Source: Candidatus Omnitrophota bacterium
Lineage (GTDB): Bacteria > Omnitrophota > Gorgyraeia > Gygaellales > Profunditerraquicolaceae
NCBI GenBank assembly: GCA_041648915.1
Contig: JBAZOC010000003.1
Coordinates: 1 to 56,564 of the forward strand
Length of the DNA: 56,564 nt
Direction: 5' to 3'
Part shown: piece after piece, positions 1 to 56,564 of the stretch
How the letters are laid out: the number at the start of each line of letters is the position of its first letter
How positions within the stretch are numbered: the first letter of the stretch is position 1
The notes under the pieces: model-generated
The model's database searches: none
Seen by the model: the letters and a program-made list of their open reading frames with translations, nothing else
What the model was told of the DNA's origin: nothing
Made by a program: the position numbers and the translations under genes

Positions 1-89
1 GTAAAGGAAGGAAATTTAGAATCCCAGAAAGAATTTCTGGAAAAGATTGGTTCGAACTTTATTTTAAAAGAGCGCCGCTTGAATTTTCC

Positions 90-109
90 GACGGAAGGTA
101 CCTTCCGTC
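90..109 (+). terminator. Stem-loop, possible intrinsic terminator of an upstream + strand gene. It lies just beyond the 3' end of tRNA-Ser on the other strand.
   Basis: Perfect inverted repeat GACGGAAGG-TA-CCTTCCGTC at 90..109, followed on the + strand by the pyrimidine/T-rich TCTTCTTC. The T-tract is imperfect. Confidence 0.3.
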
Positions 110-138
110 TCTTCTTCAAAGCCGCCCCATTTCTCAAT

Positions 139-230
139 TGGCGGAGAGGCTGGGATTCGAACCCAGGGTCCCAGTTTCCCAGGACAACTCATTAGCAGTG
201 AGTTGCTTTCGGCCGCTCAGCCACCTCTCC
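139..230 (-). tRNA. tRNA-Ser(GCU): tRNA-Ser, anticodon GCU, class II with long variable arm, CCA encoded
   Basis: The reverse complement folds by hand into a cloverleaf. Acceptor GGAGAGG/CCTCTCC; 3-bp D stem GCT/AGC; anticodon stem ACTCA/TGAGT with loop CTGCTAA. The variable arm is 7 bp with a GAAA loop. T arm CTGGG-TTCGAAT-CCCAG; discriminator G plus CCA. Confidence 0.9.
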
Positions 231-238
231 AAAACTGA

Positions 239-700
239 TTATTTTTTAGGGCGTTTCTGCTTAAAAAATTCTTTTAGTAAAAACGCAGACTCTTTCTCCA
301 AAATCCCGCTTTTGATTTTGATCCGGTGGTTTAATCTTTTATTATTGATAATATTTACTACCGAGCCGCAGGCTCCGGTTTTAGGGTCTTTGGCGCCAAA
401 GCATATACTTTTAATCCGCGCCAACACCAGTGCGCCGGCACACATACTGCACGGCTCAATTGTAACATAGAGGGTTGCCGCATTCAACCACTTTGTATTT
501 AGGAAATTCGTAGCCGAAGTAAGAGCCAACATCTCCGCGTGGGCAGTCGGATCTTTTAAGCGCTCTACCTGGTTATGGCCGCGGGCAATGACCCTTCCGC
601 CGCTGGCGATAACCGCGCCTACAGGGACTTCATCTTCGGCCAAGGCCTTTGCCGCCTCTTTTAAGGCCTCCCGCATATAATACTCGTGCGCTTTACGCAT
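239..700 (-). CDS. tadA: tRNA-specific adenosine deaminase (A34 to I34 in tRNA-Arg ACG)
   Basis: 153 aa. CDA-fold zinc motifs HAEMLAL and PCSMCAGAL; typical TadA N-terminus (MREALKEA...EVPVGAVI). ATG at 700. Confidence 0.9.
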   Translation of the reverse strand: MRKAHEYYMREALKEAAKALAEDEVPVGAVIASGGRVIARGHNQVERLKDPTAHAEMLALTSATNFLNTKWLNAATLYVTIEPCSMCAGALVLARIKSICFGAKDPKTGACGSVVNIINNKRLNHRIKIKSGILEKESAFLLKEFFKQKRPKK

Positions 701-722
701 TAGCTACCCGATAAATACAAAT

Positions 723-796
723 TGCGCCCAGCAGGATTCGAACCTGCAACAACCAGCTCCGTAGGCTGATGCTCTATCCAGTTGAGCTATGGGCGC
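723..796 (-). tRNA. tRNA-Arg(ACG): tRNA-Arg, anticodon ACG, CCA not encoded
   Basis: Reverse complement GCGCCCA-TA-GCTC-AACTGGATA-GAGC-A-TCAGC-CTACGGA-GCTGG-TTGTT-GCAGG-TTCGAAT-CCTGC-TGGGCGC-A. All four stems pair; the anticodon loop reads C-T-ACG-G-A. Confidence 0.9.
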
Positions 797-814
797 GGAT
801 ATATGAATCTTTTT

Positions 815-2155
815 TTATTTTAGCAGATCCTGGCGTTTGACGCCGAGCTCCTCCAGCGCCGCCTGCGCGTCAGCAGAATATTTACGGCAGAATTCGGTTA
901 CTTCTTTTGTCCCTCTTATTCCCTGCTTAACGAGGAGCCTGATAATATTAGAGCGCACCTTAATCTCTTCCATGATCGCAACTGTAGTCTTACCGCTTAC
1001 CTGGGCGAGCCTGTCGCGGTATTCACTGCTTACCGACGACTTCCGGAACATAGCACTCCCTAAATCATAAGTCCAGAGCGAAGATAAAAGTATAGTCTTA
1101 TCGGTCATACCGGCAGTCTCAACCAATTCTCCGACCACCCGCGTAATCTTCCCGTTTAAGGCATAACGCCGCATAATGATAAATACATCCACCAAATTTA
1201 CCAGTATCTCCGGAGAGTTCATCGGCTCATTTTCCAGGCGGATAATTGTTTCGCGCGCGGTCGAGGCGTGTAAAGTCCCCATGCAATACTTTCCGACATT
1301 CATCGCCGTCATCAGATCCTGGGCCTCCTGGCCCCTGACTTCACCCACAATGATCCTGTCCGGCCGCATGCGCAGGGAATTCTTCACTAAATCCGCCAGG
1401 CTAGTAGTCTCATCGCTCTCAAGGCGCGAGCAATTTTCTTCCAGGTCGGTATTTAACTCCAACGTATCCTCGATAACGATAATCCGGTCATTCCGGGGGA
1501 TAAAACTAAAGAGCGCGTTAAGCAAAGTTGATTTTCCCGTTCCCGGGCCTCCGGATATGATAACGTTTGCCGGTTTGATCCTTAGGCCTTCGACATAAAG
1601 CCATAATTGAGCGGTAATTTCCGGGTTAAGCGTGCCATTTTCAACCAATTCAATTATGCTTAAAGGCTTTTCTTTAGCCCGGGTCAAAGTAACCTGCGGG
1701 CCAAAAGGAGAGTAGACGATGTTTGCCCTTCCTTTTATTTCCACCAGCTCAACATTGTTTATTTTATTTATCGTCTTCCTGCCGGAGAAGATCACTAATT
1801 TCTTGATAAATAAGTCCAACTCTTCCCTGGATGCGAATTTTTTATCTGTCTTGACCAAACCGTATTTTGTCTTATGCACGTAGATAGGAGAAAGATAATT
1901 TACCATGATATCTTCCACATCGGGGTCAGCCAGCAATTCATCAATCACGCCGTAGGAAAGGAATTCATTAAATAAGGCCTCCAGGTCCAGGTTTTTCAAC
2001 TTGCTGACCAGGTTCTGGCCGCTTGCGGAATTATATACCTCTAAAAACGTCTGGAATATGATTTCGCGCTTGCGCGCAAGGTCCTGCAACAGGAAGATCT
2101 TGCCGGCTAGCCTTTCCAGAATTTCGTTTTCTATGGTGATTCTTTCTCTTTCCAT
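815..2155 (-). CDS. Type II/IV secretion system family ATPase (CpaF/TadA/FlaI-like hexameric ATPase)
   Basis: 446 aa. Walker A GGPGTGKST; Asp box IIVIEDTLEL; Walker B/Arg finger region RPDRIIVGEVRG; His box GTLHAS. AGGAG Shine-Dalgarno before the ATG at 2155. Confidence 0.8.
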   Translation of the reverse strand: MERERITIENEILERLAGKIFLLQDLARKREIIFQTFLEVYNSASGQNLVSKLKNLDLEALFNEFLSYGVIDELLADPDVEDIMVNYLSPIYVHKTKYGLVKTDKKFASREELDLFIKKLVIFSGRKTINKINNVELVEIKGRANIVYSPFGPQVTLTRAKEKPLSIIELVENGTLNPEITAQLWLYVEGLRIKPANVIISGGPGTGKSTLLNALFSFIPRNDRIIVIEDTLELNTDLEENCSRLESDETTSLADLVKNSLRMRPDRIIVGEVRGQEAQDLMTAMNVGKYCMGTLHASTARETIIRLENEPMNSPEILVNLVDVFIIMRRYALNGKITRVVGELVETAGMTDKTILLSSLWTYDLGSAMFRKSSVSSEYRDRLAQVSGKTTVAIMEEIKVRSNIIRLLVKQGIRGTKEVTEFCRKYSADAQAALEELGVKRQDLLK

Positions 2156-2205
2156 CCCTGCTCCTCTCTTGGCTTAAGCAAACCGCCTGACTTTCGTCGA
2201 TAGAT

Positions 2206-2234
2206 ATATTATAACATATCTATTCCGCTGTCAA
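2206..2234 (-). promoter_or_regulatory. Sigma70-like promoter for the ATPase gene
   Basis: On the minus strand, TTGACA (2234..2229) is followed by TAATAT after a 17-nt spacer, or by TATAAT (2213..2208) after 15 nt. It lies about 55 nt upstream of the ATG at 2155. Confidence 0.4.
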
Positions 2235-2266
2235 CGCCCTAAGCATGATACGCTGCAACCTCTATT

Positions 2267-2782
2267 CTATATTGCTAAATCGCTATTAACCGAATCCTGG
2301 CCACCTTCTAAAGATACAATTTTCCAAGCGCCGCCTTCTTTAATAAAAAAATAACGTAACTTTCGTAAGGTCTTAACCTGTCGAGCTCCCTCCAAGTTGA
2401 ATGCCGAAATATTATAGCTCGCCAGCATAGTCGCTTTATTATCCGTTATATTGTATTCAAGTATATTTAAGTTACTGAATGACCTATTTACTACGTTTTT
2501 AAATAAATTTTCATAATAAAGTTTTGTCCAGTCATAATCCCGAAATTTATTTTGGACTATTCCTGAAAATTCTTTTGAGGTGTAACCCATTACGCAATCT
2601 AAATCGCCTTGAGCAATACACTCCAGATAACTTTCCAATACTTTTTTAATTTCTGAGAAATCTTTCTCCTCTGTTTTCGAACTCAACGAAACTGATCCTG
2701 TTTCTTCAGCTGGCACGAGCACAACCCTATACCCTAGTTGCACTATCAAGATAAGTGCTAAAAGCAAAGGCCATTTTTTCAT
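2267..2782 (-). CDS. Secreted small protein, possibly NTF2/SnoaL-like fold
   Basis: N-terminal signal-peptide-like MKKWPLLLALILIVQL. The LECIAQGDLDCVMGY segment resembles NTF2-like domain starts. I chose the second ATG (2782) because AAGGAGG sits 6 nt upstream of it. Confidence 0.45.
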   Translation of the reverse strand: MKKWPLLLALILIVQLGYRVVLVPAEETGSVSLSSKTEEKDFSEIKKVLESYLECIAQGDLDCVMGYTSKEFSGIVQNKFRDYDWTKLYYENLFKNVVNRSFSNLNILEYNITDNKATMLASYNISAFNLEGARQVKTLRKLRYFFIKEGGAWKIVSLEGGQDSVNSDLAI

Positions 2783-2832
2783 TTTCATCCTCCTTTGTTT
2801 TAAATCCCTTGAATCTACCCCGATAATTGCGC

Positions 2833-4200
2833 CTATCCTTCCTGCTTCTGCAAATTTCCTGCCTCCTGCGAGAAATATTCGTTGATCTGCCCGTAAATCT
2901 TTCTTAATTTATCGCCGGATACCTTACAGAAACTAAAAGGATTTTCGGTGAAATGGGCTGTTTCCAATTCCTTAATCTGCGCGGTAAATGCAGGTTGATT
3001 TCTTAAATCATTATAGAGGGCCGAACCCGGGAGAGGAGAAAACAGGCTCCAGGTATATTTATCAAGTCTTAATTTTTTAGCCAAGTCAAAAGTCATCTCA
3101 ATGTCTTCTAGTGCCTCTCCCGGTATGCCAATCATAAAAAAACCCGCTACTTTCGCATGCCGCTTAACCATTTGGACTATCCCCTGGATTTTATCAACAT
3201 CTATTCCTTTAGCTAAGGTTTTCAGGCTTTTAGGCGAACCGGATTCTATCCCTAGATCCAGCTGCACAAGCCCAGCCTCCTTTTCTATAATAAGTTCCTC
3301 CTCATCTACCAGGTCAACCCGGGTATTATACTGCCAGGAGATCTTTAAGCCCCTCTTCTTAATTTCAGAACAAAAAGCAAAAACCCATTTCTTATCCAGG
3401 TTAAAAATGCTATCCTTAAACCAGATCCCTTCCAATGAATATTTTTCCTTTAAATATTCCATCTCGCTAACTACTCTTTCCGGGCTTTTTACCCTGAATC
3501 TTCTGCCCATAGTCTGATGGACAGCGCAAAAAGAACAAAAGTAAGGGCAGCCCCGCGATACAAGCATTGAAATTCCGCGTAACCCCCTTAAATTTTTATT
3601 ATATTGAACATATCTTTCTACGGGGAAAGAAGCATAATCCGCAAGAGGTAAAGAATTTAGGTCCTCAATCAAGGGCGCCATATTCCGGGTCTTTACGCTG
3701 CCATTTTTATAACAAAGCCCGGGGATATCTTTTAGCTTATCCTTGAGCCTTCCTGACAATACCGCCTCCAGGGGCATCTCTCCTTCGCCGCGCACGATAA
3801 AATCAATATTTTTATCTTCTAGGCAACCTTCCGGGTTCACCGTAGGATGAACGCCGCCTAGAATAACCTTTGCTGTTGGAAGAACCTGCTTGGTTAGCCT
3901 TGCTATACGTTGGACCGAAGGCAAGGTTGGAGTCATTGTAGTAATGCCTACAATTGAAGGCCGTTTTTCAAGCAACAATTTCTCCATCTCTTTTTCTTCC
4001 ATCATAAGGCCAACCATATCTATTAGTTTAACATCAAACTTCTTTTCCCTAAGATAGGCGCAAAGAGAACCCAACCCTAACGGAGGCTCAAAGGGATGAA
4101 TATACATATTGCCCCCTTTAATCCAATGCCCATATTCCTTACTGCGGCTGGACATTTCATCAGGAGTAAAATAAGGCGGATTTACCAGTAAGATATCCAT
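2833..4200 (-). CDS. B12-binding-domain radical SAM enzyme (class B type)
   Basis: 455 aa. N-terminal MDILLVNPP Rossmann-like domain with GGVHPT. The cluster motif SRGCPYFCSFCAV is CX3CX2C. Confidence 0.85.
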   Translation of the reverse strand: MDILLVNPPYFTPDEMSSRSKEYGHWIKGGNMYIHPFEPPLGLGSLCAYLREKKFDVKLIDMVGLMMEEKEMEKLLLEKRPSIVGITTMTPTLPSVQRIARLTKQVLPTAKVILGGVHPTVNPEGCLEDKNIDFIVRGEGEMPLEAVLSGRLKDKLKDIPGLCYKNGSVKTRNMAPLIEDLNSLPLADYASFPVERYVQYNKNLRGLRGISMLVSRGCPYFCSFCAVHQTMGRRFRVKSPERVVSEMEYLKEKYSLEGIWFKDSIFNLDKKWVFAFCSEIKKRGLKISWQYNTRVDLVDEEELIIEKEAGLVQLDLGIESGSPKSLKTLAKGIDVDKIQGIVQMVKRHAKVAGFFMIGIPGEALEDIEMTFDLAKKLRLDKYTWSLFSPLPGSALYNDLRNQPAFTAQIKELETAHFTENPFSFCKVSGDKLRKIYGQINEYFSQEAGNLQKQEG

Positions 4201-4204
4201 AGTT

Positions 4205-4888
4205 CTAACTGCTCTCGGGTTTTTTTGCTAAAATTAACCAAAAAAGATTTTTGTGCTCAGGGTAGCGCGCCGTATATTCCGTATGTTGAAGCTCCAGCTC
4301 TTCCATTCCCAATATCTCAAAACCGGCAAAATGTCCGGCTACTTCGTCTTGAGTAAAAAAGTGATAAATAATACCGCTGAGCCCATCGCAATCCAGACAG
4401 AAGGTATTGGGTTCTATTTCTTTACCTTTGTGCTTCCCTAGATGAAATAATGTATTATTGGTTGAACGGATACTGGCATAAATAATCCCTCCCGGCCGTA
4501 AAATTCTTTTTACTTCAGAGAATGATTTTTTAACTTCATTGATTTTCCCAAGATAGAGGGCCCGCCAGGCAAGAACCGCATCAAAGAAATTATCGGAATA
4601 CCCCGTCTTGCGCATATCGCCTAACCTAACCTCTGCCGATAACCCTTCTTTTCCCAAGGTATCTTTGGTGGTTTTAACGGCGGCAGGAGATATATCCAGC
4701 GCAAAAGCCTTAAAATCTTCCCTGGCCAAAAGAAGCGTGTGCCGGCCCTGCCCACAACCTAAATCCAGGACCTTATTTAAGCCGGATTTTTTGAATAAAC
4801 TCAATTTGTTAAGGACATGGCTATCCGGATCGACTAACCCGTAAGTTTTTGTAGCAATCATCCTATCCCAGCCGGTTCGAGAATTCAT
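4205..4888 (-). CDS. Class I SAM-dependent methyltransferase
   Basis: Motif I VLDLGCGQGRHT; post-I LDIS; GGIIY. The start is set at the ATG at 4888, which forms an ATGA overlap with the stop of the upstream gene. The longer ORF reaching 4942 would overlap that gene by 58 nt. Confidence 0.85.
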   Translation of the reverse strand: MNSRTGWDRMIATKTYGLVDPDSHVLNKLSLFKKSGLNKVLDLGCGQGRHTLLLAREDFKAFALDISPAAVKTTKDTLGKEGLSAEVRLGDMRKTGYSDNFFDAVLAWRALYLGKINEVKKSFSEVKRILRPGGIIYASIRSTNNTLFHLGKHKGKEIEPNTFCLDCDGLSGIIYHFFTQDEVAGHFAGFEILGMEELELQHTEYTARYPEHKNLFWLILAKKPESS

Positions 4889-6039
4889 AAATCCTTTTCC
4901 AGGGCTTCTTTTAAGGCGCAACAACAACCGCAACGGACACAACCCGCTTTATGTTCAAGGGGATTCAACGAATACATAATCATCAGGTTTTTTAGCTCTT
5001 TATATATTTTAACCAGGCTCTTGAGGCCAGGCGGAGGCAGCTGCTCCAGCGGAGAACCCATTAATGGCCGGAAAGCGGTAACGTGAGGAATACCGCCGTT
5101 CTCGCAAATTGCTTTACATCCGGCAATTGTGCCTTCCGGAGGCTCAAGCCCGGCAATAAGCCAGGAACTAACCTGATTCCTGCCAAAAACATCTACCGCT
5201 TGTTTTATCGCCTCTAAATATACTCCCACTGAATAAAGCTTTGCTTTTTTCGGCATAAGCTCTTTTCTTATTTTTTCCTCATATATTTCCATATTGAAAC
5301 TTATCGTATCCAATCCTGCCATCTTTAACTCTTTTACCCTAGGCCGGCTGATCGGGCAAATCTGGATAGAAATAGGTATGGCGCTGACTCTTCTGATAGC
5401 TTGGATCGCCTGAAGATACAGGTTAAACGTTGCTTCTTCGGAAAGCGACCCAGAGTTTATGTTTACTTCCCGAAATGATAAATATTCTTTTTCCCCATGC
5501 ATAGACCTATAAGCAGAAAGTTCGTTTTCACCCATTATCCTTTTTAATGCCCTGCTCATCTCTTCGGGTTTTTTGGTGACAAACTCGCCTCCTGTTTCTA
5601 AGGCACAAAATTTACATCCGCCCGCGCCCTGTTTATAGCTGCAAACATTAGAAAGAGTAGTAGCAATAACATCATTTCCGTGATGCTGGAAGATACTCCG
5701 GATTCCGGGATCAAAATGCCAGGAGGGTACCCCCGTGGGCGTAGCTTTAATAATGGGCTTATCTTTCTTCTTAATCCATCCTTGGCCATTGAAAACAGTA
5801 AATACATAGGGAGAATCTCTTACGAAAGGTTCGCGGACCGCTAAATTAACCGGATATACCTTGCCTTCTTGCTCAAGGGAAAAACATCTTCCTTCAGATA
5901 AAGAAGCTCTTTTCATCCCGTGCCCGGAATATCCCGGGGCAGGAATAATGCTTTTTTTTATGGCAGGGTCCAGGCCCTCGTCTAACCTTAGGCCGTGACA
6001 GAATAAATCCAGCTTTAACTCTAGCAGGTTAATGCCCAT
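4885..6039 (-). CDS. Radical-SAM-like TIM-barrel enzyme with non-canonical Cys spacing
   Basis: 384 aa. The only N-terminal Cys triad is NVCSYKQGAGGCKFCALETGG (C-X8-C-X2-C). The downstream region is biotin-synthase-like (NINSGSL..., GLDTISFNMEIY). The C-terminus is Cys-rich: CVRCGCCC. Confidence 0.6.
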   Translation of the reverse strand: MGINLLELKLDLFCHGLRLDEGLDPAIKKSIIPAPGYSGHGMKRASLSEGRCFSLEQEGKVYPVNLAVREPFVRDSPYVFTVFNGQGWIKKKDKPIIKATPTGVPSWHFDPGIRSIFQHHGNDVIATTLSNVCSYKQGAGGCKFCALETGGEFVTKKPEEMSRALKRIMGENELSAYRSMHGEKEYLSFREVNINSGSLSEEATFNLYLQAIQAIRRVSAIPISIQICPISRPRVKELKMAGLDTISFNMEIYEEKIRKELMPKKAKLYSVGVYLEAIKQAVDVFGRNQVSSWLIAGLEPPEGTIAGCKAICENGGIPHVTAFRPLMGSPLEQLPPPGLKSLVKIYKELKNLMIMYSLNPLEHKAGCVRCGCCCALKEALEKDL

Positions 6040-6045
6040 AATTTG

Positions 6046-6666
6046 TTATCCAATCCATAGACCTTCCAGCCGTGCCTGTAAACCGGCAGGGGTACGGTTA
6101 AGATAATTGACCAGGCCGCTGTGCCTCCATTGCAGCATGCACCTGCGCGGCTGAAAAAAATAACGTATTCCTATTTTAACTTCGCAACGGCTATCCTGGA
6201 TTAATCCTTCATAGGCCAACGCAACATAATATCCTAAATCCTTAAAACTTTTTTGCCGCGGAGTAAGCGGGCCGGTAACGCACCAGGCCATCACGCCGGT
6301 TTTTTTATCAACATCCATAATTATGCCGGAATGCGTCACCGGGCAACCGCAAGATACTCCTAATGGCCGGCCGATGATTATTTCTCCTGCCTTAAGGTCC
6401 ATTTCGCGGGTAAGCGTCGGATTATGCGGAATAATGATTTCCCGCGGGCCGGGTTCCTCGGGAAAATGATCCAGGACAAAATCGAATTCTCTCCCTAAGG
6501 AATCTTTCCAGGCCGCCGGGTTATTCCCAGCGGTTTCCTGCTTTATTTTTTCTCCGCTGGCTTGGGCATAAATACAATTTTTGATTAAAGCGGGGTTTTC
6601 TTTTAACTGCTCATAGAACTCAGCGCAGGTACGAAATCCACACCCTCCGCAATCTTGCATCTTCAT
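6046..6666 (-). CDS. Fe-S cluster domain protein (RnfB / corrinoid Fe-S protein N-terminal-type CX2CX4C domain)
   Basis: 206 aa. N-terminal MQDCGGCGFRTCAEF; later GVSCGCPVTH. An ATGA overlap with the upstream GTPase gene lies at 6663..6666. Confidence 0.55.
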   Translation of the reverse strand: MKMQDCGGCGFRTCAEFYEQLKENPALIKNCIYAQASGEKIKQETAGNNPAAWKDSLGREFDFVLDHFPEEPGPREIIIPHNPTLTREMDLKAGEIIIGRPLGVSCGCPVTHSGIIMDVDKKTGVMAWCVTGPLTPRQKSFKDLGYYVALAYEGLIQDSRCEVKIGIRYFFQPRRCMLQWRHSGLVNYLNRTPAGLQARLEGLWIG

Positions 6667-7364
6667 TCGCCCCTGTAGAAAAGCTGGTTATCCAAAGTCC
6701 TCACTACCCCAAAGTGCTGCTTCCAGCCGATTTCTTTTTTACCCACACAAACAGTGCAGGTCCCCACAGGAGGGTTCCCCCGCAGGTAAAGGGGGAATTT
6801 TACATCACGGGAATTATAAATCATTTTTACTATCGGCTCAACCCCTATTCCATGCAGCGCATCGGATTCAATAATCCGCATCCCCGGGCAGGCCTCCAGT
6901 ATCCTTGCCCGGAAGACTTCTCTTTCGGCTTGAGAAATTAAATCAATTTTAGTAACTACCGTAATATCCGCCAGCGAGAGCATCGGCCCGATCTTTCTCG
7001 GCAAGTTCATTCCGCTGGTGGCCTCAAGCACTACCATGCCAAACGCTCCCTCAACATAAGGAGAACACCTAAGGCACAACCCTGCCGTTTCCACCACCAG
7101 CGTTGTCGCTTTTTCCTTGCCTGCCCATTCCACCGCATCGCCTAATACCATCACGTTACAATGATCCGGGCAAAGTTCTCCGGAATAAACTTTTTTGACC
7201 GGAATGGAAAATTCCCGTACGAAGAATTCATCCTCGGTGGCGAATTGAACATCGGTTTTAACGAACGCAACGCTCTCCCCTTTATCCTTAAGCCTCTTTA
7301 TAACATGTTTTAAGATAGTAGTTTTACCGGTTGTCGGAGGGCCTGAGCAAATTACTAATTTCAT
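6663..7364 (-). CDS. G3E-family P-loop GTPase (HypB/UreG/CooC/CobW/MeaB-like metallochaperone class)
   Basis: 233 aa. Walker A SGPPTTGKTT; VETAGLCLRC at the position of the HypB ENVGNLVCP segment; G4-like TKID. Extra Cys pairs CPDHC and CTVC. Confidence 0.65.
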   Translation of the reverse strand: MKLVICSGPPTTGKTTILKHVIKRLKDKGESVAFVKTDVQFATEDEFFVREFSIPVKKVYSGELCPDHCNVMVLGDAVEWAGKEKATTLVVETAGLCLRCSPYVEGAFGMVVLEATSGMNLPRKIGPMLSLADITVVTKIDLISQAEREVFRARILEACPGMRIIESDALHGIGVEPIVKMIYNSRDVKFPLYLRGNPPVGTCTVCVGKKEIGWKQHFGVVRTLDNQLFYRGE

Positions 7365-8155
7365 TACGGCTCCTTAAGATGGGATTTAGTAATAACTTCT
7401 CCGCTACGCATATGCGACCTTAAGCGCAATAACAGATCATCAATCTTTTTAACATGCTCGACTACTTCCTTTTCTTCTCCGTTAGTAACAATCACTTTTT
7501 GCATCGAGCCGCTCTTCATAATTATCCGAAAGTCAGAAAGAAGTATAATCCGGGGGTCATGAGTAACAAAAATAAAAATTTTCTTATACTGTTTTAAAAG
7601 CTCCAGGACCTTGGTGCGGTGGATACCGGCATTTTCGATCTCGTCTAAAAGGATTATTGGAGACTCTCCGATTACTACTGCGTCTGCAATCATAAGCGCG
7701 CGCGTCTGGCCACCGGAGAGTTCGGTCATCGCGCTATGCGTATCAATAGGCTCTCCGGTTAACTGGTTTGCAAATATGAGCGTTTCGTTTACGATCGAGT
7801 TTTCTCTGCCGGAACCGCGGATAGAAGCATGTGTGGCTAAAAAATCCTCCACCCGCATATCAGAAAGAAAATTCGTATGCTGGGTAATCAAGGCGATCAG
7901 CCGGTCTGAGGGCATAGGGCAATATTCTTCGGAAGGCACTATGCCATTAAGCATAACCGTACGCTGCGAAGGCGTATTTTTATTCGCCAAGAGCTCGATA
8001 TCTTTTATCAGGGTAGTCTTGCCTGAACCGGTAGCGCCCACAATACTGACTACCTGGCCCATCTTAAATTCTACTTCCCGGACCGGCTCAGGCTGCCTAT
8101 CCTTGCCATAACCGCCAAGAATACCAATACGTTCCAATCTGGCTATCTTCTCCAT
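7364..8155 (-). CDS. ABC-type ATPase with no cognate permease in the window
   Basis: 263 aa. Walker A GATGSGKTT; Q-loop ITQH; signature LSGGQ; Walker B IILLDE; H-loop VTHD. The stop overlaps the next start as TAATG at 7362..7366. Confidence 0.85.
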   Translation of the reverse strand: MEKIARLERIGILGGYGKDRQPEPVREVEFKMGQVVSIVGATGSGKTTLIKDIELLANKNTPSQRTVMLNGIVPSEEYCPMPSDRLIALITQHTNFLSDMRVEDFLATHASIRGSGRENSIVNETLIFANQLTGEPIDTHSAMTELSGGQTRALMIADAVVIGESPIILLDEIENAGIHRTKVLELLKQYKKIFIFVTHDPRIILLSDFRIIMKSGSMQKVIVTNGEEKEVVEHVKKIDDLLLRLRSHMRSGEVITKSHLKEP

Positions 8156-8222
8156 AGCTTATTGTAATGCAATTTTGCTCTTTCTGCCACCTTATTTTCT
8201 GTTTATTAATCTTGTCTAACCA

Positions 8223-9551
8223 TTACCAGCGTAATTTTTTCCTTGCCACAAGGTAATGCTTAAAGTTATACCCTAGCCTATCCACCCTAAGCTGGTGGTA
8301 ATAAGTGATACTTTCCCTGCGCCAAAAAAATAAAATAGTCAATAACGCATTAAATGACAAATTGAATTTTTCCTTTAATTTTTTAATAACATTCTTATAA
8401 GCTGGCATTTTTAAAGGGTAGTATTGATTTATGTATAAGATATCGGCGTTAATTTTTTTGGCAAAAATGAAAGTCTTTAACTTATCCCTTAAGTTTTCGC
8501 AGGGGAAATCTAAAATAAAATAAGCCGCAGTTTTAATACCTTGTCTCTTGGTCATCAGCACTGTCTGCAGCGACTCTTTTACCGTGATCCCCTTATTAAC
8601 AATTTTTAATGTTCTATCATTCCCCGATTCAATCCCGTAAGAAATAAGCGAACACCCTGATTCTTTCATTAAGCGCAGCTTGGCTTCATTCATACTATTA
8701 ATCCTGGAATTACATTTCCAGATTATTCCTTTTATATCTTTCAGCCCCGAGCATAAATCCTGGCACCTGGAGCTATCTTCAAAATAGCCATAATCCCTGA
8801 TAAAAAAATCAGTATAACCAAACTCCTTATTTAATACCTTGATTTGTTTCAACAAATACTCTGGTGAATGGCATAATACTTTATCCGATAAAGAAGATTT
8901 GCAAAATTTACAGTTGTGCGGGCACCCCCTGGCCCCAATAATATCGATGAACTCCTTTCTTTCCCTATAAGCGCTATCCCATAGATAACCCCCGAGTTTC
9001 TCCCATCTAGGCGGCGGCAATTCATCCAAAGTCTTCATTGTATTACGGGGAGGATTTTTGAAAAATATACCTTGGGACTTATAGTAAATCCCTTTTATAT
9101 TTTTAAGGTCTACCGGCGACTTGGCCTGCGTCTTAACTATTTCCAATACTCCGTATTCCGGCTCATCAAATAAAATACAATTTATTTCAAGCTGCAAGTA
9201 CATCTCGGTATAAATATTGGAAGTTTCTCCGGAAAGCATAATAAAACTTTTTGGATTATTCTTTTTGATTTCCGTAATAATTTCTTTTATCAATCCAGGA
9301 GTTTTTAAGAAATTCTGGAAATGGTAACTTTTACCGGTTGTATTAATCACATAATAATCGGCATTTATCTCGTTTATGCGCCTTCTAAATTCATCTTTGG
9401 TTATTTTTTCATTTTCAATATCCAAATAAAAAACCATTACCCCCTTATGCTGTAAATACGACTCCAGGTAAAGCATATCGTAAGGCGGGCGGTTCACGGG
9501 ATACCTTATCCCGGAGATATAATCTAACGGGTTAATTAATAAGATAGACAT
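8223..9551 (-). CDS. B12-binding-domain-like radical SAM enzyme
   Basis: 442 aa. N-terminal MSILLINPLD domain; ARGCPHNCKFC cluster motif. The N-domain looks more diverged than in the other copies. Confidence 0.75.
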   Translation of the reverse strand: MSILLINPLDYISGIRYPVNRPPYDMLYLESYLQHKGVMVFYLDIENEKITKDEFRRRINEINADYYVINTTGKSYHFQNFLKTPGLIKEIITEIKKNNPKSFIMLSGETSNIYTEMYLQLEINCILFDEPEYGVLEIVKTQAKSPVDLKNIKGIYYKSQGIFFKNPPRNTMKTLDELPPPRWEKLGGYLWDSAYRERKEFIDIIGARGCPHNCKFCKSSLSDKVLCHSPEYLLKQIKVLNKEFGYTDFFIRDYGYFEDSSRCQDLCSGLKDIKGIIWKCNSRINSMNEAKLRLMKESGCSLISYGIESGNDRTLKIVNKGITVKESLQTVLMTKRQGIKTAAYFILDFPCENLRDKLKTFIFAKKINADILYINQYYPLKMPAYKNVIKKLKEKFNLSFNALLTILFFWRRESITYYHQLRVDRLGYNFKHYLVARKKLRW

Positions 9552-9629
9552 TTCTTGACCTACGAATTTAAGCTCCCAAAATATATTCTTGCTGATACAT
9601 AAAAAAAACTGCCGCTTGCTTAGCCCGTT

Positions 9630-10634
9630 TCATGCATAATCAAGGCAGGCTCCGTTGCATTCATTGCCTGCGAGATATATACAACTACCTGCGGTATTCA
9701 AAATACACTGCCTCCCTTGTTCCTCAAAACTTACTTTATAAAATCCGCTTAATTGAATAAGCCCCGGGAAACTTAAAATACTCTCCGCTTTGTTTAAATT
9801 TTTAAAACAACCAAAGACGGAAAGATCGGGATTAATAACTACACGGGAGGCATAGTTGCCTCGGTAGCCGACAAAACATTTTGACTTTACAAGAATAAGC
9901 CTCCTTAATTCCTGCCATTTCTTAGCGTCAAAAAAACACCTCGGCAGTGGCCTTGCCAGATAAATATAGATATTTTCTTTCAGGCATTGTTTTGCAAATC
10001 CCTCAGCAAAAAATACTAAAGAACGTATTTTTTCCGCATCTATCGGCTTCTCAAGCCCGGTGGATGAATTTATAATTGCTATCCTTATCCTTGCCCCTAA
10101 TTCCCTGGCTATCGGCCTGATCCAATTTATTGTGTCCTCATCGGTTGTAGCTATATTTACCCTTAAGATTAATTTAGTCCCATGCTGGCTTAAGAATCTA
10201 AGTTTATCCAATAAATCTGATCTCTTTTCAGCGGAGTACCTAGTCGAGCAATTAACAAAAAGGACATCAATATTCTTAGCAACAGCTTCATTAATATTCT
10301 TACCGTAAGCGCAATTAGAAGCCATATAACAGGCAAGGTTAGCCTTTTTGGATAAGCTCATAATATCCGCGAATCTGGTGTGTTGGGTTGGTTCGCCACC
10401 TACAAACATTATCTTATGGATCCTTTGCTTTTTAATCCAGCCGAGTAATTTAATAAAGTTATCAATACTCATTTCCTCCTTAAAAATACCGCCTAACCCC
10501 TGGGCATTGCAATAAAAACAGCCCATAGCGCACTTATAAGTTAAGGCCACAATTAATGGCAAAGCAGGATAATGCTCCTCTATAAGGAATAATGCTTTTC
10601 TCCGGATATTAAACAGATAGTTATGCAGAGTCAT
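9630..10634 (-). CDS. Radical SAM enzyme with Cys-rich SPASM/twitch-like C-terminal half (paralog family 1)
   Basis: 334 aa. LTYKCAMGCFYCNA; VGGEPTQH. Family-specific ARPLPRCFF and VVINPDLSVFGC. C-terminal Cys cluster CILNTAGSC...CNGAC. Confidence 0.8.
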   Translation of the reverse strand: MTLHNYLFNIRRKALFLIEEHYPALPLIVALTYKCAMGCFYCNAQGLGGIFKEEMSIDNFIKLLGWIKKQRIHKIMFVGGEPTQHTRFADIMSLSKKANLACYMASNCAYGKNINEAVAKNIDVLFVNCSTRYSAEKRSDLLDKLRFLSQHGTKLILRVNIATTDEDTINWIRPIARELGARIRIAIINSSTGLEKPIDAEKIRSLVFFAEGFAKQCLKENIYIYLARPLPRCFFDAKKWQELRRLILVKSKCFVGYRGNYASRVVINPDLSVFGCFKNLNKAESILSFPGLIQLSGFYKVSFEEQGRQCILNTAGSCIYLAGNECNGACLDYA

Positions 10635-11618
10635 ATTTATATACCAGGCATCCCCCTTGGCAGGAAAGTTCCTTATAATACCGGCAACTATAGCATTCGC
10701 CCTTTAAGGGTTTCTCCCTGAGAATATCAACTTTATCTTTAAAATATCTCCCCAGTGCATTAATATCCTTAAAATTAAATAGCGCAGGGGCTTTAGATAA
10801 AGCGGCATAGCAGACATATACCGACAGGTCGGGATTAACAACGGCCCGGGAAGTATAATTTCCTGAGCATCCCAATAGACACTTGCTTTTTGCCCCGCCA
10901 AAACTTATTAAATACCCCCATTCCTTTTCCGTAAATAGGCAGCGGGGTAATGGCCTGGAGAAATGCGCTTTTACCGAATTCAGCCTGGCGAGTCTCACAA
11001 AATCGATAATCTGATGTTTATAGGCAGCCATATCTGCAAAGGAGTAATGCTCATTCTTAAAGTCGAGTGAAGGAACAGTAAAACCAAATCTTACGGAAAC
11101 TGAATATTCCCTCGCCATATCAAAAAGCAGCGCATAATCTATGGGTTCCTTACGGAGATTATACCGCAACATGATAATCTTTTCCTCTATCCCGAGCATA
11201 TTTCCTCTTACCATATGATAGGAGCTATCAAGATTGATGTTCAGGACTAAAAAAAATTTTTATTTTTTATATATGCTTTAAGTTCCGGAGTTATCGAGAG
11301 CCCATTAGTAAGGATATGGGTATTAAACTTCAGTTTATCGCAAAGCGCTAAGATACCTTTTATATCTTTATGTATAAATGGCTCACCACCCGTGAGTATG
11401 ATCTTCCTGATATTTTGTTTTTTGAGCCACAAAAGGACCTTCCTGAAATCTTCCAATTTTATATCGCTGCCCGTTTCCCTATCCTCTCTGCTTACTGAAC
11501 AATACACGCAGCTATTATTGCAACGATAAGTTATCGCAATCCTGAATTGCGGATACCCTTCCAGCCTGTTCTTGAGCAAATAGAAAATTTTTTGGTTAAG
11601 GTACTTTTTAAGGGCCAT
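10621..11618 (-). pseudogene. Paralog family 1 radical SAM gene interrupted by a frame change at a T8 run. It may be a pseudogene, an assembly error, or a recoded gene.
   Basis: ORF 11247..11618 (123 aa) carries ITYRCNNSCVYCSV and TGGEPF. ORF 10621..11214 (197 aa) carries SRPLPRCLF, VVNPDLSVYVC and CYSC...CQGGC. Together they match the length and order of the 334-aa paralog at 9630..10634. The frames meet at A8 (+ strand 11249..11256). Confidence 0.6.
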
Positions 11619-11619
11619 C

Positions 11620-13077
11620 TTACAGGTCGCGGATTAAATATCTATGCCTTCTAGCTTCACGGCGCGTGATCACGAAAATAGCTTTTTTAAATATATTCTT
11701 TATTATATGGGCATAAAAATACAGATATAGCCTTCTCAGCAGGGTTCTTCCCGAAAAAAATCTTAAATAAATATAAAAAGGATGCAAGTAATATTTATAC
11801 AGTATCTTTTTTTTCTTCTTTAGAGCCTGCTTAACGTTAACATCATCGGAAGAATGGGGACTAAAATAGAATAATCTCTTATAGTCCTTATTTTCCGGTC
11901 CCTTGCTCAATATCTCCGGCAAAAGAGCGACATTGGGCCTATAGACTTGGATTGTGACGAAATCACATAACTGATTTATTTTTTTAAGAGACATCGATTC
12001 TTCTTCTAATTCTCCCGGGTAGCCGATAATAAATGACCCCTCCACTAAAATATTGTTTCTCCTGAGGATATGATAAGCTTTTTTAAAATTGGCATGATTA
12101 TATAGCGGGCCTTTTGTCTTACCAGGCGCCGTTAGCGCCTCGTTACCGGAAGATTCAAAACCTATTAAGGCCAGTTTCATTCCAGCGGCAGCTGATTTCT
12201 TAATCAAGTCAGGAAACTTTAATACCGTATCCATTCTGACCGGTACCTTCCAGCTTATTTTTAAGCCGCTCCTCTCTATTAATTCGCATAAAGCATAATC
12301 CTTAGCGGGTAGTATACCGAAGCTTGCGGTATAAAACCAGATTTTCTTTATATTCATGCCAGCGAGGATTTGCAATTCCTGTAAAATTCTTTGGTTTGAT
12401 TTTCTGCGGTAAGTAAAATTCCAATACCTGCTGGTAAGGCAAAAGTCACACCGGTATGGGCACCCCCTGGATAATTCCATGCTTCCTGTATAAGCATTTG
12501 AACTCCCCGGGAAAAAAGAAAAATAATTTTTAAAATTAATGAGATCAAATCTGGGAAGGGGAGTTAAATCCAGATTATCGATCATCGGCCCTAGGGCATT
12601 AACTATAACTCTACCGTTATCTTTATAGGCCAGGTTCTTCGTATTCCTATAATCTTCGCCTTGTTTTAAGTGTTTGATTAATTCCCCAAAGTAGAGCTCA
12701 CCTTCATGCAGTAATATGAAATCCGCCCCCAGCTTAAGCCATCTCTCATAAAAAAATGTCGCATGATACCCTCCCATAATAATCTTGATCCGGGGGTAAT
12801 GTTCTTTTATGAGTCTTATATTTATTTCACAATCCCTGGATGCGTAACTGGAACGTATAGAAATAACAACTATATCAACCCCTTTTAATCTATCCAGGAA
12901 TTCTTCTGGCGAAATGTTTTCTACCAGGCCATCTATTATTTTCGTTTCCTCATCGGGTATATAGGAAGCGAGCTGCGCAAAGGTAAGAGAAGGTGCGGAG
13001 AGATAAGCAATTATTAAATTGCTTGCGATACTAAAACGTTCAGTAAACCTAAGCGGGATTAAGAATAAGATCTTCAT
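11620..13077 (-). CDS. B12-binding-domain radical SAM enzyme
   Basis: 485 aa. MKILFLIPL N-domain with IIMGGYHATFF; LSRGCPYRCDFCLT. Confidence 0.8.
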   Translation of the reverse strand: MKILFLIPLRFTERFSIASNLIIAYLSAPSLTFAQLASYIPDEETKIIDGLVENISPEEFLDRLKGVDIVVISIRSSYASRDCEINIRLIKEHYPRIKIIMGGYHATFFYERWLKLGADFILLHEGELYFGELIKHLKQGEDYRNTKNLAYKDNGRVIVNALGPMIDNLDLTPLPRFDLINFKNYFSFFPGSSNAYTGSMELSRGCPYRCDFCLTSRYWNFTYRRKSNQRILQELQILAGMNIKKIWFYTASFGILPAKDYALCELIERSGLKISWKVPVRMDTVLKFPDLIKKSAAAGMKLALIGFESSGNEALTAPGKTKGPLYNHANFKKAYHILRRNNILVEGSFIIGYPGELEEESMSLKKINQLCDFVTIQVYRPNVALLPEILSKGPENKDYKRLFYFSPHSSDDVNVKQALKKKKKILYKYYLHPFYIYLRFFSGRTLLRRLYLYFYAHIIKNIFKKAIFVITRREARRHRYLIRDL

Positions 13078-13091
13078 AGGATTTCAAGATA

Positions 13092-14459
13092 CTACGCGAT
13101 TTTACCTGCTTCCCTGTAAATCTCATAGAGGCAGGTAGGCAGGCTTCTTTTATTATCCAAAGCAGTATGCATATTGCACGTTTTTATCAAGGACAAATCT
13201 AAATTATGCTTATCCGGGAACTGCCCTACCATTATGCTCAAAATATTAAAAAACATAAAATATAGGCTCTGGAAGCTTTTCGGATGTTTTAAATTATATA
13301 GAAAATTATCTAAAAAAACCTTAAGTATTTTTCTATTAAGTACTATTCCGGATAAAAACAGATACAGATCCCTGCAGAAAACTAACCGTATAATATTAGA
13401 TAATATGTTTTTTCTAAAATTAACCCTTTGCTCTAAGCTCTCTAAATAGGAATTTAATTTCTTTAAATCTACGAAAGAATCCAGAGGTAAATAACCCCTG
13501 CCGCGCCGGATCAAATAGCAGGAGACTGAACAGGGCGGCTCTTTAATCCCTTTTCTGAACTTCATTTTTCTTAATATTTCAAAAACATAAGTGCTGAACC
13601 TTGTGCAGTCGATAAAATATTCTTCGCCTATTTTTAATTCCCTGCAGACCATATTCAACATACCAGCAGAATTTAATTCTTCTTTTGACGCCTGCCTGCC
13701 GATATTCCATAAAGGGTTAAAAAAGAGTATCTTGACGTTATCGTTCTGAAGAGCAAAATCAAACAACTCTATAATTCTTCCGCTATTGATCCCCTCTACC
13801 ACGTTAACGTAAAGCATTAAACATAAAGCGTGCTTCCTTAGGTTATTTACCGCCCTGGTTTTACTCTCCAGCAGTTCTTCCCCCCTTATCTTAATATAAT
13901 CCGAGTCGCTTAGAGAGTCAAATTGAAGAATCACAACGTCTAAACCCGCCTTCTTAAGCCCCTTAACGTAATCTGGATTAACAAGTTTTTTGCCATTAGT
14001 GAACAATACTACCTTGAATCTATTCTCCTTAATTTTCTTGATAATCTCAAACAGGTCTTCCCTCAAGGTGGGCTCGCCTCCGAAGAGGTAGATAATCCCT
14101 CCTGAAAAGCTCTTTGCCCGGGCGACTATTTCTTCCGTGCTGGGCTCTTCTCCGACCTCCTCGTTAGCATTAACAAAACAATAGGGGCAATACTGGTTAC
14201 ATTTTCTGGTAAGATAGATAAGCAGCCCTTCGGGGGAGGCGTTCCTATTTCGATGCAGTTGAGCAAGAGTATGGTAAATGCTAGGATTACTCAATAAATG
14301 GAGAGATTTGAAAGTACCGTCTTTATTACAATGCTTGTTTAACCATATCTTTCCGTCTTCTTCAACTACCTCGGCATCTACAATTTCCAGGCATTGCGGG
14401 CATAAACACTTTATTTTTTTTATAAACTGGCCTTGCACGGGGAATTCCTCGCTACTCAT
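13092..14459 (-). CDS. Radical SAM enzyme with MJ0619/COG1964 (Tes / GDGT-MAS-like) architecture
   Basis: 455 aa. An N-terminal Cys knuckle CLCPQCLEIVDAEVVEEDGKIWLNKHCNKDGTF precedes LTRKCNQYCPYCF and FGGEPT. C-terminal FPDKHNLDLSLIKTCNMHTA...PTC segment. Family recognised from memory, not searched. Confidence 0.6.
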   Translation of the reverse strand: MSSEEFPVQGQFIKKIKCLCPQCLEIVDAEVVEEDGKIWLNKHCNKDGTFKSLHLLSNPSIYHTLAQLHRNRNASPEGLLIYLTRKCNQYCPYCFVNANEEVGEEPSTEEIVARAKSFSGGIIYLFGGEPTLREDLFEIIKKIKENRFKVVLFTNGKKLVNPDYVKGLKKAGLDVVILQFDSLSDSDYIKIRGEELLESKTRAVNNLRKHALCLMLYVNVVEGINSGRIIELFDFALQNDNVKILFFNPLWNIGRQASKEELNSAGMLNMVCRELKIGEEYFIDCTRFSTYVFEILRKMKFRKGIKEPPCSVSCYLIRRGRGYLPLDSFVDLKKLNSYLESLEQRVNFRKNILSNIIRLVFCRDLYLFLSGIVLNRKILKVFLDNFLYNLKHPKSFQSLYFMFFNILSIMVGQFPDKHNLDLSLIKTCNMHTALDNKRSLPTCLYEIYREAGKIA

Positions 14460-14477
14460 ATTTAAGTATAAACCGTC

Positions 14478-15281
14478 TTAGACGAAAGAAGGGATTAATA
14501 ACAAACCGTAGGCTATGCCGGCATACCTTAAGATCGACCTTATCTTTTGCGCAGAAATGATATTAAGCGCCTCTTTCTTATCAATTCCTTTTATGCATAT
14601 AAAAAAGAAAAAAATAAATAAATAAGAAACCAGAATAAACAGGACGCTCATTTCTAAAAAATTATAGATAAAAAACGTATACGCTAACAGGATAAATAAC
14701 AAACAATATATCTGCCTTAAATAAACCTTAAATTTTCTATTATTGTACCCACGGTTATCTTCTAAAAAATGAGCTATCTCGTGTAGTATCTGGTATGGAA
14801 ACATCACCAGCATAAAGAAGATAGTTAATGCGCAAACTCCCGGATTGAATTCTAATGAAATAACCAACGCTCCGAAAAGAAAAAGTAACCCGAAGGTATA
14901 ACCATTCAATAAAACGCTGAATAAATGATACTTTTTCCATAAATATCCCGGATGTACATAAAGGATATTTAACACAATAGCTACCAGGAAAAATACAGCT
15001 GCGGTCTTAACTAAATATACGCTCCAGAGAATAAATACTCCCAGCATTACCAGAGAAAGAAAAATTCTTTTCGTATCCCCCGAATCACAAAACCGGTTAT
15101 AAGAGTATCCGCCCGCTAAATATAAAGATGCCGCTAAAATACCCGCTATCATTTTAAGGGGATCAACAGTATAGCTCTTACTGGCATAGGCTAGGCCCAG
15201 ATAGACGAAGCCCAAATGATAGAACCATTCTTTAACCCTATAACACCCCAAAAATCTCTCAAGATATTCAGTTTTAATCAA
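14478..15281 (-). CDS. Polytopic membrane protein, UbiA-prenyltransferase-like. An HExxH membrane metalloenzyme is the alternative.
   Basis: 267 aa, about 8 hydrophobic segments. NRFCDSGD (N-X3-D-X2-D) at residues 62-69, after TM2. Acidic loop HEIAHFLED at residues 167-175. These positions match the two Asp-rich loops of UbiA enzymes. The start codon at 15281 is TTG, so the start is uncertain. Confidence 0.4.
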   Translation of the reverse strand: MIKTEYLERFLGCYRVKEWFYHLGFVYLGLAYASKSYTVDPLKMIAGILAASLYLAGGYSYNRFCDSGDTKRIFLSLVMLGVFILWSVYLVKTAAVFFLVAIVLNILYVHPGYLWKKYHLFSVLLNGYTFGLLFLFGALVISLEFNPGVCALTIFFMLVMFPYQILHEIAHFLEDNRGYNNRKFKVYLRQIYCLLFILLAYTFFIYNFLEMSVLFILVSYLFIFFFFICIKGIDKKEALNIISAQKIRSILRYAGIAYGLLLIPSFV

Positions 15282-15324
15282 AGAAGTATTTTTAACCCAA
15301 TTTTTATGCTATACTGCTTTCAGC

Positions 15325-15353
15325 TTGATTTATAATGCCTATTATTTTACTAT
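15325..15353 (+). promoter_or_regulatory. Candidate promoter for the + strand radical SAM gene
   Basis: TTGATT (15325..15330), 17-nt spacer, TACTAT (15348..15353), 33 nt upstream of the ATG at 15387. The AT-rich context makes chance matches likely. Confidence 0.25.
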
Positions 15354-15386
15354 AAACCTAATCGGCAGTAAACAATTACTTCAAAA

Positions 15387-16433
15387 ATGCTTCTCCTCCA
15401 TCCGCTCTTAGCGAAGATATTTCCTGGAACATTCTACGTATTTCCGGAGAAAACGCGTAGGACCGCAGGGATAGCCTTAACCTATACTTGCCAGGAAAAT
15501 TGTGGCTACTGCCTCGCTAAAAACCTACCCCCGGCCTTTCCTTCCCATATAACACTTGAAGATTTTAATAAATCCCTCCAATGGCTTATCCAGCAAAATT
15601 TTTCTTTTATCACCATCGTAGGAGGAGAACCGACTGCTCATCCGCAGTTTTTCGAAATCTGCAATATAATAAAGCTTGCTATAAAGAATACTCCGAAATT
15701 ACAAATTCTCCTAATGACCAGAAATTTTATCCTAAAACATATCTTTGATAATATCGCTGAATATAAAAATAGATTCTTCATTCAAGTGAATCTTTCTAAT
15801 GATGATTTAAATTCTACGGAAAAATTGAAAACCTTAAGCGATAGTTTTAATTATATCAGGGATAAAGGCGGGTATCTATCTGTCCGGACGGTCCTGCAAG
15901 ACGAAAAGGACAATAATTTTGAGCTGCATACACTCCGGCTTATTGATTTTTTATCTTCTCATAAATTAAACCTAAGATTTTCTTTCGATAGCTGTATACG
16001 GATTAGCGAAAAAACCATGGCTATCAGGGCAGAAAAAGCTATAAATTTTATAGAAAACTGCATCCGGAAAAGGGTTCGCGTAAAACTCGTAAGATCTATC
16101 CCCTCGTGTTTTTTCGACCGAACCCAGCTAAAAAAATACTCTGATTACCTACTCCTTAACTGCTTTAAAGGAACCCACGAACCTTTGCCGCATTTTGTTA
16201 TCAACCCGGACCTTTCATCTTTTATGTGCTGCTCTGCCCATTACCGGATTAAGGATATACTGCAATATGAGTCAATCTCCGGATTACTTGAAGGATATAA
16301 GGCCTATTTAACCAGGTATCTCTCTGAACCGGCATTCCAACGGTGTGCCAAATGCGATAAATTTAAAAAAAGGGTGTGTTTAGGAGGATGCTTGGGGCAA
16401 CGCGGAGGAATTGAAAAGATTATTGATATTTAA
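15387..16433 (+). CDS. Radical SAM enzyme, paralog family 1 (inverted orientation)
   Basis: 348 aa. LTYTCQENCGYCLA; VGGEPTAHP; RSIPSCFF; VINPDLSSFMCC; C-terminal CAKC...CLGGC. Confidence 0.8.
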   Translation: MLLLHPLLAKIFPGTFYVFPEKTRRTAGIALTYTCQENCGYCLAKNLPPAFPSHITLEDFNKSLQWLIQQNFSFITIVGGEPTAHPQFFEICNIIKLAIKNTPKLQILLMTRNFILKHIFDNIAEYKNRFFIQVNLSNDDLNSTEKLKTLSDSFNYIRDKGGYLSVRTVLQDEKDNNFELHTLRLIDFLSSHKLNLRFSFDSCIRISEKTMAIRAEKAINFIENCIRKRVRVKLVRSIPSCFFDRTQLKKYSDYLLLNCFKGTHEPLPHFVINPDLSSFMCCSAHYRIKDILQYESISGLLEGYKAYLTRYLSEPAFQRCAKCDKFKKRVCLGGCLGQRGGIEKIIDI

Positions 16434-16436
16434 TAA

Positions 16437-17561
16437 TTATAACCAATAGGCTACACATTTATCCATATTTTCGGGTTTTCCCTTTTCCCAGGGGCCAAGA
16501 CAATAAAAACATTTTTTGTTGTATTCATCTAAGACTATTTTATTGCCGGCTTTGCAACCGCCGCGGCAATAATTTACAAAAGAACAAGAAAAACAATCCG
16601 CCGGCGGATTGTAGATTTTTTCAAACTCTCCTACGGTAAATCTCCTTCTAAATATTTCAAAGATATTTTCTTTGAATGCATTGCCCAAAACAACATCGTA
16701 AATAAAAGGACAATGCGTAACTGTCCCATCTACTTTTACGGAAACCATAAAATAGCCGCCAAAACAAGTATGGCCGGTAAATTTAAACATATTATATACA
16801 TCAGACATATGCTCAGGGCTTATCTTTCTTAATAAGCCTTTAAGCTTATACACGTCTTTTGCGGGAAGCTGCAAAGCGATATCTTCATCTTTCACGGGTA
16901 TCTGGTTGAAAAATAGAGGCCTTGCGCCGAGGCCTCTTACTAAATTATTTATTGATTCAACATCTGCAAAATTATTTTTATTAACAACTGTAAATGTATA
17001 AGTTTTAATCCCTGCTTGCAGCAATGCCTTAAGCCCGGAAATTTTATTATCAAACGTACCCTCGCAATCTGAAATATTATCCTGGAGATAGGGCCGGTTG
17101 GAATAAAAAGACACAAACGCCGTATTTAACCCGGATTGTTTTAACTTTATTGCTGCTTTCGGATCAATCAGCGTACCATTTGTAAACATCGTAACAAGCC
17201 TTATCTTCCCCTTTTTCTTCGCTGTTGTTATAATTTCATAGATATCCTGCCGCAACATAGGTTCTCCGCCTAATAAATCCAGCCTGTGCACAAAACCCTT
17301 TACTTCCAGAAATAATTTTATAATATCCGATAATACCGGCTCAATATCTCTCCTTTGCGAATAACAATATGCGCATTTCCTATTACATCTTTCCGTGAGA
17401 TCAAGCTTTAAATGCAACAGGAGTCCGTCTCCCATTAACCTACGGAAGATAAGCCTGATTAACTTAGAGGTAATTTTACCTTCATCATACTTTTTCATGC
17501 CATAGCTAAGCAACACTGCAGCGGCAATACCTCTTATTTTACGAATCTGCTTTATCCCCAT
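16437..17561 (-). CDS. Radical SAM / SPASM-domain enzyme
   Basis: 374 aa. LTERCNRKCAYCY; LGGEPM. SPASM-like C-terminus CFGGY...DGTVTHC...CFSCSFVNYCRGGCKAG. Confidence 0.8.
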   Translation of the reverse strand: MGIKQIRKIRGIAAAVLLSYGMKKYDEGKITSKLIRLIFRRLMGDGLLLHLKLDLTERCNRKCAYCYSQRRDIEPVLSDIIKLFLEVKGFVHRLDLLGGEPMLRQDIYEIITTAKKKGKIRLVTMFTNGTLIDPKAAIKLKQSGLNTAFVSFYSNRPYLQDNISDCEGTFDNKISGLKALLQAGIKTYTFTVVNKNNFADVESINNLVRGLGARPLFFNQIPVKDEDIALQLPAKDVYKLKGLLRKISPEHMSDVYNMFKFTGHTCFGGYFMVSVKVDGTVTHCPFIYDVVLGNAFKENIFEIFRRRFTVGEFEKIYNPPADCFSCSFVNYCRGGCKAGNKIVLDEYNKKCFYCLGPWEKGKPENMDKCVAYWL

Positions 17562-17562
17562 G

Positions 17563-18657
17563 CTAAAAACTCCAATCTTCCTTTTCAGACAAACACCCCC
17601 CCTGGCAAATATCGTTTAAATAATCTGGACAATTTACGCATTCCTGTGTTAAGGGTATTTTCCGTAATCTTAGATAATGACCCTTGTAATAATCGCTTAA
17701 GTCCTTGATTTCCTTAAAAGAAGTTATGGCCGGCCCCTTTATGGGGACTCCGTAACAGCCCATTATAGACAAATCCGGATTAACCACTAACCTCGCTGCA
17801 TAATCTCCATTTTTACCTATATAACATTTAAATTTAATAGCGTTTTTTTTGTATTTTTTAATCTCTTCCTGATTGAAAATACATTTTGGCACCGGCCTGG
17901 CAAAAAACGCAGATACCCTCTCCTTATCGCAGAAGTCTAAAAATTCAATAATCTTATCTTTTGGATACATCTCCCTGAAGTTTTCATTTTTCTTTGCTCC
18001 TTTTTGGCAGCTCACTGGGCTGTTAATTGCCGAAAATCTAATCCGCGCGTTAATTTCTTTAGCGATTTTTACTATATTATCGAAATCATAATTGTCTTTA
18101 TACATATTGTAGCGTAATATAACATTGCATTTAGCATTATATAACCTTCTAATATTATCATAGGCTAAAGCGTAACTACGGCCTCTGTAGGTAGCCGGAT
18201 TATTTATATTGGCCTGAACGACTAAATACCTCTTATAATTAACCATAGCTTGGATGTTTTTTTCATTACATAGCACATTTGTAAGTATGGCAATGCGCAT
18301 TTTGTTATCCTCAGATATCCTAAGTATATCCCTGAAGTCAGGATGTAGCGTCGGCTCTCCGCCTAATAAAATAATTTTATCTTTTTTGTTTTTACGCAGC
18401 CACTTTAATATTTTCTCAAAATTATCCAGTGAGATATCCCCGTAATTTAATTCCGCTCCTTTTTCATAACAATACTCGCACCCTAAATTGCATTTATGAG
18501 TCAAAATGATATTTATGCCGTTAAAAAACATATGTCTCCTGGAACAAAAATCATTGATGGCCCTCGTTAACGGTGGATATCTTCTAGTTATAGACGAATG
18601 AATATAAACCCCGACCTTCCTTAGTTTTAAAGGTATTATATCTTTTAAAATAACCAT
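17563..18657 (-). CDS. Radical SAM enzyme, paralog family 1
   Basis: LTHKCNLGCEYCYE; LGGEPTLHP; ARPVPKCIF; VVNPDLSIMGCY; CVNC...CQGGC. The start is moved to the ATG at 18657 (GAGGA 8 nt upstream). The ORF-track start at 18696 is a TTG lying inside the upstream gene. Confidence 0.8.
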   Translation of the reverse strand: MVILKDIIPLKLRKVGVYIHSSITRRYPPLTRAINDFCSRRHMFFNGINIILTHKCNLGCEYCYEKGAELNYGDISLDNFEKILKWLRKNKKDKIILLGGEPTLHPDFRDILRISEDNKMRIAILTNVLCNEKNIQAMVNYKRYLVVQANINNPATYRGRSYALAYDNIRRLYNAKCNVILRYNMYKDNYDFDNIVKIAKEINARIRFSAINSPVSCQKGAKKNENFREMYPKDKIIEFLDFCDKERVSAFFARPVPKCIFNQEEIKKYKKNAIKFKCYIGKNGDYAARLVVNPDLSIMGCYGVPIKGPAITSFKEIKDLSDYYKGHYLRLRKIPLTQECVNCPDYLNDICQGGCLSEKEDWSF

Positions 18658-18667
18658 CGCTTTTTCC

Positions 18668-20338
18668 TCATCTGTTACTTTTAAAATAAAGCTCAACCAG
18701 AATTCCGTCTTTTGCGATAAACGTTTGTTTTTTAAAACACTTAGCGAGGACAGATCTTACCAGAATAGAATTATAAGAGAGATTAGCCTGTTTATCCCAA
18801 ATGGATGAAATCAACCAAATACGCTGTGCTTCAATTTTTCCTAATGGATATTTTTTAATCAACCTGTTATTAGCCCTCTGAAATAATGCATTGCCATCTT
18901 GCGCAGAATACCTGTCGGTAAGCCTCATAAAATGTAGCTCCCTTTTATCATCTTCGGGAAGGACGTTTATCAACTCATCCATCCGCAGGTATTTTTTTTC
19001 TAACTCAGTTAGAGCAAAAGGATAAAAAAGAAAATATCCCATACGGGGATTATTATTGCTAAAATAGATAGAATTATGTGCGTTAAAGTAATAAATACTG
19101 ACGATAGCAAACGATTGGACATCCGTAGTAGCAATGAGGTCATTATCTTTAATCTTGCCGTCTAAATCCGCTAATAAATTCCCGTACGTTTTTTTCTGAT
19201 GTATCCCTATGTAGAATTCCTTTCCGCTTTTTGAAGGAAGCATAAAACCCCTATAATAATTAAAAAGCGTAAATACCAATACCCCTACCACCCCCGCTCC
19301 TATTAGGGCCTGGATACTTTTATTTTTGATACTTCCTACCCCTTTAGCAATTAAAAGATAGTAGAAAGGAGTAAATATGAGAAACTGCCTGGTAATATAA
19401 ATAGGCGTTTGCCAGATAGAAAAAAGATATGTAGTAGTAATGGGGAGGGTAACAAATAAAAAAAGCATAACGGCATATTCTCTGTTTATTTTATAAAAAG
19501 AATAAGTCCCGTATATAAATAATGTAAAAAATAAAACTAAGCCCGCGATGAACTCAATATACCCTGCAGAATATCCAAGGTTAAAAACAGCCAATGTAAT
19601 AAAAGTATCTTTTAAACTTGGTTTGAATAACCAAAAACCATCCTTTATGAAGTTATAATGATGGATAAACAGTAACGCCAGCGGTAAAAGCAATATTGAA
19701 ACAGCTAAGATGGACAAAAACCATCTCTTTAGGTTATGGTAGTTATTTTTTGAAAAAACCAGTAAGCCTGAGATAACGACCAAAAAAATAGAATAATAAC
19801 TAAGATATATGGCAAGGGTACTGGATATTGCGAATAAAAACCAATGCAACAGCTTGCCTATGCGCAAGGCCTGTATATAAAAATACGCTGCTAAAAGTAT
19901 AAAAAATAAAGCCACAGTATACGCCCTTGCCTCCTGGGCATACCAGATATGGAACGGGCTAAGGGCCATAAGCAAGATAGCCCATAAGCTTTCTGAGCGC
20001 TTAAGGAATATCCGGGATAACTTATAAAATACGGCCAGCGAAAGAACGCTGAAAATAAGCGAGATCACTCTTAAAGATTTCCCTCCCCCAAAAATAGAAC
20101 TATAACCATATACTAAAAAATAATATAAAGATGAATGGCAATCACGAGAAATACGATACATATAAATCGGGAGAGAATTAGATTCTGCTATCTTCATTAC
20201 TTTTTGTACTGAATACATATCCGATGACAATTCATCGAACCAGAGATCATATTTGTTAATGCCCTGGATCCTTAAAGCTATCCCAAGCACAAAAATTGCA
20301 AAAATAAATCCGGCGCCAATACTTTTATGCATTATCAT
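18668..20338 (-). CDS. GT-C fold membrane glycosyltransferase (ArnT/PMT, GT39/GT83-like)
   Basis: 556 aa, more than 10 hydrophobic segments. First-loop acidic motif YDLWFDELSS; ALSPFHIWYAQEARAY matches the paralogs at 33244 and 41208. Soluble C-terminal domain. Confidence 0.7.
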   Translation of the reverse strand: MIMHKSIGAGFIFAIFVLGIALRIQGINKYDLWFDELSSDMYSVQKVMKIAESNSLPIYMYRISRDCHSSLYYFLVYGYSSIFGGGKSLRVISLIFSVLSLAVFYKLSRIFLKRSESLWAILLMALSPFHIWYAQEARAYTVALFFILLAAYFYIQALRIGKLLHWFLFAISSTLAIYLSYYSIFLVVISGLLVFSKNNYHNLKRWFLSILAVSILLLPLALLFIHHYNFIKDGFWLFKPSLKDTFITLAVFNLGYSAGYIEFIAGLVLFFTLFIYGTYSFYKINREYAVMLFLFVTLPITTTYLFSIWQTPIYITRQFLIFTPFYYLLIAKGVGSIKNKSIQALIGAGVVGVLVFTLFNYYRGFMLPSKSGKEFYIGIHQKKTYGNLLADLDGKIKDNDLIATTDVQSFAIVSIYYFNAHNSIYFSNNNPRMGYFLFYPFALTELEKKYLRMDELINVLPEDDKRELHFMRLTDRYSAQDGNALFQRANNRLIKKYPLGKIEAQRIWLISSIWDKQANLSYNSILVRSVLAKCFKKQTFIAKDGILVELYFKSNR

Positions 20339-20514
20339 AATTTTAAATTTTTACATTCCGAGCGTACACGTGGGAGAGGCAAATACAAAAGGCCATTTAT
20401 TAATCTTCCCATAAACGTGTTTTTTAAAGATGGCTATGGTCGCTCACTCTGCACGCTTGCTGCTCAAACTTTTAACGTTTAGCAATACCTCAAGTATGCT
20501 AATTTACCCGCTAT

Positions 20515-22065
20515 CTATTTTTTAAGGATAACAAATAACAGGCTGGTAAAAAAAAGGATAAAAATTATCTTAAAATAGATCCTGCGGGTTATAAAAAGAT
20601 TATAGAGAAATATCGTAATATCCCTCTCTTTCATCCAGAAATAAGCATACCCTAAAATATAATTCTTATGTAGGGCAGTAGTGACCAAATATGTTATTAA
20701 CCCCTGCTTTTTACTTACTAAAAATGATGCCTGCGGGAAAAAACAAAATTTACCTTTTGCGTTAAGTTTAAATTTCATGCCTTCCTTGTTCCCGTAACCT
20801 AGCCGTTCTAAGCGTTCGAATTTTTTCTTATAATATAGCTGCTCTTTCCTCTTTAAAACTTCGTCTAAATTAATTTCGCCTGAAGAGATAAGGTTTTGGC
20901 ATAGTTGGTTTGCCATATTTTCGTCATAGTTTTTCATCCCTACCCAGATGGGCAGCCGATCTTTACTTAAGGCTTTCATATATAAAGCCAGGTTATACCA
21001 ATTATAGTATTCTGTCCCGTTCCAACGTGACCAGGTGCGCGGCCCAAAGGCAATAACATCCAGCCTTCTATTTAAACATAAACCAGTGCGGTTAACTAAA
21101 TCATTCTTTATATATTGTGAATAATCAATCGTGGCATACTCTTTGCTTAAGATGACTTCGGCTAAACACCGTATTAATAATGAATCTTTGTATGTAGGGA
21201 AAAGATTAATATGCTTATGGTATAGTTTATAGACTGGCAGGCGGTTTACTATTAATGAATTCAAAGAAATTGAGGTCGGCAATAACCTTAAAGTTTCTTC
21301 TAAATCACTCTCCCAGTTAATTAATGTCTGGCCTGGAGAATTGAATAAAAGATCTATGTTTATATTTTGAAAATTAAATGAGCGTAATATACCCATAGTC
21401 TCAAGAATGTGGCTTTTTAAATCCGCTCTCCCTATTAATTTCAGAATTCCTTTATCAAAGGTCTGAACACCTAAACTGATAGAATTAACGCCGTTCTGCC
21501 TTAACATTAGAAAAGTATCTTTTGCTTTAGCAGAAGTTTCTGGTTCGATCTCAATAAGGACCTGGACATCCTTGCTTAAAATAAATTCATCTTTAATTAA
21601 TCTCAGTAAATCTTCAAATTGATCCCTTTTTAAAATAGAAGGGCTTCCTCCCCCTATATATACCCTTTTTACCAGCAGTCGCTTAAAATCTACTGTATCC
21701 TGCAGCAGAGATATCTCTTTTTTTAAAAAATATAAATAAGTACTTAACTCCTCAGGGTTATGGTATTGACAAGTATAAAAAAGGCAATAAGAGCATCTTT
21801 TTAAACAAAACGGTATATGAAAATACAAACTAACTTCTTTAATATTGCCGTTCAAACCCTCTTTACTGTCTATAAAAATGTCCTCCGGTTTTATCAAGCC
21901 AAAGTTATAAAAAGAGTGGACTATGCAAGAATACAGAGGGCTAAAGGGAAGTAAATATTTTATCCTTCTCTTATAAAGAAGAGGATCATTTAAATCAAAG
22001 CCTAATTCAAGAAGCTTGTTGTTAGCCTCAGTAATATTATGGCTTAGGGTTTTAGGCATAATCAT
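20515..22065 (-). CDS. HemN-like (class C type) radical SAM enzyme with hydrophobic C-terminal tail
   Basis: 516 aa. YFHIPFCLKRCSYCLF (HemN/HemW signature); YIGGGSPS. C-terminal IFLYNLF...KIIFILFFTSLLFVILKK. Confidence 0.8.
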   Translation of the reverse strand: MIMPKTLSHNITEANNKLLELGFDLNDPLLYKRRIKYLLPFSPLYSCIVHSFYNFGLIKPEDIFIDSKEGLNGNIKEVSLYFHIPFCLKRCSYCLFYTCQYHNPEELSTYLYFLKKEISLLQDTVDFKRLLVKRVYIGGGSPSILKRDQFEDLLRLIKDEFILSKDVQVLIEIEPETSAKAKDTFLMLRQNGVNSISLGVQTFDKGILKLIGRADLKSHILETMGILRSFNFQNINIDLLFNSPGQTLINWESDLEETLRLLPTSISLNSLIVNRLPVYKLYHKHINLFPTYKDSLLIRCLAEVILSKEYATIDYSQYIKNDLVNRTGLCLNRRLDVIAFGPRTWSRWNGTEYYNWYNLALYMKALSKDRLPIWVGMKNYDENMANQLCQNLISSGEINLDEVLKRKEQLYYKKKFERLERLGYGNKEGMKFKLNAKGKFCFFPQASFLVSKKQGLITYLVTTALHKNYILGYAYFWMKERDITIFLYNLFITRRIYFKIIFILFFTSLLFVILKK

Positions 22066-22131
22066 TACACTTTATATATTGTCCTTTAAAATTCCGTTTG
22101 ATCCTTGAGCCGGCATTACAATAGAAGCGAT

Positions 22132-22596
22132 TCATATAAATTGCTTCTTTACTTTTGGCCGGGTAAAATAATATATTAGGCAGAGAGTAAAACCGATATC
22201 CATAAGAGAACAGATTATAGCGCTAAACCAAGACAGCATATCAATTTTGGGCAGCACATCAATGGGAAGTACGCCTTGATTGATCTTCCATAGCAGGACT
22301 CTTTTGAAACAAATAACCGGGTGCTTCCAATAAACGGTAGCAATGGTAAAAAAACTAATGCCCAGGATGGCTTTCCGAAAGATATCCCTGCGGAATAAGA
22401 TGCCTATTCCTGAAATGATTAAAACTATTCTTAGGGCTATAGAAAGAATATAGCGGGCCAGGATTATTTTTTCCGAAGAAGGGTAAAATTTTGCGTAATA
22501 GGTATTAAAATTGACGGTGGGCAGGCCGTGTAAGGAATATACAATAATTAAAATACTAAAAATTATTAAGCCTTTGGGTATTTTTCCTCTAATCAT
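22132..22596 (-). CDS. Small integral membrane protein, unknown function
   Basis: 154 aa, 4-5 hydrophobic segments, no recognisable motif. Confidence 0.45.
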   Translation of the reverse strand: MIRGKIPKGLIIFSILIIVYSLHGLPTVNFNTYYAKFYPSSEKIILARYILSIALRIVLIISGIGILFRRDIFRKAILGISFFTIATVYWKHPVICFKRVLLWKINQGVLPIDVLPKIDMLSWFSAIICSLMDIGFTLCLIYYFTRPKVKKQFI

Positions 22597-22710
22597 AATG
22601 CCGGCTTCACGCGCTAGATTGTATTTTTCGCTACCTGCGTTAATTATATCACTGTCTATTGCAAATGCAATGCATAGCTCAACTTATAAGGAAAAATCTA
22701 CCCGAGAAGC

Positions 22711-23664
22711 TTAGACATGCCCTTCCGGGGAGCTTCTCTTTAAACGGGAGGACAAGTGAAAAGACGCAGCAAAAAATCTACTTAATAACTTAGGACGGGA
22801 GAATATAATCAGTACCCAGACTACAATTTCATAGAAAATAACCAAAGGAAGCCGGAATAAAAAATCTGTAAGTTTTTCGTTTTTGGCGATAGCCAGGTAT
22901 CTGTTTTTAACAAGCTCAAAATATAATTCGTCATTTAAATATAACCTGGCATATTTCTTACTAATCCCCATCCGCTCCATCCTAACAGTACCACCCCTTA
23001 AATGATAAGCGAGGGCTGAAGGTAGATAATAGCCTTTCCAGCCGCTATTATTAGCCCTCCAGGAAACATCCAGGTCTTCGTAAAAAAACCTGAAATCAGG
23101 ATCAAAGTAATCCTGGCCGGCCTTAATCTCCTCCAGCATGCTTCGCCGATAGAAAGCCACTGCTCCAGTAGCCCCAAAAATATATCCCGCTTTTTCAAAC
23201 TGCCCCCGGTTGATTTTTCCGTAACCCCTCTCCCCGGCTGTCAGCCAGAGAGTCAAAAACAGGCCTGCGCTATCAATCAACCTGCCTTCAAAACGCAGGA
23301 CTTTTCCGCTGACTATCCCGATCCTGTTATTTAAATTAAATCCCTCTAAGCCATTTTGGATAAAATCCTTACTTAAAATTACATCATCATTAAGGCAGAG
23401 GACGTGCTCACCCTTACTCTTTTCTATGCCTAGATTAAGAGCTTCGCCGTAAGATAATTCTTCCGGCCCTGGATATATCCTAACAAAAGGAAATTCACGG
23501 AGAATCCGGGATTGTAACGCCAGGCAAGAAGAATTATCGATCACGATAGTTTCTACCGAAGGATAGCTCTGTTTTTTTACCGAATCCAGGCAGGATAAAA
23601 CATAATCTTTTGCCCCGGCGGTCACTATAATAATACTCACTAAACTATTTGATATATCCGCCAT
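22711..23664 (-). CDS. Family 2 glycosyltransferase (GT-A)
   Basis: 317 aa. VSIIIVTAGAKDY, VIDNSS, LNDDVIL (DXD). C-terminal membrane-associated helix. Confidence 0.85.
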   Translation of the reverse strand: MADISNSLVSIIIVTAGAKDYVLSCLDSVKKQSYPSVETIVIDNSSCLALQSRILREFPFVRIYPGPEELSYGEALNLGIEKSKGEHVLCLNDDVILSKDFIQNGLEGFNLNNRIGIVSGKVLRFEGRLIDSAGLFLTLWLTAGERGYGKINRGQFEKAGYIFGATGAVAFYRRSMLEEIKAGQDYFDPDFRFFYEDLDVSWRANNSGWKGYYLPSALAYHLRGGTVRMERMGISKKYARLYLNDELYFELVKNRYLAIAKNEKLTDFLFRLPLVIFYEIVVWVLIIFSRPKLLSRFFAASFHLSSRLKRSSPEGHV

Positions 23665-23694
23665 TAGTCATCCTCTACTGCGCTTAAAACCCCG

Positions 23695-25719
23695 TCACTT
23701 AAGCCTCTTACTTCTTATATTACCCGAAGGCTTCTCGATTAAAAAAAGCGGAATCTCTAAGATATTATCAACGCTCATATTCAATATGACTTTTTTATTA
23801 TCCCTACCGGTATAATAATCGACGACAACGTCAGCATTTAATTTCAGGTCGAATACAGATAGAATGTTTTCATAAGAAGTCGTTCCTTTGCCGATATAAA
23901 ACGTCTCTTCTCTATATTGGCCGGAAGTATCCCTGTGCCTTATTACTAACCATGATCGCGAAGGCCCAATGGCAATAATCTTTCCGCTTAACAAGTTAGT
24001 AACCGGCTTACACACTGCGGCGGGCGTATTCACCGGCTTAAGCTTCCGCTTAGACATCAAAAACACAGGCATACAGCTGCCTCCGATAAAATTTTTCCGG
24101 AGCACCGTATATTCTTTAAATCTTTGCATTAACCTCTCTACTTCTCCCGGGTCATATTTACTCTGCCGGCTTTCAGGTAATTTAAAATATTTTAGGCCGC
24201 TAAATTCAGGGCTGCCGCAGGAAGAACATTCCTTAAAAGCGATAATATATTCAAAATTATCGGCCTGGGATAAAAATTGAGCATCCAGAAAGAAAGGCCA
24301 GTTTCCTGCGCAACTTAAATAAATCTTAGCTTCCGGCAAGTGTAATTTTAAAAAGTAGGCAAGGCATTTTACGAAATCGCCCTTAAAATAGCGCTCTTCA
24401 ATAATCCCAATTCGTATTATGCCGGCGTAATGTTCATTGCCTTTAATCTTATTGACAAAATCAAGGGCAACAATTGCATACCTGTTTTCTGCCGGAGGAT
24501 GCGCCCATTGGCTGCCCGCCATAAATTTAGCGACTTTTACCGGAATAAAATCCTGCCAGATTGTACCGCTCCTAAAGCCGTAATAAGACAAGACTAAATA
24601 ATTAAACAAAGATACGGTGAATAGCATAACCCATAATACCCTTCTTGTTTTTCTGCCATAGCTATTGACGCCGATAGCTATAATCAGCGCGACTGCCGGA
24701 AAAACCGGGAAAAAATAGGATTCATCCTTAAGGGATAAAAAAGTAAAAAGCACATACGGAACAGCTACCCAGAGGAATAAAATGGTAAATCCGTTCTTCC
24801 GTCTAGATTTTACCGTCAGAATGAGAGAGACAATAAAGAGAATAGTTAAAGGCAAAGAGAAGCTATCCTTAATCACCCCGAGATAAAATAAAAACCATCC
24901 TAAGCTCAAAAATTTTGCTTCCGATACAGACGGGACAATCATATGGTTATGGAAAAAATTTATAAAATGGCTGATTAATAACAGATGCTGCCGGTAAAAA
25001 AATACGGTAATTAGATAGACTATTGCCACGATAAACAGCAGATTAATGAACTTCCTTATTCTAAATTGTGGCCGGGCAATAAAGGCGGCATATAGGGTAT
25101 AAAAAAACGGGCCAAGAATGAACAGCGCCCCTTGAGCTTTCAGAGCTACGCTGATCCCCGCTACTAACCCGAAAATAAACGAATATTTACGGGATATTAA
25201 ATTGCTGGTTAAAAGAAGAAACAAGATGGCTAGCGAGACCATGGCCGTAAGCGCAAGGTCTAGCCCGTACATCCTTGAACTTCCGAATATCCCGCAAGCG
25301 CAAGAAACAAGAAAAGCTGCTTGAAGTCCGGTCAGATCATCTTGAAGCTTTCTGCCGATAAAAAATACGGAAATAATCAGAATGAATAAATATAGAATTC
25401 CGGATAATAACCGGGTAGCTAACACCGAGTTCCCGGCCAGCAGGTTTATTGCCAGCCCGATAGAATAAAATAAGGGCGAAAAATATAAAGAGGTTTGCTG
25501 GCTGATTAAAGCGCCTATATCAAGAAGCTTTCCGGATAGGCTCACTCCAGAATCCAACACCTGTCTTGCCCCATAAAAAATATTCAACTGGCTGCTCAAA
25601 TGCGTCATCACGTCTTTATGAAAACTGAACGCATCGCATCTTAACCAAATGTAATTATTTATAAGATGGAACAACAATAAAATAAATAAACAAATAACGG
25701 CGCTTTTTTTAATCCGCAT
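23695..25719 (-). CDS. GT-C-like polytopic membrane glycosyltransferase with C-terminal soluble domain
   Basis: 674 aa, many TM segments. The segment RLLSGILYLFILIISVFFIGRKL...AAFLV resembles the ArnT/PMT_2 core. The start abuts the upstream stop with 0-nt spacing. Confidence 0.55.
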   Translation of the reverse strand: MRIKKSAVICLFILLLFHLINNYIWLRCDAFSFHKDVMTHLSSQLNIFYGARQVLDSGVSLSGKLLDIGALISQQTSLYFSPLFYSIGLAINLLAGNSVLATRLLSGILYLFILIISVFFIGRKLQDDLTGLQAAFLVSCACGIFGSSRMYGLDLALTAMVSLAILFLLLTSNLISRKYSFIFGLVAGISVALKAQGALFILGPFFYTLYAAFIARPQFRIRKFINLLFIVAIVYLITVFFYRQHLLLISHFINFFHNHMIVPSVSEAKFLSLGWFLFYLGVIKDSFSLPLTILFIVSLILTVKSRRKNGFTILFLWVAVPYVLFTFLSLKDESYFFPVFPAVALIIAIGVNSYGRKTRRVLWVMLFTVSLFNYLVLSYYGFRSGTIWQDFIPVKVAKFMAGSQWAHPPAENRYAIVALDFVNKIKGNEHYAGIIRIGIIEERYFKGDFVKCLAYFLKLHLPEAKIYLSCAGNWPFFLDAQFLSQADNFEYIIAFKECSSCGSPEFSGLKYFKLPESRQSKYDPGEVERLMQRFKEYTVLRKNFIGGSCMPVFLMSKRKLKPVNTPAAVCKPVTNLLSGKIIAIGPSRSWLVIRHRDTSGQYREETFYIGKGTTSYENILSVFDLKLNADVVVDYYTGRDNKKVILNMSVDNILEIPLFLIEKPSGNIRSKRLK

Positions 25720-27735
25720 TTATCCGTCTCCCCGGTGATTACCGGCTTCTTTTTCCAATAAATAAAAATCTATCCCTAGTTGCTGAATCTCCTCATGGCC
25801 GATTATAGCAAATTTGTTAACGGTAAGTTGCTTATAAAGCCACCCCCATCTGACATCGTCAACTAACGGCTTGTTTAAAACGCCTGTCTCCAGCCAGGTT
25901 CTAAATTCCGGATAAGTAATGGTTAAATCTTGAATTAATCCCCCGATTCCCCTCTGGTTATAAATCCTTGAGTAGTAAGAAATTTTTCTGGCCAGCTCCT
26001 CATTACCCCTAGCCGCTTCTTGGATATCCAAAGATCCATTTTTTACAGCCTCCAGGAATAAAAGCCTCTCAAAGAATCCGAGCTGCCTTGCCCTTTTGTT
26101 ATAAACTTTTTGCTTAAGGTTGCGCAAATACTTGTTAAACTTTCCGCGGTCCATTAAATTCCTGCAGAATGCTTTATCGCTAACCAGGTACTCATCGCAT
26201 AAATCAAGATACATTTTTTTATCCGGGCTTTTCCTGCCTTCTTCCAAAAAAGATGCTACTTTAAAAAAATATTTTCGGTCAAACAACAGAATTATAAAGT
26301 TGCTTTTATCTAGATTATTGTATCCCAAATCCAGTACAATATCTTTAGCACACTGCTTTTCCATAAAATATTTGATGACCATCATCGGGTCGCTGTCTTT
26401 GTTGGATGTCTCGGAAATAAAAGTCACTACCACAGGCCTGGAATTGCGCTTTTCCATTAACGCTATAAATTTTTCGGAAGTCTCGCTGCATTTAGCATAA
26501 ATATAGTTTTGGAAATCAGCTGGTCTGTTTTTTATATTGGAAAAAGCGCAAAAGTTTAACAAATAGGAAAAAAAATGGCCAAAAGCAAACAGGCAGGCTA
26601 AAGCTATAGTAATTACTCTTAACTTTCTATTGGCTATCTCAAAAAGACCTGCCGAAATTACAATAGCAAATAAAGGAAGCAAGGGCATAAAATATCTTGC
26701 CTCCTTTAATCTTGAGAAATAAAGAATGCTTAAAGGCGCTAATAATGAAAAGATCAAAAGGTTGTTTTTCGGCCTTTTCTTCAGAAACAGGGTAAAGGTT
26801 ACTATGAAAAAAATGAATAGTTCGGGAGTGGAGACTTTGATAATCTGCGCTATAAATAGAAATAAGTTATACGAAATTTTGTTTAAAAAACCTGCCGGCT
26901 CATCAGGCAATAAATACGGAGTGCTCATCAAAGCTCTCACTCTATCAGTCAAATACAGCTGAAATTTCAAAAAGACCGTAGAGAAACTCCCTTGCCACCA
27001 TAACGAAGAAACCGCTATTCCTAAAAAGATTGCGGCTGCAGCATTTAAAATTGGCTTATATGATTTATTTCCGGAGATACGGTAATCCCGGCAGACATAA
27101 TAGAAGTAGAATAAAATAGGAGTGATTAAAAATATAAGAATTGAACCTTTTATTAATATCCCGATGCCCAAAAAAATGCCGAAGAAAATTGAACGCACCG
27201 AGCTTTTAAAATTGTCTGTACTGATTAATAGATAAAATGTATATATAAAAAAAGCGGTTAGCGGAAAATCTAATTCGTATGTCTTGGAAAGATGAAAAAT
27301 CTCCGGATAGAAAGCTGCCAAAGTTGCCGCTAAGACCCCTGCCTTCCTGCCATAAAATCTTTTAGTGATAAAATATGCCCCTAAAATCAGGATTAAATAA
27401 TATATTGAAGAAACGATAATGCGGGAATATTTTTCCCCGAATATCAAATCGCCTGCAGAGTCAATAAAATGGACCATTTTCGGCCTTTGGGAATCTGTCT
27501 TCAGCAAATTAACTATTCCTGCAAACTTATCGCGGAAGCCCCCGCCGCTGTTAAGGGCTCCTTTCATAGCGTGGTCCATATTTAGTTTTTCAATCTCCGT
27601 CCTAAGGGAACCTCCCCTGGGATGAGGCCATGGATACCGGTAGCTCAACCACGCCGCTGCATTGCTGGCGACTAGGAATAACCATAATGACGCCAATATA
27701 AGAAAAAATTTATTATTCAGTTTTTTACTTACCAT
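25720..27735 (-). CDS. GT-C-like polytopic membrane glycosyltransferase with C-terminal soluble domain
   Basis: 671 aa. ITKRFYGRKAGVLAATLAAFYPEIFHLS is an ArnT/PMT_2-like core. About 12 TM segments. Confidence 0.6.
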   Translation of the reverse strand: MVSKKLNNKFFLILASLWLFLVASNAAAWLSYRYPWPHPRGGSLRTEIEKLNMDHAMKGALNSGGGFRDKFAGIVNLLKTDSQRPKMVHFIDSAGDLIFGEKYSRIIVSSIYYLILILGAYFITKRFYGRKAGVLAATLAAFYPEIFHLSKTYELDFPLTAFFIYTFYLLISTDNFKSSVRSIFFGIFLGIGILIKGSILIFLITPILFYFYYVCRDYRISGNKSYKPILNAAAAIFLGIAVSSLWWQGSFSTVFLKFQLYLTDRVRALMSTPYLLPDEPAGFLNKISYNLFLFIAQIIKVSTPELFIFFIVTFTLFLKKRPKNNLLIFSLLAPLSILYFSRLKEARYFMPLLPLFAIVISAGLFEIANRKLRVITIALACLFAFGHFFSYLLNFCAFSNIKNRPADFQNYIYAKCSETSEKFIALMEKRNSRPVVVTFISETSNKDSDPMMVIKYFMEKQCAKDIVLDLGYNNLDKSNFIILLFDRKYFFKVASFLEEGRKSPDKKMYLDLCDEYLVSDKAFCRNLMDRGKFNKYLRNLKQKVYNKRARQLGFFERLLFLEAVKNGSLDIQEAARGNEELARKISYYSRIYNQRGIGGLIQDLTITYPEFRTWLETGVLNKPLVDDVRWGWLYKQLTVNKFAIIGHEEIQQLGIDFYLLEKEAGNHRGDG

Positions 27736-27736
27736 A

Positions 27737-28747
27737 TTAATAGTAAAGCTTATGGCAACAACGGTTACACTCTGTCCCTGGGCCGCGATACAATAAACTA
27801 TTACGAAAAGCGGCCATTGTTTTCCCTCCCCATACTTCCTGCAGAGATTCCCTATTTAAATTACCCAAGATTTTATTGCAGGCTAAAATACCGGCCCCCG
27901 GCGTTACGCTTAAGTCAGGGTAAATATTCAAACCGAACCAGGGTACGTAACATTTATTCCTGAAACGGTATGCGGAATGATAGTATTTCCTTAAATCCTT
28001 AAGGGCAATATGCGGCAAGGAGAATAACTTAAAATTAATTTTTTCTCTTTGTAATTTTTTTATTTGCTCCGCAAGGATGCTTACGTTGATCGCTTCATTC
28101 TTAGCGCTAAAAGGTTGAGCTTGCGGAATAAAATGCTGCCAGGTAAAAGAATTAACTACTCCTTTTTTGAATTTCTTACTGAAGAATAAGGCCACTTTTT
28201 CCAATAGGTGATAATCTCCGGGAGTCAAGGCAAAATTAAGGTTAATAATCTTACCCCCCGTTAAAGAATTGATGCTGGTTACCAGCGGCTCATAGATTTC
28301 TTCTAATGAAGGGTAGCTTGGCCTGTTGAGAGAAATATTTAACTGGGAGATGGAACTGCTTTTAATCAGGCCTAGATACTGTTTTAAATAATCACCGTTA
28401 GTCGTGATAGTAGGCGCATAGTTATATTTTCCGCATATTTTTAAAAATTCCGGAAATTGAGGGTGGCTTAGCGGTTCGCCGCCGAATAAATGGATATGCG
28501 CCCTTAAAAAAAATCTACGTTTTAATCCGGATATAATCCTTTCAAATGCCTCGGGTTGCATATCTCCTGAATGCCGCTGATAAAAAAAGTCCTGTTTTTG
28601 ATAACACCAGGAGCAATTCCTATTACATTTCAAAGTAATATGCAACAAGATAAATACCGGAGAGGGGATCCTGATTTTCATTAACGGTAAGAGCATTCCC
28701 CAATATGGCTTTTTAGAGATTATTTTTTTTATATTGTAAAAGGCCAT
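27737..28747 (-). CDS. Radical SAM enzyme with short Cys-rich C-terminus
   Basis: 336 aa. ITLKCNRNCSWCYQ; FGGEPLSHP. C-terminal CYVPW...ILACN...CNRCCH. The alternative start at 28696 cannot be excluded. Confidence 0.8.
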   Translation of the reverse strand: MAFYNIKKIISKKPYWGMLLPLMKIRIPSPVFILLHITLKCNRNCSWCYQKQDFFYQRHSGDMQPEAFERIISGLKRRFFLRAHIHLFGGEPLSHPQFPEFLKICGKYNYAPTITTNGDYLKQYLGLIKSSSISQLNISLNRPSYPSLEEIYEPLVTSINSLTGGKIINLNFALTPGDYHLLEKVALFFSKKFKKGVVNSFTWQHFIPQAQPFSAKNEAINVSILAEQIKKLQREKINFKLFSLPHIALKDLRKYYHSAYRFRNKCYVPWFGLNIYPDLSVTPGAGILACNKILGNLNRESLQEVWGGKTMAAFRNSLLYRGPGTECNRCCHKLYY

Positions 28748-29423
28748 AGTGTTCTTTTAATATATAAAAAACATCATACAAAATCATAATGCTGTCCTGG
28801 AATCTGTTAAATTTACTTTTCCCGCCAAAACGTCGCTCATAGGGAATGTTCGTCTCGTAACAGGCAATATCCGGATTTAACCATGCCCTTATCTTAATTT
28901 CCTGGGAAAAACCCATACCCGGGCTTGCCGGAGCTATTTTGCTGAATACCTCCTTCTTAAAGGCCCACATCCCGGACTGAGAATCTTTTAAATGAATGCC
29001 AAAAAAAAGGCTGATTAAACATGAGATTATTTTATTCCCTATCCTGTTGATCAAGGGCATCGCATTATTAAAGTTAAAATTAATACGCTCTCCGCTTATA
29101 AAAGCATATTTATCCTCCGTTAAAAGCTCTAAGAAATTTTTTATGGCCGATAAAGGGTAGCTGCCGTCGGCATCCAGGCAGATTATAACGTCTCCCTGCG
29201 CGGCTAAGATTCCGGCTTTCAAAGAAAACCCGTAACCCCTGCGCTTCTCGCAGATAACCGAAGCACCGTTAAGCTCGGATATTGCGGCGGTTTTATCAGT
29301 AGATCCGTTATCGACGACAAGAACTTCATCTACAAAATCAGGAATACCTGATAATAAACTGCCGATACACTCCTGCTCATTAAAAGCCGGAATAACCAGG
29401 GATATTTTATTTCCTTTAAACAT
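28713..29423 (-). CDS. GT2 polyprenol-phosphate glycosyltransferase-like (DPM1/ArnC/GtrB type)
   Basis: 236 aa. ISLVIPAFNEQECI; VVDNGSTDKT; LDADGSYP. Confidence 0.85.
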   Translation of the reverse strand: MFKGNKISLVIPAFNEQECIGSLLSGIPDFVDEVLVVDNGSTDKTAAISELNGASVICEKRRGYGFSLKAGILAAQGDVIICLDADGSYPLSAIKNFLELLTEDKYAFISGERINFNFNNAMPLINRIGNKIISCLISLFFGIHLKDSQSGMWAFKKEVFSKIAPASPGMGFSQEIKIRAWLNPDIACYETNIPYERRFGGKSKFNRFQDSIMILYDVFYILKEHYGLLQYKKNNL

Positions 29424-29457
29424 TTATCGGCCAAATAGAAAATAACGGATCCTAAAC

Positions 29458-30642
29458 TTAGAAAATAAAACTGCCGCAAAAAATATCGTCCATTACCGAA
29501 GCATATTTATCCAACATGGCCTTTTGGTAGGCAGAATCAATCTTAACCACCCTGGCGGCTGCTTCCCTGCAATACCCGCAGGCAGCGCAGGAAATCAAAT
29601 CGCATTTACCGGGTATATTTTCGATAAAACCATTCAATTGCTTGTTATCGATATAAACTTCGAGCCTGGAGAGTAATTGCGAGAATTTTAATAACCTGAA
29701 AATATCCGCAGGCAAAGGCAGGGACAAATGGAATAACTTATAAATCCACCCTTTGTGAGCGCCAAAACTCTTCCCCTGGAAAGTATGGAATAAATCCAAG
29801 AAATTACCCGAATAGGACCTCTGAAGATAAGCATGGATTATCCTGGCCAGCATGTCGCTGGGTAAGCGTCTGTCTACAAGCTTAATGCTATCCACTCCTA
29901 ATCTCTCATAAAAATCAATGTCTTCCGGCCTAATCCAATCCGAACGGATAAAATTTACCGGGTCCTCAAGGCGTTTTAACCGGCAGTTAACAAGATGGTA
30001 ATCAAACATATACCCTCTGCAGCTATGCCAACCCTGGGAAGCGTGGGAATTCATGAGCGCATGATTGATATATTCGGGGCAGTTAACTAAACAGGCATTA
30101 TTGGCTATTAACTGGACTTTGGAGTGGATAGTTTTTTTAAGCTCCCGGATCAGTGAAAAATTACGATTTATCGCCGGGCCCGGAAAAGTTATTTTTTCTG
30201 CGCCAAGCTCATCCCAAAATATTGCCTTACTTAAGGAGTCGACATTCGCCAATGCCGAAACCGTAATCGAAAGCGCAGGGTAATTCTTCTTAACCCACAT
30301 TGCCAGATAGGGGACTGAAATAGTAACCGCATCAACCCCGGCATCCACTATCCAGCTTAATAGACGCCTGAATTTTTTTTGCCCCTCCCTGGTCAATTCC
30401 CGATTATCCAGGCATAAAGCGTTCAGGAGATAATTAAACCTGAAGCCCTTTCTGCGCAAGTTTATGATCTGCTTCTTGGCCTTCTTTTTTGAAATAAACG
30501 CTAAGGAAGAAGACGGCCTGCCGCCGCCGATATCATCAAAGGTGAGCTTGCCGTACACCTCCTTGATCTCCCCCGTTGTATTAGCTAGGCTAATCTTACC
30601 GGTTAGCTCTTCTTGCCAATTCGTGGGAACAGAAAATTCCAT
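29458..30642 (-). CDS. U32-family protein (same family as PrtC, UbiU/UbiV, RlhA and TrhP)
   Basis: 394 aa. GVDAVTISVPYLAMWVKKNYPALSITVSALANV...KITFPGPAINRNFSLIREL...VQLIANNACLVNC aligns by eye with the E. coli UbiU core. C-terminal C-X4-C-X2-C-X2-C. GAGGG Shine-Dalgarno before the ATG at 30642. Confidence 0.7.
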   Translation of the reverse strand: MEFSVPTNWQEELTGKISLANTTGEIKEVYGKLTFDDIGGGRPSSSLAFISKKKAKKQIINLRRKGFRFNYLLNALCLDNRELTREGQKKFRRLLSWIVDAGVDAVTISVPYLAMWVKKNYPALSITVSALANVDSLSKAIFWDELGAEKITFPGPAINRNFSLIRELKKTIHSKVQLIANNACLVNCPEYINHALMNSHASQGWHSCRGYMFDYHLVNCRLKRLEDPVNFIRSDWIRPEDIDFYERLGVDSIKLVDRRLPSDMLARIIHAYLQRSYSGNFLDLFHTFQGKSFGAHKGWIYKLFHLSLPLPADIFRLLKFSQLLSRLEVYIDNKQLNGFIENIPGKCDLISCAACGYCREAAARVVKIDSAYQKAMLDKYASVMDDIFCGSFIF

Positions 30643-32120
30643 TTTTTCCCTCTGGGATACTTATTGCTTATCCATAATTTTAATCTCTTCAGGACTCCGG
30701 AGTAAAAAAGCGAAAGCAGCCAGAATCCTCCGTACAAAATATTTTCATACCTTATCGTGCCCCTTAGAAGATGGCGGAGTATGACTTTCGGCCGGGCGTA
30801 AAACTCCAACATTGCCCTTCTCTGCAAATAACGTAAAATATTGCTGTCCATGCCTTGCGGTGTATAGATGAAATCTTCTGAAAAATTGACCCAATCAAAC
30901 CAGCTGGTAAATCTCTCGGGATTACTGATTTTGTTCATCCTTTTATAATCTTCAAAGAAGCGGGAACCTGGATAAGGCATAGCAACGTTAAACTTTACCA
31001 GATCACAGTCCAGCTCTTTAGCAAAATTTATAGTATCCTTGCAGGTCCTTATGCTCTCTCCGGGCAACCCCAGGATAAATAGGCCCTGGCTTAAAATTCC
31101 TGCCTTTCTGGTTTGCTGAAGAGCGAACCTTGCCTGTTCCAGAGTAGTCCCCTTATTCAAAGAATCCATTATCCGCTGGTTTCCTACTTCTACGCCGTAC
31201 ATTATCAGATGCACGCCAGCCTCCTTCATCGCCTCTAACAATCTCGGGGTAACTTTGTCTACCCGGGTTTCCGTACACCATTCTATTTTTTTATTCAAAT
31301 TGCGCTTAATTAAAGAAGCACAGAATTCTAAGCCGCTTGTTTCATCAAAAGGAAAATAGGCGTCACTGAACCCAAAAATTTTTATACCGTGATTATTATA
31401 AAAATACTCCATCTCATCGATTACTTTATTCAAATTCCTATACCTTACCTGTTTGTAAATTTTATCCTGCGAACAGTAGTAGCATCTAAAATCACACCCG
31501 CGGGAGGCTATTATGGGAAAAGCCCTGGCCTTTTTGATCGCTACCAGAGGGACTTCCGTATAGTTATCCAGGTTAAGCTCTTCCCAGGCCGGGTACGGTA
31601 AAGAATCCAGATCAGCAATAACCTCTCTTTCGGGATTATGGACAATCTGTCCGTCTATTTTAAAACTTATACCCGGTAAGCCTTCAAGCCCTTTATTACG
31701 GCTTAAGCGCTGGCATAATTCGACCAGGGTGTTCTCCCCCTCTCCTCGGACGACGATATCGGCGGTGCCTTCACTAAGGACTTCCTGCGGAAAACAAGTA
31801 GCATGGATGTTTCCCAAAACAATCTTGCTCTTGCCGCTAAGCTCTTTTATTGCCAAGGCTAATCTTCTGACATCTCTGATTACGGGGGTTAAAGCGGAAA
31901 AACCGATCACATCAGGCTTGCGGTCCTTGATTATATTTAACAACACCGCATCCGGCATCTTATCGGCAAACTGGTCAATAATAGAGACTTCAAAACCGTT
32001 CTTTTTCAGGATACCGGCTAAGTAGGCTAAACCCAGCGGGGCAATCGGTGTAAAAAATTTCTTATAGGCCCAGTTCTTATTGATTAAAGATGAATTCGGA
32101 TTGATTAATAAAACTCTCAT
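30603..32120 (-). CDS. B12-binding-domain radical SAM enzyme
   Basis: 505 aa. MRVLLINPNSS; VLGNIHATCFP; ASRGCDFRCYYCSQ. Clear paralog of 46060..47481. Confidence 0.85.
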   Translation of the reverse strand: MRVLLINPNSSLINKNWAYKKFFTPIAPLGLAYLAGILKKNGFEVSIIDQFADKMPDAVLLNIIKDRKPDVIGFSALTPVIRDVRRLALAIKELSGKSKIVLGNIHATCFPQEVLSEGTADIVVRGEGENTLVELCQRLSRNKGLEGLPGISFKIDGQIVHNPEREVIADLDSLPYPAWEELNLDNYTEVPLVAIKKARAFPIIASRGCDFRCYYCSQDKIYKQVRYRNLNKVIDEMEYFYNNHGIKIFGFSDAYFPFDETSGLEFCASLIKRNLNKKIEWCTETRVDKVTPRLLEAMKEAGVHLIMYGVEVGNQRIMDSLNKGTTLEQARFALQQTRKAGILSQGLFILGLPGESIRTCKDTINFAKELDCDLVKFNVAMPYPGSRFFEDYKRMNKISNPERFTSWFDWVNFSEDFIYTPQGMDSNILRYLQRRAMLEFYARPKVILRHLLRGTIRYENILYGGFWLLSLFYSGVLKRLKLWISNKYPRGKKWNFLFPRIGKKS

Positions 32121-32138
32121 CTGCTCACCGCGAATAGC

Positions 32139-33762
32139 TTAACCATCTGTTTTAATGAATAAATACAGGTCAGCGCCTTCTGATGGAATGAATATTTTTT
32201 GCCTGTACCTTTCCCGGATCTTCCCGAGGGCTATATCTTCTTCGCAACCATCCTGGCGCTCGCCGAAACTGGAAAAAAATAACCATAACCTTTTTTTGAT
32301 GCCCGAATCTTCAAAAGTATATAATTTTTCGGGCAAAAACATTACCGGATGCCTCCATCTATTTTCGCAAATGAGTAGATTTTTATTTTGCCCGGAGAGA
32401 GAGATGACTCTGCCCCTGTCTATCTCCATGCGTAAATCATGGCTTACGGGAATCCGATCAGCATAGAACTTAAAAGGAAAAACCGTACTTTTGGAAGTAT
32501 GAAAGATTTTATCACCTTTTTGATAATTCCCTAGGATAATTTTAAAGACACCCTTAAGGTCCTGTTTTTTTGATACTCCGATATGCTGTCTATAATCCTG
32601 GGGTAGACTATTTAAGTAATAATTCTTCAGCCCTAAAAGAAATAGTACCGATATTAATAGAACTAATAGAAATCTCCTTTTAAAATTACCCAGGCCTGCA
32701 CCTATGCCTAACAGGTAAAACGGCAATACCGGGAAGAGGTACCTGTAAACATAGCAGGCTTTAATTCTAGAAAGAAAAAATAATAATAAAACCGGGATGA
32801 GCGTTAAAAAGACGGCTAACTGCGCCAGGTTATTTTTACGGTATTTATAGATACCGGCTATAAAAAAACAGAAACAGGCCAAAGTAGCAAATTTACCGGT
32901 TAGAGCATAATAATCCGTATTATAACCAACAGTGAGATTTTTGAAAGTATAGAGTAAATTCCTGAAGTCAGCCTTTTCCACCCAGGGATAAGAATAGATA
33001 TGGGCGTAGATAAAATTACTAGGCAAAACGAGTTTTAAGTTCTGGTATAAGGTTAGCATAAGGGGAGCCAGAAGAAATAGGATTACCAAATGGGTAAAAA
33101 TAGCCGCTTTTAAAAGCCCCCTGTCTTTTCTTGCTTTCCAGACTATGAAAACGAACGAAGAAAATAAAAGGATTAAATTTGTATAAAGAAAATAGATATT
33201 CAGAACGTTAACCAAAGCGTATGCCTGCCAATATCTTCCCCGGTTATCCTCCAATATTTAACAATAGGTAGGCGGAAATTAAGGCCAAAAGGCAGGTTGC
33301 GGCATACGGCCTTAATTCCTGCGCATAATATATATGAAACGGCGAAATGGCCAAGAGAAAGCTTGTTAAATAAGCTATCCCGATATTAAGGAATTTTCTT
33401 GCCAAGAAGTATACAAAGTAAACAGACAAAATTGCAAATAGAACCGAAGAGAATCTTAAGGCAAACTCCGACCTTCCAAATAATGCCTGCCAGTAATATA
33501 TGAAACCATGGTCATAGAGAGTCAAATAATCCTGGTGATTCGCCGTAAAATCCCGGTCAAATAACCTGCTTAAAGAGTGCAGCTGGCCTAAGCCCCGGCT
33601 GTCCAGGACGCTAGTCGCCTCGTCATGCCAAAGGGTGTAGCTATCCAATTTATGTACTCTTAGGATTAAAGCCGCGGCAATAATTAATCCGAGGATAATG
33701 CATCCTTGGATATGTTTTTTTTGGATTAAAACAGCAAACGTATTTTTCACTGATAATTTCAT
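32139..33762 (-). pseudogene. GT-C glycosyltransferase split into two ORFs (33244..33762 and 32139..33254); probable frameshift pseudogene or two-piece gene
   Basis: The 172-aa N-part has LWHDEATS and ISPFHIYYAQELRPYA. The 371-aa C-part continues the alignment to the intact paralog at 41208..42791 (YWQAYALVNVLNIYFLYT versus FWAVNILANVSSVYLVYT). The C-part begins only with a TTG. The frames overlap within 33244..33257. Confidence 0.55.
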
Positions 33763-33783
33763 GAAGATATCGTTAAAAACAGG

Positions 33784-35931
33784 TTATTTACCAATCAAAA
33801 AATTAAGCCCGTTAAGAGGAGTGTCTTTAAATAAATCCCTGGCTTTATGATAATAGACCCGATATTCTTCCGGAAGACTATCGGCGTAATTTTTTCCGGT
33901 ATAATCCTCGCTAAATTCGTTCAATAAACAAAAATATAACCCCATACCGGTAAGTAAATATTCGCGGATAGGGCTGCTATAGTTATTGAATAATTTTACG
34001 CTTTTCCGGGCATCTCCGGAGAAGAAATTAGCGACGCTTGCGCCTACTCCGATATAATAATACCGCAGATAATCCGGGTTGAACCTGTAAGTTAATTCCG
34101 GAAAATTATTTAAATATACCTTTCTAGGGATTTCATTGCCTTCGGCGGCACCGTAAAAAAGATAGGCTAAATACCGGTCCCCAGCGGGCAAGCTATCGGC
34201 CAAAGCATCTATTTCCAGGTTAAGGGAGCTAAACTCTCCCTCCCACCTTTCTGTTAATAGGCCCTCGACTACTCCCAGATAGAAGAAATCGCGGTAGCTT
34301 CCTGGGGCCTCCACCTTAGCGCATTCCTTGAAAAACTGTTCAATATTGTAAAAACTGCCCGGTATATTCTTGAGCCTGGCCTGGTAAAAAGAATCCGCCA
34401 TTCCTCTGCCTACTCCCCTATAAAAACCCTTGCAGACATCTGGGGGCATATCGCTAATCCCGGTTAACGCAATATATTGCTTAAGGCTGCCGCCGCTGAA
34501 AAAGCGTTGGCTTAAATTAAAACCGTAACCCGCGTAAGCATTCCGGATACCATACCCTACTTTAATCTTACTTATCAGGCTACTTACCCTAGGCATATTT
34601 AACCCGTGCCTATCCATAGCTACCCGGCCAACTAAATCATAATAAACAGCGGGAGAATTCAGATAGTTGTTTCTAAAATCCAGGGAATAAACTAGCCTTC
34701 CGTTACCGACAAGCCCCAGAATAATCATTGCAATAAACACTATTACCCCAATACCCTTGGCTAGAGCATTCTTCATAGCAAGCAATTTATCTATGCCTAA
34801 CGCTATGCTTATAAAAATACACGGAAAAAGGATAACCGCATACCGGTAATCGCTTATGCCCCGGCCAGAATCTCCATACCTAAAAAAGCTTAAAATATAT
34901 ACTAACAGGTAAAAGCAGGGAAATGACACAATTAATGCATATTGAAGATAACCTGCCCCAGACAATTCTCCCGTATTATCTTTTTGGGGTAATGAGTAAT
35001 TATAGATAAATTTCCTTAGTATAAAAAAGAACAGGTATAAAAGGGAAACCGTAAAAAGCGCATAGTAAATTAAATTAAAAAGAGGCCCAAAGCAGCTCGC
35101 ATAATCATCAAAAATAAAAATCTTATATCCGTTTTGAAAAAAATGCAGTAAATCCGGAAATATATCAGTAAATTTTAGACCCTGCAGATAAAGGATCCCG
35201 TGGCTTACGATCTCTGCTCCCTTAAAACTATTCCTGGCATTATAGATGTACCAGGGCAAAAAACCTAAGGCCAGCGATAATAGATATAAAAGATATTTCT
35301 TGCTAAGGAAGAAGGCCTTATCCCTGATAAGCCAGATAAATGAATAAGTAATTATGGCTATCAGGGTCAAGTGGGAATACCACAAAGAAAAACCGCTTAA
35401 AAAACCTAGCAATAGATAATTAGCCGTAGAGGGCCTGCAATAAATAAGGTTCAGGAAGATCAAAAAAAGTATAACGCTAAAGGTAGCCGCTTCGGTATGC
35501 GAGCCGGCAATTATTAGCGAACGGACCATGAATAAGGGCGGCGAAAGGATATAGAAAATAGAGGTCAATACCGCGGCCCTTCTATTAAAATATTTTTCAA
35601 CCAGCAAAAAGATAAAGATTAAACCTAGAGAATGAAAAAAAACAGAAGTCAAAACTAAAGCTATTATCTTAGGGCCGAATAAAATAAAAAACGGCAAAGC
35701 CAGGGCTGCCGCTGCTACCGAGCCTCCGTTGTAAGAAACAACCTGGAAATCCCAGGGCGGGATTGCCCAGCCTTCCCTAAGCCCTAAGGCAATTGTCCCG
35801 ACATAAGGCTCCTCTCCCTGCCGGATTAAGCGTTCCGAAGAAAGCATTACTACCGTGCGCACACAAATAAAGAATAGCACAATTAAGAAGATGCTCACGG
35901 CCCTATTCTTTAAAAAAGAGTTAACCGACAT
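33784..35931 (-). CDS. Large GT-C-like polytopic membrane protein with C-terminal soluble domain
   Basis: 715 aa. VEKYFNRRAAVLTSIFYILSPPLFMV is an ArnT/PMT_2-like core. About 13 TM segments. Confidence 0.5.
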   Translation of the reverse strand: MSVNSFLKNRAVSIFLIVLFFICVRTVVMLSSERLIRQGEEPYVGTIALGLREGWAIPPWDFQVVSYNGGSVAAAALALPFFILFGPKIIALVLTSVFFHSLGLIFIFLLVEKYFNRRAAVLTSIFYILSPPLFMVRSLIIAGSHTEAATFSVILFLIFLNLIYCRPSTANYLLLGFLSGFSLWYSHLTLIAIITYSFIWLIRDKAFFLSKKYLLYLLSLALGFLPWYIYNARNSFKGAEIVSHGILYLQGLKFTDIFPDLLHFFQNGYKIFIFDDYASCFGPLFNLIYYALFTVSLLYLFFFILRKFIYNYSLPQKDNTGELSGAGYLQYALIVSFPCFYLLVYILSFFRYGDSGRGISDYRYAVILFPCIFISIALGIDKLLAMKNALAKGIGVIVFIAMIILGLVGNGRLVYSLDFRNNYLNSPAVYYDLVGRVAMDRHGLNMPRVSSLISKIKVGYGIRNAYAGYGFNLSQRFFSGGSLKQYIALTGISDMPPDVCKGFYRGVGRGMADSFYQARLKNIPGSFYNIEQFFKECAKVEAPGSYRDFFYLGVVEGLLTERWEGEFSSLNLEIDALADSLPAGDRYLAYLFYGAAEGNEIPRKVYLNNFPELTYRFNPDYLRYYYIGVGASVANFFSGDARKSVKLFNNYSSPIREYLLTGMGLYFCLLNEFSEDYTGKNYADSLPEEYRVYYHKARDLFKDTPLNGLNFLIGK

Positions 35932-35949
35932 AATTAATCAATAAAAAAA

Positions 35950-37017
35950 TTAAAACTGCCTCGCTGCGATAAAAGAACCCGCATCTCCGGAACCATGCGG
36001 GCAATAAGAACAAATATCGGATGAATTTATATTCTGTTTTATCCGGCGCCGGAAATCAATATACCTATTATTCCATATTTTACTTATATCTTCTATAAAT
36101 ATATTACCCATTTTCTCGATGGAAAAATAGTCAGAGCAGCAAGGAATAACCCCTCCATCCGCGTTAATAACTAAGGTCTGCCAGGGAATACTGCAAAACC
36201 CTTTACGCAGCCCTGTATCTTTATAACAATCCAGCAGGTATTGATCGTTCTGAGGCAGAAAATCATTCGCTAATTTAAAACTCTTAAGCGTACTAACTTT
36301 TTTTAACGTTGCCCTGTCTAACCCCCAGGAATAAGCCAGGGGGAAAAAGCCGTCAACCTGATGTTCATTGCCCTTCATAACGATAAACTGCAATTCTAGG
36401 ATAGGGAATTTGGACTTCTTTTCTTGCTTTAAAATACACGCCTGCCTTACATTATTCTCAACCTCTGCTAGTTTTGCCGTATTCCTATATTCCCGGTAGA
36501 CATCCTCGGTAATCCCGTCAACACAAATGATTAAATATTTTAACCCGGCAGCGAATAGGTCCAGGCTCTTTGCCCGGTCCAATAAAATCCCGTTAGTGCT
36601 CAAAACTGTGACTATGCCTTTCTTCGAACAATACGCGATCATCCGGCTTAGCTCGGGGTTCAACAGCGGCTCGCCATAATTCCATAATCCTACGAAAAAC
36701 AAGGAATCGCCGATCTTATCGATTATTTCTTTAAATTTAGCGTAGGGCATATCGCATTCCGCCCTGTTAAATTTATATAATGTCCTCCAGCACATTTTAC
36801 ATTTGAGATTGCAGCGCGAGCTCGGTTCAAGCATCAGGTATAATGGCAGATGCGAAACCTTTTCCCGTTTGAAAATACCGTTATATAAAAAAAGTAGTAG
36901 ATTTATGAATACCTTAGGCCGGCAGAGCCGGATAAAGATAATAGAGAAAATAGCGCGTAAGCCCCATATATCCCTGAGCCCTAAAGGCCGGTTAAAGATG
37001 AATCTCTTGATGTCCAT
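35950..37017 (-). CDS. Radical SAM / SPASM-domain enzyme (paralog family 2)
   Basis: 355 aa. EPSSRCNLKCKMCW; NYGEPLLNP; CSIPWQTLVINADGGVIPCC...IWNN...CSYCPHG. Confidence 0.85.
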   Translation of the reverse strand: MDIKRFIFNRPLGLRDIWGLRAIFSIIFIRLCRPKVFINLLLFLYNGIFKREKVSHLPLYLMLEPSSRCNLKCKMCWRTLYKFNRAECDMPYAKFKEIIDKIGDSLFFVGLWNYGEPLLNPELSRMIAYCSKKGIVTVLSTNGILLDRAKSLDLFAAGLKYLIICVDGITEDVYREYRNTAKLAEVENNVRQACILKQEKKSKFPILELQFIVMKGNEHQVDGFFPLAYSWGLDRATLKKVSTLKSFKLANDFLPQNDQYLLDCYKDTGLRKGFCSIPWQTLVINADGGVIPCCSDYFSIEKMGNIFIEDISKIWNNRYIDFRRRIKQNINSSDICSYCPHGSGDAGSFIAARQF

Positions 37018-37022
37018 AGCCC

Positions 37023-38405
37023 CTATTTTTCAATATATTTTTCCCGCATCGCGGAAAAAAATTCTTTTATAAAAAATAGTAACCCTTCCGGTTTTTTCGC
37101 CAAGCGCAACAATATTTTCCGGATAATTTTTGGATTAAAATAAAACCCTAAATAGAATTTCCTGCGTAAACGGGAAATTTCTGCAGGGCTTAAACGGAAT
37201 GGCCCGCGGCTGACCTTAAAAAGAGCGGTAGTAGGCATTAGCTGCAATTCATTAATACAGATAAAATCAGAGTTAATTTCCAGAGATAATTTCAGGCTCG
37301 CTTTGACATCCATAGCGGTTTCTACCGGAGCGCCGATGATAAACCAGGAGACGATAGCTATGCCCGCCTTTTTAATTAACCGGCACTGCCTTTTTATTAA
37401 ATCTACTGTATAGCCCTTATTATAATAATCCAGGACCTTCTGCGAACCGCTCTCTATTCCCAAAAAAACAGCCCGGCAGCCCGCTTGGGACATCCAAGCC
37501 AGCACTTCCTTATCCAGGGTATCGATCCTGCTCAAACATGTCCAATTTAACCTTAAGCTATTATCAATTATGCCCTTGCATATCTTGATAATCCTGTTTT
37601 TATCTATGGTAAAATTATCGTCCATAAACCTGATATTACGGATATGCTGGTCAGCAACAACCTGTTTCAATTCACCTATAACATTCTCTGCAGAGCGCTG
37701 CCGGAAAACCCGGCCATAAAAATTAACGCAAAAAGAACAATTATAAGGGCAGCCCCTGGAAGTAATTAAGCTGGTCATGGGTTTTTTCAAAAAGGGGTCG
37801 GCATAACAATCATTTCTTAACAGCCTTCTGTCGGGAAACGGCAAAGAATCCAGATCCATATCGTTCTTTCTGTTTTCGTTTACCGTAATCTTGCCGTTAT
37901 CATTTATAGCTAGCCCCCTTATGCGGCTCAAATCCTTATTCCCGGCCAGAATAGCGGCAGATAATTCCATAAATGTCGCTTCCGGTTCACCCATAATAAT
38001 ATAGTCTATTAGAGGGAACTTTTGAAAGATGTCCCTATAATACAGAGTCGGTAAATAACCAAAGCTGATTATCCGGCAGTCTGCATTCAAATTTTCCTTG
38101 ATTTTAGATATAGTTTTCAAGTCTTCTTCCAAGGATTCAAAACCCGGCATAAAAATCAGGGCCCTAATCCGATACCCCTTTAATGCACTTACTACTTCCT
38201 TAAGCGATAACCTTTCGGCTATCCCATCGATAAAAATCAACTTTATATCTTGTGTGTCTGTCATCAGGGAGGCTAAAGAAAGGAGTTCCGAGGGCGGAAA
38301 TAGATACGCGCAACGCCGAGGCGAACAGCGCAGTTTTCTTTGAATAATATATTTATAAGGCGGGTTAAGAAAAACAACTGCTTCTGGCAATATCCGATAG
38401 TGCAT
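37023..38405 (-). CDS. B12-binding-domain radical SAM enzyme
   Basis: 460 aa. VVFLNPPYKY N-domain; TSRGCPYNCSFCVN. Confidence 0.8.
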   Translation of the reverse strand: MHYRILPEAVVFLNPPYKYIIQRKLRCSPRRCAYLFPPSELLSLASLMTDTQDIKLIFIDGIAERLSLKEVVSALKGYRIRALIFMPGFESLEEDLKTISKIKENLNADCRIISFGYLPTLYYRDIFQKFPLIDYIIMGEPEATFMELSAAILAGNKDLSRIRGLAINDNGKITVNENRKNDMDLDSLPFPDRRLLRNDCYADPFLKKPMTSLITSRGCPYNCSFCVNFYGRVFRQRSAENVIGELKQVVADQHIRNIRFMDDNFTIDKNRIIKICKGIIDNSLRLNWTCLSRIDTLDKEVLAWMSQAGCRAVFLGIESGSQKVLDYYNKGYTVDLIKRQCRLIKKAGIAIVSWFIIGAPVETAMDVKASLKLSLEINSDFICINELQLMPTTALFKVSRGPFRLSPAEISRLRRKFYLGFYFNPKIIRKILLRLAKKPEGLLFFIKEFFSAMREKYIEK

Positions 38406-38414
38406 TATCCGGTC

Positions 38415-39545
38415 TTATCCTTTGTTTCTCCTCAAAGCCTCTTTTATCTTTACGCTTATATAATTTAAATCTCTTTTTAAAAGTCTGGGGTAGAGAGGCA
38501 AGGTAACGATACTGGAGGAAACTTCTTCGGTAACGGGAAGACGCTCCCCGGGATACAGATAACTCCGGTATAATTTCTGCTTATGCAGAGGAGGATAGAA
38601 ATGAACACTCGCCTCGATTCCTTTTTTCCTGAGATAACCTACAAATAAATCCCTATTTAATCCATGATCGGGCTTCAGTTTAACCGTATACATTTGATAA
38701 ACATGGTGACAGCGCGAATCTTCAAAAGGCAACCTTAACTCCCCGCACTCTTTTAAATTCTTGCTAAGATACCGGGCCAGCTCGCGCCTTTGATTATTCA
38801 TAATTTCTATTTTAGCAAGCTGAGTAACTGCTATGGCTGCTAATATATTAGCCATCCTGCAGTTATATCCCGGATATCTTGCCTCTCTCAGCCAATTTTT
38901 ACTTCTTCGCGAAAATGCAAACCTCTCAATTCCATGCGAAGAATAAGCTAAAATCTTATCCCGGATATGCCTGCTGTTCGTCGTGACCATGCCCCCCTCT
39001 CCGCAGGTGATATTTTTAGTAGAAAAAAACGAAAAACAACCGGTTCCGAAAGAACCGGTTGTTTTATTTTTAAACCTGGCGCCTAATGCTTCGGCCGAAT
39101 CCTCAATAACGCTAAGGCCGTACTTCCTGGCTAGAGCAAGTATCCTGGCCATATCGCAACTTTGCCCGGCATAATGCACCGGCATTATAGCCACGGTCTT
39201 TTTATTAATCAGCGCTTCAATCTTCCGGGGATCAATATTACAGGATCCATACTCGATATCCGCAAAACGGGGTGTGCAACCGGCGTTGATTACGGCATTT
39301 GCCGAAGCTACAAAAGTAAAGCTAGGCAGTATAATCTCCCCTTTTAACTCCTGGGCTTGTATGGCTAGCTGTAAAGCTGAAGCACAGGAATTAAGTGAAA
39401 CGGCGTATTTAACTCCGATAAACTCCGCAAATTTATTTTCAAATTCCTTTACTTTCTCTCCGCCCGACAACCATCCGGACTTTAAAACCCGGGCTACCGA
39501 ACGTATCTCCCGATAATCAATACACGGCCGGGATAGATAAATCAT
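38415..39545 (-). CDS. DegT/DnrJ/EryC1/StrS-family PLP-dependent sugar aminotransferase (ArnB-like)
   Basis: 376 aa. Fold-type I pattern with SFFSTKNITCGEGGM (PLP lysine). AAGGA Shine-Dalgarno before the ATG at 39545. Confidence 0.9.
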   Translation of the reverse strand: MIYLSRPCIDYREIRSVARVLKSGWLSGGEKVKEFENKFAEFIGVKYAVSLNSCASALQLAIQAQELKGEIILPSFTFVASANAVINAGCTPRFADIEYGSCNIDPRKIEALINKKTVAIMPVHYAGQSCDMARILALARKYGLSVIEDSAEALGARFKNKTTGSFGTGCFSFFSTKNITCGEGGMVTTNSRHIRDKILAYSSHGIERFAFSRRSKNWLREARYPGYNCRMANILAAIAVTQLAKIEIMNNQRRELARYLSKNLKECGELRLPFEDSRCHHVYQMYTVKLKPDHGLNRDLFVGYLRKKGIEASVHFYPPLHKQKLYRSYLYPGERLPVTEEVSSSIVTLPLYPRLLKRDLNYISVKIKEALRRNKG

Positions 39546-40494
39546 ATTTATCCTTTATTCTTATTAAATCATTTATTAAAACCGGGATCCCCTCTTCTAT
39601 GTCTATAAGCGGACTAAAACCCAACATATCCCTAGCTTTAGAAATATCCAAAGCGCCTCTTAACGGCTTTTCAAATTCTGCGTTTCGATTAATAATCTTT
39701 ACTCCGGGTATGTTTTTTGCGATTAATCCCGCTAATTCAGCTATACTTCTAGACTTGCCCCGGGAAAGGTTAAAAACCTGGTTTTTAGCGTTGTTATTGC
39801 TCAGGACTTTTAAAAAACCCTGGGTTAAATCATCAATCTGGGTAAAATCAAGTTTTTGGTTACCGTGGTTATGGACAACTATTTCTTTCTTTGTTAAAGC
39901 GTCGATTATCATCCGGCAACAGATCCTTTCTAAGCTGCTCCCAAGCCCATAGACAGCTGTAGGCCGGATTATCGTATAATCGATATTGTTCTTCACGCAA
40001 AAATCAGCCGTTATTTGCTCTCCCCTTATCTTGGTTATGCCGTATATATGCCGAGAATCCAAAGGGTGTAATTCATCCGCCGGTTCATAGTGGAAGTTGC
40101 CATAAACATAGCTGGAAGAAACAAAAATAAATCTCCTTACTTCCGTTGCCTGGCTTATTACGGTAAACAGGTTATTTAACCCATCCACATTGATACTTAG
40201 GCATTCTTGGGGAGCTTGCAAGGCCATGTTGGCATCCGAGATAGCCGCCAGATGAATAACCATACCAGGCTGGTATCTCAAAAATACTTCTTTAAGTAAA
40301 CTATAATCTCTAACATCGCCTCTTATGCTGATACGCGCTGGCTCTTGTCCATATAAATCCCGATAAAAAAATGATTTAGCCATAAAATTATCGAAAATAA
40401 CAACCCTCATCCCTACCTGCAAAATATCCCTGGTCAGGTATCTACCGATGAAACCTGCTCCGCCTGTAATCAATACTGTATCCGTATTAATCAA
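39517..40494 (-). CDS. NAD-dependent epimerase/dehydratase (extended SDR)
   Basis: 325 aa. ITGGAGFIGRYL; YGITK (YXXXK). TTG start forming a TTGA overlap with the upstream stop. Confidence 0.9.
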   Translation of the reverse strand: MINTDTVLITGGAGFIGRYLTRDILQVGMRVVIFDNFMAKSFFYRDLYGQEPARISIRGDVRDYSLLKEVFLRYQPGMVIHLAAISDANMALQAPQECLSINVDGLNNLFTVISQATEVRRFIFVSSSYVYGNFHYEPADELHPLDSRHIYGITKIRGEQITADFCVKNNIDYTIIRPTAVYGLGSSLERICCRMIIDALTKKEIVVHNHGNQKLDFTQIDDLTQGFLKVLSNNNAKNQVFNLSRGKSRSIAELAGLIAKNIPGVKIINRNAEFEKPLRGALDISKARDMLGFSPLIDIEEGIPVLINDLIRIKDKYDLSIPAVY

Positions 40495-41198
40495 TTTAAG
40501 TCGTAAGCGCCCTTTTTGAACCTGGAATAAAACGAAAAAAATTCCGGCACCGCTAATACTACTTTTCCTAAGCTATACTTTGACCTCCCCTTTTGTCTCT
40601 TAGCATGCCGGACTTTCACTTCGGCAATCTTAAGTGCGCCTCGCCTTTTAAGGATAGGGACAATATAACGGTGGTCATTAGCGTATAGCTCAAGCCCCTT
40701 AATAAATTTCCCCCTGACAGCGGTAAAATTACTGGCGGCGTCCGCAATGGGAGCCCCCGAAATCAAGCTTACTAAAAAACTAAATAGCTTAGAAGATAAT
40801 TTCAAAAAGAGCCTTTCTTTCCTTTCCAACCGTATGCCGTTTACTAAGTCATACCCCTCATTCATCTTGTTTAAAAAAAGGGGCAAATCTTCCGGCCAGG
40901 CCTGTAAATCCGCATCCATGGTAATGATTATATCTCCACTTGCCGAATTAAACCCGGAACTTAAAGCTGCTGCCTGCCCCATTTTTCTGCCGTGAGTTAT
41001 TAACCTTAAACCGGCATATACTTCTAATAACCTGTTGATAATCTCATTTGCGCTATCCGTGCTGGCGTCATCCACTATAATCACTTCCACTGCACTTGTA
41101 TCATAAAGTCCGGCTAAGGCCTTGAATGTCCTCCCGACTAATTCTTCCAGGTTATCCTTTTCATTACGGAATGGACAAATAACGCTTACTGCTTTCAT
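40491..41198 (-). CDS. GT2 polyprenol-phosphate glycosyltransferase-like (ArnC/DPM1 type)
   Basis: 235 aa. VSVICPFRNEKDNL; IVDDASTDS; MDADLQ. Confidence 0.85.
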   Translation of the reverse strand: MKAVSVICPFRNEKDNLEELVGRTFKALAGLYDTSAVEVIIVDDASTDSANEIINRLLEVYAGLRLITHGRKMGQAAALSSGFNSASGDIIITMDADLQAWPEDLPLFLNKMNEGYDLVNGIRLERKERLFLKLSSKLFSFLVSLISGAPIADAASNFTAVRGKFIKGLELYANDHRYIVPILKRRGALKIAEVKVRHAKRQKGRSKYSLGKVVLAVPEFFSFYSRFKKGAYDLN

Positions 41199-41207
41199 AA
41201 TTAAGCT

Positions 41208-42791
41208 TTACCGAGCCTGACTCCTATTTTCAACCGAGTATAGATATACCTGTATACCGCTGAATCTCCGGAAATTTTCCTGTAGGCAACGTTTCTCAAA
41301 CCAATCATTTATAAACATAAACTGGTCAGGGCTCTCCCAATGAGAGAGAATCAACCATATCCTGCGCTGGCCATCAATAAATTTATCGCGCTCCTGGCTT
41401 GCAAAGAATCTTCTGTCCTTATAGAAAGCAAACTCCTGGCGGTTCAAGTTATGGATAATTAATGAAGTATTCTGCCTGTCATCAATAAGTGACTCCATCA
41501 TGAATTGATACGTCGATAATGAATCTTTATTCAAAAAATCCTTTTTACCGTTTTCGTCAAAGTAATAGGCCAGCGGTAATATAGAGGATTCAGAGGTATG
41601 CATAACTAAATCCCCCTGTCGGTAATTATCCTTCAAAAAATAAGCGGCTTTTTTGAATTCTTTCTTGGGGTTAGTCCCCAGCCTCTCCGAGATATCACAG
41701 ATAATGTTATTGGAATAATAATTGCTCAAAGAAAGGGCCGCTATAAAACTACAGGCCAGAAGAGACATAAAAATCAGTCTCTTATCCAACCTGCTTATGG
41801 CAAAACCGGTTATAAGATATAAAAATACGATGGAAAACGGGATATATCTTTCGGAATAAAGTGCCCTGAATTTTGAAAAAAAGAATAAAGACAGAATCGG
41901 AATCAGTAAAAAAGCCGGCAGCATATACCATCCTTTTTTATGCTGCCCGGATAAATCTACTGTTCCCTTTAGGGCCAATAAACCGCAAAAAACAGCTCCT
42001 AGTGTCCGGACATTATCTGAAGCATAATATCCCGCGACAAAATTTTTAAGGCTATAGAATAAATTAATGAAGGACACCGAATCAATAAATGGCGAAAAGT
42101 GACGGTAGTTCCTAGTCAGATCCAACATAATTATAAAATGCTTAGTAACGAAGTAAAGCCAGGGGATTAATAAGATTAACTGGATAAATTGAAACAGTAA
42201 TACTTCTTTGACCCTTTTTTTTCCGGCGATAGGGATAATTAATAATGACTGGATTAGCGGTATAAAAATTGAAGTATAAACCAAATAGACACTCGAGACA
42301 TTGGCCAGGATATTAACCGCCCAGAATGAAAATGAACTTTTTCCCAATAACCTGACGTAGGAATAAGTAGATATAAGGACAAGGAGTATTAACAAGGAAG
42401 AGGGGCGTAATTCTTGGGAATAATGTATGGCGAATGGCGAGATGCTTAACAGAAAAGCGCAGATAATACCGGCCTTTTTGTTAAAGAGGGCTGTGCCTGT
42501 TAGGTAAATCAGGCCGACCGAGACTACTGCGCATACTACAGAGGAAAACCGTAATACTGAGGGGGCATCGCCTAAAACCCGCCAATATGACAATAATAAG
42601 TTGTATAGCGGCTGAAAGGGAGGAAAATTAGCGCTCAAATACCAAAAATTGCTTATTTCAACTTTTGCCAAACTGGTTATCTCGTCATGCCACAGGTCGT
42701 ACCTTGCCAGGCCCAATATCCTTAATATTAAAGCTAACAGGCCGACAAGAATAATCCCCAGCTTGTCACGGGATAATAAAAACTCTTTCAT
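41208..42791 (-). CDS. GT-C fold membrane glycosyltransferase (ArnT/PMT-like)
   Basis: 527 aa. YDLWHDEITS; ISPFAIHYSQELRPSS. About 11 TM segments plus a soluble C-terminus. Confidence 0.7.
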   Translation of the reverse strand: MKEFLLSRDKLGIILVGLLALILRILGLARYDLWHDEITSLAKVEISNFWYLSANFPPFQPLYNLLLSYWRVLGDAPSVLRFSSVVCAVVSVGLIYLTGTALFNKKAGIICAFLLSISPFAIHYSQELRPSSLLILLVLISTYSYVRLLGKSSFSFWAVNILANVSSVYLVYTSIFIPLIQSLLIIPIAGKKRVKEVLLFQFIQLILLIPWLYFVTKHFIIMLDLTRNYRHFSPFIDSVSFINLFYSLKNFVAGYYASDNVRTLGAVFCGLLALKGTVDLSGQHKKGWYMLPAFLLIPILSLFFFSKFRALYSERYIPFSIVFLYLITGFAISRLDKRLIFMSLLACSFIAALSLSNYYSNNIICDISERLGTNPKKEFKKAAYFLKDNYRQGDLVMHTSESSILPLAYYFDENGKKDFLNKDSLSTYQFMMESLIDDRQNTSLIIHNLNRQEFAFYKDRRFFASQERDKFIDGQRRIWLILSHWESPDQFMFINDWFEKRCLQENFRRFSGIQVYLYSVENRSQAR

Positions 42792-42834
42792 ATCGAATCA
42801 CTGCACTCCCCTAAATTGCCGCGCTACAATCATA

Positions 42835-43515
42835 TTAGAATACGCGCGCAGCCTGCTTAATCTCCTCTTTATTCGCAATATCCGGATCTTGGGCAATTTG
42901 CTCTAACAGTTTTACGTTGTCTTTCGTCCTTTTTAAAAAATCCTTGTTTCTTTGGTCCTGCGGCTTAAATGACCTTAAGAACTCTTTAAATAGCTCCCTT
43001 CCTTCTGCATACTTACCGAGCTGATAGTTGGCAAGGGCCATACAAGCCAAAGCATGTGCCTCCCCAGGGGATAGCTTCAAGATCTTCTGGCAATATTTCA
43101 AAGCCTGTTCATCCTGGCCCAGGACATAATACAGCACTGCGATATTGCTATAGAGCATGATATTACCAGGTTCAATTTCTACAGCTTTTTTTAATTCACC
43201 TATTGCCTCTTCGTATCTATTTTCCTTGCGTAACTGCTTAGCCCTCTCAAGAAGAGGATAAACTGACTGGTTTTTTATCAAAGATTTTTCCTCTTCGCTG
43301 ACAGGAACCCTTTTAACCTCTTTTACATCTGGCGAGTAATATGTGAGGGGTATCCCCGCAGAATCTATCTTCACATACTCCGGGGTTTCTTCCAAAATCG
43401 TGCCTTCTATTACATTTCCATTTTCCAATACTACCTCATCTGCAAAAGAGAATGCGAGCAAGCAAAACCCAGAGAGAAGCAGAACAGCTAATATAGTTAT
43501 TATCCCGGTGCGCAT
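42835..43515 (-). CDS. Secreted or periplasmic TPR-repeat protein
   Basis: 226 aa. Signal-like MRTGIITILAVLLLSGFCLLAF. Three or more TPR-like repeats (EEAIGELKKAVEIEP..., ALKYCQKILKLSP...). AAGGAGGG Shine-Dalgarno. Confidence 0.75.
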   Translation of the reverse strand: MRTGIITILAVLLLSGFCLLAFSFADEVVLENGNVIEGTILEETPEYVKIDSAGIPLTYYSPDVKEVKRVPVSEEEKSLIKNQSVYPLLERAKQLRKENRYEEAIGELKKAVEIEPGNIMLYSNIAVLYYVLGQDEQALKYCQKILKLSPGEAHALACMALANYQLGKYAEGRELFKEFLRSFKPQDQRNKDFLKRTKDNVKLLEQIAQDPDIANKEEIKQAARVF

Positions 43516-43629
43516 AGACCCTCCTTTTTTATCTTACTAAATAAATATTTTGCCTGGCCTATATGGCTATATATTAAAAAGACGGTACGGTTATCATAAA
43601 CTTATAGTATGAACAACTGGTTTAAACCT

Positions 43630-44661
43630 TTAAACTGTATGGCCTAGCATATTCCCATAAGGTATCGGGCACTCAACGCATCCCTCTTGGCCGGCCATCA
43701 CCCCCTCTAAAAACTGCCTTCTTAATTTTACAGGAACACCGGAATTCCTGATTTTAATAATATCCTCTTTTATTATACTACCCAGACAACTCTCTCTTCT
43801 AATCTTGCGGTAGGGACTACAACAAGGAACAACCTCGGTATTCCATAAAACTACCAGGGAAGACCAAAGCCACCAACAGGGCTTTCTCCTTATACCGGTT
43901 CTTCTGTAAGCCCTTCTGACATACTTGGGATTTTTTGGCAGAAGATATTTATTCACCGGATATAAGCCGAGCGGCTTGAACTCCAAAGTATCTACCCCTA
44001 AGCCCTTAGCTATATTTTTTATCTCTGCTATTTCATGCTCATTATGCTCCATGACTAGAAACTGCAGGTTAACTCTAGGCCAAGAGGCTTGAAGCTCCCT
44101 CTTGGCATTAATTACTGCTTGAATATTCTGGAAGATGCCCGCGAGCTCTCCTTTTTGCCTATACCGCCGATAGGTCTCCTGAGATGCACCGTCTATCGAA
44201 ACAGTCAATAAGTCTAAACCGCTGGAGACTATCCTGCAGGCATCTTCTTTTCTAAAATGCTGAAAATTACTGCTAAGATAGGTAGCCATCTTATTTAAAT
44301 GCGCGTAATTTATCATATCATAAATACTGTCGTTTAACAGCGGTTCGCCCGTAAAATGCAAAGCTATCATAAAAGCATAATCTTTATTTATATCGATTAT
44401 TTTTTTAAAATTATCCAGGCCCATCTGTCCTAGCGGATAAGCAGTATTATCCCTGGAACAATATTCGCATCCGGCATCACATTGGTTCGTCGTATCTATT
44501 TTAATAAAATAAGGCTTCCCGTTAATCAATACTCTCTTTAGCCTTCTGTCAATTTCGACTTTAAGCATATTGATAATTTTTTTAAAGGTGCAATATTTCG
44601 TAAATAGAGTTAAACCGCGCATAAACCTGTTCAAAACTAATCTAGATTCGATAGTAAGCAT
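43630..44661 (-). CDS. Radical SAM / SPASM-domain enzyme (paralog family 2)
   Basis: 343 aa. DTTNQCDAGCEYCS; FTGEPLLN; CWWLWSSLVVLWNTEVVPCC...CVECPIPYG. Confidence 0.85.
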   Translation of the reverse strand: MLTIESRLVLNRFMRGLTLFTKYCTFKKIINMLKVEIDRRLKRVLINGKPYFIKIDTTNQCDAGCEYCSRDNTAYPLGQMGLDNFKKIIDINKDYAFMIALHFTGEPLLNDSIYDMINYAHLNKMATYLSSNFQHFRKEDACRIVSSGLDLLTVSIDGASQETYRRYRQKGELAGIFQNIQAVINAKRELQASWPRVNLQFLVMEHNEHEIAEIKNIAKGLGVDTLEFKPLGLYPVNKYLLPKNPKYVRRAYRRTGIRRKPCWWLWSSLVVLWNTEVVPCCSPYRKIRRESCLGSIIKEDIIKIRNSGVPVKLRRQFLEGVMAGQEGCVECPIPYGNMLGHTV

Positions 44662-44681
44662 ATAACTTCCGTTTCTGATAA

Positions 44682-46049
44682 CTAATACCTGCTTTTCCCA
44701 AAATGCGCTACTAATTCATTCCAACTAAACCTGATTAAGAAATTGAGCCCGCTAAAAGACCCGATTCTTGTAAAATTCCTGATTAAGTAAGCTGGTCTCA
44801 AATAAAATTTAAGATATGATCTTCTAACCTGGCTCTTGAGTTGTTCAATAGGGAATATTTTCCCCTCCTTCTTGCTATAAGCATCGTAAATAATGCTTCC
44901 GGGGAAAAAGAAGATTTCGTTAATATTAATAAAGTCAAGGTCAAGTTCTAAAGCAAAGGGCAATATATTTCTCATCGAATCTATGGTATCCCCGGGCAAG
45001 CCATAAATAAAAAGCCCCAGTACTTCCAGCCCCGCCCTTTTCGCAAGCTTAGCTGCCTGCCTGGATTGCTCCAGTCTAATCCCCTTATTAATTATATCCA
45101 GCATAGCCTGAGAGCAACTTTCAAAACCAAAAGTTATTTGGTAACAGCCCGCCTTACGCATTAAAAATAATAATTCCTTATCGACTAAATCGACTCTGGT
45201 CTGGACCCGCCATAGAATATCAATATTATGCGTAATTAAATAATCGCAAATCCTATGAATAAATTCTCTATCCGCAGTAAAGGTCTGGTCTCTAAAAAAA
45301 ATCTCCCTTATCTTATACCTGTATACAACCTCTTTAATCTCTTCGATAACCGAATCAAAATCCCTGAATCTCAATTGGCCTAAGGTATAAAGATTAGCAT
45401 GGCAGAAGGTACATTGACTATGCGGACAGCCCCTGGTAATCGTCATCGGGGTTACCGGGTTACGCCTATTGAAAAAAGCATACCTGTAAATCTGGTTATC
45501 TACTAAATCCCGGGCCGGGATTGGCAATTCCCTAAGATCCAGCAGCCTCCTTGGCCCTATTATAACATTACCTTGTTCCAGGTAAGCGATATTTTCAATA
45601 TAATTCCCTTCTAATATATTCAAAAGGGGAAGCTCCAGTTCTCCTAAAGCAACGAAATCTGCGCTTCCATCGCCAAGCGCCAAAGAAGGGTTATAGGTCA
45701 TGAGGGGACCGGAAAAAATTATTTTTACTCCAGGGACACTCCTCCTAATGAAGGCCGCAAGCATCTTATCTTCTTTCAGGGTTAAATAAGTAGAAGATAT
45801 TAAGACAAATTCGGGGTCTTCTTTTTGTAAAATTTTTAATATCTGCTCGTTTCTAAGGTGTTGGGCATTGGCTTCTATAATTTTAGCTTTATGGCCGTGC
45901 CCTTTCAGATAAGCAGCAGCATACATTAAATCCAGGGGAGGAAAAGGAATATAGCCCGGGAAATTAGCTCCGGTCCAATCCCTTAAATAATGCCTGTGCC
46001 CAAATAAGCCTTTTGGGCAACCCGGAGGATCAATAAGAAGTATCTTCAC
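44682..46049 (-). CDS. B12-binding-domain radical SAM enzyme with CX4CX2C motif
   Basis: 455 aa. MKILLIDPP; TRGCPHSQCTFCHA. GTG start with AAGGA 6 nt upstream. Paralog of 49192..50550. Confidence 0.85.
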   Translation of the reverse strand: MKILLIDPPGCPKGLFGHRHYLRDWTGANFPGYIPFPPLDLMYAAAYLKGHGHKAKIIEANAQHLRNEQILKILQKEDPEFVLISSTYLTLKEDKMLAAFIRRSVPGVKIIFSGPLMTYNPSLALGDGSADFVALGELELPLLNILEGNYIENIAYLEQGNVIIGPRRLLDLRELPIPARDLVDNQIYRYAFFNRRNPVTPMTITRGCPHSQCTFCHANLYTLGQLRFRDFDSVIEEIKEVVYRYKIREIFFRDQTFTADREFIHRICDYLITHNIDILWRVQTRVDLVDKELLFLMRKAGCYQITFGFESCSQAMLDIINKGIRLEQSRQAAKLAKRAGLEVLGLFIYGLPGDTIDSMRNILPFALELDLDFININEIFFFPGSIIYDAYSKKEGKIFPIEQLKSQVRRSYLKFYLRPAYLIRNFTRIGSFSGLNFLIRFSWNELVAHFGKSRY

Positions 46050-46059
46050 TGTTTATCCT

Positions 46060-47481
46060 TCAATTAAATCTGCCGTGAAAAACAAAACTCACCAGGCTGT
46101 TCAGCATATCTATTTTCTTAATGCTTTTTATCCGGAATAAATGCCTCCAGATTAAACGCGGCCGTAAATAGAATTCCCGGTGGGCCCTTCTCTGTAAAGC
46201 AATCAAATCCCTGGCCGAGACATGCTCATTAATAGAAACTAATTTTTTAGGGTCCGGATTAAAAGTCACAAAATTATCCCAGTCCTGGCGCCTTAGCTTG
46301 CCAGCCTGCGTAAGTTTTACGTATAATTCGCTTCCGGGGAAAGGGATGGTAATGGCAAACTTGGCAAAATCCAGGTCCAGCTCCCTGGACAGCTTAAGCG
46401 TATCTTCCATCATCGGCCTGGTCTCCTGGGGAAAACCTAGCATGAACAGGCCGGTTGCCTCAATCTTCAATTTCCTGGTATCGCTGATATTCTTTCTTAT
46501 CAGGTCCAGAGAGGTATCTTTACTAACCCCATCCAGGGTTTTCTGGTTACCGGATTCTATCCCATAAAGTATTCTTTTGCACCCAGCCTCTTTCATAAAC
46601 CCCAAAAGCTCCTTATCAACGCTATCTATCCTGGTCTCGCAGATCCAGACCAGCTTTTTATTCAAACCCCGCTTAATCATCTCTAGGCTGAAATTTATGC
46701 CGGATTTTTTGTAGAGCGGAAAGATAGGATCGACAAAACCAACCTGCTTAACGTTAAATTTATCTACTAGGTATTCTATCTCGTCAACGACTCGCAAAGG
46801 GTCCCTTTGACGGTAATGATTATTCATGTATAAAAGCGAACAATAACTGCATTTATATACGCACCCCCGGGAGGCAAGGACGCTCAGGGCGGGCTTAGCA
46901 ATATCCATAAAAGGCAAAAATCCATATTTTTTGACTGGAAAATATTCCCAGGCCGGATAGGGCAAGGAATCTATTTTGTCTCGAAGCGCCCTCTCTTCTG
47001 TTTTTATTGCTTTTCCTTCGAGCATAAATGAAATTCCTGGGATAGACTGCAATTCTTTTTTCTGCGCCAAAGCACTCACCACCTCGGGAAAGGTAGACTC
47101 GCCTTCGCCGTGCACTATCACATCAACCAACCCCTGTCTTAGTATGGATTCGTAAAAAATAGACGCGTGTATATTTCCTAAAATTATTTTTATCTTTTTA
47201 TCGTATTGCCGGACCGCGTCGGCAATCTGCAGGACGTAAGGCGCTGAAGGCGTTAGGCAGGATATACCGACTATATCTGCGGGATAATCTTGCAGGATAC
47301 CGATAATTCCCCTGATGCCGATCCGGTCGGCAAAATCGTCAATGACCCTAAAATCCAAACCCTCTTTTTTTAAGGCTGCGGCTAAATAGGCCAGCCCTAT
47401 CGGCGGCATAGGCTGCATATACCTTTTAAAAGTGCCAAATTTGCTGAAATCCATGCCGGGATTTATTAACAAAACTCTCAT
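46060..47481 (-). CDS. B12-binding-domain radical SAM enzyme
   Basis: MRVLLINPG; ILGNIHASIF; ASRGCVYKCSYCS. The ATG at 47481 is preferred because the ORF-track start at 47487 is TTG. Paralog of 30603..32120. Confidence 0.85.
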   Translation of the reverse strand: MRVLLINPGMDFSKFGTFKRYMQPMPPIGLAYLAAALKKEGLDFRVIDDFADRIGIRGIIGILQDYPADIVGISCLTPSAPYVLQIADAVRQYDKKIKIILGNIHASIFYESILRQGLVDVIVHGEGESTFPEVVSALAQKKELQSIPGISFMLEGKAIKTEERALRDKIDSLPYPAWEYFPVKKYGFLPFMDIAKPALSVLASRGCVYKCSYCSLLYMNNHYRQRDPLRVVDEIEYLVDKFNVKQVGFVDPIFPLYKKSGINFSLEMIKRGLNKKLVWICETRIDSVDKELLGFMKEAGCKRILYGIESGNQKTLDGVSKDTSLDLIRKNISDTRKLKIEATGLFMLGFPQETRPMMEDTLKLSRELDLDFAKFAITIPFPGSELYVKLTQAGKLRRQDWDNFVTFNPDPKKLVSINEHVSARDLIALQRRAHREFYLRPRLIWRHLFRIKSIKKIDMLNSLVSFVFHGRFN

Positions 47482-47490
47482 AGCCAACCT

Positions 47491-49023
47491 TTATTTATCG
47501 TACCACTTAGGTTTTAATAACCGGTTATATTCTTTAAAACGAAAAGGATTAATCAAATTAAACGCCGAATCCAGGAACATCTTTATGGCAACTATCAAAC
47601 ACCATATATACATGTTTCTTTTGTGCGTACAGGGGTTAAAGATGCCTTTTAATAGCCAGGTAAAACTGGCATATTTTTTGTTCATAAAGTAAAGCAGGTA
47701 ATCAATGTCACTGCGGGAAAGATGTTCTGAGGCCATAACCGGGGTTGACCAGTCATAGTAAGAAAAATCCTTGACTTCAAGCCAGCCCTTTTTATTGGCC
47801 TCATCCCAGAGCCTGGTACCCGGTACGGGGGTTATGGGGTGAAAAGCCGGGTAATCCGCTTTTAACTCTCTGGCGTATGCTAACTGGCTCAGCATCGACT
47901 TTTTTGTCTCATTCCTCACCCCCACGATGAAAGTAACCTGCCTGAAAACCTGCGGATATTTCCTGGCTAATATGTCCATAGCCTCCCTGACAATTTCCGT
48001 TTTATAGAAATTTTTACCCATATTACTTAAATCCCCGTTATCCGCCCTTTCTGCGCCAATAGAGACATGGGATAATCCGGCCTTAACCAGCTTTTTCATA
48101 ATCCCTAATTTATCATCCCTGACCATTAAATCCGCCCGCATAAAGGCGAACCACTTAACCTTTATCTTTTTTTTGATGACAGACTCTGCGAATTCATTAC
48201 TCCAGTCAGGATCGATATTCCAGGAATCATCCACGAAAATCAGGAATTTCTGATGGTATCTATCCTGTAAAAGCTCGATCTCTTCAACCGTGCGCTTGAC
48301 ACTCTTGGTCCTCCACCTCGGCTTTAAAACCAGCTTACCCTTATCTGCCGAGCGCTCAGCCATCTGCACCCACCAGACGCAAAAATCACAGCTATTAACG
48401 CACCCCCGGCTGTGATGGATGGTAATCCCCCCGGGAGTAAAAAGGAATTTTGCCCTGCCATATTTATCCATTGGCATTAGATCATAAGCGGGTAATGGCA
48501 GGTCATCCAAATTATCGATCAGCCTGCGCGGAGCCGTTTCTACGATGTGTCCGTCACGCTTAAAGACGATTCCGTTTACACTTGTAAAGTCTTTTTCCTT
48601 GTTCATTATCTTACTGGCCAGCTCAACTAGCGTTTCCTCCCCTTCGCCCTTTACGATAAAATCAATGGGGTAATTCTTCAGGCAGTCTTCGGAAAGATTG
48701 GAAAAATGCGCCCCTCCGGCTACCGTAATTATATCTTTATTTATTTCCTTTGCCAGATTAACCGTTTTTACGGCTTCGTGAGAATACAATGATTCGCTGT
48801 CGCCTATGCCGATTATGTCCGGTTTTTCATCCCGGATAACCTTCCCCAGGGTCTTCCAGCCCATCTTCATGGGCATACAATCAATAACCTTGACCGCTAT
48901 GCCGGCCCTTCTCAATGCTGCCGCTAAACAGGCCAGGGACTGGGGCAATATAAAATTATCGTATTCATTGATAAAAGGCCAGTAATAACGCGGGGATCTT
49001 ATGAGCATGAATTTTGTTTTCAT
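47491..49023 (-). CDS. B12-binding-domain radical SAM enzyme
   Basis: 510 aa. VAGGAHFSNL; HSRGCVNSCDFCVW. Confidence 0.85.
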   Translation of the reverse strand: MKTKFMLIRSPRYYWPFINEYDNFILPQSLACLAAALRRAGIAVKVIDCMPMKMGWKTLGKVIRDEKPDIIGIGDSESLYSHEAVKTVNLAKEINKDIITVAGGAHFSNLSEDCLKNYPIDFIVKGEGEETLVELASKIMNKEKDFTSVNGIVFKRDGHIVETAPRRLIDNLDDLPLPAYDLMPMDKYGRAKFLFTPGGITIHHSRGCVNSCDFCVWWVQMAERSADKGKLVLKPRWRTKSVKRTVEEIELLQDRYHQKFLIFVDDSWNIDPDWSNEFAESVIKKKIKVKWFAFMRADLMVRDDKLGIMKKLVKAGLSHVSIGAERADNGDLSNMGKNFYKTEIVREAMDILARKYPQVFRQVTFIVGVRNETKKSMLSQLAYARELKADYPAFHPITPVPGTRLWDEANKKGWLEVKDFSYYDWSTPVMASEHLSRSDIDYLLYFMNKKYASFTWLLKGIFNPCTHKRNMYIWCLIVAIKMFLDSAFNLINPFRFKEYNRLLKPKWYDK

Positions 49024-49049
49024 TTTTTAATGACTAAATCAAATACAGC

Positions 49050-49078
49050 TTGACAAAATTTATAGCGGGTGCCATAAT
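49050..49078 (+). promoter_or_regulatory. Near-consensus sigma70-type promoter facing rightward, antisense to the cluster
   Basis: TTGACA (49050..49055), exactly 17-nt spacer, CATAAT (49073..49078). There is no + strand gene downstream for about 1.6 kb. Confidence 0.3.
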
Positions 49079-49191
49079 TATAAATGAATACAAACCGCAA
49101 CTATATAAAATGATACTTATGAAAAACGTCAATTGGCGCCCTGCGCCGCGTAAACCATACCCTAAACCGCCCAAGTAAACTCCGCTTTCCT

Positions 49192-50550
49192 TTATCCATG
49201 CGGCAATAGCATATTTATTGCTACGTTAAACAAAAAGCGCAGATCAGCAAAAGACCTGATTTTTTTTAATTGTCTTGAAAGAATCCGCGGGCGAAAATAA
49301 AATTTCAGATTGTATAATGTCGCGTATCTCTTAGCTACGCTTCCGGAAAGAAACGGTAATCTACTATCGCGGTATATATCGTAAATAGCCGTGCCGGGTA
49401 GATGAATATAATTATTAAAGTTCGCGTAATCTACGTCTAATTCCAAAACAAATCTAAACAGATCTCTAGCCGTAGCAACCGTATCGCCCAACCCTCCCAG
49501 CATAAAATTGCCCAAAACCTCTATCCCTGCCTCCTTGCACCCACGGGCAGCCTGACTGGATTGTTCTAGGGTAATACCTTTTTCGTTAGTATCTAATACG
49601 TTCTGCGATGAGCTTTCGAAACCAAGAGACAATTGATAGCATCCGGCTTTGCGCATTAACGCCAACAGCTCTTTATCCACCAAATCCACCCTGGTATTAG
49701 CCCTCCACAAGAGATCAATATTATTCCTGATGATATTCTCACAAAGGGCATAAACTAATTCCCTGTTGGCTGTAAATGTCTGATCCCGGAAGAATATCTC
49801 TTTTATATTATATTTAAAGACGATCTCGTGTAATTCTTCCGCTATCGAGGCAATATTCCTGTATCGCATTTGCCCTAAAGTATATAATCCGGCGTTGCAA
49901 AATTTACACTTGCCGTGCGGGCAACCCCTGCTGATAGACATTGCCGTAACAGGATTCCTTTTATTAAAGAAGGCGTACCGATAGGCCTGGTTATCTATTA
50001 AATTCCTTGCCGGTATCGCTAAGTCGTCTAAATTAACCAATGCCCGCTTACCGCTGACAATAACTCCTTCTGCATTAGTATAAGCGATATTTCTTGAAAC
50101 ATCGCCCCTAAGTATACCCAGAAGGGGTAACTCTATTTCTCCTAAGGCGACAAAATCGGCTAAGCCATCGGCTAAAACGAGCGCAGGATTATAGGTAACC
50201 GGCGGTCCCCCAAAAATAATCTTAATCTTAGGAAGCGACTCCCGGATCAGCTGAGCCAAATACTTATCGTCGTTTAGGCTAAAATAATTTGCAGGGATGA
50301 AAACAAAATCCGCAGGCCCCGCCTTGAGCAAATTTATGACTTTTTTATGCTCGAGGTGTTTAATGTTTGCCTCTACAATCTCAACCTGGTAACCGAATTT
50401 TGCCAGGTAAGCAGCAGCATAAAGTAAATCCAGGGGCACAAAAGGAATATAACCCAGGGTATAGGCTCCGCTCCAATCCCTGAAAAAATGTTTATGCCTG
50501 AATAAGCCGCTTTCGCTGCCCAGAGGATCAATAAGAGTTATCTTGGTCAT
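49192..50550 (-). CDS. B12-binding-domain radical SAM enzyme with CX4CX2C motif
   Basis: 452 aa. ITLIDPLG; SRGCPHGKCKFCNA. Collinear with 44682..46049 along the full length. Confidence 0.85.
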   Translation of the reverse strand: MTKITLIDPLGSESGLFRHKHFFRDWSGAYTLGYIPFVPLDLLYAAAYLAKFGYQVEIVEANIKHLEHKKVINLLKAGPADFVFIPANYFSLNDDKYLAQLIRESLPKIKIIFGGPPVTYNPALVLADGLADFVALGEIELPLLGILRGDVSRNIAYTNAEGVIVSGKRALVNLDDLAIPARNLIDNQAYRYAFFNKRNPVTAMSISRGCPHGKCKFCNAGLYTLGQMRYRNIASIAEELHEIVFKYNIKEIFFRDQTFTANRELVYALCENIIRNNIDLLWRANTRVDLVDKELLALMRKAGCYQLSLGFESSSQNVLDTNEKGITLEQSSQAARGCKEAGIEVLGNFMLGGLGDTVATARDLFRFVLELDVDYANFNNYIHLPGTAIYDIYRDSRLPFLSGSVAKRYATLYNLKFYFRPRILSRQLKKIRSFADLRFLFNVAINMLLPHG

Positions 50551-50605
50551 AATAAATCCGGATTAAATAATGATTAGAGGATATTAACTGCCGGTAAAAT
50601 TAACA

Positions 50606-50634
50606 TTGACTAATCAAGCCCTCAAGCCTATTAT
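50606..50634 (+). promoter_or_regulatory. Candidate promoter for the + strand B12-radical SAM gene
   Basis: TTGACT (50606..50611), 17-nt spacer, TATTAT (50629..50634), 59 nt upstream of the ATG at 50694. Confidence 0.35.
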
Positions 50635-50693
50635 ATAATAAATTATATTTATAATACATATGTAAGTTTTTATCACTCTATTATCTTCAGCCG

Positions 50694-52139
50694 ATGAAAA
50701 TACTTTTATTAAGATTACCCCTGGTCTACGGCGCTTCCTCTATCTCAAGATTATTATCCCCTGGCGGGTATCTTTCCTCCAGGCTATATTGCGAGTGGCT
50801 TGTCCGTTATCCGCCGCTGGGGCTTCTTTATTACGGCTCGATACTTAAAAAGAACGACCACAGCGTTAAGCTTATAGACGGAGAATTAACCGGAATTTCT
50901 TTTAATAAGCTCCTGCTTTTGGCTAAAGAATATAACCCCGATATTATCTTGGCCACGGTCAATATCTATAACCCCAGGGCTGAATTTGATTTTTTATCAA
51001 AGTTAAAAGATAGTCTGGGATGCTTTATAGCCGCCCGCGGCCATTTTCCCCAACTTTATCCCGAAGAAAGCATCTGCAATAAAGGGATCGATTGCGCTCT
51101 AACGGGAAAAGGATTCAATACGATAATAAATTTAGCCAGGGCCGTTGAGCAGCACATCCCCTTGGAAAAAATAAAAGGAATTATTTTCAAAAATAATCAA
51201 GATGAAATAGTAAAGACCGGCCCTGAAGAACCTTATGCTTTTAATAACCTGCCTCATCCCGCCCGGGAATTAATAGATAATGCCGTCTATACAACCGCTT
51301 TAACCAAAAATGATCTCTTTACGACTATAACCACAAGTATAGGCTGCCCTTATTCTTGCACCTACTGCGTCGACAGGCATATTCCCTACCAGACCCGAAG
51401 CATTGACAATATAATTGCCGAGATCAGAGATTGTATTGATAATTTCGGAATAAAAGAGGTCACCTTTCTGGATTCAACTTTTACCGTTGATAAAACCCGG
51501 ACCATACAATTATGCGAAGCAATCATTGAGCAGGGCCTAAAGTTCAAGTGGGCCATCCGTACCCGCCCGGACCGCGTCGATAATGAATTACTATCTTTAC
51601 TGGCAAAAGCCGGATGCGTGAGCATCCATTACGGCATAGAATCCGGCGACCAACAAATACTGGATAACCTAAAAAGAAATAATACTTTAAAAACCATTCA
51701 ACAGGCCATAGAAATGACTTCCCGGAATGGCCTGGAAACGCTCGGTTTTTTCATGATCGGCAATACCGGCGAAACGCCGCAGACAATTAATAACACTATC
51801 CGCTTTGCCCGGTCGTTACCCTTAGACATCGCGCAATTCAACGTCGCTTTTCCTGTGCCGCCGAGTAACATATATATAAATTCGCTAAAAACACTGGGGC
51901 AGGACATCTGGCTTGAGTCATATAAAGGCAAAGAAATAACGGCCGCAATGTGCAAACCACAGGATACCGCTCTAGCGGCGGAAGAATTAACGTATTGGGC
52001 TAAAAAAGCCTATAGAAGCTTTTATTTACGGCCGGGATATTTCCTGCGCCTGGCCAAATATAAATACTTTCCCCATATCCTCTTAAGGCAATTCAAATTA
52101 CTGCTGCTGCATATAAAAATATCTTTCAATCGGATCTGA
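50694..52139 (+). CDS. B12-binding-domain radical SAM enzyme (inverted orientation)
   Basis: 481 aa. MKILLLRLP N-domain; TSIGCPYSCTYCVD. Confidence 0.85.
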   Translation: MKILLLRLPLVYGASSISRLLSPGGYLSSRLYCEWLVRYPPLGLLYYGSILKKNDHSVKLIDGELTGISFNKLLLLAKEYNPDIILATVNIYNPRAEFDFLSKLKDSLGCFIAARGHFPQLYPEESICNKGIDCALTGKGFNTIINLARAVEQHIPLEKIKGIIFKNNQDEIVKTGPEEPYAFNNLPHPARELIDNAVYTTALTKNDLFTTITTSIGCPYSCTYCVDRHIPYQTRSIDNIIAEIRDCIDNFGIKEVTFLDSTFTVDKTRTIQLCEAIIEQGLKFKWAIRTRPDRVDNELLSLLAKAGCVSIHYGIESGDQQILDNLKRNNTLKTIQQAIEMTSRNGLETLGFFMIGNTGETPQTINNTIRFARSLPLDIAQFNVAFPVPPSNIYINSLKTLGQDIWLESYKGKEITAAMCKPQDTALAAEELTYWAKKAYRSFYLRPGYFLRLAKYKYFPHILLRQFKLLLLHIKISFNRI

Positions 52140-52140
52140 C

Positions 52141-53193
52141 CTAAAAGGCTCTTTTTATCAGCTTAACTGCCCCCTGCTTGAAAACACTCCTATTATTCGC
52201 ATTACTAAATAGCTTTATTCTTCTATTTTTATTACCAATATACCAGCGATAACCTTTAACTAAAGCGTCAACATTGCTCCTTTTAGGAAAATACCCTAAG
52301 ACCTTATTTATCTTTGCAATCGAAAAATACAGATCCTTATCGATAACGCCATAAACTCCTTCATAAATAGAGGAAATCTTTGTTTTTTCAAAAATCTTCA
52401 AGATAATCTTAATACCATTTGCGGGAAAATGGATTAACCTGGATTTACTCCCCACTGCTTGGATAAAATTATTTAAATCTTCATTAAGCGTACCAAACAC
52501 CGCAGCGCCAACATTAAAATCAGTATTTACTAAATACGCCGGAGCATTTATTATTGCCTGGATTGCCTCGCATAGGTCCTGGGCTTCTAACATTTGAAAG
52601 CGGTTTTGGCCGGATCCAATAATCGGGATCTTTCTATTTTCCTTAATCCAATCGTAAAAAATCTGAAAAAAACCTAATTTTCCTTCTCCGATAATAGGAG
52701 CTGGCCTGAGGATAGTGATATACATACCTTGCTTTCTGCATAATACGCAGGATTGCTCTGCTAGGATTTTACTACGCGCATGGTCAGTAAGACCGCGGAA
52801 AGCTGCCTCTTCTTCTATTGGCATATTTTTATGCAAACCGTATACCGCGGTGGAAGATAAATAAATCAACCGGTTAGTTTTATTTTCTTTAGCCGCTCTG
52901 AGAAGATTTTTTGTACCCTTGACGCCAGTAGAAAATATATCCCGCCTTTTTTTAAACGGAAGCTCGGAAGCGGCATGGATGATAAAATCCGTACCGCAGA
53001 CCGCCTGGAAAAGGGAGGCATAATCTCTTAGATCTCCTTTAAAATATTCTACCGTGCCGGCATAATCGTTTGCTGCATAATCGCAAATATCAAAAATACG
53101 CAGGCGGTACCCTCTTTTCAAAAAATAATTCGCTAGGTAAACCCCTAGGTATCCTGCGCCGCCGGTAATAAGGATATTTTTCGGGTTATTCAT
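52141..53193 (-). CDS. NAD-dependent epimerase/dehydratase-like SDR with an atypical active-site motif
   Basis: ITGGAGYLGVYL Rossmann motif. HARSK occupies the position of YXXXK. The start is set at the ATG at 53193 (AGGAG 6 nt upstream); the ORF-track start at 53208 is TTG. Confidence 0.8.
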   Translation of the reverse strand: MNNPKNILITGGAGYLGVYLANYFLKRGYRLRIFDICDYAANDYAGTVEYFKGDLRDYASLFQAVCGTDFIIHAASELPFKKRRDIFSTGVKGTKNLLRAAKENKTNRLIYLSSTAVYGLHKNMPIEEEAAFRGLTDHARSKILAEQSCVLCRKQGMYITILRPAPIIGEGKLGFFQIFYDWIKENRKIPIIGSGQNRFQMLEAQDLCEAIQAIINAPAYLVNTDFNVGAAVFGTLNEDLNNFIQAVGSKSRLIHFPANGIKIILKIFEKTKISSIYEGVYGVIDKDLYFSIAKINKVLGYFPKRSNVDALVKGYRWYIGNKNRRIKLFSNANNRSVFKQGAVKLIKRAF

Positions 53194-54205
53194 TTTCTGC
53201 TCCTGCAAAATGAACTACTTTGCCGGCTAGCTCCTTACAATACCTGCATTCGTCGCATAGCCCGAGGCATTTTCCTTCCAGAAAATGCCCCATAAAACCG
53301 TCTAAATCAGAATTATTGATAAAGACGCCCGGGCTTTTTCCGCCTTCAGGAAGTGGCGCGCAGCGGGGAAAATCAGGAAATAATTTTATCAGATTCCCCG
53401 CGTAGCATCTTTTGCTATACGCATTAATAATCTCGACCGAATCCTCGCCAGGCCAACCATTGCCAATTAACTCTAACCTATTAATACCGATTCCTTCATA
53501 ATACTTAATATCTTCCGGCCGGATCCATTGAGAAGAAATAATATCAAGCCCTGTCCTGGAGTACTCTTTTAGGCATTGAAGGCCATAAAAAATATCATCA
53601 TTATTCGCCGCAAATTGCCCGGGTAGATGCGCTCTAAGATTTGCATGAAAACCGTGATTAACGCAGTTATTCAGGCAACAGTGGTTTGCCACCAGCTGTA
53701 AGCCACATTTTACGTTACTCCGGACCCCATGCAATAAAGCGAAATTACGGTTTACCTTGTAAGAGGCTAAGGTAATTATATCGGCCCCTAAGTCTTCCCA
53801 GCGCTTTGCGCGCTGAATATTATCCACTTCGGCATTTGACGATATCTCAACAGCTACTTTAGGGTATTGTTTTTTCATTAACTCCACAAAATACGGCATA
53901 CTAACCGATACCGCATCCACCCCCCCAGCTACTAAATTATCCAGAAACACCCTGATCCGCCTTTGACCGCTCCTTGTCCACTCCAGGTTATTCAGACAGG
54001 TAACATCCATTAAAAAGGTGAAACTGATACCGCGATTATGCGCTGCGTTGACATACCCATTAATACTATCCTTAACTTCAGTACTTTCCAAAAAATTACC
54101 GGGTATTTTAGCGTATATATTGCCGATATTATCGTCTGGCAGGAAGCGCCCGGAGTCAAAATACCGGTCAACAGGAACAGATAATTTAATCTTATTGCTA
54201 TCCAT
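53186..54205 (-). CDS. U32-family protein (shorter paralog)
   Basis: 339 aa. GVDAVSVSMPYFVELMKKQYPKVAVEISSNAEV...LQLVANHCCLNNC. C-terminal C-X3-C-X2-C-X2-C (CLGLCDECRYC). Confidence 0.65.
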   Translation of the reverse strand: MDSNKIKLSVPVDRYFDSGRFLPDDNIGNIYAKIPGNFLESTEVKDSINGYVNAAHNRGISFTFLMDVTCLNNLEWTRSGQRRIRVFLDNLVAGGVDAVSVSMPYFVELMKKQYPKVAVEISSNAEVDNIQRAKRWEDLGADIITLASYKVNRNFALLHGVRSNVKCGLQLVANHCCLNNCVNHGFHANLRAHLPGQFAANNDDIFYGLQCLKEYSRTGLDIISSQWIRPEDIKYYEGIGINRLELIGNGWPGEDSVEIINAYSKRCYAGNLIKLFPDFPRCAPLPEGGKSPGVFINNSDLDGFMGHFLEGKCLGLCDECRYCKELAGKVVHFAGAENE

Positions 54206-54222
54206 GCTAGGACTCTTACCCC

Positions 54223-55401
54223 TTAAAAATAATCAAACAACCGCCCGCTTATTAAATTCTCCAGGAAAATCTTGCTGTTTTTTATCCTTTTATCCAGATA
54301 CTTATGGTCTATAGTCATGACCCGAGCGGCGATCTTATGGCAATAAGTGCATTGCTGGCCGCACATAAAATTGCATTTTTCTTCCCAAAAATAATCCAGG
54401 AAGCCGTCCAGGCCCCGATTATCAATATATATCCCTTCCTCCTTAAAGACATTGCGCGCCTGCAGCAGGATAAACAGGTTAATATGCTCGGGCCGCAGGA
54501 AGTATTTAAAAATAGGCTTTATTTTCTTATAGTTAAAAAATCTTTTTTTGGTATTCGGCAGTAAATCCAGTAAATTTCCATCATAGTGCTTTTTCTTATA
54601 GGCGTTAAATATTAGGTGGATCTTTTCCGAATCCATCTCCCTTCCGACTAATTTAAGCCAATGGATGCCTGTTTCTTCATAGTAATGCACGTCTTCAGGC
54701 CTAATCCAAAGGCTCTTGATTAATTCTACCGGATCGTTTAAACGTATATGATTGCACTTGAGCGTATAGTAGTCGATTAAATAGCCTTTAAGTATGTGCT
54801 GCGATTGAGAGCTATGCGCATTCAAATTACTATGGCAATGGTAAGCAGGGCATCCCAGCAGGCATTTTAAATTAGCAATCAATTGTAAATCGCATTTTAT
54901 CCTGCCCTGAATTTTCCTAAGCAGCTTAAAATCCCTGTTAGCATCCAGCACAGAAAGAGTTATTTTATCAACGCCGATTTCATCCCATCGTCTTATCTGG
55001 AATGCATTGTTGATATTATCCTGGACCGAAACGTAAATATGCAGCCCCGGAGCGCGCTCCCTTATCAGGCGGTAAAGGTAGGCAGAAGAAATTGTAACAG
55101 AGTCAACCTCCGCCGAAACAAGCCAATCCAACATCTTTAAAATATTATTTTTTTGTGATTGCAGGTATTGTATGTCACCCAGGCATGTGCCATTGAGAAG
55201 GTAATTGAATTTGAGCCCTTTTTGATGCGCACTAAGGATATGGCGCTCGGCCCTCTTTAAGGAAACTTGGGGCAGGATTGCCGATGCGCGGCCGCCGCCG
55301 ATTATATCATTGTTCAATTTTCCGTATAATTCCGAACCCTGGCAGCCAATTAATCCGTCAATTAAATTATCCTGCCAGTTCGTCGGTATCGAATATCTCA
55401 T
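54223..55401 (-). CDS. U32-family protein
   Basis: 392 aa. N-terminal MRYSIPTNWQDNL parallels MEFSVPTNWQEEL of 29458..30642. EVDSVTISSAYLYRLIRERAPGLHIYVSVQ; LQLIANLKCLLGC. C-terminal CNFMCGQQCTYC. Confidence 0.7.
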   Translation of the reverse strand: MRYSIPTNWQDNLIDGLIGCQGSELYGKLNNDIIGGGRASAILPQVSLKRAERHILSAHQKGLKFNYLLNGTCLGDIQYLQSQKNNILKMLDWLVSAEVDSVTISSAYLYRLIRERAPGLHIYVSVQDNINNAFQIRRWDEIGVDKITLSVLDANRDFKLLRKIQGRIKCDLQLIANLKCLLGCPAYHCHSNLNAHSSQSQHILKGYLIDYYTLKCNHIRLNDPVELIKSLWIRPEDVHYYEETGIHWLKLVGREMDSEKIHLIFNAYKKKHYDGNLLDLLPNTKKRFFNYKKIKPIFKYFLRPEHINLFILLQARNVFKEEGIYIDNRGLDGFLDYFWEEKCNFMCGQQCTYCHKIAARVMTIDHKYLDKRIKNSKIFLENLISGRLFDYF

Positions 55402-56558
55402 ATTTTATATAACTTAGGCATCCTATTTATAATCCGTATAGTCTTATCGCAATCAAAACCAACTGTCCGGGCGTACCATTCTAAAGTTGCAATCCGCGGC
55501 TTATTCTCATTCTCTGTAATCTTAAGGGCCTGCTCCCGCGAAAGCAGGCCTTCCCTGACCTGGCAGCTGCGGAAAGTATCATTTTCAGTGAAACCGGCAA
55601 CCGCCATATAGATATAATTGTAGAATGCCGAGGTCCCGTCATCAATTCTCCAGGTAAGGCAGGTATCGGTCGGGACTTCCCAGGCATACTCCTCGATTAG
55701 CGTTTTAGTTATTGCCTGTTCATCCCATTTTATAAAATGATACAGGAAGATATCGTAATAATCCCGCTTAAGAAAAAACAGAGAAAGATACCCCAGGAAG
55801 GTATCGATTAATGCGCTATGGATAAATCCCGGATTCTGCACAAACCGTTGCGCATAGTATAGCCCTAATTTAACCTTATTACGCAGCGAGATATCGCAAT
55901 ATATCATCGGGGACTCTAAAGTAACGTTGCTAAAACCTGTTTTAAAAAGGCTGTCCTCAAAGGTGTTACCTAAACCATGAAACATCAATTTAATATGCGC
56001 CTGCCTCTTTACTCTCCGGGCATAATAGATAGCCTGTTTATCCCCTGACATAAATATCGGAACCAACCCCAGCTCCGGGCTTTTTAACCAGGCCTCCACG
56101 TTCCTTCTTATGTTCCGGCGCTTTTTATTAACGTCGGCCTTAATGACGATCCGGTCTATCCCCAGCGCGCTGCACATCTTAACCTGGTTCCTGCGCGCTA
56201 TATCCGTAGCCATACCCCAATCATAAGTATAGGCAAGGGGATTTAAATGCAATACTCTCTTCACATAATGTAAAGCAAACGAACTATCCCTGCCTCCGCT
56301 TAATGCTACGATACAATTATTCTTGGCGTTACTGTTGCGAAATGGCGCAATAATTTTTTCTAACTCTTTTTCGCCTTTGACGCTGGCCTTTAAATATCTT
56401 TTACAATAATTACAGACGCCCCTTGCGTCATAAGCGATATAGGGCGTGGTCTCCGGGAGCAGACAGCTGCTACAGCGCCTTATTCCGTTTTTAGCATAGA
56501 GATTTTTCCAGGTCTCCAGCATTACCTCCCTAGTATCATCTTTTAACTTATAGGACAT
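55398..56558 (-). CDS. N-acetyl sugar amidotransferase (PP-loop ATP pyrophosphatase; WbpG/PseA/LfnA-like)
   Basis: 386 aa. N-terminal Cys knuckles CSSC...CNYC, then the PP-loop ALSGGRDSS. ATGA overlap with the next gene at 55398..55401. Confidence 0.8.
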   Translation of the reverse strand: MSYKLKDDTREVMLETWKNLYAKNGIRRCSSCLLPETTPYIAYDARGVCNYCKRYLKASVKGEKELEKIIAPFRNSNAKNNCIVALSGGRDSSFALHYVKRVLHLNPLAYTYDWGMATDIARRNQVKMCSALGIDRIVIKADVNKKRRNIRRNVEAWLKSPELGLVPIFMSGDKQAIYYARRVKRQAHIKLMFHGLGNTFEDSLFKTGFSNVTLESPMIYCDISLRNKVKLGLYYAQRFVQNPGFIHSALIDTFLGYLSLFFLKRDYYDIFLYHFIKWDEQAITKTLIEEYAWEVPTDTCLTWRIDDGTSAFYNYIYMAVAGFTENDTFRSCQVREGLLSREQALKITENENKPRIATLEWYARTVGFDCDKTIRIINRMPKLYKI

Positions 56559-56564
56559 GCGCCT

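Follow-up and report, generated by a model that had tools for sequence, protein, structure and literature searches.

The window, a stretch of 56,564 nucleotides on one contig of the uncultured phylum Omnitrophota, carries 21 radical-SAM loci among GT-C, GT2 and sugar-modifying genes, as detected by profile HMMs. It most likely represents a modular cell-envelope glycosylation island making unusual surface sugars without oxygen. The island joins at least three modules, which are found alone or otherwise combined in other Omnitrophota contigs. Literature searches found no description matching the cluster. As the sequence-only reading had claimed, the arrangement is without a characterised counterpart; it recurs in pieces across the Omnitrophota. 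The host is assigned to this phylum by homology, because of a tadA gene adjoining tRNA-Arg(ACG), the closest genome contig (Candidatus Omnitrophota MAG STB_105, 90%) and the named homologues of a U32 protein and a 715-aa GT-C.

Pfam scans covered 48 ORFs of the window, and NCBIfam models were also scored. The tight, near-unidirectional packing was borne out: 43 of 45 genes are read from the minus strand, all but 50694 and 15387, and coding sequence fills about 98% of the span. The median intergenic gap is 9 nt; 35 of the 46 gaps do not exceed 35 nt, and there are 12 overlaps. Two genes are split by 1–2-nt deletions within A/T-rich runs. Radical-SAM genes, a few percent at most of anaerobe genomes, account for about 45% of the window genes, which excludes clustering by chance. 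Identity between the paralogues is 22-41%, with one pair at 54% (44682 and 49192). The paralogues are therefore old, and a recent tandem amplification is ruled out.

The earlier count of 21 radical-SAM loci holds. PF04055 scores above its gathering score in 20, and the last (4885), already described as non-canonical, is recognized by NF045502. The cysteine motif is CX3CX2C in 18 loci and CX4CX2C in two (44682, 49192). Ten loci had been read as B12-binding. BchE, HpnJ, AprD4 and similar models cover most of the length of all ten proteins, and PF02310 is above cutoff in seven (2833, 11620, 30603, 44682, 46060, 47491, 49192), below it in 8223 and 37023 and undetected by Pfam in 50694.

50694..52139, plus strand: B12-type radical-SAM-like protein (AprD4/BchE/PhpK-like) without detectable B12 domain (PF04055 82.2 bits; AprD4 134.9 and BchE 153 bits, both under cutoffs)
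49192..50550, minus strand: B12-binding radical SAM, CX4CX2C (PF02310 53, PF04055 73.2 bits), with a 58% orthologue in related locus L008
47491..49023, minus strand: B12-binding radical SAM (PF02310 65.5, PF04055 39.6 bits)
46060..47487, minus strand: B12-binding radical SAM (PF02310 81.9, PF04055 65.4 bits)
44682..46049, minus strand: B12-binding radical SAM, CX4CX2C, paralogue of 49192 (PF02310 53.6, PF04055 82.2 bits)
37023..38405, minus strand: HpnJ/AprD4-like radical SAM with degenerate B12 domain (PF04055 75.1, PF02310 20.1 bits; HpnJ 187.6 bits, cutoff 577)
30603..32120, minus strand: B12-binding radical SAM (PF02310 90.6, PF04055 74.6 bits; BchE 245 bits, cutoff 481)
11620..13077, minus strand: B12-binding radical SAM, module A (PF02310 44.2, PF04055 55 bits)
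8223..9551, minus strand: B12-type radical-SAM-like protein, module A (PF04055 68.9, PF02310 27.1 bits)
2833..4200, minus strand: B12-binding radical SAM, last radical SAM of module A (PF02310 85.7, PF04055 80.1 bits)

HpnJ is the best or second-best family for each of the ten, and AprD4 is among the matches of each. The substrate of HpnJ is a lipid-linked sugar. The remaining eleven loci are more diverse.

43630..44661, minus strand: radical SAM/SPASM (PF04055 41.8, PF13186 31.7 bits)
35950..37017, minus strand: radical SAM/SPASM, auxiliary-cluster domain most BtrN-like (PF13186 48.1 bits)
27737..28747, minus strand: radical SAM/SPASM (PF04055 50.4, PF13186 31.8 bits)
20515..22065, minus strand: HemN/ChuW-like (class C-like) radical SAM with C-terminal TM segment (PF04055 55.9 bits)
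17563..18696, minus strand: radical SAM, module A (PF04055 64.6 bits), orthologues of about 70% in related module A loci
16437..17561, minus strand: radical SAM/SPASM, lineage-specific insertion in module A (PF04055 74.2, PF13186 26.7 bits), missing at the equivalent position in L010-L015
15387..16433, plus strand: radical SAM, lineage-specific insertion on the opposite strand, absent in relatives (PF04055 43.7 bits)
13092..14459, minus strand: radical SAM with Zn-ribbon, module A (PF23545 46.5, PF04055 80.7 bits)
10621..11618, minus strand: radical SAM/SPASM, 332 aa without the 1-nt deletion near 11250 that splits the gene in this window
9630..10634, minus strand: radical SAM, module A (PF04055 37.6 bits)
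4885..6039, minus strand: variant radical SAM, CX8CX2C (NF045502 'variant_rSAM' 140 bits, cutoff 125; PF04055 25.9 bits, cutoff 29.5)

Within the proposed SPASM/twitch-like set, Pfam detects SPASM in 16437, 27737, 35950 and 43630 and weakly in 10621 (24 bits); for 9630, 13092, 15387 and 17563 the assignment was not demonstrated. The HemN-like character of 20515 is supported (hemN 152.6, ChuW 149.6 bits), both scores being under cutoffs. The Zn-ribbon protein 13092 is a distant relative of Tes (194 bits, cutoff 450), TrsS (189 bits) and HMPTM. The radical-SAM proteins have enzymes that act on sugars among their solved relatives: 35950 matches BtrN (3.6e-13 against PDB), DesII and BlsE, and 30603 matches AprD4.

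U32 and sugar-nucleotide enzymes accompany these proteins. HMM support was obtained for all such genes named before: three U32 proteins, a DegT aminotransferase, two SDRs and a WbuX-like amidotransferase, as well as for the three GT2 enzymes and the methyltransferase listed below.

55398..56558, minus strand: WbuX-like N-acetyl-sugar amidotransferase (PP-loop), first gene in the window (TIGR03573 124 bits, cutoff 203)
54223..55401, minus strand: U32 protein, first of an adjacent pair, conserved Cys sets in alignment A1 (PF01136 41.6 bits)
53186..54205, minus strand: U32 protein, second of the pair, 34% identity to 54223 (PF01136 29.5 bits)
52141..53208, minus strand: SDR, epimerase / 3-beta-HSD type reductase (PF01370 118.8, HpnA-like 88.8 bits)
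39517..40494, minus strand: SDR, NDP-sugar 4,6-dehydratase/epimerase type (PF01370 157.6 bits; dTDP-glucose 4,6-dehydratase 118 bits, under cutoff)
38415..39545, minus strand: DegT-family NDP-4-keto-sugar aminotransferase (PF01041 384.8 bits; PseC 302 and ArnB 280 bits, both under cutoffs)
29458..30642, minus strand: U32 protein, TIM barrel, conserved Cys sets (PF01136)

The model of 29458 (pLDDT 89) has the U32 protein Mk0906 as best PDB match, and every named one of its 429 homologues is from Omnitrophica/Omnitrophota. Its start is overlapped by the 3' end of 30603 by 40 nt, a conserved pairing. SDR 52141 lies tail-to-tail with 50694, and this pairing is kept in L041 and L051. In L041, B12-type radical-SAM, U32 and radical-SAM/SPASM genes lie upstream of a 92% orthologue of amidotransferase 55398; judged from this locus, the cluster extends past the right end of the window (upstream side).

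All six GT-C genes proposed earlier were recovered, five via PMT_2 and 33784 via its homologues and a GT-C-like model.

41208..42791, minus strand: GT-C (PMT_2/ArnT-like), about 11 TM segments (PF13231 42.3 bits)
33784..35931, minus strand: 715-aa GT-C with C-terminal all-helical repeat domain (own PMT_2 score 19.6 bits)
32139..33762, minus strand: PMT_2 GT-C, 541 aa without the 2-nt deletion at 33257-33260 that splits the gene in this window
25720..27735, minus strand: GT-C (PMT_2), 671 aa (PF13231 54.2 bits)
23695..25719, minus strand: GT-C (PMT_2), 674 aa, about 10 TM segments, 27% identity to 25720 (PF13231 23.6 bits, under gathering score)
18668..20338, minus strand: GT-C (PMT_2), first gene of module A (PF13231 34 bits)
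40491..41198, minus strand: soluble GT2, candidate ArnC-like polyprenyl-phosphate sugar synthase (PF00535 93 bits; best match ArnC 133 bits, cutoff 529)
28713..29423, minus strand: soluble GT2, polyprenyl/dolichyl-phosphate hexose synthase-like (PF00535 75.7 bits; dolichyl-phosphate hexose transferase 118, AglJ 114, PpgS 64.5 bits, all under cutoffs)
22711..23664, minus strand: membrane-associated GT2 with TM segments (PF00535 71.6 bits)

Homologues of 33784 are annotated PMT_2/GT39 (PF13231), and its model matches AglB, ArnT and STT3 in Foldseek at E ~0.02. Judged from one named homologue (Candidatus Omnitrophica), this protein appears to be an Omnitrophota-restricted marker.

The window also holds genes outside the earlier gene list, i.e. 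42835, 22132, 14478 and the trio at 6046-8155.

42835..43515, minus strand: membrane-anchored TPR protein (TPR families; N-terminal TM)
22132..22596, minus strand: conserved 4-TM protein, flippase candidate by position only
14478..15281, minus strand: divergent UbiA-superfamily-like membrane protein, module A (PF01040 33.7 bits, cutoff 34.2)
7364..8155, minus strand: stand-alone ABC-type ATPase without permease, 80-81% conserved in relatives (PF00005 58.8 bits)
6663..7364, minus strand: CobW/HypB-type metallochaperone GTPase (PF02492 53, HypB 51.9 bits)
6046..6666, minus strand: small protein with N-terminal Fe-S domain (PF04060 27.8 bits)
4205..4942, minus strand: class I SAM-dependent methyltransferase (PF13649 71 bits)
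2267..2788, minus strand: membrane-anchored NTF2/SnoaL-like protein, uncertain cluster member (weak SnoaL_3 match, E = 0.0017; N-terminal TM)

The TPR protein accompanies GT-C genes in several lineages and adjoins PMT_2 in L002, L004 and L006. All 36 homologues of 22132 are hypothetical proteins, Omnitrophica/Omnitrophota being the only organism named; it matches neither GtrA, SMR, MATE or any other Pfam model nor a PDB entry. The UbiA-like protein falls just below the Pfam cutoff and retains the acidic motifs of UbiA only in part, which was counted against the glycan reading.

Module A extends from GT-C 18668 through the B12-type radical SAM 2833 (window 2.8-20.3 kb). It is collinear in at least five independent contigs at 45-86% identity. 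Orthologues of 18668 (60-62%) open the module in L010-L015, and in L013 and L014 it is free-standing, directly after tadA. Its best-conserved stretch comprises the ABC ATPase, HypB/CobW GTPase, Fe-S protein, variant radical SAM and methyltransferase. L002 and L017 are collinear with module B (~24-45 kb) at 59-94%, L004 and L006 with part of it. The pairing of U32 with a B12-type radical SAM, usually with a GT-C, occurs in dozens of Omnitrophota species. A genome scan yielded 44 loci with 153 B12-type radical-SAM, 73 U32 and 37 GT-C genes. Related clusters contain accessory families without a match in the window: polysaccharide deacetylase with DUF3473, NodU-type carbamoyltransferase, GNAT, SGNH, DUF2079, more PMT_2 and GLF-like flavoenzymes. 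By family assignment, these accessory genes belong to carbohydrate tailoring; the deacetylase, carbamoyltransferase, SGNH and GNAT genes are recurrent. Compared with STB_105, the membrane- or periplasm-facing parts diverge most (TPR 44%, three GT-Cs 58-62%), while the cytoplasmic enzymes share 81-94%. A variable slot holds an arylsulfotransferase in one lineage and GT2 plus SPASM genes in others. Divergent outward-facing parts and a variable slot are patterns typical of surface-glycan loci.

The observation made in the sequence-only reading is thus confirmed and its interpretation partly supported: the radical-SAM loci are genuine, the cluster matches no known one, and its neighbourhood is conserved in related genomes, in modules. 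A one-off locus is rejected, the same theme being found across the Omnitrophota. A single 54-kb pathway was not upheld; the modules are separable elsewhere, and a single product is therefore unlikely. The sugar setting stands against a cluster for RiPPs or cofactors. The analysis found neither a precursor peptide nor a nitrogenase-like gene nor a lipid-synthesis core, and the gaps of the window contain no plausible precursor ORF. The absence of Wzx/Wzy/WaaL, phosphoglycosyltransferase, permease and regulator domains from the window, as stated before, was upheld by Pfam for the 48 ORFs. The lack of an initiating phosphoglycosyltransferase, of Wzx/Wzy and of a ligase speaks against the glycan model. 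SPASM and B12-type radical-SAM enzymes act on peptide or lipid substrates as often as on sugars, which counts against a glycan product. So does the best-conserved stretch of module A, from the ABC ATPase to the methyltransferase, for which the glycan model offers no explanation. A 'heavily C-methylated, oxidised or cross-linked' product is unproven; no radical-SAM protein attains any equivalog cutoff. Several look closer to non-methylating relatives (AprD4-, HpnJ- or BtrN-like) than to methylases.

For the glycosylation island, the balance tilts slightly towards several systems leading from polyprenyl-phosphate sugars to GT-C enzymes, with radical-SAM and U32 enzymes tailoring the sugars independently of oxygen. 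The polyprenyl-linked route suggested before fits the best matches of the short GT2s (ArnC, dolichyl-phosphate hexose transferase, PpgS). No radical-SAM, U32 or GT2 protein reached an equivalog cutoff of the curated models, and every reaction type is therefore given by analogy; substrates, step order and acceptor are likewise proposals. At the outset, both SDRs, together with the aminotransferase (DegT) and the amidotransferase (WbuX-like), would convert nucleotide sugars. Short GT2s, perhaps with the UbiA-like protein, would load the sugars onto polyprenyl phosphate. Oxygen-independent tailoring may follow at the cytoplasmic membrane face, on nucleotide sugars or lipid-linked sugars. The B12-type proteins may catalyze C-methylation, dehydration/deoxygenation or ring rearrangement, in analogy to GenK, AprD4 and HpnJ. 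SPASM/twitch proteins may perform a BtrN-like C-OH oxidation feeding transamination, and U32 proteins an anaerobic hydroxylation in the manner of UbiU/UbiV/TrhP. Lipid-linked sugars would then be flipped across the membrane; no flippase was identified in the window, which weighs against the model. Finally, the six GT-C enzymes would pass the sugars to a putative periplasmic or surface acceptor, for which the window holds neither a ligase nor a clue.

The proposed parallel systems would glycosylate outside the cytoplasm, like the Gtr, Arn and polyprenyl-phosphoribose/GT136 systems. SDR 39517, DegT 38415, GT2 40491 and PMT_2 41208 together mirror the logic of ArnA/B/C/T.

The cluster (2267-56558) comprises 45 genes, each of two frameshift-split genes being counted once, and 43 of the 45 are located on the minus strand (ORF listing; Pfam scans of 48 ORFs). 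Packing is dense, with a median intergenic gap of 9 nt, 35 of 46 gaps not exceeding 35 nt, 12 overlapping junctions and about 98% coding sequence. Besides the radical-SAM (rSAM) genes, Pfam scans identified three GT2 glycosyltransferases, one DegT aminotransferase, two SDRs and one WbuX-like amidotransferase. The cluster also encodes three U32 proteins, a methyltransferase, a UbiA-like membrane protein, a membrane-anchored TPR protein, a stand-alone ABC ATPase, a HypB/CobW GTPase, a small Fe-S protein, a conserved 4-TM protein and an NTF2-like protein. Six GT-C glycosyltransferases are present. Five were recognized via PMT_2; the sixth is the 715-aa protein 33784 (genes are named by their left coordinate), assigned by the annotation of its homologues and by its model, in which a GT-C membrane domain precedes an all-helical repeat domain. 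Nearly every item of the inventory in the sequence-only reading was borne out by these scans, as were the absences it had listed. None of the 48 ORFs encodes a Wzx, Wzy, WaaL, phosphoglycosyltransferase, permease or regulator in the Pfam scans, and the window gaps hold no plausible precursor-like small ORF. The gene order is as follows.

Modules and local features of the window (forward-strand positions)
139-2155: downstream flank with a FlaI/TadA-type secretion ATPase (815-2155), tRNA-Arg(ACG), tadA (239-700) and tRNA-Ser(GCT)
2.8-20.3 kb: module A, in the order GT-C, rSAM, UbiA-like, Tes-like rSAM, B12-rSAM, rSAM/SPASM, rSAM, B12-rSAM, ABC ATPase, HypB/CobW, Fe-S, variant rSAM, methyltransferase, B12-rSAM
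4205-8155: cassette of an ABC ATPase (no permease), a HypB/CobW GTPase, a PF04060 Fe-S protein, a CX8CX2C rSAM and a SAM methyltransferase
10621-11214 and 11247-11618: one 332-aa rSAM/SPASM gene, split by a 1-nt deletion at ~11250
15387-17561: gene 15387 (plus strand) and the SPASM rSAM 16437
~24-45 kb: module B, in the order TPR, GT-C, GT2, SDR, DegT, B12-like rSAM, SPASM rSAM, 715-aa GT-C, GT-C, B12-rSAM, U32, GT2, SPASM rSAM, GT-C, GT-C
32139-33254 and 33244-33762: one 541-aa PMT_2 GT-C, split by a 2-nt deletion at 33257-33260
35849-35948: slot of variable content, immediately upstream of the 715-aa GT-C and empty in the window
~44.7-56.5 kb: module C, with the WbuX-like gene, a U32 pair, an SDR and five B12-type rSAMs
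44682-46049 and 49192-50550: B12-rSAM paralogues, 54% identical, with CX4CX2C replacing CX3CX2C

The density of rSAM genes is far above chance. Paralogues share only 22-41% (B12-rSAMs), 33-38% (U32 proteins) or at most 40% identity (GT-Cs). Recent tandem amplification was ruled out by the 22-41% identity; the paralogues are old, and the density therefore does not stem from recent amplification. The two largest gaps, of 176 and 168 nt, contain only low-complexity, unconserved ORFs, and no precursor peptide was seen in the related loci examined. Two small ORFs called in L008, a related locus from another contig, were unconvincing as precursors, being mutually unrelated and on the opposite strand. 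Pfam detected neither a peptidase besides the U32 family nor a permease among the window ORFs, hence no leader peptidase or dedicated exporter, and no membrane partner of the ABC ATPase 7364. When 1-20 kb was scanned for promoters and terminators, the counts stayed at shuffle background (60 vs 51.6 ± 7.1; 22 vs 19 ± 4.5) and were uninformative on operon structure.

Both split genes are intact elsewhere. At 33257-33260 the window reads TTT, whereas the near-identical ENA metagenome contig ERZ27247363:k141_2502065 reads TTTTT; the 541-aa PMT_2 GT-C is unbroken in that contig and in L002/L003. At ~11250 the window reads ACTAA-AAAAAA vs ACTAATAAAAAA in Logan SRR8542065_300484 and JGI Ga0378408_0107141, and the 332-aa rSAM/SPASM gene is unbroken in both and in all module A relatives. 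Errors of sequencing or assembly, or else pseudogenes at strain level, probably account for these frameshifts of 1-2 nt in A/T-rich runs.

Modules A, B and C were defined by comparing fetched loci against the window proteins. This comparison of gene neighbourhoods, suggested by the sequence-only reading, revealed modules A and B to be collinear in related contigs. A tadA gene adjoining tRNA-Arg(ACG) marks the source as a bacterium. The closest genome is the Candidatus Omnitrophota MAG STB_105 (JAQTPA010000005.1, 58.7 kb; U32 90%, DNA 76-90% identical). Module A is collinear in at least five independent metagenome contigs at 45-86% identity. It directly follows tadA in L013 and L014 and is therefore free-standing there. 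Genes 15387 and 16437 are insertions between the module A rSAM and UbiA-like genes in the window lineage only, absent from that position in five related contigs. Within module A, conservation is highest in the 4205-8155 cassette (73-86% identity, vs 45-70% in the genes around it). No glycan role is obvious for this cassette, which may, speculatively, handle metals or corrinoids on behalf of the rSAM enzymes. Module B is collinear in STB_105 and JGI Ga0265297 (59-94%), and in part also in L004 and L006. Its variable slot is occupied by an arylsulfotransferase (PF14269) in STB_105 and Ga0265297 (L002 8521-9987), and by a GT2 and a SPASM rSAM in L004 (7927-9998) and L006 (7926-9985). In L008, L026, L027, L036 and others, module C orthologues are grouped about U32 pairs, and the tail-to-tail pairing of rSAM 50694 with SDR 52141 is kept in L041 and L051. 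In STB_105, the region upstream of the WbuX orthologue (L041 1-2716) contains a B12-rSAM, a U32 and an rSAM/SPASM gene; the cluster thus extends beyond the right end of the window (56558-56564). Its upstream boundary is reached in neither the window contig nor the STB_105 contig.

Divergence between the window and the STB_105 lineage (L002/L017) is uneven over window positions 23695-27735 and 41208-43515. The TPR protein is 44% and three GT-Cs are 58-62% identical, vs 81-94% for their cytoplasmic neighbours. Divergence of the periplasm-facing parts, as read from these identities, suggests cassette exchange or diversifying selection, as for surface-glycan loci. A few kb from the related cluster of L004/L005 lies a Tad pilus locus (RcpC, secretin, CpaE/CpaF-like), and a link to pilus glycosylation is possible.

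Omnitrophota are uncultured bacteria of wide distribution, ultra-small in size and presumably host-dependent. A U32-profile scan with one genome per species yielded more than 587 relatives, of which 78 loci were kept. At least three core genes occur in 44 of the 78, and these loci jointly contain 153 B12-rSAM, 73 U32 and 37 GT-C genes. All named U32 homologues, as well as those of the 715-aa GT-C (n=1) and the 4-TM protein (n=2), belong to Omnitrophica/Omnitrophota. U32 relatives in other phyla (35-38% identity) are mostly stand-alone. The arrangement is modular, conserved and characteristic of Omnitrophota. Related Omnitrophota clusters carry genes without a match in the window, namely polysaccharide deacetylase plus DUF3473, NodU-type carbamoyltransferase, GNAT, SGNH, DUF2079, further PMT_2 proteins and GLF-like flavoenzymes; these are carbohydrate-tailoring families. 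Modules of the Omnitrophota type with U32, B12-rSAM and GT-C genes were also found under the labels 'uncultured Planctomycetales/Planctomycetia' (L019, L023, L025, L029, L033, L037) and 'Candidatus Paceibacterota' (L048, L050). L025 holds module A at 47-70% identity. Coarse or erroneous taxonomic assignment, or mis-binning, may underlie these labels instead of real spread. Two Elusimicrobia loci, L028 (MGUG01000027.1) and L034 (JAQTZB010000003.1), contain a 41% identical U32 homologue and no GT-C. About ten radical-SAM-like ORFs (7-8 in greedy gene calls) were detected there, one of them for an 851-aa B12-rSAM-like protein.

The 21 rSAM loci counted in the sequence-only reading were recovered in full. 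PF04055 exceeded its gathering score in 20, and the remaining one, 4885-6039 (25.9 vs 29.5), passed NF045502 variant_rSAM (140 vs 125). All possess the three-Cys motif, as CX3CX2C in 18 loci, CX4CX2C in 44682 and 49192, and CX8CX2C in 4885. Orthologues of the CX4CX2C pair (57-58%) flank the U32 pair in L008/L027, which makes the motif a mark of a conserved subfamily and not a defect. Ten proteins had been credited with an N-terminal B12-binding domain. For the greater part of their length all ten align to models of B12-rSAM families, while PF02310 is above cutoff in only seven, sub-threshold in 8223 (27.1) and 37023 (20.1), and undetected in 50694. In class B rSAM enzymes, AprD4-like members do not use cobalamin. 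The nine proteins described as SPASM/twitch-like or related were upheld in part: SPASM is demonstrable in four genes and, weakly, in the C-terminal fragment 10621, and was not demonstrated in the rest.

None of the 21 proteins reached the curated equivalog cutoff of a named rSAM family in NCBIfam (BchE, HpnJ, HpnR, Tes, TrsS, HemN, ChuW, AprD4, PqqE, NirJ etc.). The best ratios of score to cutoff were 245/481 (BchE), 188/577 (HpnJ), 194/450 (Tes) and 153/325 (hemN), and the names BchE, HpnJ, Tes and HemN are therefore not assignable. HpnJ and AprD4 are among the family matches of all ten B12-type proteins, and BchE is the top-scoring family for seven. In PDB searches the solved relatives of 35950 included the sugar-acting BtrN, DesII and BlsE, and those of 30603 included AprD4 (1.8e-17); the match of 35950 to BtrN covers the auxiliary-cluster domain only (E = 3.6e-13). 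The variant rSAM 4885 and the Fe-S protein 6046 gave chance-level PDB sequence matches only. One TM segment each is predicted in 20515 and 13092.

The three U32 genes were recognized by PF01136. The U32 model (pLDDT 89) had as best Foldseek match in the PDB 5d88, the U32 protein Mk0906 (E = 3.3e-11, TMt 0.73), while a PDB sequence search with U32 54223 gave no match. In the family alignment C77, C184, C188 and C220 are invariant, and a second, C-terminal set comprises C347, C352, C355 and C358. UbiU/UbiV are Fe-S-dependent anaerobic hydroxylases, of a class in which four conserved Cys ligate a 4Fe-4S cluster and prephenate serves as oxygen donor, and the alignment pattern would fit enzymes of this type. 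U32 29458 is translationally coupled to B12-rSAM 30603, one of three conserved pairings in line with two-enzyme steps already known.

A carbohydrate context is evident from the sugar genes and glycosyltransferases. SDR 39517 belongs to the 4,6-dehydratase type, and DegT 38415 matches PseC (302 bits) and ArnB (280 bits). GT2 40491, with ArnC as best match (133 bits, below cutoff), adjoins the PMT_2 GT-C 41208. GT2 28713 is nearest to dolichyl- and polyprenyl-phosphate hexose synthases, its best match being a dolichyl-phosphate hexose transferase, below cutoff. The best matches of SDR 52141 are HpnA and OleD-like reductases. The UbiA-like protein 14478 scored 33.7 vs a cutoff of 34.2, and its acidic motifs are degenerate. 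PDB sequence searches with 41208 and 14478 gave no match. No flippase domain (GtrA, SMR, MATE) was found by Pfam in any window ORF. The 4-TM protein 22132, whose homologues are all hypothetical, was tried as a GtrA/SMR/MATE flippase; neither Pfam, with 24 members scanned, nor a PDB profile search yielded a signal. The conserved protein is a flippase candidate from its position alone.

Most likely, the cluster encodes several parallel glycosylation systems with one dedicated GT-C each. The proposal is drawn from the Arn-like cassette, the carbohydrate context, the sugar-acting relatives of the rSAM proteins, the conserved pairings, the traits of the U32 proteins and the uneven divergence. In the proposed route, whose substrates, reaction types and acceptor are predicted, a sugar would be built in the cytoplasm and loaded on polyprenyl phosphate. 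Oxygen-independent editing of the loaded sugar by rSAM and U32 enzymes would follow. The edited sugar would then be flipped across the membrane, and the dedicated GT-C would pass it to an envelope acceptor. By analogy, the cluster has the architecture of extracytoplasmic systems that glycosylate by way of a polyprenyl-phosphate sugar and a GT-C (Kelly et al. 2024, PMC11127046). Misfits are the lack of a recognisable flippase, the borderline UbiA-like protein, the 4205-8155 cassette and the absence of any rSAM at equivalog cutoff. A broader extension is offered tentatively, as possible and somewhat doubtful: phylum-wide, combinatorial, oxygen-independent sugar editing, in which rSAM and U32 enzymes would turn polyprenyl-phosphate sugars into novel residues for surface installation by GT-Cs. 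The U32 hydroxylases would act as pairs, or one-to-one with a B12-rSAM, beside class B and SPASM rSAMs. The products would be C-branched, deoxygenated, hydroxylated or carbocyclic residues new to glycobiology. Some of the GT-Cs would carry helical-repeat domains, the target could be pili or giant surface proteins, and quickly evolving GT-C and TPR parts could provide antigenic or host-range variation.

Modification of a protein or peptide is fairly unlikely as an alternative. Here, rSAM and U32 enzymes would alter a surface protein, e.g. pilins or giant Omnitrophota surface proteins, or a RiPP encoded elsewhere, and the PMT_2 GT-Cs would O-glycosylate it, aided by TPR domains. Protein O-mannosyltransferases are what the PMT_2 family is known for, the GT-C genes have a TPR gene beside them, and SPASM and B12 rSAM enzymes are typically peptide maturases. 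Eukaryotic TMTC enzymes combine GT-C and TPR architecture, which the C-terminal helical-repeat domain of the 715-aa GT-C recalls. Pilin glycosylation by a UbiA-type synthase and a GT-C in Pseudomonas, as cited in PMC11127046, is a further precedent. The Tad/FlaI-type ATPase immediately downstream and the Tad pilus locus near the L004/L005 cluster would agree with a pilin target, but the pilus neighbourhood is unconserved, module A alone following tadA in L013/L014. The lack of a precursor-like ORF in any gap, with only the two unconvincing ORFs of L008, and of a leader peptidase, RiPP recognition element or exporter argues against this reading, and the nucleotide-sugar enzymes and glycan-tailoring accessory genes require no protein substrate. 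Lipid remodelling is unlikely as well. The rSAM and U32 enzymes would then act on lipid tails or polyprenyl/hopanoid-like cores by C-C coupling, cyclisation, methylation or hydroxylation, like Tes, Mss, Hbs, Grs, Hgm and HpnP/R, and glycosyltransferases would add head groups to an unusual glycolipid. Homologues of Mss and Hbs have been reported in some Omnitrophota (bioRxiv 10.1101/2023.10.20.563219; PMC11868695). The rSAM 13092 is a distant Tes/TrsS relative adjoining the UbiA-like membrane protein, and the B12-rSAMs also match TIGR04072 'lipid biosynthesis B12/rSAM', HpnJ and HpnR. The HpnA and OleD-like matches of SDR 52141 and the TM segments of 20515 and 13092 point the same way. The family scores are far under cutoff, however (Tes 194 vs 450, TIGR04072 at most 129 vs 360, HpnJ at most 188 vs 577), and the window lacks glycerolipid, fatty-acid, squalene and isoprenoid-chain genes. 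Six GT-Cs with three or four polyprenyl-phosphate-sugar synthase-like genes exceed the needs of head-group addition, and the accessory genes of related loci are glycan-tailoring families.

Synthesis or modification of a cofactor or tetrapyrrole, as proposed for the Elusimicrobia rSAM loci beside group VI nitrogenase-like genes, is very improbable. The BchE ranking of seven B12-type rSAMs would suit it, as would the HemN/ChuW-like 20515, the CobW/HypB GTPase and the Fe-S protein. So would L028/L034, where the U32 homologue lies amid many radical-SAM-like ORFs, and the Elusimicrobia precedent, in which NifHDK paralogues are accompanied by as many as 13 rSAM genes (Méheust et al., bioRxiv 10.1101/765248). 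Against this, BchE scores are at most half of the cutoff, the window ORFs contain no NifH/D/K-like (Fer4_NifH, Oxidored_nitro), chelatase, uroporphyrinogen or corrin biosynthesis domains by Pfam, and the six GT-Cs, the GT2s, DegT and WbuX are left unexplained. The Elusimicrobia U32 genes have no NifH P-loop motif within a distance of 10 kb. With neither Nif domains in the window nor this motif, a nitrogenase-like link was rejected.

If parallel systems of polyprenyl-linked sugar editing are encoded, the cluster would represent the densest known use of radical-SAM enzymes in envelope glycan synthesis. It would add a new substrate class for the U32 "peptidase" family, now viewed as anaerobic hydroxylases. 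The surface chemistry of Omnitrophota probably shapes their attachment to other cells. Concrete targets for anaerobic expression are the SDR-DegT-GT2-rSAM-rSAM-GT-C set, the U32/B12-rSAM pairs and the rSAM/SDR pair. In genome mining, such loci are mistakable for RiPP, ladderane or cofactor clusters although they stand in a carbohydrate context.

The view of the sequence-only reading that no characterised system matches agrees with full-text literature searches, in which no description of this cluster type was found. The delivery logic of a polyprenyl-phosphate sugar and a GT-C is already known; the massive, conserved and modular recruitment of B12/SPASM rSAM and U32 enzymes is not, and there is a substantial chance that the chemistry itself is new. 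Among known systems, the U32 hydroxylases UbiU/UbiV, TrhP and RlhA share with the window proteins the U32 TIM-barrel fold. The invariant Cys residues in the alignment of the window family would suit Fe-S binding. As in UbiU/UbiV, the window-type proteins are often two adjacent paralogues, and the organism is apparently an anaerobe rich in rSAM enzymes. In contrast, TrhP aligns over ~60-100 residues only (18-30 bits vs a cutoff of 534). The window U32 has an extra C-terminal CX4CX2CX2C, its genes are translationally coupled to B12-rSAM genes, and a UbiT-like carrier and a quinone or RNA context are absent from the window. The Elusimicrobia group VI loci are likewise uncharacterised arrays of many B12- and HemN-type rSAM genes, in a sister phylum, yet they have no GT-C or sugar genes, and the window has no NifH/D/K paralogues.

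Enzyme classes resembling those of the window tailor aminoglycosides and deoxysugars (BtrN, AprD4/AprD3, GenK/GenD1, DesII, BlsE) or lipid-linked sugars (HpnJ, calditol synthase). HpnJ is among the best families of the window B12-rSAMs. The SPASM/twitch rSAM close to the DegT aminotransferase resembles the two-enzyme step of BtrN and BtrS. Similarly, 50694, a B12-like rSAM with no clear cobalamin domain, beside SDR 52141 resembles AprD4 with AprD3. The similarity is remote, and the window encodes no cyclitol synthase or pseudo-oligosaccharide GT set. In the aminoglycoside pathways an antibiotic is released, whereas the window products would go via GT-C to the envelope. The Arn system (ArnA, ArnB, ArnC, ArnD, ArnT, ArnE/F) transfers L-Ara4N to lipid A, and its logic appears to be reproduced by SDR 39517, DegT 38415, GT2 40491 and PMT_2 41208. 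With ArnD there is a precedent for modifying a sugar already attached to undecaprenyl phosphate. Unlike Arn, the window set scores far under the equivalog cutoffs and lacks the formyltransferase/decarboxylase fusion, ArnD and ArnE/F, and its DegT gene is immediately followed by two rSAM genes, one B12-like and one SPASM, in a conserved unit. The three-component systems (GtrA/GtrB/Gtr*; polyprenyl-phosphoribose synthase, MATE and GT136; Kelly et al. 2024, PMC11127046) are comparable in that the window has GT2s 28713 and 40491, candidate polyprenyl-phosphate-sugar synthases, and the UbiA-like protein adjoining GT-Cs. Wzx/Wzy and initiating enzymes are lacking in the window, which is expected of systems decorating an acceptor made elsewhere. 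The window differs from them by the absence of a recognisable GtrA, SMR or MATE flippase, by six GT-Cs instead of one and by PMT_2 in place of GT136. None of the described three-component systems contains interleaved rSAM or U32 genes, whereas the window holds 21 and three, respectively.

Follow-up and report, generated by a model that had tools for sequence, protein, structure and literature searches.

Six adjoining genes of an Omnitrophota bacterium comprise two separately conserved cassettes, a probable sulfur or iron-sulfur supply trio and a putative tailoring unit

We wanted to establish whether six closely spaced genes of a Candidatus Omnitrophota bacterium form one machine or several. 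The window, by which we mean the whole analysed stretch of 56,564 nucleotides (assembly GCA_041648915.1, contig JBAZOC010000003.1), contains about 21 radical-SAM genes and three Peptidase_U32 genes. The initial annotation had counted ten B12-type radical SAM enzymes there, and we arrived at the same number. The six genes make up the downstream end of a large island of radical-SAM and glycosyltransferase genes. According to the ORF list and the sequence, they all lie on the minus strand (8155..2833). We assigned them to Module A (8155..6046) and Module B (6039..2833).

8156..8222, minus strand: 67-nt intergenic spacer 5' of the ABC gene, with one weak sigma-70-like match at 8190..8161
7364..8155, minus strand: ABC ATPase, Module A gene 1, 263 aa, soluble, without permease partner
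6663..7364, minus strand: G3E-family P-loop GTPase, Module A gene 2, 233 aa, distinct subfamily with three conserved Cys motifs
6046..6666, minus strand: COG2000-type Fe-S protein, Module A gene 3, 206 aa
4885..6039, minus strand: variant radical SAM enzyme, Module B gene 1, 384 aa
4205..4888, minus strand: class I SAM-dependent methyltransferase, Module B gene 2, 227 aa
2833..4200, minus strand: B12-binding (class B) radical SAM enzyme, Module B gene 3, 455 aa

Direct reading of the sequence reproduced the genes, coordinates and junctions of the initial annotation, and domain profile searches of the six proteins bore out all of its domain calls. From 8155 to 2833 the junctions are TAATG, ATGA, a 6-nt gap, ATGA and a 4-nt gap; the ATG start of the methyltransferase gene sits within a longer TTG ORF. 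Stoichiometric co-expression had been proposed from this pattern. However, 23 of the 44 same-strand junctions in the window overlapped or spanned at most 10 nt (median 9.5 nt), and a second series of five tight junctions is present at 35950..42791. Tight junctions are the norm in the window and do not single out the six-gene block. The pattern supports co-transcription, and this part of the proposal stood, but is no evidence for a special stoichiometric complex. Judged from spacing only, Modules A and B are probably co-transcribed in the window. Promoter-like matches were not enriched over shuffles, and therefore the match in the 8156..8222 spacer marks only a possible internal promoter.

Comparison with other loci separated the six genes into two independent cassettes, each conserved on its own. 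We searched by tblastn with the six window proteins in 23 loci carrying homologues of the variant radical SAM enzyme. The variant radical SAM, methyltransferase and B12 radical SAM genes were adjacent in about 15 of these loci, and Module B was found in Geomonas, Nitrospirota, Thermodesulfobacteriota/Desulfobacterota, Desulfobacteraceae, Omnitrophota and Thermincola. The ABC ATPase, the G3E GTPase and the Fe-S protein were present only in one close relative (L006). For the trio itself, we took loci from metagenomes or genomes in which the COG2000 gene was preceded by 3.8 kb or more of sequence, 41 in all. ABC and G3E genes lay directly 5' of the COG2000 gene in 40 of the 41. A B12 or variant radical SAM gene was near the trio in only 4 loci, all from the window's own clade, and the other 37 had no B12 or radical SAM gene nearby. 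In three relatives (L027, L029 and L030), where the flanking T2SSE ATPase is 94-98% identical to that of the window, the trio is immediately followed by the genes found downstream of Module B in the window; therefore Module B is absent from them. It follows that the quartet of ABC, G3E, Fe-S and radical SAM genes, raised earlier as a possible recurring unit, is not conserved, as the trio and the variant radical SAM travel apart, and that outside the window's lineage the trio shows no association with B12 radical-SAM genes. Module B happens to adjoin the trio in this lineage.

The ABC ATPase (PF00005, ABC_tran, E 1.2e-15) had been credited with all canonical motifs, and Walker A (GSGKT), the Q-loop (Q92), the LSGGQ signature (146-150), Walker B D171-E172 and the H-loop (H199) were indeed invariant in 51 orthologues. 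Its best solved relatives were generic nucleotide-binding domains (EcfA2, MetN), not SufC. The absence of a permease partner also held, with none in any orthologous trio locus examined. The GTPase belongs to the G3E family and not to MinD/ParA, as annotated: it scored 53 bits with PF02492 (cobW/HypB/UreG), above the gathering score, versus 17.7 bits with CbiA. The HypB model TIGR00073 gave 51.9 bits, below its cutoff, and the best genuine PDB matches were UreG (4hi0) and HypB (2hf8). In 59 orthologues, and across archaea and bacteria, G13-K14, C65-P66-D67-H68, E92-T-A-G-L-C97-x-R-C100, T138-K-x-D141 and C203-T-x-C206 were invariant. The Fe-S protein opens, as annotated, with CX2CX4C, within a four-Cys PF04060 domain at residues 5-33 (C6-X2-C9-X4-C14 and C31), and ends in a beta domain bearing a Cys/His site. 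It has more than 2162 homologues, and C6, C9, C14, C31, C108, H112, C176 and H182 were invariant in 74 sequences of two clades. The AF2 model had a pLDDT of 86.3; we found no PDB relative by sequence or fold, and the C-terminal domain had only 145 representatives among 1.84 billion clusters.

The trio is a widespread but uncharacterised unit, present in Methanobacteriales, Bacteroidales and many bacterial phyla. A NifS/IscS-type cysteine desulfurase (TIGR03402, 471 bits) was encoded between the G3E and COG2000 genes in 28/41 loci and an Rrf2 regulator 5' of the trio in 22/41; the window trio has neither. cysK was near the trio in 12/54 loci and a cystathionine gamma-lyase-like gene in 5/54, both called by inspection of representative sequences and not by family search. 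Hydrogenase, urease, CODH or nitrile hydratase genes were not recurrent beside the trio in the loci examined. In the window's clade radical-SAM genes usually precede the trio (L006, L027, L031, L039), and in L030 glycosyltransferase homologues do. Mangrovibacterium has two copies, which follow a two-component system and lie amid genes for a relaxase, MobC and a TraG-type coupling protein. Methanobacterium and Methanothermobacter have the gene order ComA, ABC, cobW, FeS, with the three trio families arranged as in the window and with 44-47% identity for the ABC ATPase (a range that includes the Mangrovibacterium trio ATPase), 42-43% for the GTPase and about 30% for the COG2000 protein. A 2025 preprint describes the methanogen trio as "often colocalized with CoM biosynthesis" and labels the GTPase as Ni2+-binding in a figure legend (10.1101/2025.02.10.637553). 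It only remarks on the colocalisation, stating that the "role remains unknown". Unlike the methanogen cluster, the window trio is bacterial and lies in a radical-SAM island with no CoM genes nearby. The majority form in bacteria, with embedded desulfurase and Rrf2, is absent from the preprint description.

The desulfurase, Rrf2, cysK and CoM-gene partners point to sulfur or Fe-S clusters rather than cobalamin, and therefore the trio probably supplies one or the other. On the basis of gene context and motif chemistry alone, we infer that it is an NTP-driven machine mobilising sulfur and iron for Fe-S assembly or insertion. Driven by nucleotides, it would mobilise sulfur and a metal, most likely iron, and build or insert Fe-S clusters, or a related sulfur-containing centre, into client enzymes. 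In most bacteria the sulfur would come from the desulfurase encoded within the operon; in sulfidic anaerobes, methanogens and the window, where this gene is missing, it may come from ambient sulfide or from a desulfurase encoded elsewhere. A G3E dimer would hold the metal or cluster on CPDH, CxRC and CTxC and release it upon GTP hydrolysis. The COG2000 protein, which would also bear an electron-transfer [4Fe-4S] domain, may use its Cys2His2 site to act as a scaffold or acceptor, and the ABC ATPase would power a conformational change, like SufC in SufBCD. In the window the trio would serve the radical-SAM island. With about 21 radical-SAM enzymes and three Fe-S enzymes of the U32 type encoded in the window, local demand for clusters should be high, which we infer to be the reason why Module A stands beside Module B. 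The explanation as a whole, with a machine of this kind back to back with a tailoring unit, has in our estimate an even chance of being correct.

Such a trio would resemble the SUF/SMS systems (SufBC2D with SufS; SmsCB in methanogens), where a soluble, permease-less ABC-type ATPase likewise works with a scaffold-like protein rich in Cys. The trio operon includes a cysteine desulfurase in many bacteria but not in methanogens and sulfidic anaerobes, which parallels the difference between SUF and SMS. The upstream Rrf2-family regulator recalls IscR and SufR-type control. In contrast to SUF/SMS, the trio ATPase resembles SufC no more closely than it does the nucleotide-binding domains of transporters, the operon desulfurase is NifS/IscS-type and not SufS-type, and SufB/SufD homologues are lacking, the candidate scaffold being COG2000, without a solved structural relative. 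A G3E GTPase is the obligatory third component, and we know of no Fe-S assembly system that contains one. With the G3E metallochaperones (HypB, UreG, CobW/COG0523, MeaB) the GTPase shares Walker A, PF02492, the [NT]KxD motif, the family-defining Glu in the ExxG Walker B and a Cys/His metal motif between Walker A and Walker B. It differs from them as a distinct subfamily below every equivalog cutoff, with two extra invariant CxxC-type motifs (C97/C100, C203/C206) and with the ABC ATPase and COG2000 as constant partners instead of HypA, UreEFD or a target enzyme. Some observations count against an Fe-S role: the ATPase is not specifically SufC-like, the COG2000 domain is unlike any known scaffold, the preprint legend labels the GTPase Ni2+-binding, the placement in Mangrovibacterium is unusual for housekeeping cluster assembly, and the window trio lacks desulfurase and Rrf2.

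The variant radical SAM enzyme of Module B has a CX8CX2C motif (C133, C142, C145) and a C-terminal CX2CX2C motif (C367, C370, C373), all invariant in 27 homologues. It scored 140 bits with NF045502 'variant_rSAM' (cutoff 125), and its distant PDB relatives are ThiH and HydG. The closest named relative is the MSMEG_0568 family (TIGR04043, Nit1C-type cluster), which it resembles in overall length and in the region of its non-canonical cluster motif. However, it scored 143 bits with TIGR04043, far short of the cutoff of 304, and the Nit1C-type partner genes (GNAT, AIR-synthase-like) are absent from the window; they accompany separate paralogues in L001, L010, L013, L022 and L023. Its own constant partners are the methyltransferase and the B12 radical SAM. 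The methyltransferase (Methyltransf_25/11/31, E 1e-16 to 1e-20) best matched MduS, TehB, DVU_1556 and CpaM in NCBIfam, all below cutoffs, and an orthologue (34-41% identity) directly follows the variant radical SAM in 13 loci of other phyla. The B12 radical SAM (PF02310, 2.7e-24; PF04055, 2.7e-22) reached no NCBIfam equivalog cutoff. Orthologues from other phyla that adjoin the variant radical SAM share 46-52% identity with the window enzyme, versus at most 36% for the window's nine B12-type paralogues. Module B is a predicted self-contained tailoring cassette. Its contexts hint at methyl-transfer or organosulfur chemistry, with an SsuA-like binding protein beside it in Thermincola, an AsrC-like sulfite reductase in Geomonas, and a corrinoid protein and bona fide RACo before it in Nitrospirota, where a DUF6951 gene separates RACo from the variant radical SAM. 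RACo thus stands upstream of Module B as the trio directly does in the window, and each combines an Fe-S electron-transfer domain with an NTPase. However, RACo, a 2Fe-2S ferredoxin fused to an ASKHA ATPase, has no sequence relationship to the trio, and the Nitrospirota RACo belongs to an adjacent MtrH/URO-D/corrinoid-protein methyltransferase set.

Colocalisation with CoM genes, and the desulfurase, cysK and cystathionine gamma-lyase-like neighbours, would also fit a sulfur relay instead of cluster assembly, in which sulfur, drawn from sulfide or by the desulfurase from cysteine, is passed on together with reducing power to sulfur-inserting enzymes. The methanogen client would be the COG1900 CoM synthase ComF/MMP16. 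The window client would be the variant radical SAM, which lies in the BioB/ThiH/HydG/LipS2 neighbourhood and whose invariant second Cys motif, the C-terminal CX2CX2C, could bind a cluster acting as sacrificial sulfur donor; the TehB/TPMT-like methyltransferase, with best matches to TehB, TPMT, MduS and CpaM-type enzymes, would then methylate the new thiol. The SsuA-like and AsrC-like neighbours of Module B agree with this. We nevertheless consider a relay unlikely. Almost all Module B loci lack the trio, and the trio in turn is found without Module B, so that any client relation would be facultative; three Cys/His motifs in a G3E GTPase speak more for metal handling than for a persulfide relay; and no rhodanese, TusA or SufE-type carrier is present.

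The initial annotation had put forward, as one hypothesis, a dedicated machine for cofactor loading (cobalamin or Fe-S) or reductive activation of B12 radical SAMs. As a cobalamin-loading or ATP/GTP-driven reductive-activation machine, the trio would be a functional counterpart of MeaB or RACo. In favour of this, corrinoid Fe-S proteins carry their cluster in a PF04060 domain, the cobalamin chaperone MeaB is a G3E protein, radical-SAM genes usually precede the trio in the window's clade (not in L030), and the Nitrospirota RACo is a precedent for a reductive activator beside the cassette. What stood is a conserved ABC/G3E/Fe-S unit resembling a cofactor-maturation machine; its cobalamin version is poorly supported and, in our view, improbable. 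It has to contend with the 37/41 trio loci lacking a B12 or radical SAM gene nearby, with methanogen and Bacteroidales trios that adjoin ComA or a two-component system, with marginal MeaB similarity (18.8 bits, below cutoff), with an embedded NifS-type desulfurase and Rrf2 that play no part in cobalamin handling, and with Module B orthologues that occur without the trio in other phyla. Ranking below it is a role in supplying one particular client enzyme with Ni, Co or Zn instead of iron, in the manner of HypAB, UreDFG and COG0523 systems, with the COG2000 protein as metallochaperone partner or client. Among characterised proteins, HypB and UreG are nearest to the GTPase, whose C-P-x-H motif coincides in position with the CPH nickel site of UreG. 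The Ni2+-binding label in the preprint legend (10.1101/2025.02.10.637553) points the same way. However, none of the scores comes near the HypB and UreG equivalog cutoffs, the recurrent partners are sulfur-metabolism genes, and hydrogenase, urease, CODH and nitrile hydratase genes do not recur beside the trio in the loci examined. A multi-subunit radical enzyme was also entertained earlier. Five tight or overlapping junctions in a row would speak for one made up of all six proteins, but such an enzyme is hardly conceivable. Tight junctions are the rule in the window, the two halves are distributed independently across phyla, and Module B genes come and go among near-identical relatives, a pattern of presence and absence that practically excludes such an enzyme.

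The initial annotation had described six coupled genes, and we confirmed all six open reading frames, on the minus strand, at the following positions.

Genes of the six-gene block
8155..7364, minus strand, ABC ATPase (263 aa)
7364..6663, minus strand, G3E GTPase (233 aa)
6666..6046, minus strand, Fe-S protein, COG2000 (206 aa)
6039..4885, minus strand, variant radical SAM protein (384 aa)
4888..4205, minus strand, methyltransferase (227 aa counted from ATG)
4200..2833, minus strand, B12 radical SAM protein (455 aa)

We refer to the first three genes as Module A, or the trio, and to the last three as Module B. Reading the strand directly confirmed all the junctions (TAATG, ATGA, a 6-nt gap, ATGA and a 4-nt gap), and every domain call was upheld by Pfam and NCBIfam. 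Shine-Dalgarno-like sequences were found just 5' of the starts of the G3E (AAGGAG), Fe-S (AGGGG) and methyltransferase (AAGGA) genes. The tight packing of the block is not special within the window, where 23 of 44 same-strand junctions overlapped or measured no more than 10 nt and a second run of five tight junctions was present. Upstream of the block lies a 67-nt spacer with one weak promoter-like match, and downstream of it a 44-nt spacer. Promoter and terminator scans of the window gave no enrichment over shuffles and say little on operon boundaries, and an Rfam scan of the window returned no riboswitch, the two tRNAs being its sole matches.

We are highly confident that these six genes are two independently inherited cassettes. 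About 100 homologues of the variant radical SAM protein were collected, 23 loci around them were fetched, and tblastn was performed on these with all six window proteins (a genome scan with the single radical SAM protein gave no matches; an alignment-based rescan gave 18 loci). The methyltransferase was conserved beside the variant radical SAM gene in 13 of the 23 loci (34-41% identity) and an orthologous B12 radical SAM protein in about 15 (46-52% identity), usually in the order radical SAM, methyltransferase, B12 radical SAM. The hosts of Module B were Geomonas subterranea, Nitrospirota, Thermodesulfobacteriota, Desulfobacteraceae, Omnitrophota and Thermincola. The ABC ATPase, the G3E GTPase and the Fe-S protein were present in 1 of the 23 loci, namely in the close relative L006, which has the same six-gene order (74-86% identity). 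Further, the B12 enzyme of Module B was nearer to its cross-phylum orthologues than to its nine paralogues in the window, which were at most 36% identical to it.

For the Fe-S protein there were more than 2162 homologues, with 55-65% identity across phyla, and a metagenome scan added 80 loci. The neighbourhood count was restricted to the 41 loci in which the sequence upstream of the Fe-S gene spanned 3.8 kb or more. The ABC and G3E genes lay directly upstream in 40 of these, and a B12 or variant radical SAM gene was near the trio in only 4, all from the clade of the window itself. In three close relatives, L027, L029 and L030, the flanking T2SSE ATPase was 94-98% identical and the trio 79-89% identical to those of the window, and all three Module B genes were absent. 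The trio was followed by a small SnoaL-like gene and then by the T2SSE ATPase gene in L027 and L029, and directly by the ATPase gene in L030.

The initial annotation had offered, as one hypothesis, a dedicated machine for cofactor (cobalamin or Fe-S) loading or reductive activation of the B12 radical SAM enzymes, and had asked whether the quartet of ABC, G3E, Fe-S and radical SAM proteins recurs elsewhere. The quartet was not a conserved unit in the radical-SAM-based survey, in the Fe-S-based survey or in L027, L029 and L030, which is the finding that the annotation itself had named against its idea. Since the halves separate across loci, reading the six genes as one machine was wrong, and a six-subunit enzyme is extremely improbable. 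Nor is the trio specific to B12 enzymes, given how few of its loci have a radical SAM gene of either kind nearby.

The gene at 2267..2788 encodes a small protein that looks secreted, with a hydrophobic signal at its N-terminus and a weak match to SnoaL/NTF2-like proteins. In relatives this gene (41-53% identity) lies 3' of the trio in some cases and of Module B in others, and it is a conserved downstream boundary marker of the island.

We observed a recurrent gene context for Module A. In three distant loci the Fe-S gene was preceded by ABC (261-264 aa), cobW (233 aa) and class-V aminotransferase genes in all three cases, and by an Rrf2 gene in two. The embedded aminotransferase, which is a NifS/IscS-type cysteine desulfurase (TIGR03402, 471 bits; IscS, 376 bits), was present in 28 and absent in 12 of the 40 loci with ABC and G3E genes. 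Regulators of the Rrf2 family, related to CymR, IscR and SufR, were found upstream and were present in 22 of the 41 loci. Of 54 loci, 12 had a cysK gene near the desulfurase-containing form and 5 had a cystathionine gamma-lyase-like gene, as identified by inspecting representative sequences. Clustering of open reading frames in GC-rich loci gave antisense shadow families (4, 6 and 7), which were left out.

A divergent branch of the Fe-S family is present in cultured organisms. The genes of Methanothermobacter and Methanobacterium run ComA, ABC, cobW, FeS and then an F420_ligase-family gene. Mangrovibacterium marinum has two copies of the trio (L108, 5473..7657; L112, 4388..6657), each preceded by genes for a two-component pair, a HisKA_3 kinase with a LuxR-type response regulator. 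These appear as an unexpected mobile, signal-regulated version of the trio; relaxase, MobC and TraG-type coupling-protein genes (the last in L112) lie around it, which suggests a mobile element. No desulfurase gene was found in the methanogen and Mangrovibacterium trio loci. Identity of the window proteins to these copies was 44-47% for ABC, 42-43% for G3E and about 30% for the Fe-S protein.

All the canonical motifs of the ABC ATPase (Walker A, Q-loop, LSGGQ signature, Walker B D-E and H-loop) were invariant in 51 orthologues, and the protein matched PF00005 with 58.8 bits. It was no nearer to SufC than to the nucleotide-binding domains of transporters, and SufC was not among its 25 best NCBIfam matches. 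No cognate permease gene was found in the window or in any orthologous locus with called genes. The gene after ABC was G3E in the window and in every such locus, and the gene before it was Rrf2, ComA, a response regulator or a radical SAM gene.

The GTPase, as judged from its profile matches and motifs, belongs to the G3E family as annotated and not to MinD/ParA (PF02492, 53.0 bits, cutoff 20.7; CbiA, 17.7 bits, cutoff 25.4). Its Walker A reads G8-PPTTG-K14-T15, with G13 and K14 invariant in 59 orthologues, and the ExxG glutamate (E92-T-A-G95) was invariant in the same 59 and in the archaeal and Bacteroidales copies. At the NKxD guanine-specificity motif the sequence reads T138-K-I-D141, and all 59 orthologues have Thr in place of Asn. 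A Cys/His motif of the metal-binding kind, C65-P-D-H68, lies between the two Walker motifs; it is invariant across bacteria and archaea, and we take its position to be comparable to that of the CPH motif of UreG. Further motifs invariant in both domains were E92TAGLC97xRC100, T138KxD141 and C203TxC206. RecA concatemer matches to this protein were dismissed as repeated P-loop artefacts.

The Fe-S protein opens with C6-X2-C9-X4-C14 in a PF04060 domain (27.8 bits, cutoff 23), and the four cysteines of its N-terminal CX2CX4CX16C (C6, C9, C14 and C31) were invariant in 74 sequences. The C-terminal domain of about 150 aa (6046..6519) has near-universal C108, H112, C176 and H182; C106 and C129 were invariant too, in the main clade only. 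There were only 145 representatives of this domain among 1.84 billion 50%-identity clusters, and no fusion to other known domains among them. An AF2 model from 24 close homologues was unusable (pLDDT 48). With the divergent methanogen and Bacteroidales clade added, pLDDT reached 86.3 and pTM 0.79, and the C-terminal domain was modelled as all-beta (pLDDT about 90). Foldseek of this model against the PDB gave nothing credible (best E 0.036, TM at most 0.23), a PDB sequence search gave a chance match only, and no plasmid-borne copy was found in PLSDB. On the predicted fold, the C-terminal domain is a compact orphan without a solved structural relative, and a good target for structure determination. 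The name COG2000 follows 10.1101/2025.02.10.637553 and was assigned by the match in gene context.

The component superfamilies are already known, and the trio had been noticed once in methanogens without interpretation: a figure legend of 10.1101/2025.02.10.637553 remarks on it beside coenzyme M genes, with role unknown, and our literature searches on both modules gave nothing beyond that remark. What is new is the bacterial breadth, the context of NifS-type desulfurase, Rrf2 and cysK, the invariant Cys/His architecture, the orphan COG2000 fold and the separation from Module B. A bacterial context is thus now available for the trio that methanogen researchers had flagged.

By analogy with characterized systems, Module A would be an NTPase-driven machinery of metallocofactor maturation, in which hydrolysis of GTP and ATP may mobilise sulfur and a metal for the assembly or insertion of Fe-S clusters or of a related centre. 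In the case of SufC, an ABC ATPase without a permease drives a scaffold. In SIMIBI NTPases, for example Nbp35/ApbC and the nitrogenase Fe protein, Cys motifs where the two subunits of the dimer meet bind a bridging cluster, and G3E proteins release metal upon GTP hydrolysis. The desulfurase follows the same pattern as in SUF versus SMS, being present in ordinary bacteria and absent in methanogens and sulfidic anaerobes. These four analogies are the ground for the proposed mechanism. The SufC/SmsC-type ATPase of SUF and SMS, however, pairs with a SufB/SufD/SmsB scaffold, and there was no SufB/SufD-like gene in the window or in the loci. The position of the trio at the end of an island with about 24 Fe-S enzymes fits a role in local supply, which it might then provide. 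We regard the overall explanation, with two cassettes and Module A as a mobiliser of sulfur and metal for Fe-S or related centres, as evenly balanced. An Fe-S or sulfur function of Module A, with the rival of a sulfur relay included, would be somewhere from nearly even to moderately probable.

In a stronger form of this proposal, the trio, joined in most bacteria by a NifS-type desulfurase, would be a machinery of Fe-S cluster or iron/sulfur biogenesis that had so far gone unrecognised. It would be ancient, since methanogens and many bacterial phyla share it, and distinct from ISC, SUF/SMS, NIF/MIS and CIA, with the G3E GTPase as the long-sought dedicated handler of iron or clusters and with a scaffold of new fold. 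We consider this form rather unlikely. Iron delivery in Fe-S cluster biogenesis is still unsettled, and we know of no Fe-S assembly system that uses a G3E GTPase. Cobalamin loading or reductive activation by the trio is improbable; RACo in a similar upstream position in Nitrospirota is the main reason for the weight that we give it. Insertion of Ni, Co or Zn by the trio also has a low probability. The best genuine PDB matches of the G3E protein were UreG and HypB, and it scored under all NCBIfam equivalog cutoffs (HypB, 51.9 against 121.2 bits; UreG, 31.5 against 204.2; MeaB, 21.7 against 240.8). With its permease-less ABC ATPase, orphan domain, broad conservation and bacterial desulfurase and Rrf2 wiring, the trio, which is common to methanogens and many bacterial phyla, is therefore a concrete, testable candidate for a new machine of metal and sulfur trafficking.

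Module B is a second conserved cassette. The cluster motif of its variant radical SAM protein is CX8CX2C (C133/C142/C145), not CX3CX2C, and was invariant in 27 homologues. The protein stayed under the PF04055 cutoff (25.9 against 29.5 bits) and passed NF045502 'variant_rSAM' of NCBIfam (140.2 against 125 bits). C-terminal C367/C370/C373 were invariant as well, a pattern that points to two clusters. Among solved structures, ThiH and HydG are distantly related to this protein. The methyltransferase is similar to MduS, TehB, DVU_1556 and CpaM-type enzymes, with every score under cutoff. The third protein combines an N-terminal B12-binding domain (PF02310, 85.7 bits) with a radical SAM core (PF04055, 80.1 bits) that has CX3CX2C ('CPYFCSFC' in its sequence); it thus has the features of class B and is predicted to be cobalamin-dependent. 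No NCBIfam equivalog matched it, and the nearest solved structures were 9ccb, AprD4 and TokK.

In Nitrospirota (L011, 4276..13084; also L012, L020 and L018) Module B follows genes for an MtrH-like protein, URO-D (MtaA-like), a corrinoid protein, ferredoxin, RACo and a small DUF6951 protein, and these upstream genes make up a full corrinoid methyltransferase set. At the DUF6951 position there is an unannotated open reading frame of 84-103 aa in L014 and L017, which are anammox loci. An AsrC-like sulfite reductase gene follows Module B in Geomonas, an SsuA-like binding protein gene precedes it in Thermincola, and sigma-54 GAF activators flank it in four loci. These surroundings differ between lineages yet are suggestive. 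We infer that Module B is a tailoring cassette of a portable kind, with a possible link to the chemistry of methyl transfer or of organosulfur compounds, and it is worth heterologous expression.

Two known assignments for Module B were rejected. For the Bza (benzimidazole) pathway, BzaD was far under cutoff and there was no ThiC-like gene. For the Nit1C/MSMEG_0568 cluster, TIGR04043 gave 142.7 against 303.7 bits, and the partner proteins here, a methyltransferase and a B12 radical SAM protein, differ from those of that cluster. True MSMEG_0568-type paralogues of the variant radical SAM protein occur in some of the same genomes (L001, 19106..20790; L010, L013, L022 and L023). Their partner in L001 is a GNAT acetyltransferase, and in the other four loci it is a protein that we named AIR-synthase-like by eye from its sequence; thus two radical SAM subfamilies coexist with different partners.

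Nearly all of the window is one minus-strand array, with a very large island at 8223..56558. About 21 radical SAM proteins are encoded in the window. Ten have class B architecture, with a B12-binding domain detectable in eight; four or five are SPASM-type, and one has an HMPTM-type zinc ribbon. Glycosyltransferases are encoded as well, six or seven of the PMT_2 (GT-C) type and four of the GT2 type, along with a prenyltransferase of UbiA type, sugar-nucleotide enzymes, one DegT aminotransferase and two NAD-dependent epimerases/dehydratases. The island looks like a factory for glycan or lipid tailoring, and the nearest database proteins carry the label Candidatus Omnitrophota. Three genes belong to the Peptidase_U32 family:

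29458..30642, Peptidase_U32-family gene
53186..54205, Peptidase_U32-family gene
54223..55401, Peptidase_U32-family gene

Since UbiU/UbiV, TrhP and RlhA, which are Fe-S hydroxylases independent of O2, belong to this family, anaerobic hydroxylation may be a component of the chemistry of the island.

One radical SAM gene was apparently split. The open reading frame 11247..11618 (123 aa) is the N-terminal cluster-binding part, and 10621..11214 (197 aa) is the C-terminal part, paralogous to the neighbouring 334-aa protein (9630..10634). As the same arrangement is kept in the relatives L006 and L031 (66-68% identity), neither a sequencing error nor a recent pseudogene is a probable explanation.

A tadA-like tRNA-adenosine deaminase gene (239..700) was found between tRNA-Ser(GCT) and tRNA-Arg(ACG), in the region 139..796. 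The tRNA-Arg(ACG) is the natural substrate of TadA, so that the tadA-like enzyme is encoded beside the gene for its own substrate.

Follow-up and report, generated by a model that had tools for sequence, protein, structure and literature searches.

A Tes-like radical SAM gene linked to UbiA-like and B12-radical SAM genes in an Omnitrophota contig: candidate for a lipid-tail-modifying pathway

We analysed a 56,564-nt stretch of a Candidatus Omnitrophota contig (JBAZOC010000003.1, positions 1 to 56,564; the window), in which three minus-strand genes encode a UbiA-like membrane protein, a Tes/GDGT-MAS-like radical SAM protein and a B12-binding radical SAM protein, B12a (Table 1). The gaps between them are 18 nt (14460-14477) and 14 nt (13078-13091), as stated in a preliminary description that had proposed the trio as a lipid-tail coupling or branching module. 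Synteny in relatives showed that the trio is indeed conserved, but not as a unit of its own: it is the core of a conserved block of about 14 genes inside a 56-kb radical SAM/glycosyltransferase island. Within this block, a frameshift in a T8 run splits the SPASM-type gene into 11247-11618 and 10621-11214, while its orthologues in relatives are intact (~331 aa). The two variable partners sit between the UbiA-like gene and the radical SAM gene at 17563-18696. The four genes at the block tail may assist in delivering cofactors or metals.

Table 1. Genes of the conserved block and other window genes discussed in the text, with orthologues in related loci (L numbers).
Coordinates	Strand	Feature	Basis	Orthologues
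4205-4942		UbiE/TehB-type SAM methyltransferase, window gene		
4885-6039	-	Variant radical SAM enzyme, block tail	Pfam/NCBIfam	L001, 73-85% identity across the tail (4885-8155), order preserved
6046-6666	-	Small Fe-S protein, block tail	Pfam/NCBIfam	L001, as above
6663-7364	-	CobW-family GTPase, block tail	Pfam/NCBIfam	L001, as above
7364-8155	-	ABC-type ATPase, block tail	Pfam/NCBIfam	L001, as above
8223-9551	-	B12-like radical SAM, B12b, 442 aa, conserved block member	Pfam: Radical_SAM, weak B12-binding	L001, L003, L008, L091
9630-10634	-	Radical SAM, 334 aa, Cys-rich C-terminus, conserved block member	Pfam	L001, L003, L008, L009, L091 (34-67% identity)
10621-11618	-	SPASM-type radical SAM, split	Alignment to orthologues, DNA 11210-11270	L001, L003, L091
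11620-13077	-	B12-binding (class B) radical SAM, B12a	Pfam: B12-binding, Radical_SAM	L001, L003, L009, L091 (41-63% identity, same position)
13092-14459	-	Tes/GDGT-MAS-fold radical SAM, distinct subfamily	Homology, AlphaFold model, ligand columns, separate clade	
14478-15281	-	Divergent UbiA-superfamily membrane protein, 267 aa	Pfam, family profile, fold, alignments	
15387-16433	+	Radical SAM, variable partner	Pfam	Homologues in L009, L091, L001, positions not fixed
16437-17561	-	Radical SAM with SPASM domain, variable partner	Pfam	As above
17563-18696	-	Radical SAM, SPASM-like C-terminus, conserved upstream of UbiA-like gene	Pfam	L001 (70% identity, directly upstream of UbiA), L008, L009, L091
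18668-20338	-	PMT_2 (GT-C fold) membrane glycosyltransferase, block head	Pfam PMT_2	L001 (62% identity, same place)
20515-22065		HemN-like radical SAM, window gene		

The Tes-like protein carries a rubredoxin-like knuckle (C20-x2-C23-x20-C44-x2-D47) ahead of the radical SAM cluster motif (C87-x3-C91-x2-C94), and C-terminal cysteines C428 and C443; these motifs were found as previously quoted. Pfam matched Zn_ribbon_HMPTM (E=2.7e-12) and Radical_SAM (E=1.9e-22), and neither Pfam nor the fold search detected a SPASM or twitch domain. GDGT-MAS (PDB 7TOL) matched over the full length (E=1.2e-40, 26% identity), and the AlphaFold model (pLDDT 90) matched 7TOL in Foldseek with a TMq of 0.81. All other structures gave a TMq of at most 0.40, with overlap confined to the TIM-barrel core, and GDGT-MAS was the sole fold match of the C-terminal domain. 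These PDB, HMM and fold matches place the protein, over its whole length, in the MJ0619/GDGT-MAS (COG1964) superfamily rather than among the SPASM peptide maturases, in agreement with the preliminary description. GDGT-MAS is, to our knowledge, the one radical SAM enzyme for lipid C-C coupling whose structure has been characterised. The two proteins share their four-part architecture, the knuckle, the CxxxCxxC motif, the SAM/5'-dA contacts (F95, R192 and R255, equivalent to MAS F106, R210 and R275) and the three C-terminal cluster ([Fe4S4]C) cysteines. They also share a hydrophobic helical C-terminal domain, which is the lipid pocket region in GDGT-MAS (GRAVY +0.37 for this region of the Tes-like protein vs -0.13 for the whole). 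The knuckle and the radical SAM cluster are kept across the subfamily, and all three [Fe4S4]C cysteines in 36/36 members; ligand-column alignment predicts the window copy's C-terminal [4Fe-4S] site at C310, C314, C428 and C443.

The protein was nevertheless clearly separated from Tes itself. It scored 194 bits against the NCBIfam Tes model (NF045702, cutoff 450) and 189 bits against TrsS (NF045646, cutoff 490), and Tes and TrsS fell outside its clade in 99-100 of 100 bootstraps (100/100 for the characterised Tes clade). These results ruled it out as a Tes orthologue. In the ligand-column alignment, the N-terminal cluster ([Fe4S4]N), Met439 and Tyr459 were absent from its clade, while the Met439/Tyr459 pair is invariant in archaeal Tes; the C-terminal and radical SAM clusters remain, but one of the three [4Fe-4S] sites of GDGT-MAS is lost. 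Compared with GDGT-MAS, a deletion of ~22 residues removes the C73/C77/C80/H83 site, and in the window copy the fourth knuckle ligand is Asp. GDGT-MAS variants M439A and Y459F/L are still active (PMC9433317). The (seleno)protein TrsS belongs to the same superfamily and has a similar length (~440-460 aa) and HMM score, but in TrsS-clade proteins, which group with Tes, Met439 and the cysteines of the N-terminal cluster are retained. Judged from its sequence, the protein is an uncharacterised cousin of Tes and not a true tetraether synthase.

For the membrane protein, membership of the UbiA superfamily was upheld. Its Pfam UbiA score of 33.7 bits lies slightly below the gathering score of 34.2, but the profile of its family matched AfUbiA (4tq3, E=3e-6), and the best Foldseek match of its model was DGGGP synthase (7bpu, TMq 0.74; AfUbiA 4TQ3, TMq 0.65-0.72). 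The window copy had no NCBIfam match; distant subfamily members matched archaeal prenyltransferase/DGGGPS models (1e-13 to 1e-15). The model (pLDDT 87) is all-helical with ~9 membrane helices, slightly more than the eight or so segments first counted. Identity to DGGGP synthase and AfUbiA is 14-17%, and the fold, the helix number, the first motif (N62-x3-D66-x2-D69) and the central residues Y108/K116/N126 are shared with them. Both acidic loops of the preliminary description are present, but the second (H167-E-I-A-H171-F-L-E-D175) is degenerate, with H171-x3-D175 in place of DxxxD, and the GxxTxA stretch after it is deleted in the Omnitrophota clade. Because of these two changes, the window copy may be no conventional prenyltransferase. 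Archaeal copies retain canonical DxxxD motifs.

B12a, directly downstream of the Tes-like gene here and in all close relatives, was confirmed as a B12-binding radical SAM protein (B12-binding 44.2 bits, cutoff 32.1, plus Radical_SAM). The enzyme class was correctly named, but its proposed C-methylating role was overstated. Besides methylation, this class carries out cyclisation (GrsA/B, BchE, HpnJ), which leaves branching as one option among others for B12a.

Of the 12 independent loci of the subfamily (Omnitrophota, Altiarchaeota and one archaeal-looking contig), 10 had a UbiA-like gene no more than 10 kb away from the Tes-like gene, compared with 0/79 loci of other family members; canonical Tes loci lack this linkage. 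B12-radical SAM genes were always, and GT-C glycosyltransferases often, near the Tes-like gene. Starting in reverse from relatives of the UbiA-like protein, we again found adjoining COG1964-type, B12- and SPASM-type radical SAM genes. The juxtaposition of the UbiA-like and Tes-like genes is beyond chance, and it is specific, reciprocal and present across bacteria and archaea.

Taken together, homology, fold, metal-ligand conservation and synteny suggest, as our tentative but preferred reading, that these genes might well form the core of a conserved membrane-lipid tailoring pathway, most likely acting on isoprenoid chains. This reading draws on the full-length homology to GDGT-MAS, the retained SAM contacts and [Fe4S4]C cysteines, the hydrophobic C-terminal region, and the reciprocal linkage to a protein with a DGGGP synthase-like fold. 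It also draws on the neighbours, which are membrane or head-group enzymes (GT-C, GT2 and LtaS/EptA-type sulfatase-fold proteins), with no peptide or cofactor genes among them. In addition, the enzyme classes mirror the known GDGT toolkit, with UbiA paralleling DGGGPS, the COG1964 enzyme Tes, the B12-radical SAM enzymes GrsA/B and Gmm, and the SPASM enzymes Gms (PMC11214058, PMC9433317). Archaeal and some bacterial tes/mss clusters with such radical SAM classes have been reported (PMC11214058). The likeness to GrsA/GrsB, Gmm (B12-binding) and Gms (SPASM/twitch) is at class level; the window's B12- and SPASM-type enzymes match generic models alone, with low scores. Bacterial Mss (Thermotoga/Thermoanaerobacter), described as a radical SAM enzyme coupling two lipid tails, is a functional analogue; its relationship to Tes is no more than remote (PMC13159169), and homologues were reported in some Omnitrophota MAGs (PMC11868695). 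Against the lipid-tailoring reading we count the failed Tes equivalog score and the position outside the Tes clade, the missing [Fe4S4]N, Met439 and Tyr459, the degenerate second UbiA motif, and the absence from the window of genes for isoprenoid-chain synthesis, saturation or glycerol-phosphate.

In such a pathway, the UbiA-like protein would act much as DGGGP synthase does, attaching a polyprenyl chain to an acceptor bound to the membrane or presenting it there, and the lipid tail would be threaded into the helical C-terminal domain of the Tes-like enzyme. SAM cleavage at the C87/C91/C94 cluster would yield a 5'-deoxyadenosyl radical, and this would remove hydrogen from one of the tail's unactivated sp3 carbons. 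The substrate radical could then be parked on the predicted C-terminal cluster, as in GDGT-MAS, until a second SAM has given rise to another radical; C-C bond formation would then lead to tail-to-tail coupling or a macrocycle. Adjacent B12-radical SAM enzymes may methylate or cyclise the chain, and SPASM-type enzymes may introduce further cross-links or oxidations. The product would serve the GT-C/GT2 glycosyltransferases encoded nearby as a membrane lipid or glycolipid anchor.

An unlikely, though appreciable, alternative is that the same scaffold acts on a lipid-type substrate by a radical reaction other than two-tail coupling. The substrate could be a polyprenyl or alkyl chain, or the polyprenyl-phosphate sugar carrier used by GT-C enzymes, and the reaction could be auxiliary-cluster sulfur insertion, intramolecular ring closure, desaturation or formation of a hydroxyl precursor. 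The active-site changes fit this: Ser271 of GDGT-MAS is replaced by W251 in 34/36 subfamily members, Tyr459 by Thr, Ser or Ala (Thr in the window copy), and Met439 by Gly with an additional, fourth cysteine at 314, alongside the loss of [Fe4S4]N. With GDGT-MAS itself, the reaction passes through a C-S(cluster) intermediate, and under SAM limitation a thiolated lipid is released (PMC9433317). PMT/PMT_2 GT-C enzymes, which use polyprenyl-phosphate sugars, are recurrent neighbours: their genes are also found beside the module in two Altiarchaeota loci (L004 and L007) and in L093. Tandem or truncated Tes-like paralogues in four loci (L005, L007, L009 and L090) hint at several separate steps. However, the conserved [Fe4S4]C cysteines and the whole two-pocket C-terminal fold are what the coupling mechanism needs.

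It is improbable that the module makes a prenylated, quinone-like or tetrapyrrole-like cofactor or pigment, in which the UbiA-like protein would prenylate an aromatic or macrocyclic head group tailored anaerobically by the B12- and HemN-like radical SAM enzymes, U32 proteins and the SAM methyltransferase. ChlG/BchG models score almost as well as DGGGPS models for distant UbiA-like members, BchE is the best NCBIfam match of B12a, and the window holds the HemN-like and UbiE/TehB-type genes and three U32 proteins by Pfam. UbiU/UbiV, which hydroxylate independently of O2, are U32 family members. However, these matches are far under family cutoffs (for B12a, BchE 129 bits, cutoff 481, and HpnJ 97 bits), and U32 protein 29458-30642 had no NCBIfam match (the other two were scanned against Pfam alone). 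Chorismate, futalosine and tetrapyrrole head-group genes are absent, and the U32, HemN-like and methyltransferase genes do not share in the block conservation seen around the Tes-like gene. We know of no cofactor pathway in which the Tes-like fold plays a part. MJ0619 was once assigned as a pterin methylase, which could not be corroborated (PMC9433317).

Equally doubtful is that the radical SAM genes tailor a cell-envelope glycan, peptide or protein with the UbiA-like protein as a non-catalytic or unrelated membrane partner: glycosyltransferases and sugar-nucleotide enzymes dominate the window, which holds 21 radical SAM genes, many SPASM-type, the sugar-modifying BlsE and DesII are among the weaker fold matches of the Tes-like protein, and the second UbiA motif is degenerate, but the Tes-like protein lacks SPASM/twitch and its C-terminal domain matches GDGT-MAS alone, the genes of the operon are packed too tightly for precursor-peptide ORFs to fit in, the linkage to UbiA is specific and holds in both directions across bacteria and archaea, and archaeal UbiA-like copies keep DxxxD.

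A further point counted against the lipid-tailoring reading is that the module is also found in archaea whose phyla already possess canonical Tes. This makes a product other than ordinary tetraethers probable, and a simple bacterial counterpart of GDGT unlikely. With its UbiA-like and B12-radical SAM neighbours, the Tes-like gene marks out a candidate new pathway of lipid-tail modification that can be put to the test.

The UbiA-like, Tes-like and B12-radical SAM (B12a) genes of the preliminary description were found in the sequence at the coordinates claimed for them (listed in the table below), with spacers of 18 nt (UbiA-like/Tes-like) and 14 nt (Tes-like/B12a), and every motif quoted for the three genes was present. 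The class B (B12) assignment of the radical SAM gene lying 3' of the Tes-like gene also stood. B12a matched both the B12-binding domain (PF02310, 44.2 bits; cutoff 32.1) and the radical SAM core (PF04055, 55 bits), and its best NCBIfam models were far under their cutoffs (BchE 129/481, HpnJ 97/578, HpnR 68/650).

Features of the window, with the matching gene set at the related locus L001
Feature	Position	Strand	Description
tadA-type tRNA adenosine deaminase	239-700		between tRNA-Ser(GCT) and tRNA-Arg(ACG), region 139-796
Post-block set	4885-8155; L001 14204-17398		ABC-type ATPase, CobW GTPase, small PF04060 Fe-S protein, 'variant' radical SAM (NF045502); 73-85% identity
B12b	8223-9551		B12-like radical SAM
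rSAM(9630-type)	9630-10634		radical SAM
SPASM radical SAM of block	10621-11618		331 aa, split into two ORFs
B12a	11620-13077	minus	485 aa; Pfam B12-binding + Radical_SAM
Tes-like gene	13092-14459	minus	455 aa; Pfam Zn_ribbon_HMPTM E=2.7e-12 + Radical_SAM E=1.9e-22
UbiA-like gene	14478-15281	minus	267 aa, TTG start; Pfam UbiA 33.7 bits
rSAM(17563-type)	17563-18696		radical SAM
HemN-like radical SAM	20515-22065
Peptidase_U32-family proteins (three)	29458-30642; 53186-54205; 54223-55401		adjoin B12-radical SAM genes
PMT_2 glycosyltransferase	32139-33762		split, pieces in different frames
Sugar cassette	38415-42791		DegT-type aminotransferase, SDR epimerase/dehydratase, GT2, PMT_2

The Tes-like protein aligned over its full length with the tetraether synthase Tes of Methanocaldococcus jannaschii (GDGT-MAS; PDB 7TOL, E=1.2e-40). 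Its AlphaFold model, built on 30 relatives (pLDDT 90.4, pTM 0.91), matched 7TOL with a TM score of 0.81, whereas SkfB, HydE, SuiB, MoaA and viperin reached at most 0.40, which corresponds to the common barrel core. Because these other structures matched the barrel core only, the C-terminal domain is specific to GDGT-MAS, and a reading as a SPASM/twitch peptide maturase fails; the protein had no SPASM Pfam match, and SkfB and SuiB matched the core only (Foldseek TM score 0.40). The MJ0619/COG1964-type architecture described earlier was thus borne out by the knuckle, the CxxxCxxC core, the C-terminal cluster cysteines and the full-length fold match.

Placement with characterised Tes itself did not hold. 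On the Tes model (NCBIfam NF045702), the window protein scored 194.4 bits against a curated cutoff of 450, compared with 698 and 593 bits for the true Tes controls P0030 and P0178, and it lacked the N-terminal cluster, Met439 and Tyr459. TrsS (NF045646) was rejected at 188.6 bits against a cutoff of 490, with TrsS-clade controls at 454-490 bits and a different clade. An exhaustive single-protein search with the Tes-like protein yielded 211 clusters (50% identity) at E<1e-30 and 1529 at E<1e-10. The neighbour-joining tree resolved four groups. Tes and TrsS fell together in one, and a 510-aa planctomycete-type clade made up another; the third, a large radiation of proteins 420-460 aa long, lacked the N-terminal cluster and enclosed the fourth, the window's clade. 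The Tes clade excluded the window clade in 100/100 bootstraps, and the window clade excluded all N-cluster-bearing proteins (Tes, TrsS and the 510-aa clade) in 99/100. An HMM of the subfamily gave 502-623 bits for member loci and 172-305 bits for every other family locus. Judged by these scores, the Tes-like enzyme is outside the Tes and TrsS equivalog families and within the same superfamily. The clade defined in this way is large and distinct, with a clean score gap from Tes and TrsS, a different predicted cofactor complement, and the UbiA-like protein as a specific genetic partner.

We then compared the metal ligands and active site with those of GDGT-MAS, with ligand columns taken from alignments that covered 50 to 180 relatives (subfamily counts out of 36); the 7TOL sequence was rebuilt from HMMER alignments and checked against residue numbers in PMC9433317. 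The rubredoxin-like N-terminal knuckle was kept: C20, C23 and C44 were invariant, and the fourth ligand was His in 25/36 relatives and Asp47 in the window copy. The radical SAM cluster (C87/C91/C94) and the GGEPT motif were present, the SAM/5'-dA contacts F95, R192 and R255 corresponded to MAS F106, R210 and R275, and C310, C428 and C443 corresponded to MAS C338, C455 and C470 of the C-terminal [4Fe-4S] cluster and were invariant (36/36). By ligand column, two of the iron-sulfur sites were retained and the N-terminal [4Fe-4S] site (C73/C77/C80/H83) was gone: in the alignments, its columns were missing from the window protein and its entire clade through a deletion of about 22 residues, while the motif was present in 76/79 other family loci. 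Met439 was replaced by Gly412 (Gly in 30/36 subfamily members), with an extra Cys314 in 29/36 members, and Tyr459 was replaced by Thr432 (Thr, Ser or Ala in 34/36). A clade-specific Trp251 occupied the position of Ser271 in GDGT-MAS. The C-terminal helical region was hydrophobic (GRAVY +0.37, against -0.13 for the whole protein).

Catalysis by GDGT-MAS begins when hydrogen is taken from a saturated phytanyl chain at a terminal sp3 carbon; the resulting radical is held on the C-terminal cluster through a C-S bond, and a second SAM-derived radical then brings about C-C bond formation (PMC9433317). Met439 and Tyr459 are invariant in 1000 archaeal homologues, and the variants M439A and Y459F/L are still active (PMC9433317). 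Compared with GDGT-MAS, the window enzyme retains exactly the parts that the mechanism requires, namely the radical SAM cluster, the C-terminal cluster and the hydrophobic helical C-terminal region; the parts it has lost are peripheral or dispensable in GDGT-MAS. The enzyme probably works like Tes.

The UbiA-like protein used alone as a query in a single-sequence search gave only five relatives, and copies adjoining Tes-like genes at other loci were added in two alignments (A1 and A5). The window copy scored 33.7 bits on Pfam UbiA (PF01040) against a gathering score of 34.2, its orthologues and relatives have precomputed PF01040 matches, and the family profile matched the Archaeoglobus UbiA homologue 4TQ3 at E=3e-6. 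The AlphaFold model (pLDDT 86.6) showed the helical bundle of the UbiA fold, with about nine TM helices. Its best Foldseek match was DGGGP synthase 7BPU (TM score 0.74), followed by 4tq3-6 (0.65-0.72) and by 4od4/5, UBIAD1 and 8j8j (0.62-0.68), with every other fold below 0.5; the best matches after 7BPU were AfUbiA, ApUbiA, UBIAD1 and decaprenyl-phosphate phosphoribosyltransferase. Membership of the predicted protein in the UbiA superfamily is supported at the level of fold and profile.

We also looked at the two Asp-rich motifs proposed for this protein. Residues N62, D66, Y108, K116, N126, H167 and D175 were invariant or nearly so in A1 and A5, and they fall at the two Asp-rich motifs of UbiA enzymes and at the Y...K...N motif between them. 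In place of the first motif, NDxxDxxxD, the protein has N62-x3-D66-x2-D69, with N62 invariant, D66 in at least 90% of sequences and the last Asp shifted by one. The second motif departs further: instead of DxxxD and GxxTxA, the window, close-clade and Omnitrophota copies have H171-x3-D175 followed by a 5-residue deletion, whereas DxxxD and TTA are kept in the relatives at L006, L007 and L089, and archaeal and WOR_2 copies keep both DxxxD and GxxTxA. The window copy may plausibly still be catalytic. Orthology to DGGGP synthase was rejected (NF009521/NF009522, cutoffs 296/353 bits), since the window copy had no match, relatives scored at most 50 bits, and the likeness is at fold level only. The same was true of decaprenyl-phosphate phosphoribosyltransferase, for which HMM support was nil or negligible and the likeness again at fold level only. 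More distant UbiA-like members matched models for chlorophyll synthase, DGGGP synthase and archaeal prenyltransferases at 1e-13 to 1e-15, all far under the cutoffs.

We next turned to gene order at the loci of relatives. Close Tes-like homologues (51-69% identity) came from Omnitrophota metagenome-assembled genomes, the phylum to which the contig itself probably belongs. At L001/L002, L003, L009 and L091 the order rSAM(17563-type), UbiA-like, Tes-like, B12a, 331-aa SPASM radical SAM, rSAM(9630-type) and B12b was kept. At L001, as in the window, a PMT_2 glycosyltransferase precedes this block and the post-block set follows it. The ABC-type ATPase of that set has no permease nearby, and the set may serve cofactor or metal delivery for the many B12 and Fe-S enzymes. 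In the window, the SPASM gene of the block is interrupted by a frameshift at the A/T homopolymer aaaaattttttttag (junction about 11214-11250); the gene is a true pseudogene, or else the homopolymer was misread in sequencing.

Distant members (34-40% identity) were found in Omnitrophota (L005, L089, L090), in an Altiarchaeota genome (L004, L007) and on an archaeal-looking 318-kb contig (L006), and they again adjoin a UbiA-family gene and B12-radical SAM genes. At several of these loci, Tes-like paralogues occur in tandem or in truncated form, or there are PMT-type GT-C genes, or genes of the sulfatase-fold and CysD/N-like kinds. A scan of GTDB genomes with the subfamily alignment and the pattern GGEPT[LV]RxDL gained a single close locus, L009. 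Since that pattern occurs superfamily-wide, nearly everything else it returned was a canonical relative with the N-cluster, and the remaining 79 loci then served as a negative control. With the UbiA-like HMM, a UbiA-like neighbour within 10 kb was detected at 10/12 independent subfamily loci, compared with 0/79 other-family loci from named genomes. Reciprocally, archaeal UbiA-like relatives (Aenigmarchaeota L092, and L093) adjoin COG1964-type, B12- and SPASM radical SAM genes, with ATP-grasp, PMT_2 and DegT proteins as further neighbours.

Other genes recur in these modules. Tes-like duplicates were observed at L009 8532-11326, L007 6671-9350, L005 9344-10423, L090 2218-3300 and L006 5248-6522, some of them tandem and full-length and others Tes-derived radical SAM genes of reduced length (about 356-422 aa), which suggests that the enzyme was repeatedly duplicated and specialised within the module. 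Sulfatase/phosphodiesterase-fold, CysD/CysN-like sulfate-activation and TauE genes lie beside distant modules (L089 7014-12564, L090 6669-11237, L004 13221-15882, L092 15068-16762) and hint at sulfated or phospho-transferred head groups. Distant modules also enclose Aminotran_4 or ATP-grasp genes (L005 10441-11355, L090 3294-4190, L006 9374-10510, L092 634-1764), possibly reflecting an amino-acid-derived head group or acceptor.

The best-supported reading of the module, held tentatively and at a little under an even chance, is a pathway that tailors isoprenoid or alkyl lipid tails, with C-H activation or coupling of the GDGT-MAS type. We infer it from the observed homology, ligand conservation and synteny, and it draws on the retained mechanism parts, the DGGGP synthase-like UbiA fold and the companion radical SAM classes taken together. 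B12 and SPASM radical SAM enzymes make the rings, methyl groups and bridges on GDGTs, and the window's companion genes belong to the same enzyme classes (PMC11214058). Another radical reaction, acting on a lipid or a polyprenyl carrier, is a less likely account. A prenylated cofactor or pigment as the product seems improbable. Glycan or peptide tailoring, proposed for an island that carries both glycosyltransferases and SPASM radical SAM genes, is equally so.

Lipid-tail tailoring could extend to a wider proposal, which we consider rather unlikely as it stands: Omnitrophota and Altiarchaeota/DPANN-type archaea would share a hitherto unrecognised pathway for making or remodelling membrane-spanning or macrocyclic isoprenoid (glyco)lipids of a new class. 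The UbiA-type enzyme would install the chain, the Tes paralogue, carrying two clusters instead of three, would couple the tails, and B12 and SPASM radical SAM enzymes would add rings, methyl groups or bridges. Such a pathway might use host-derived lipids, because several of the carrier lineages are ultra-small and host-dependent.

Almost all genes of the window (1-56564) lie on the minus strand, forming one near-unidirectional island. Its Pfam tally comprised 21 radical SAM genes (8 with a B12-binding match), 5 PMT_2 (GT-C), 3 GT2 and 3 U32 genes, together with sugar-nucleotide enzymes; such a density of radical SAM genes beside envelope glycosyltransferases is unusual. Given this gene content, the island is larger than the trio and envelope-related, and the trio forms its best-defined core. 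The split PMT_2 gene covers residues 12-143 (33244-33762) and 156-413 (32139-33254) of its paralogue at 41208-42791. By domain content, the sugar cassette at 38415-42791 resembles ArnB/ArnA/ArnC/ArnT logic, in which a GT-C enzyme transfers an amino sugar carried on polyprenyl phosphate. The U32 family includes O2-independent hydroxylases such as UbiU/UbiV, and the one copy scanned (29458-30642) had no NCBIfam match. An Rfam scan of the window found two tRNAs only and no riboswitches, cobalamin riboswitches included; tRNA-Arg(ACG), next to the tadA-type gene, is the classical TadA substrate.

To our knowledge, no enzyme family other than Tes/GDGT-MAS has been shown to couple two unactivated lipid tails through an intermediate bound to an iron-sulfur cluster. 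Bacterial Tes homologues have been noted earlier, and whether they make membrane-spanning lipids is so far biochemically untested (PMC8941075, PMC11868695, PMC13459092). In the literature on COG1964, Omnitrophota radical SAM proteins and bacterial Tes characterisation, we found no description of a UbiA-linked clade without the N-terminal cluster. For expression, the clade offers a defined group of 3 to 8 genes. Since it has neither the N-terminal cluster nor Met439 and Tyr459, it is at the same time a naturally occurring test of which components of GDGT-MAS are required for catalysis. It is also a lead to new lipids of Omnitrophota and DPANN/Altiarchaeota, lineages with poorly known membranes, and such lipids could confound tetraether-based environmental proxies.
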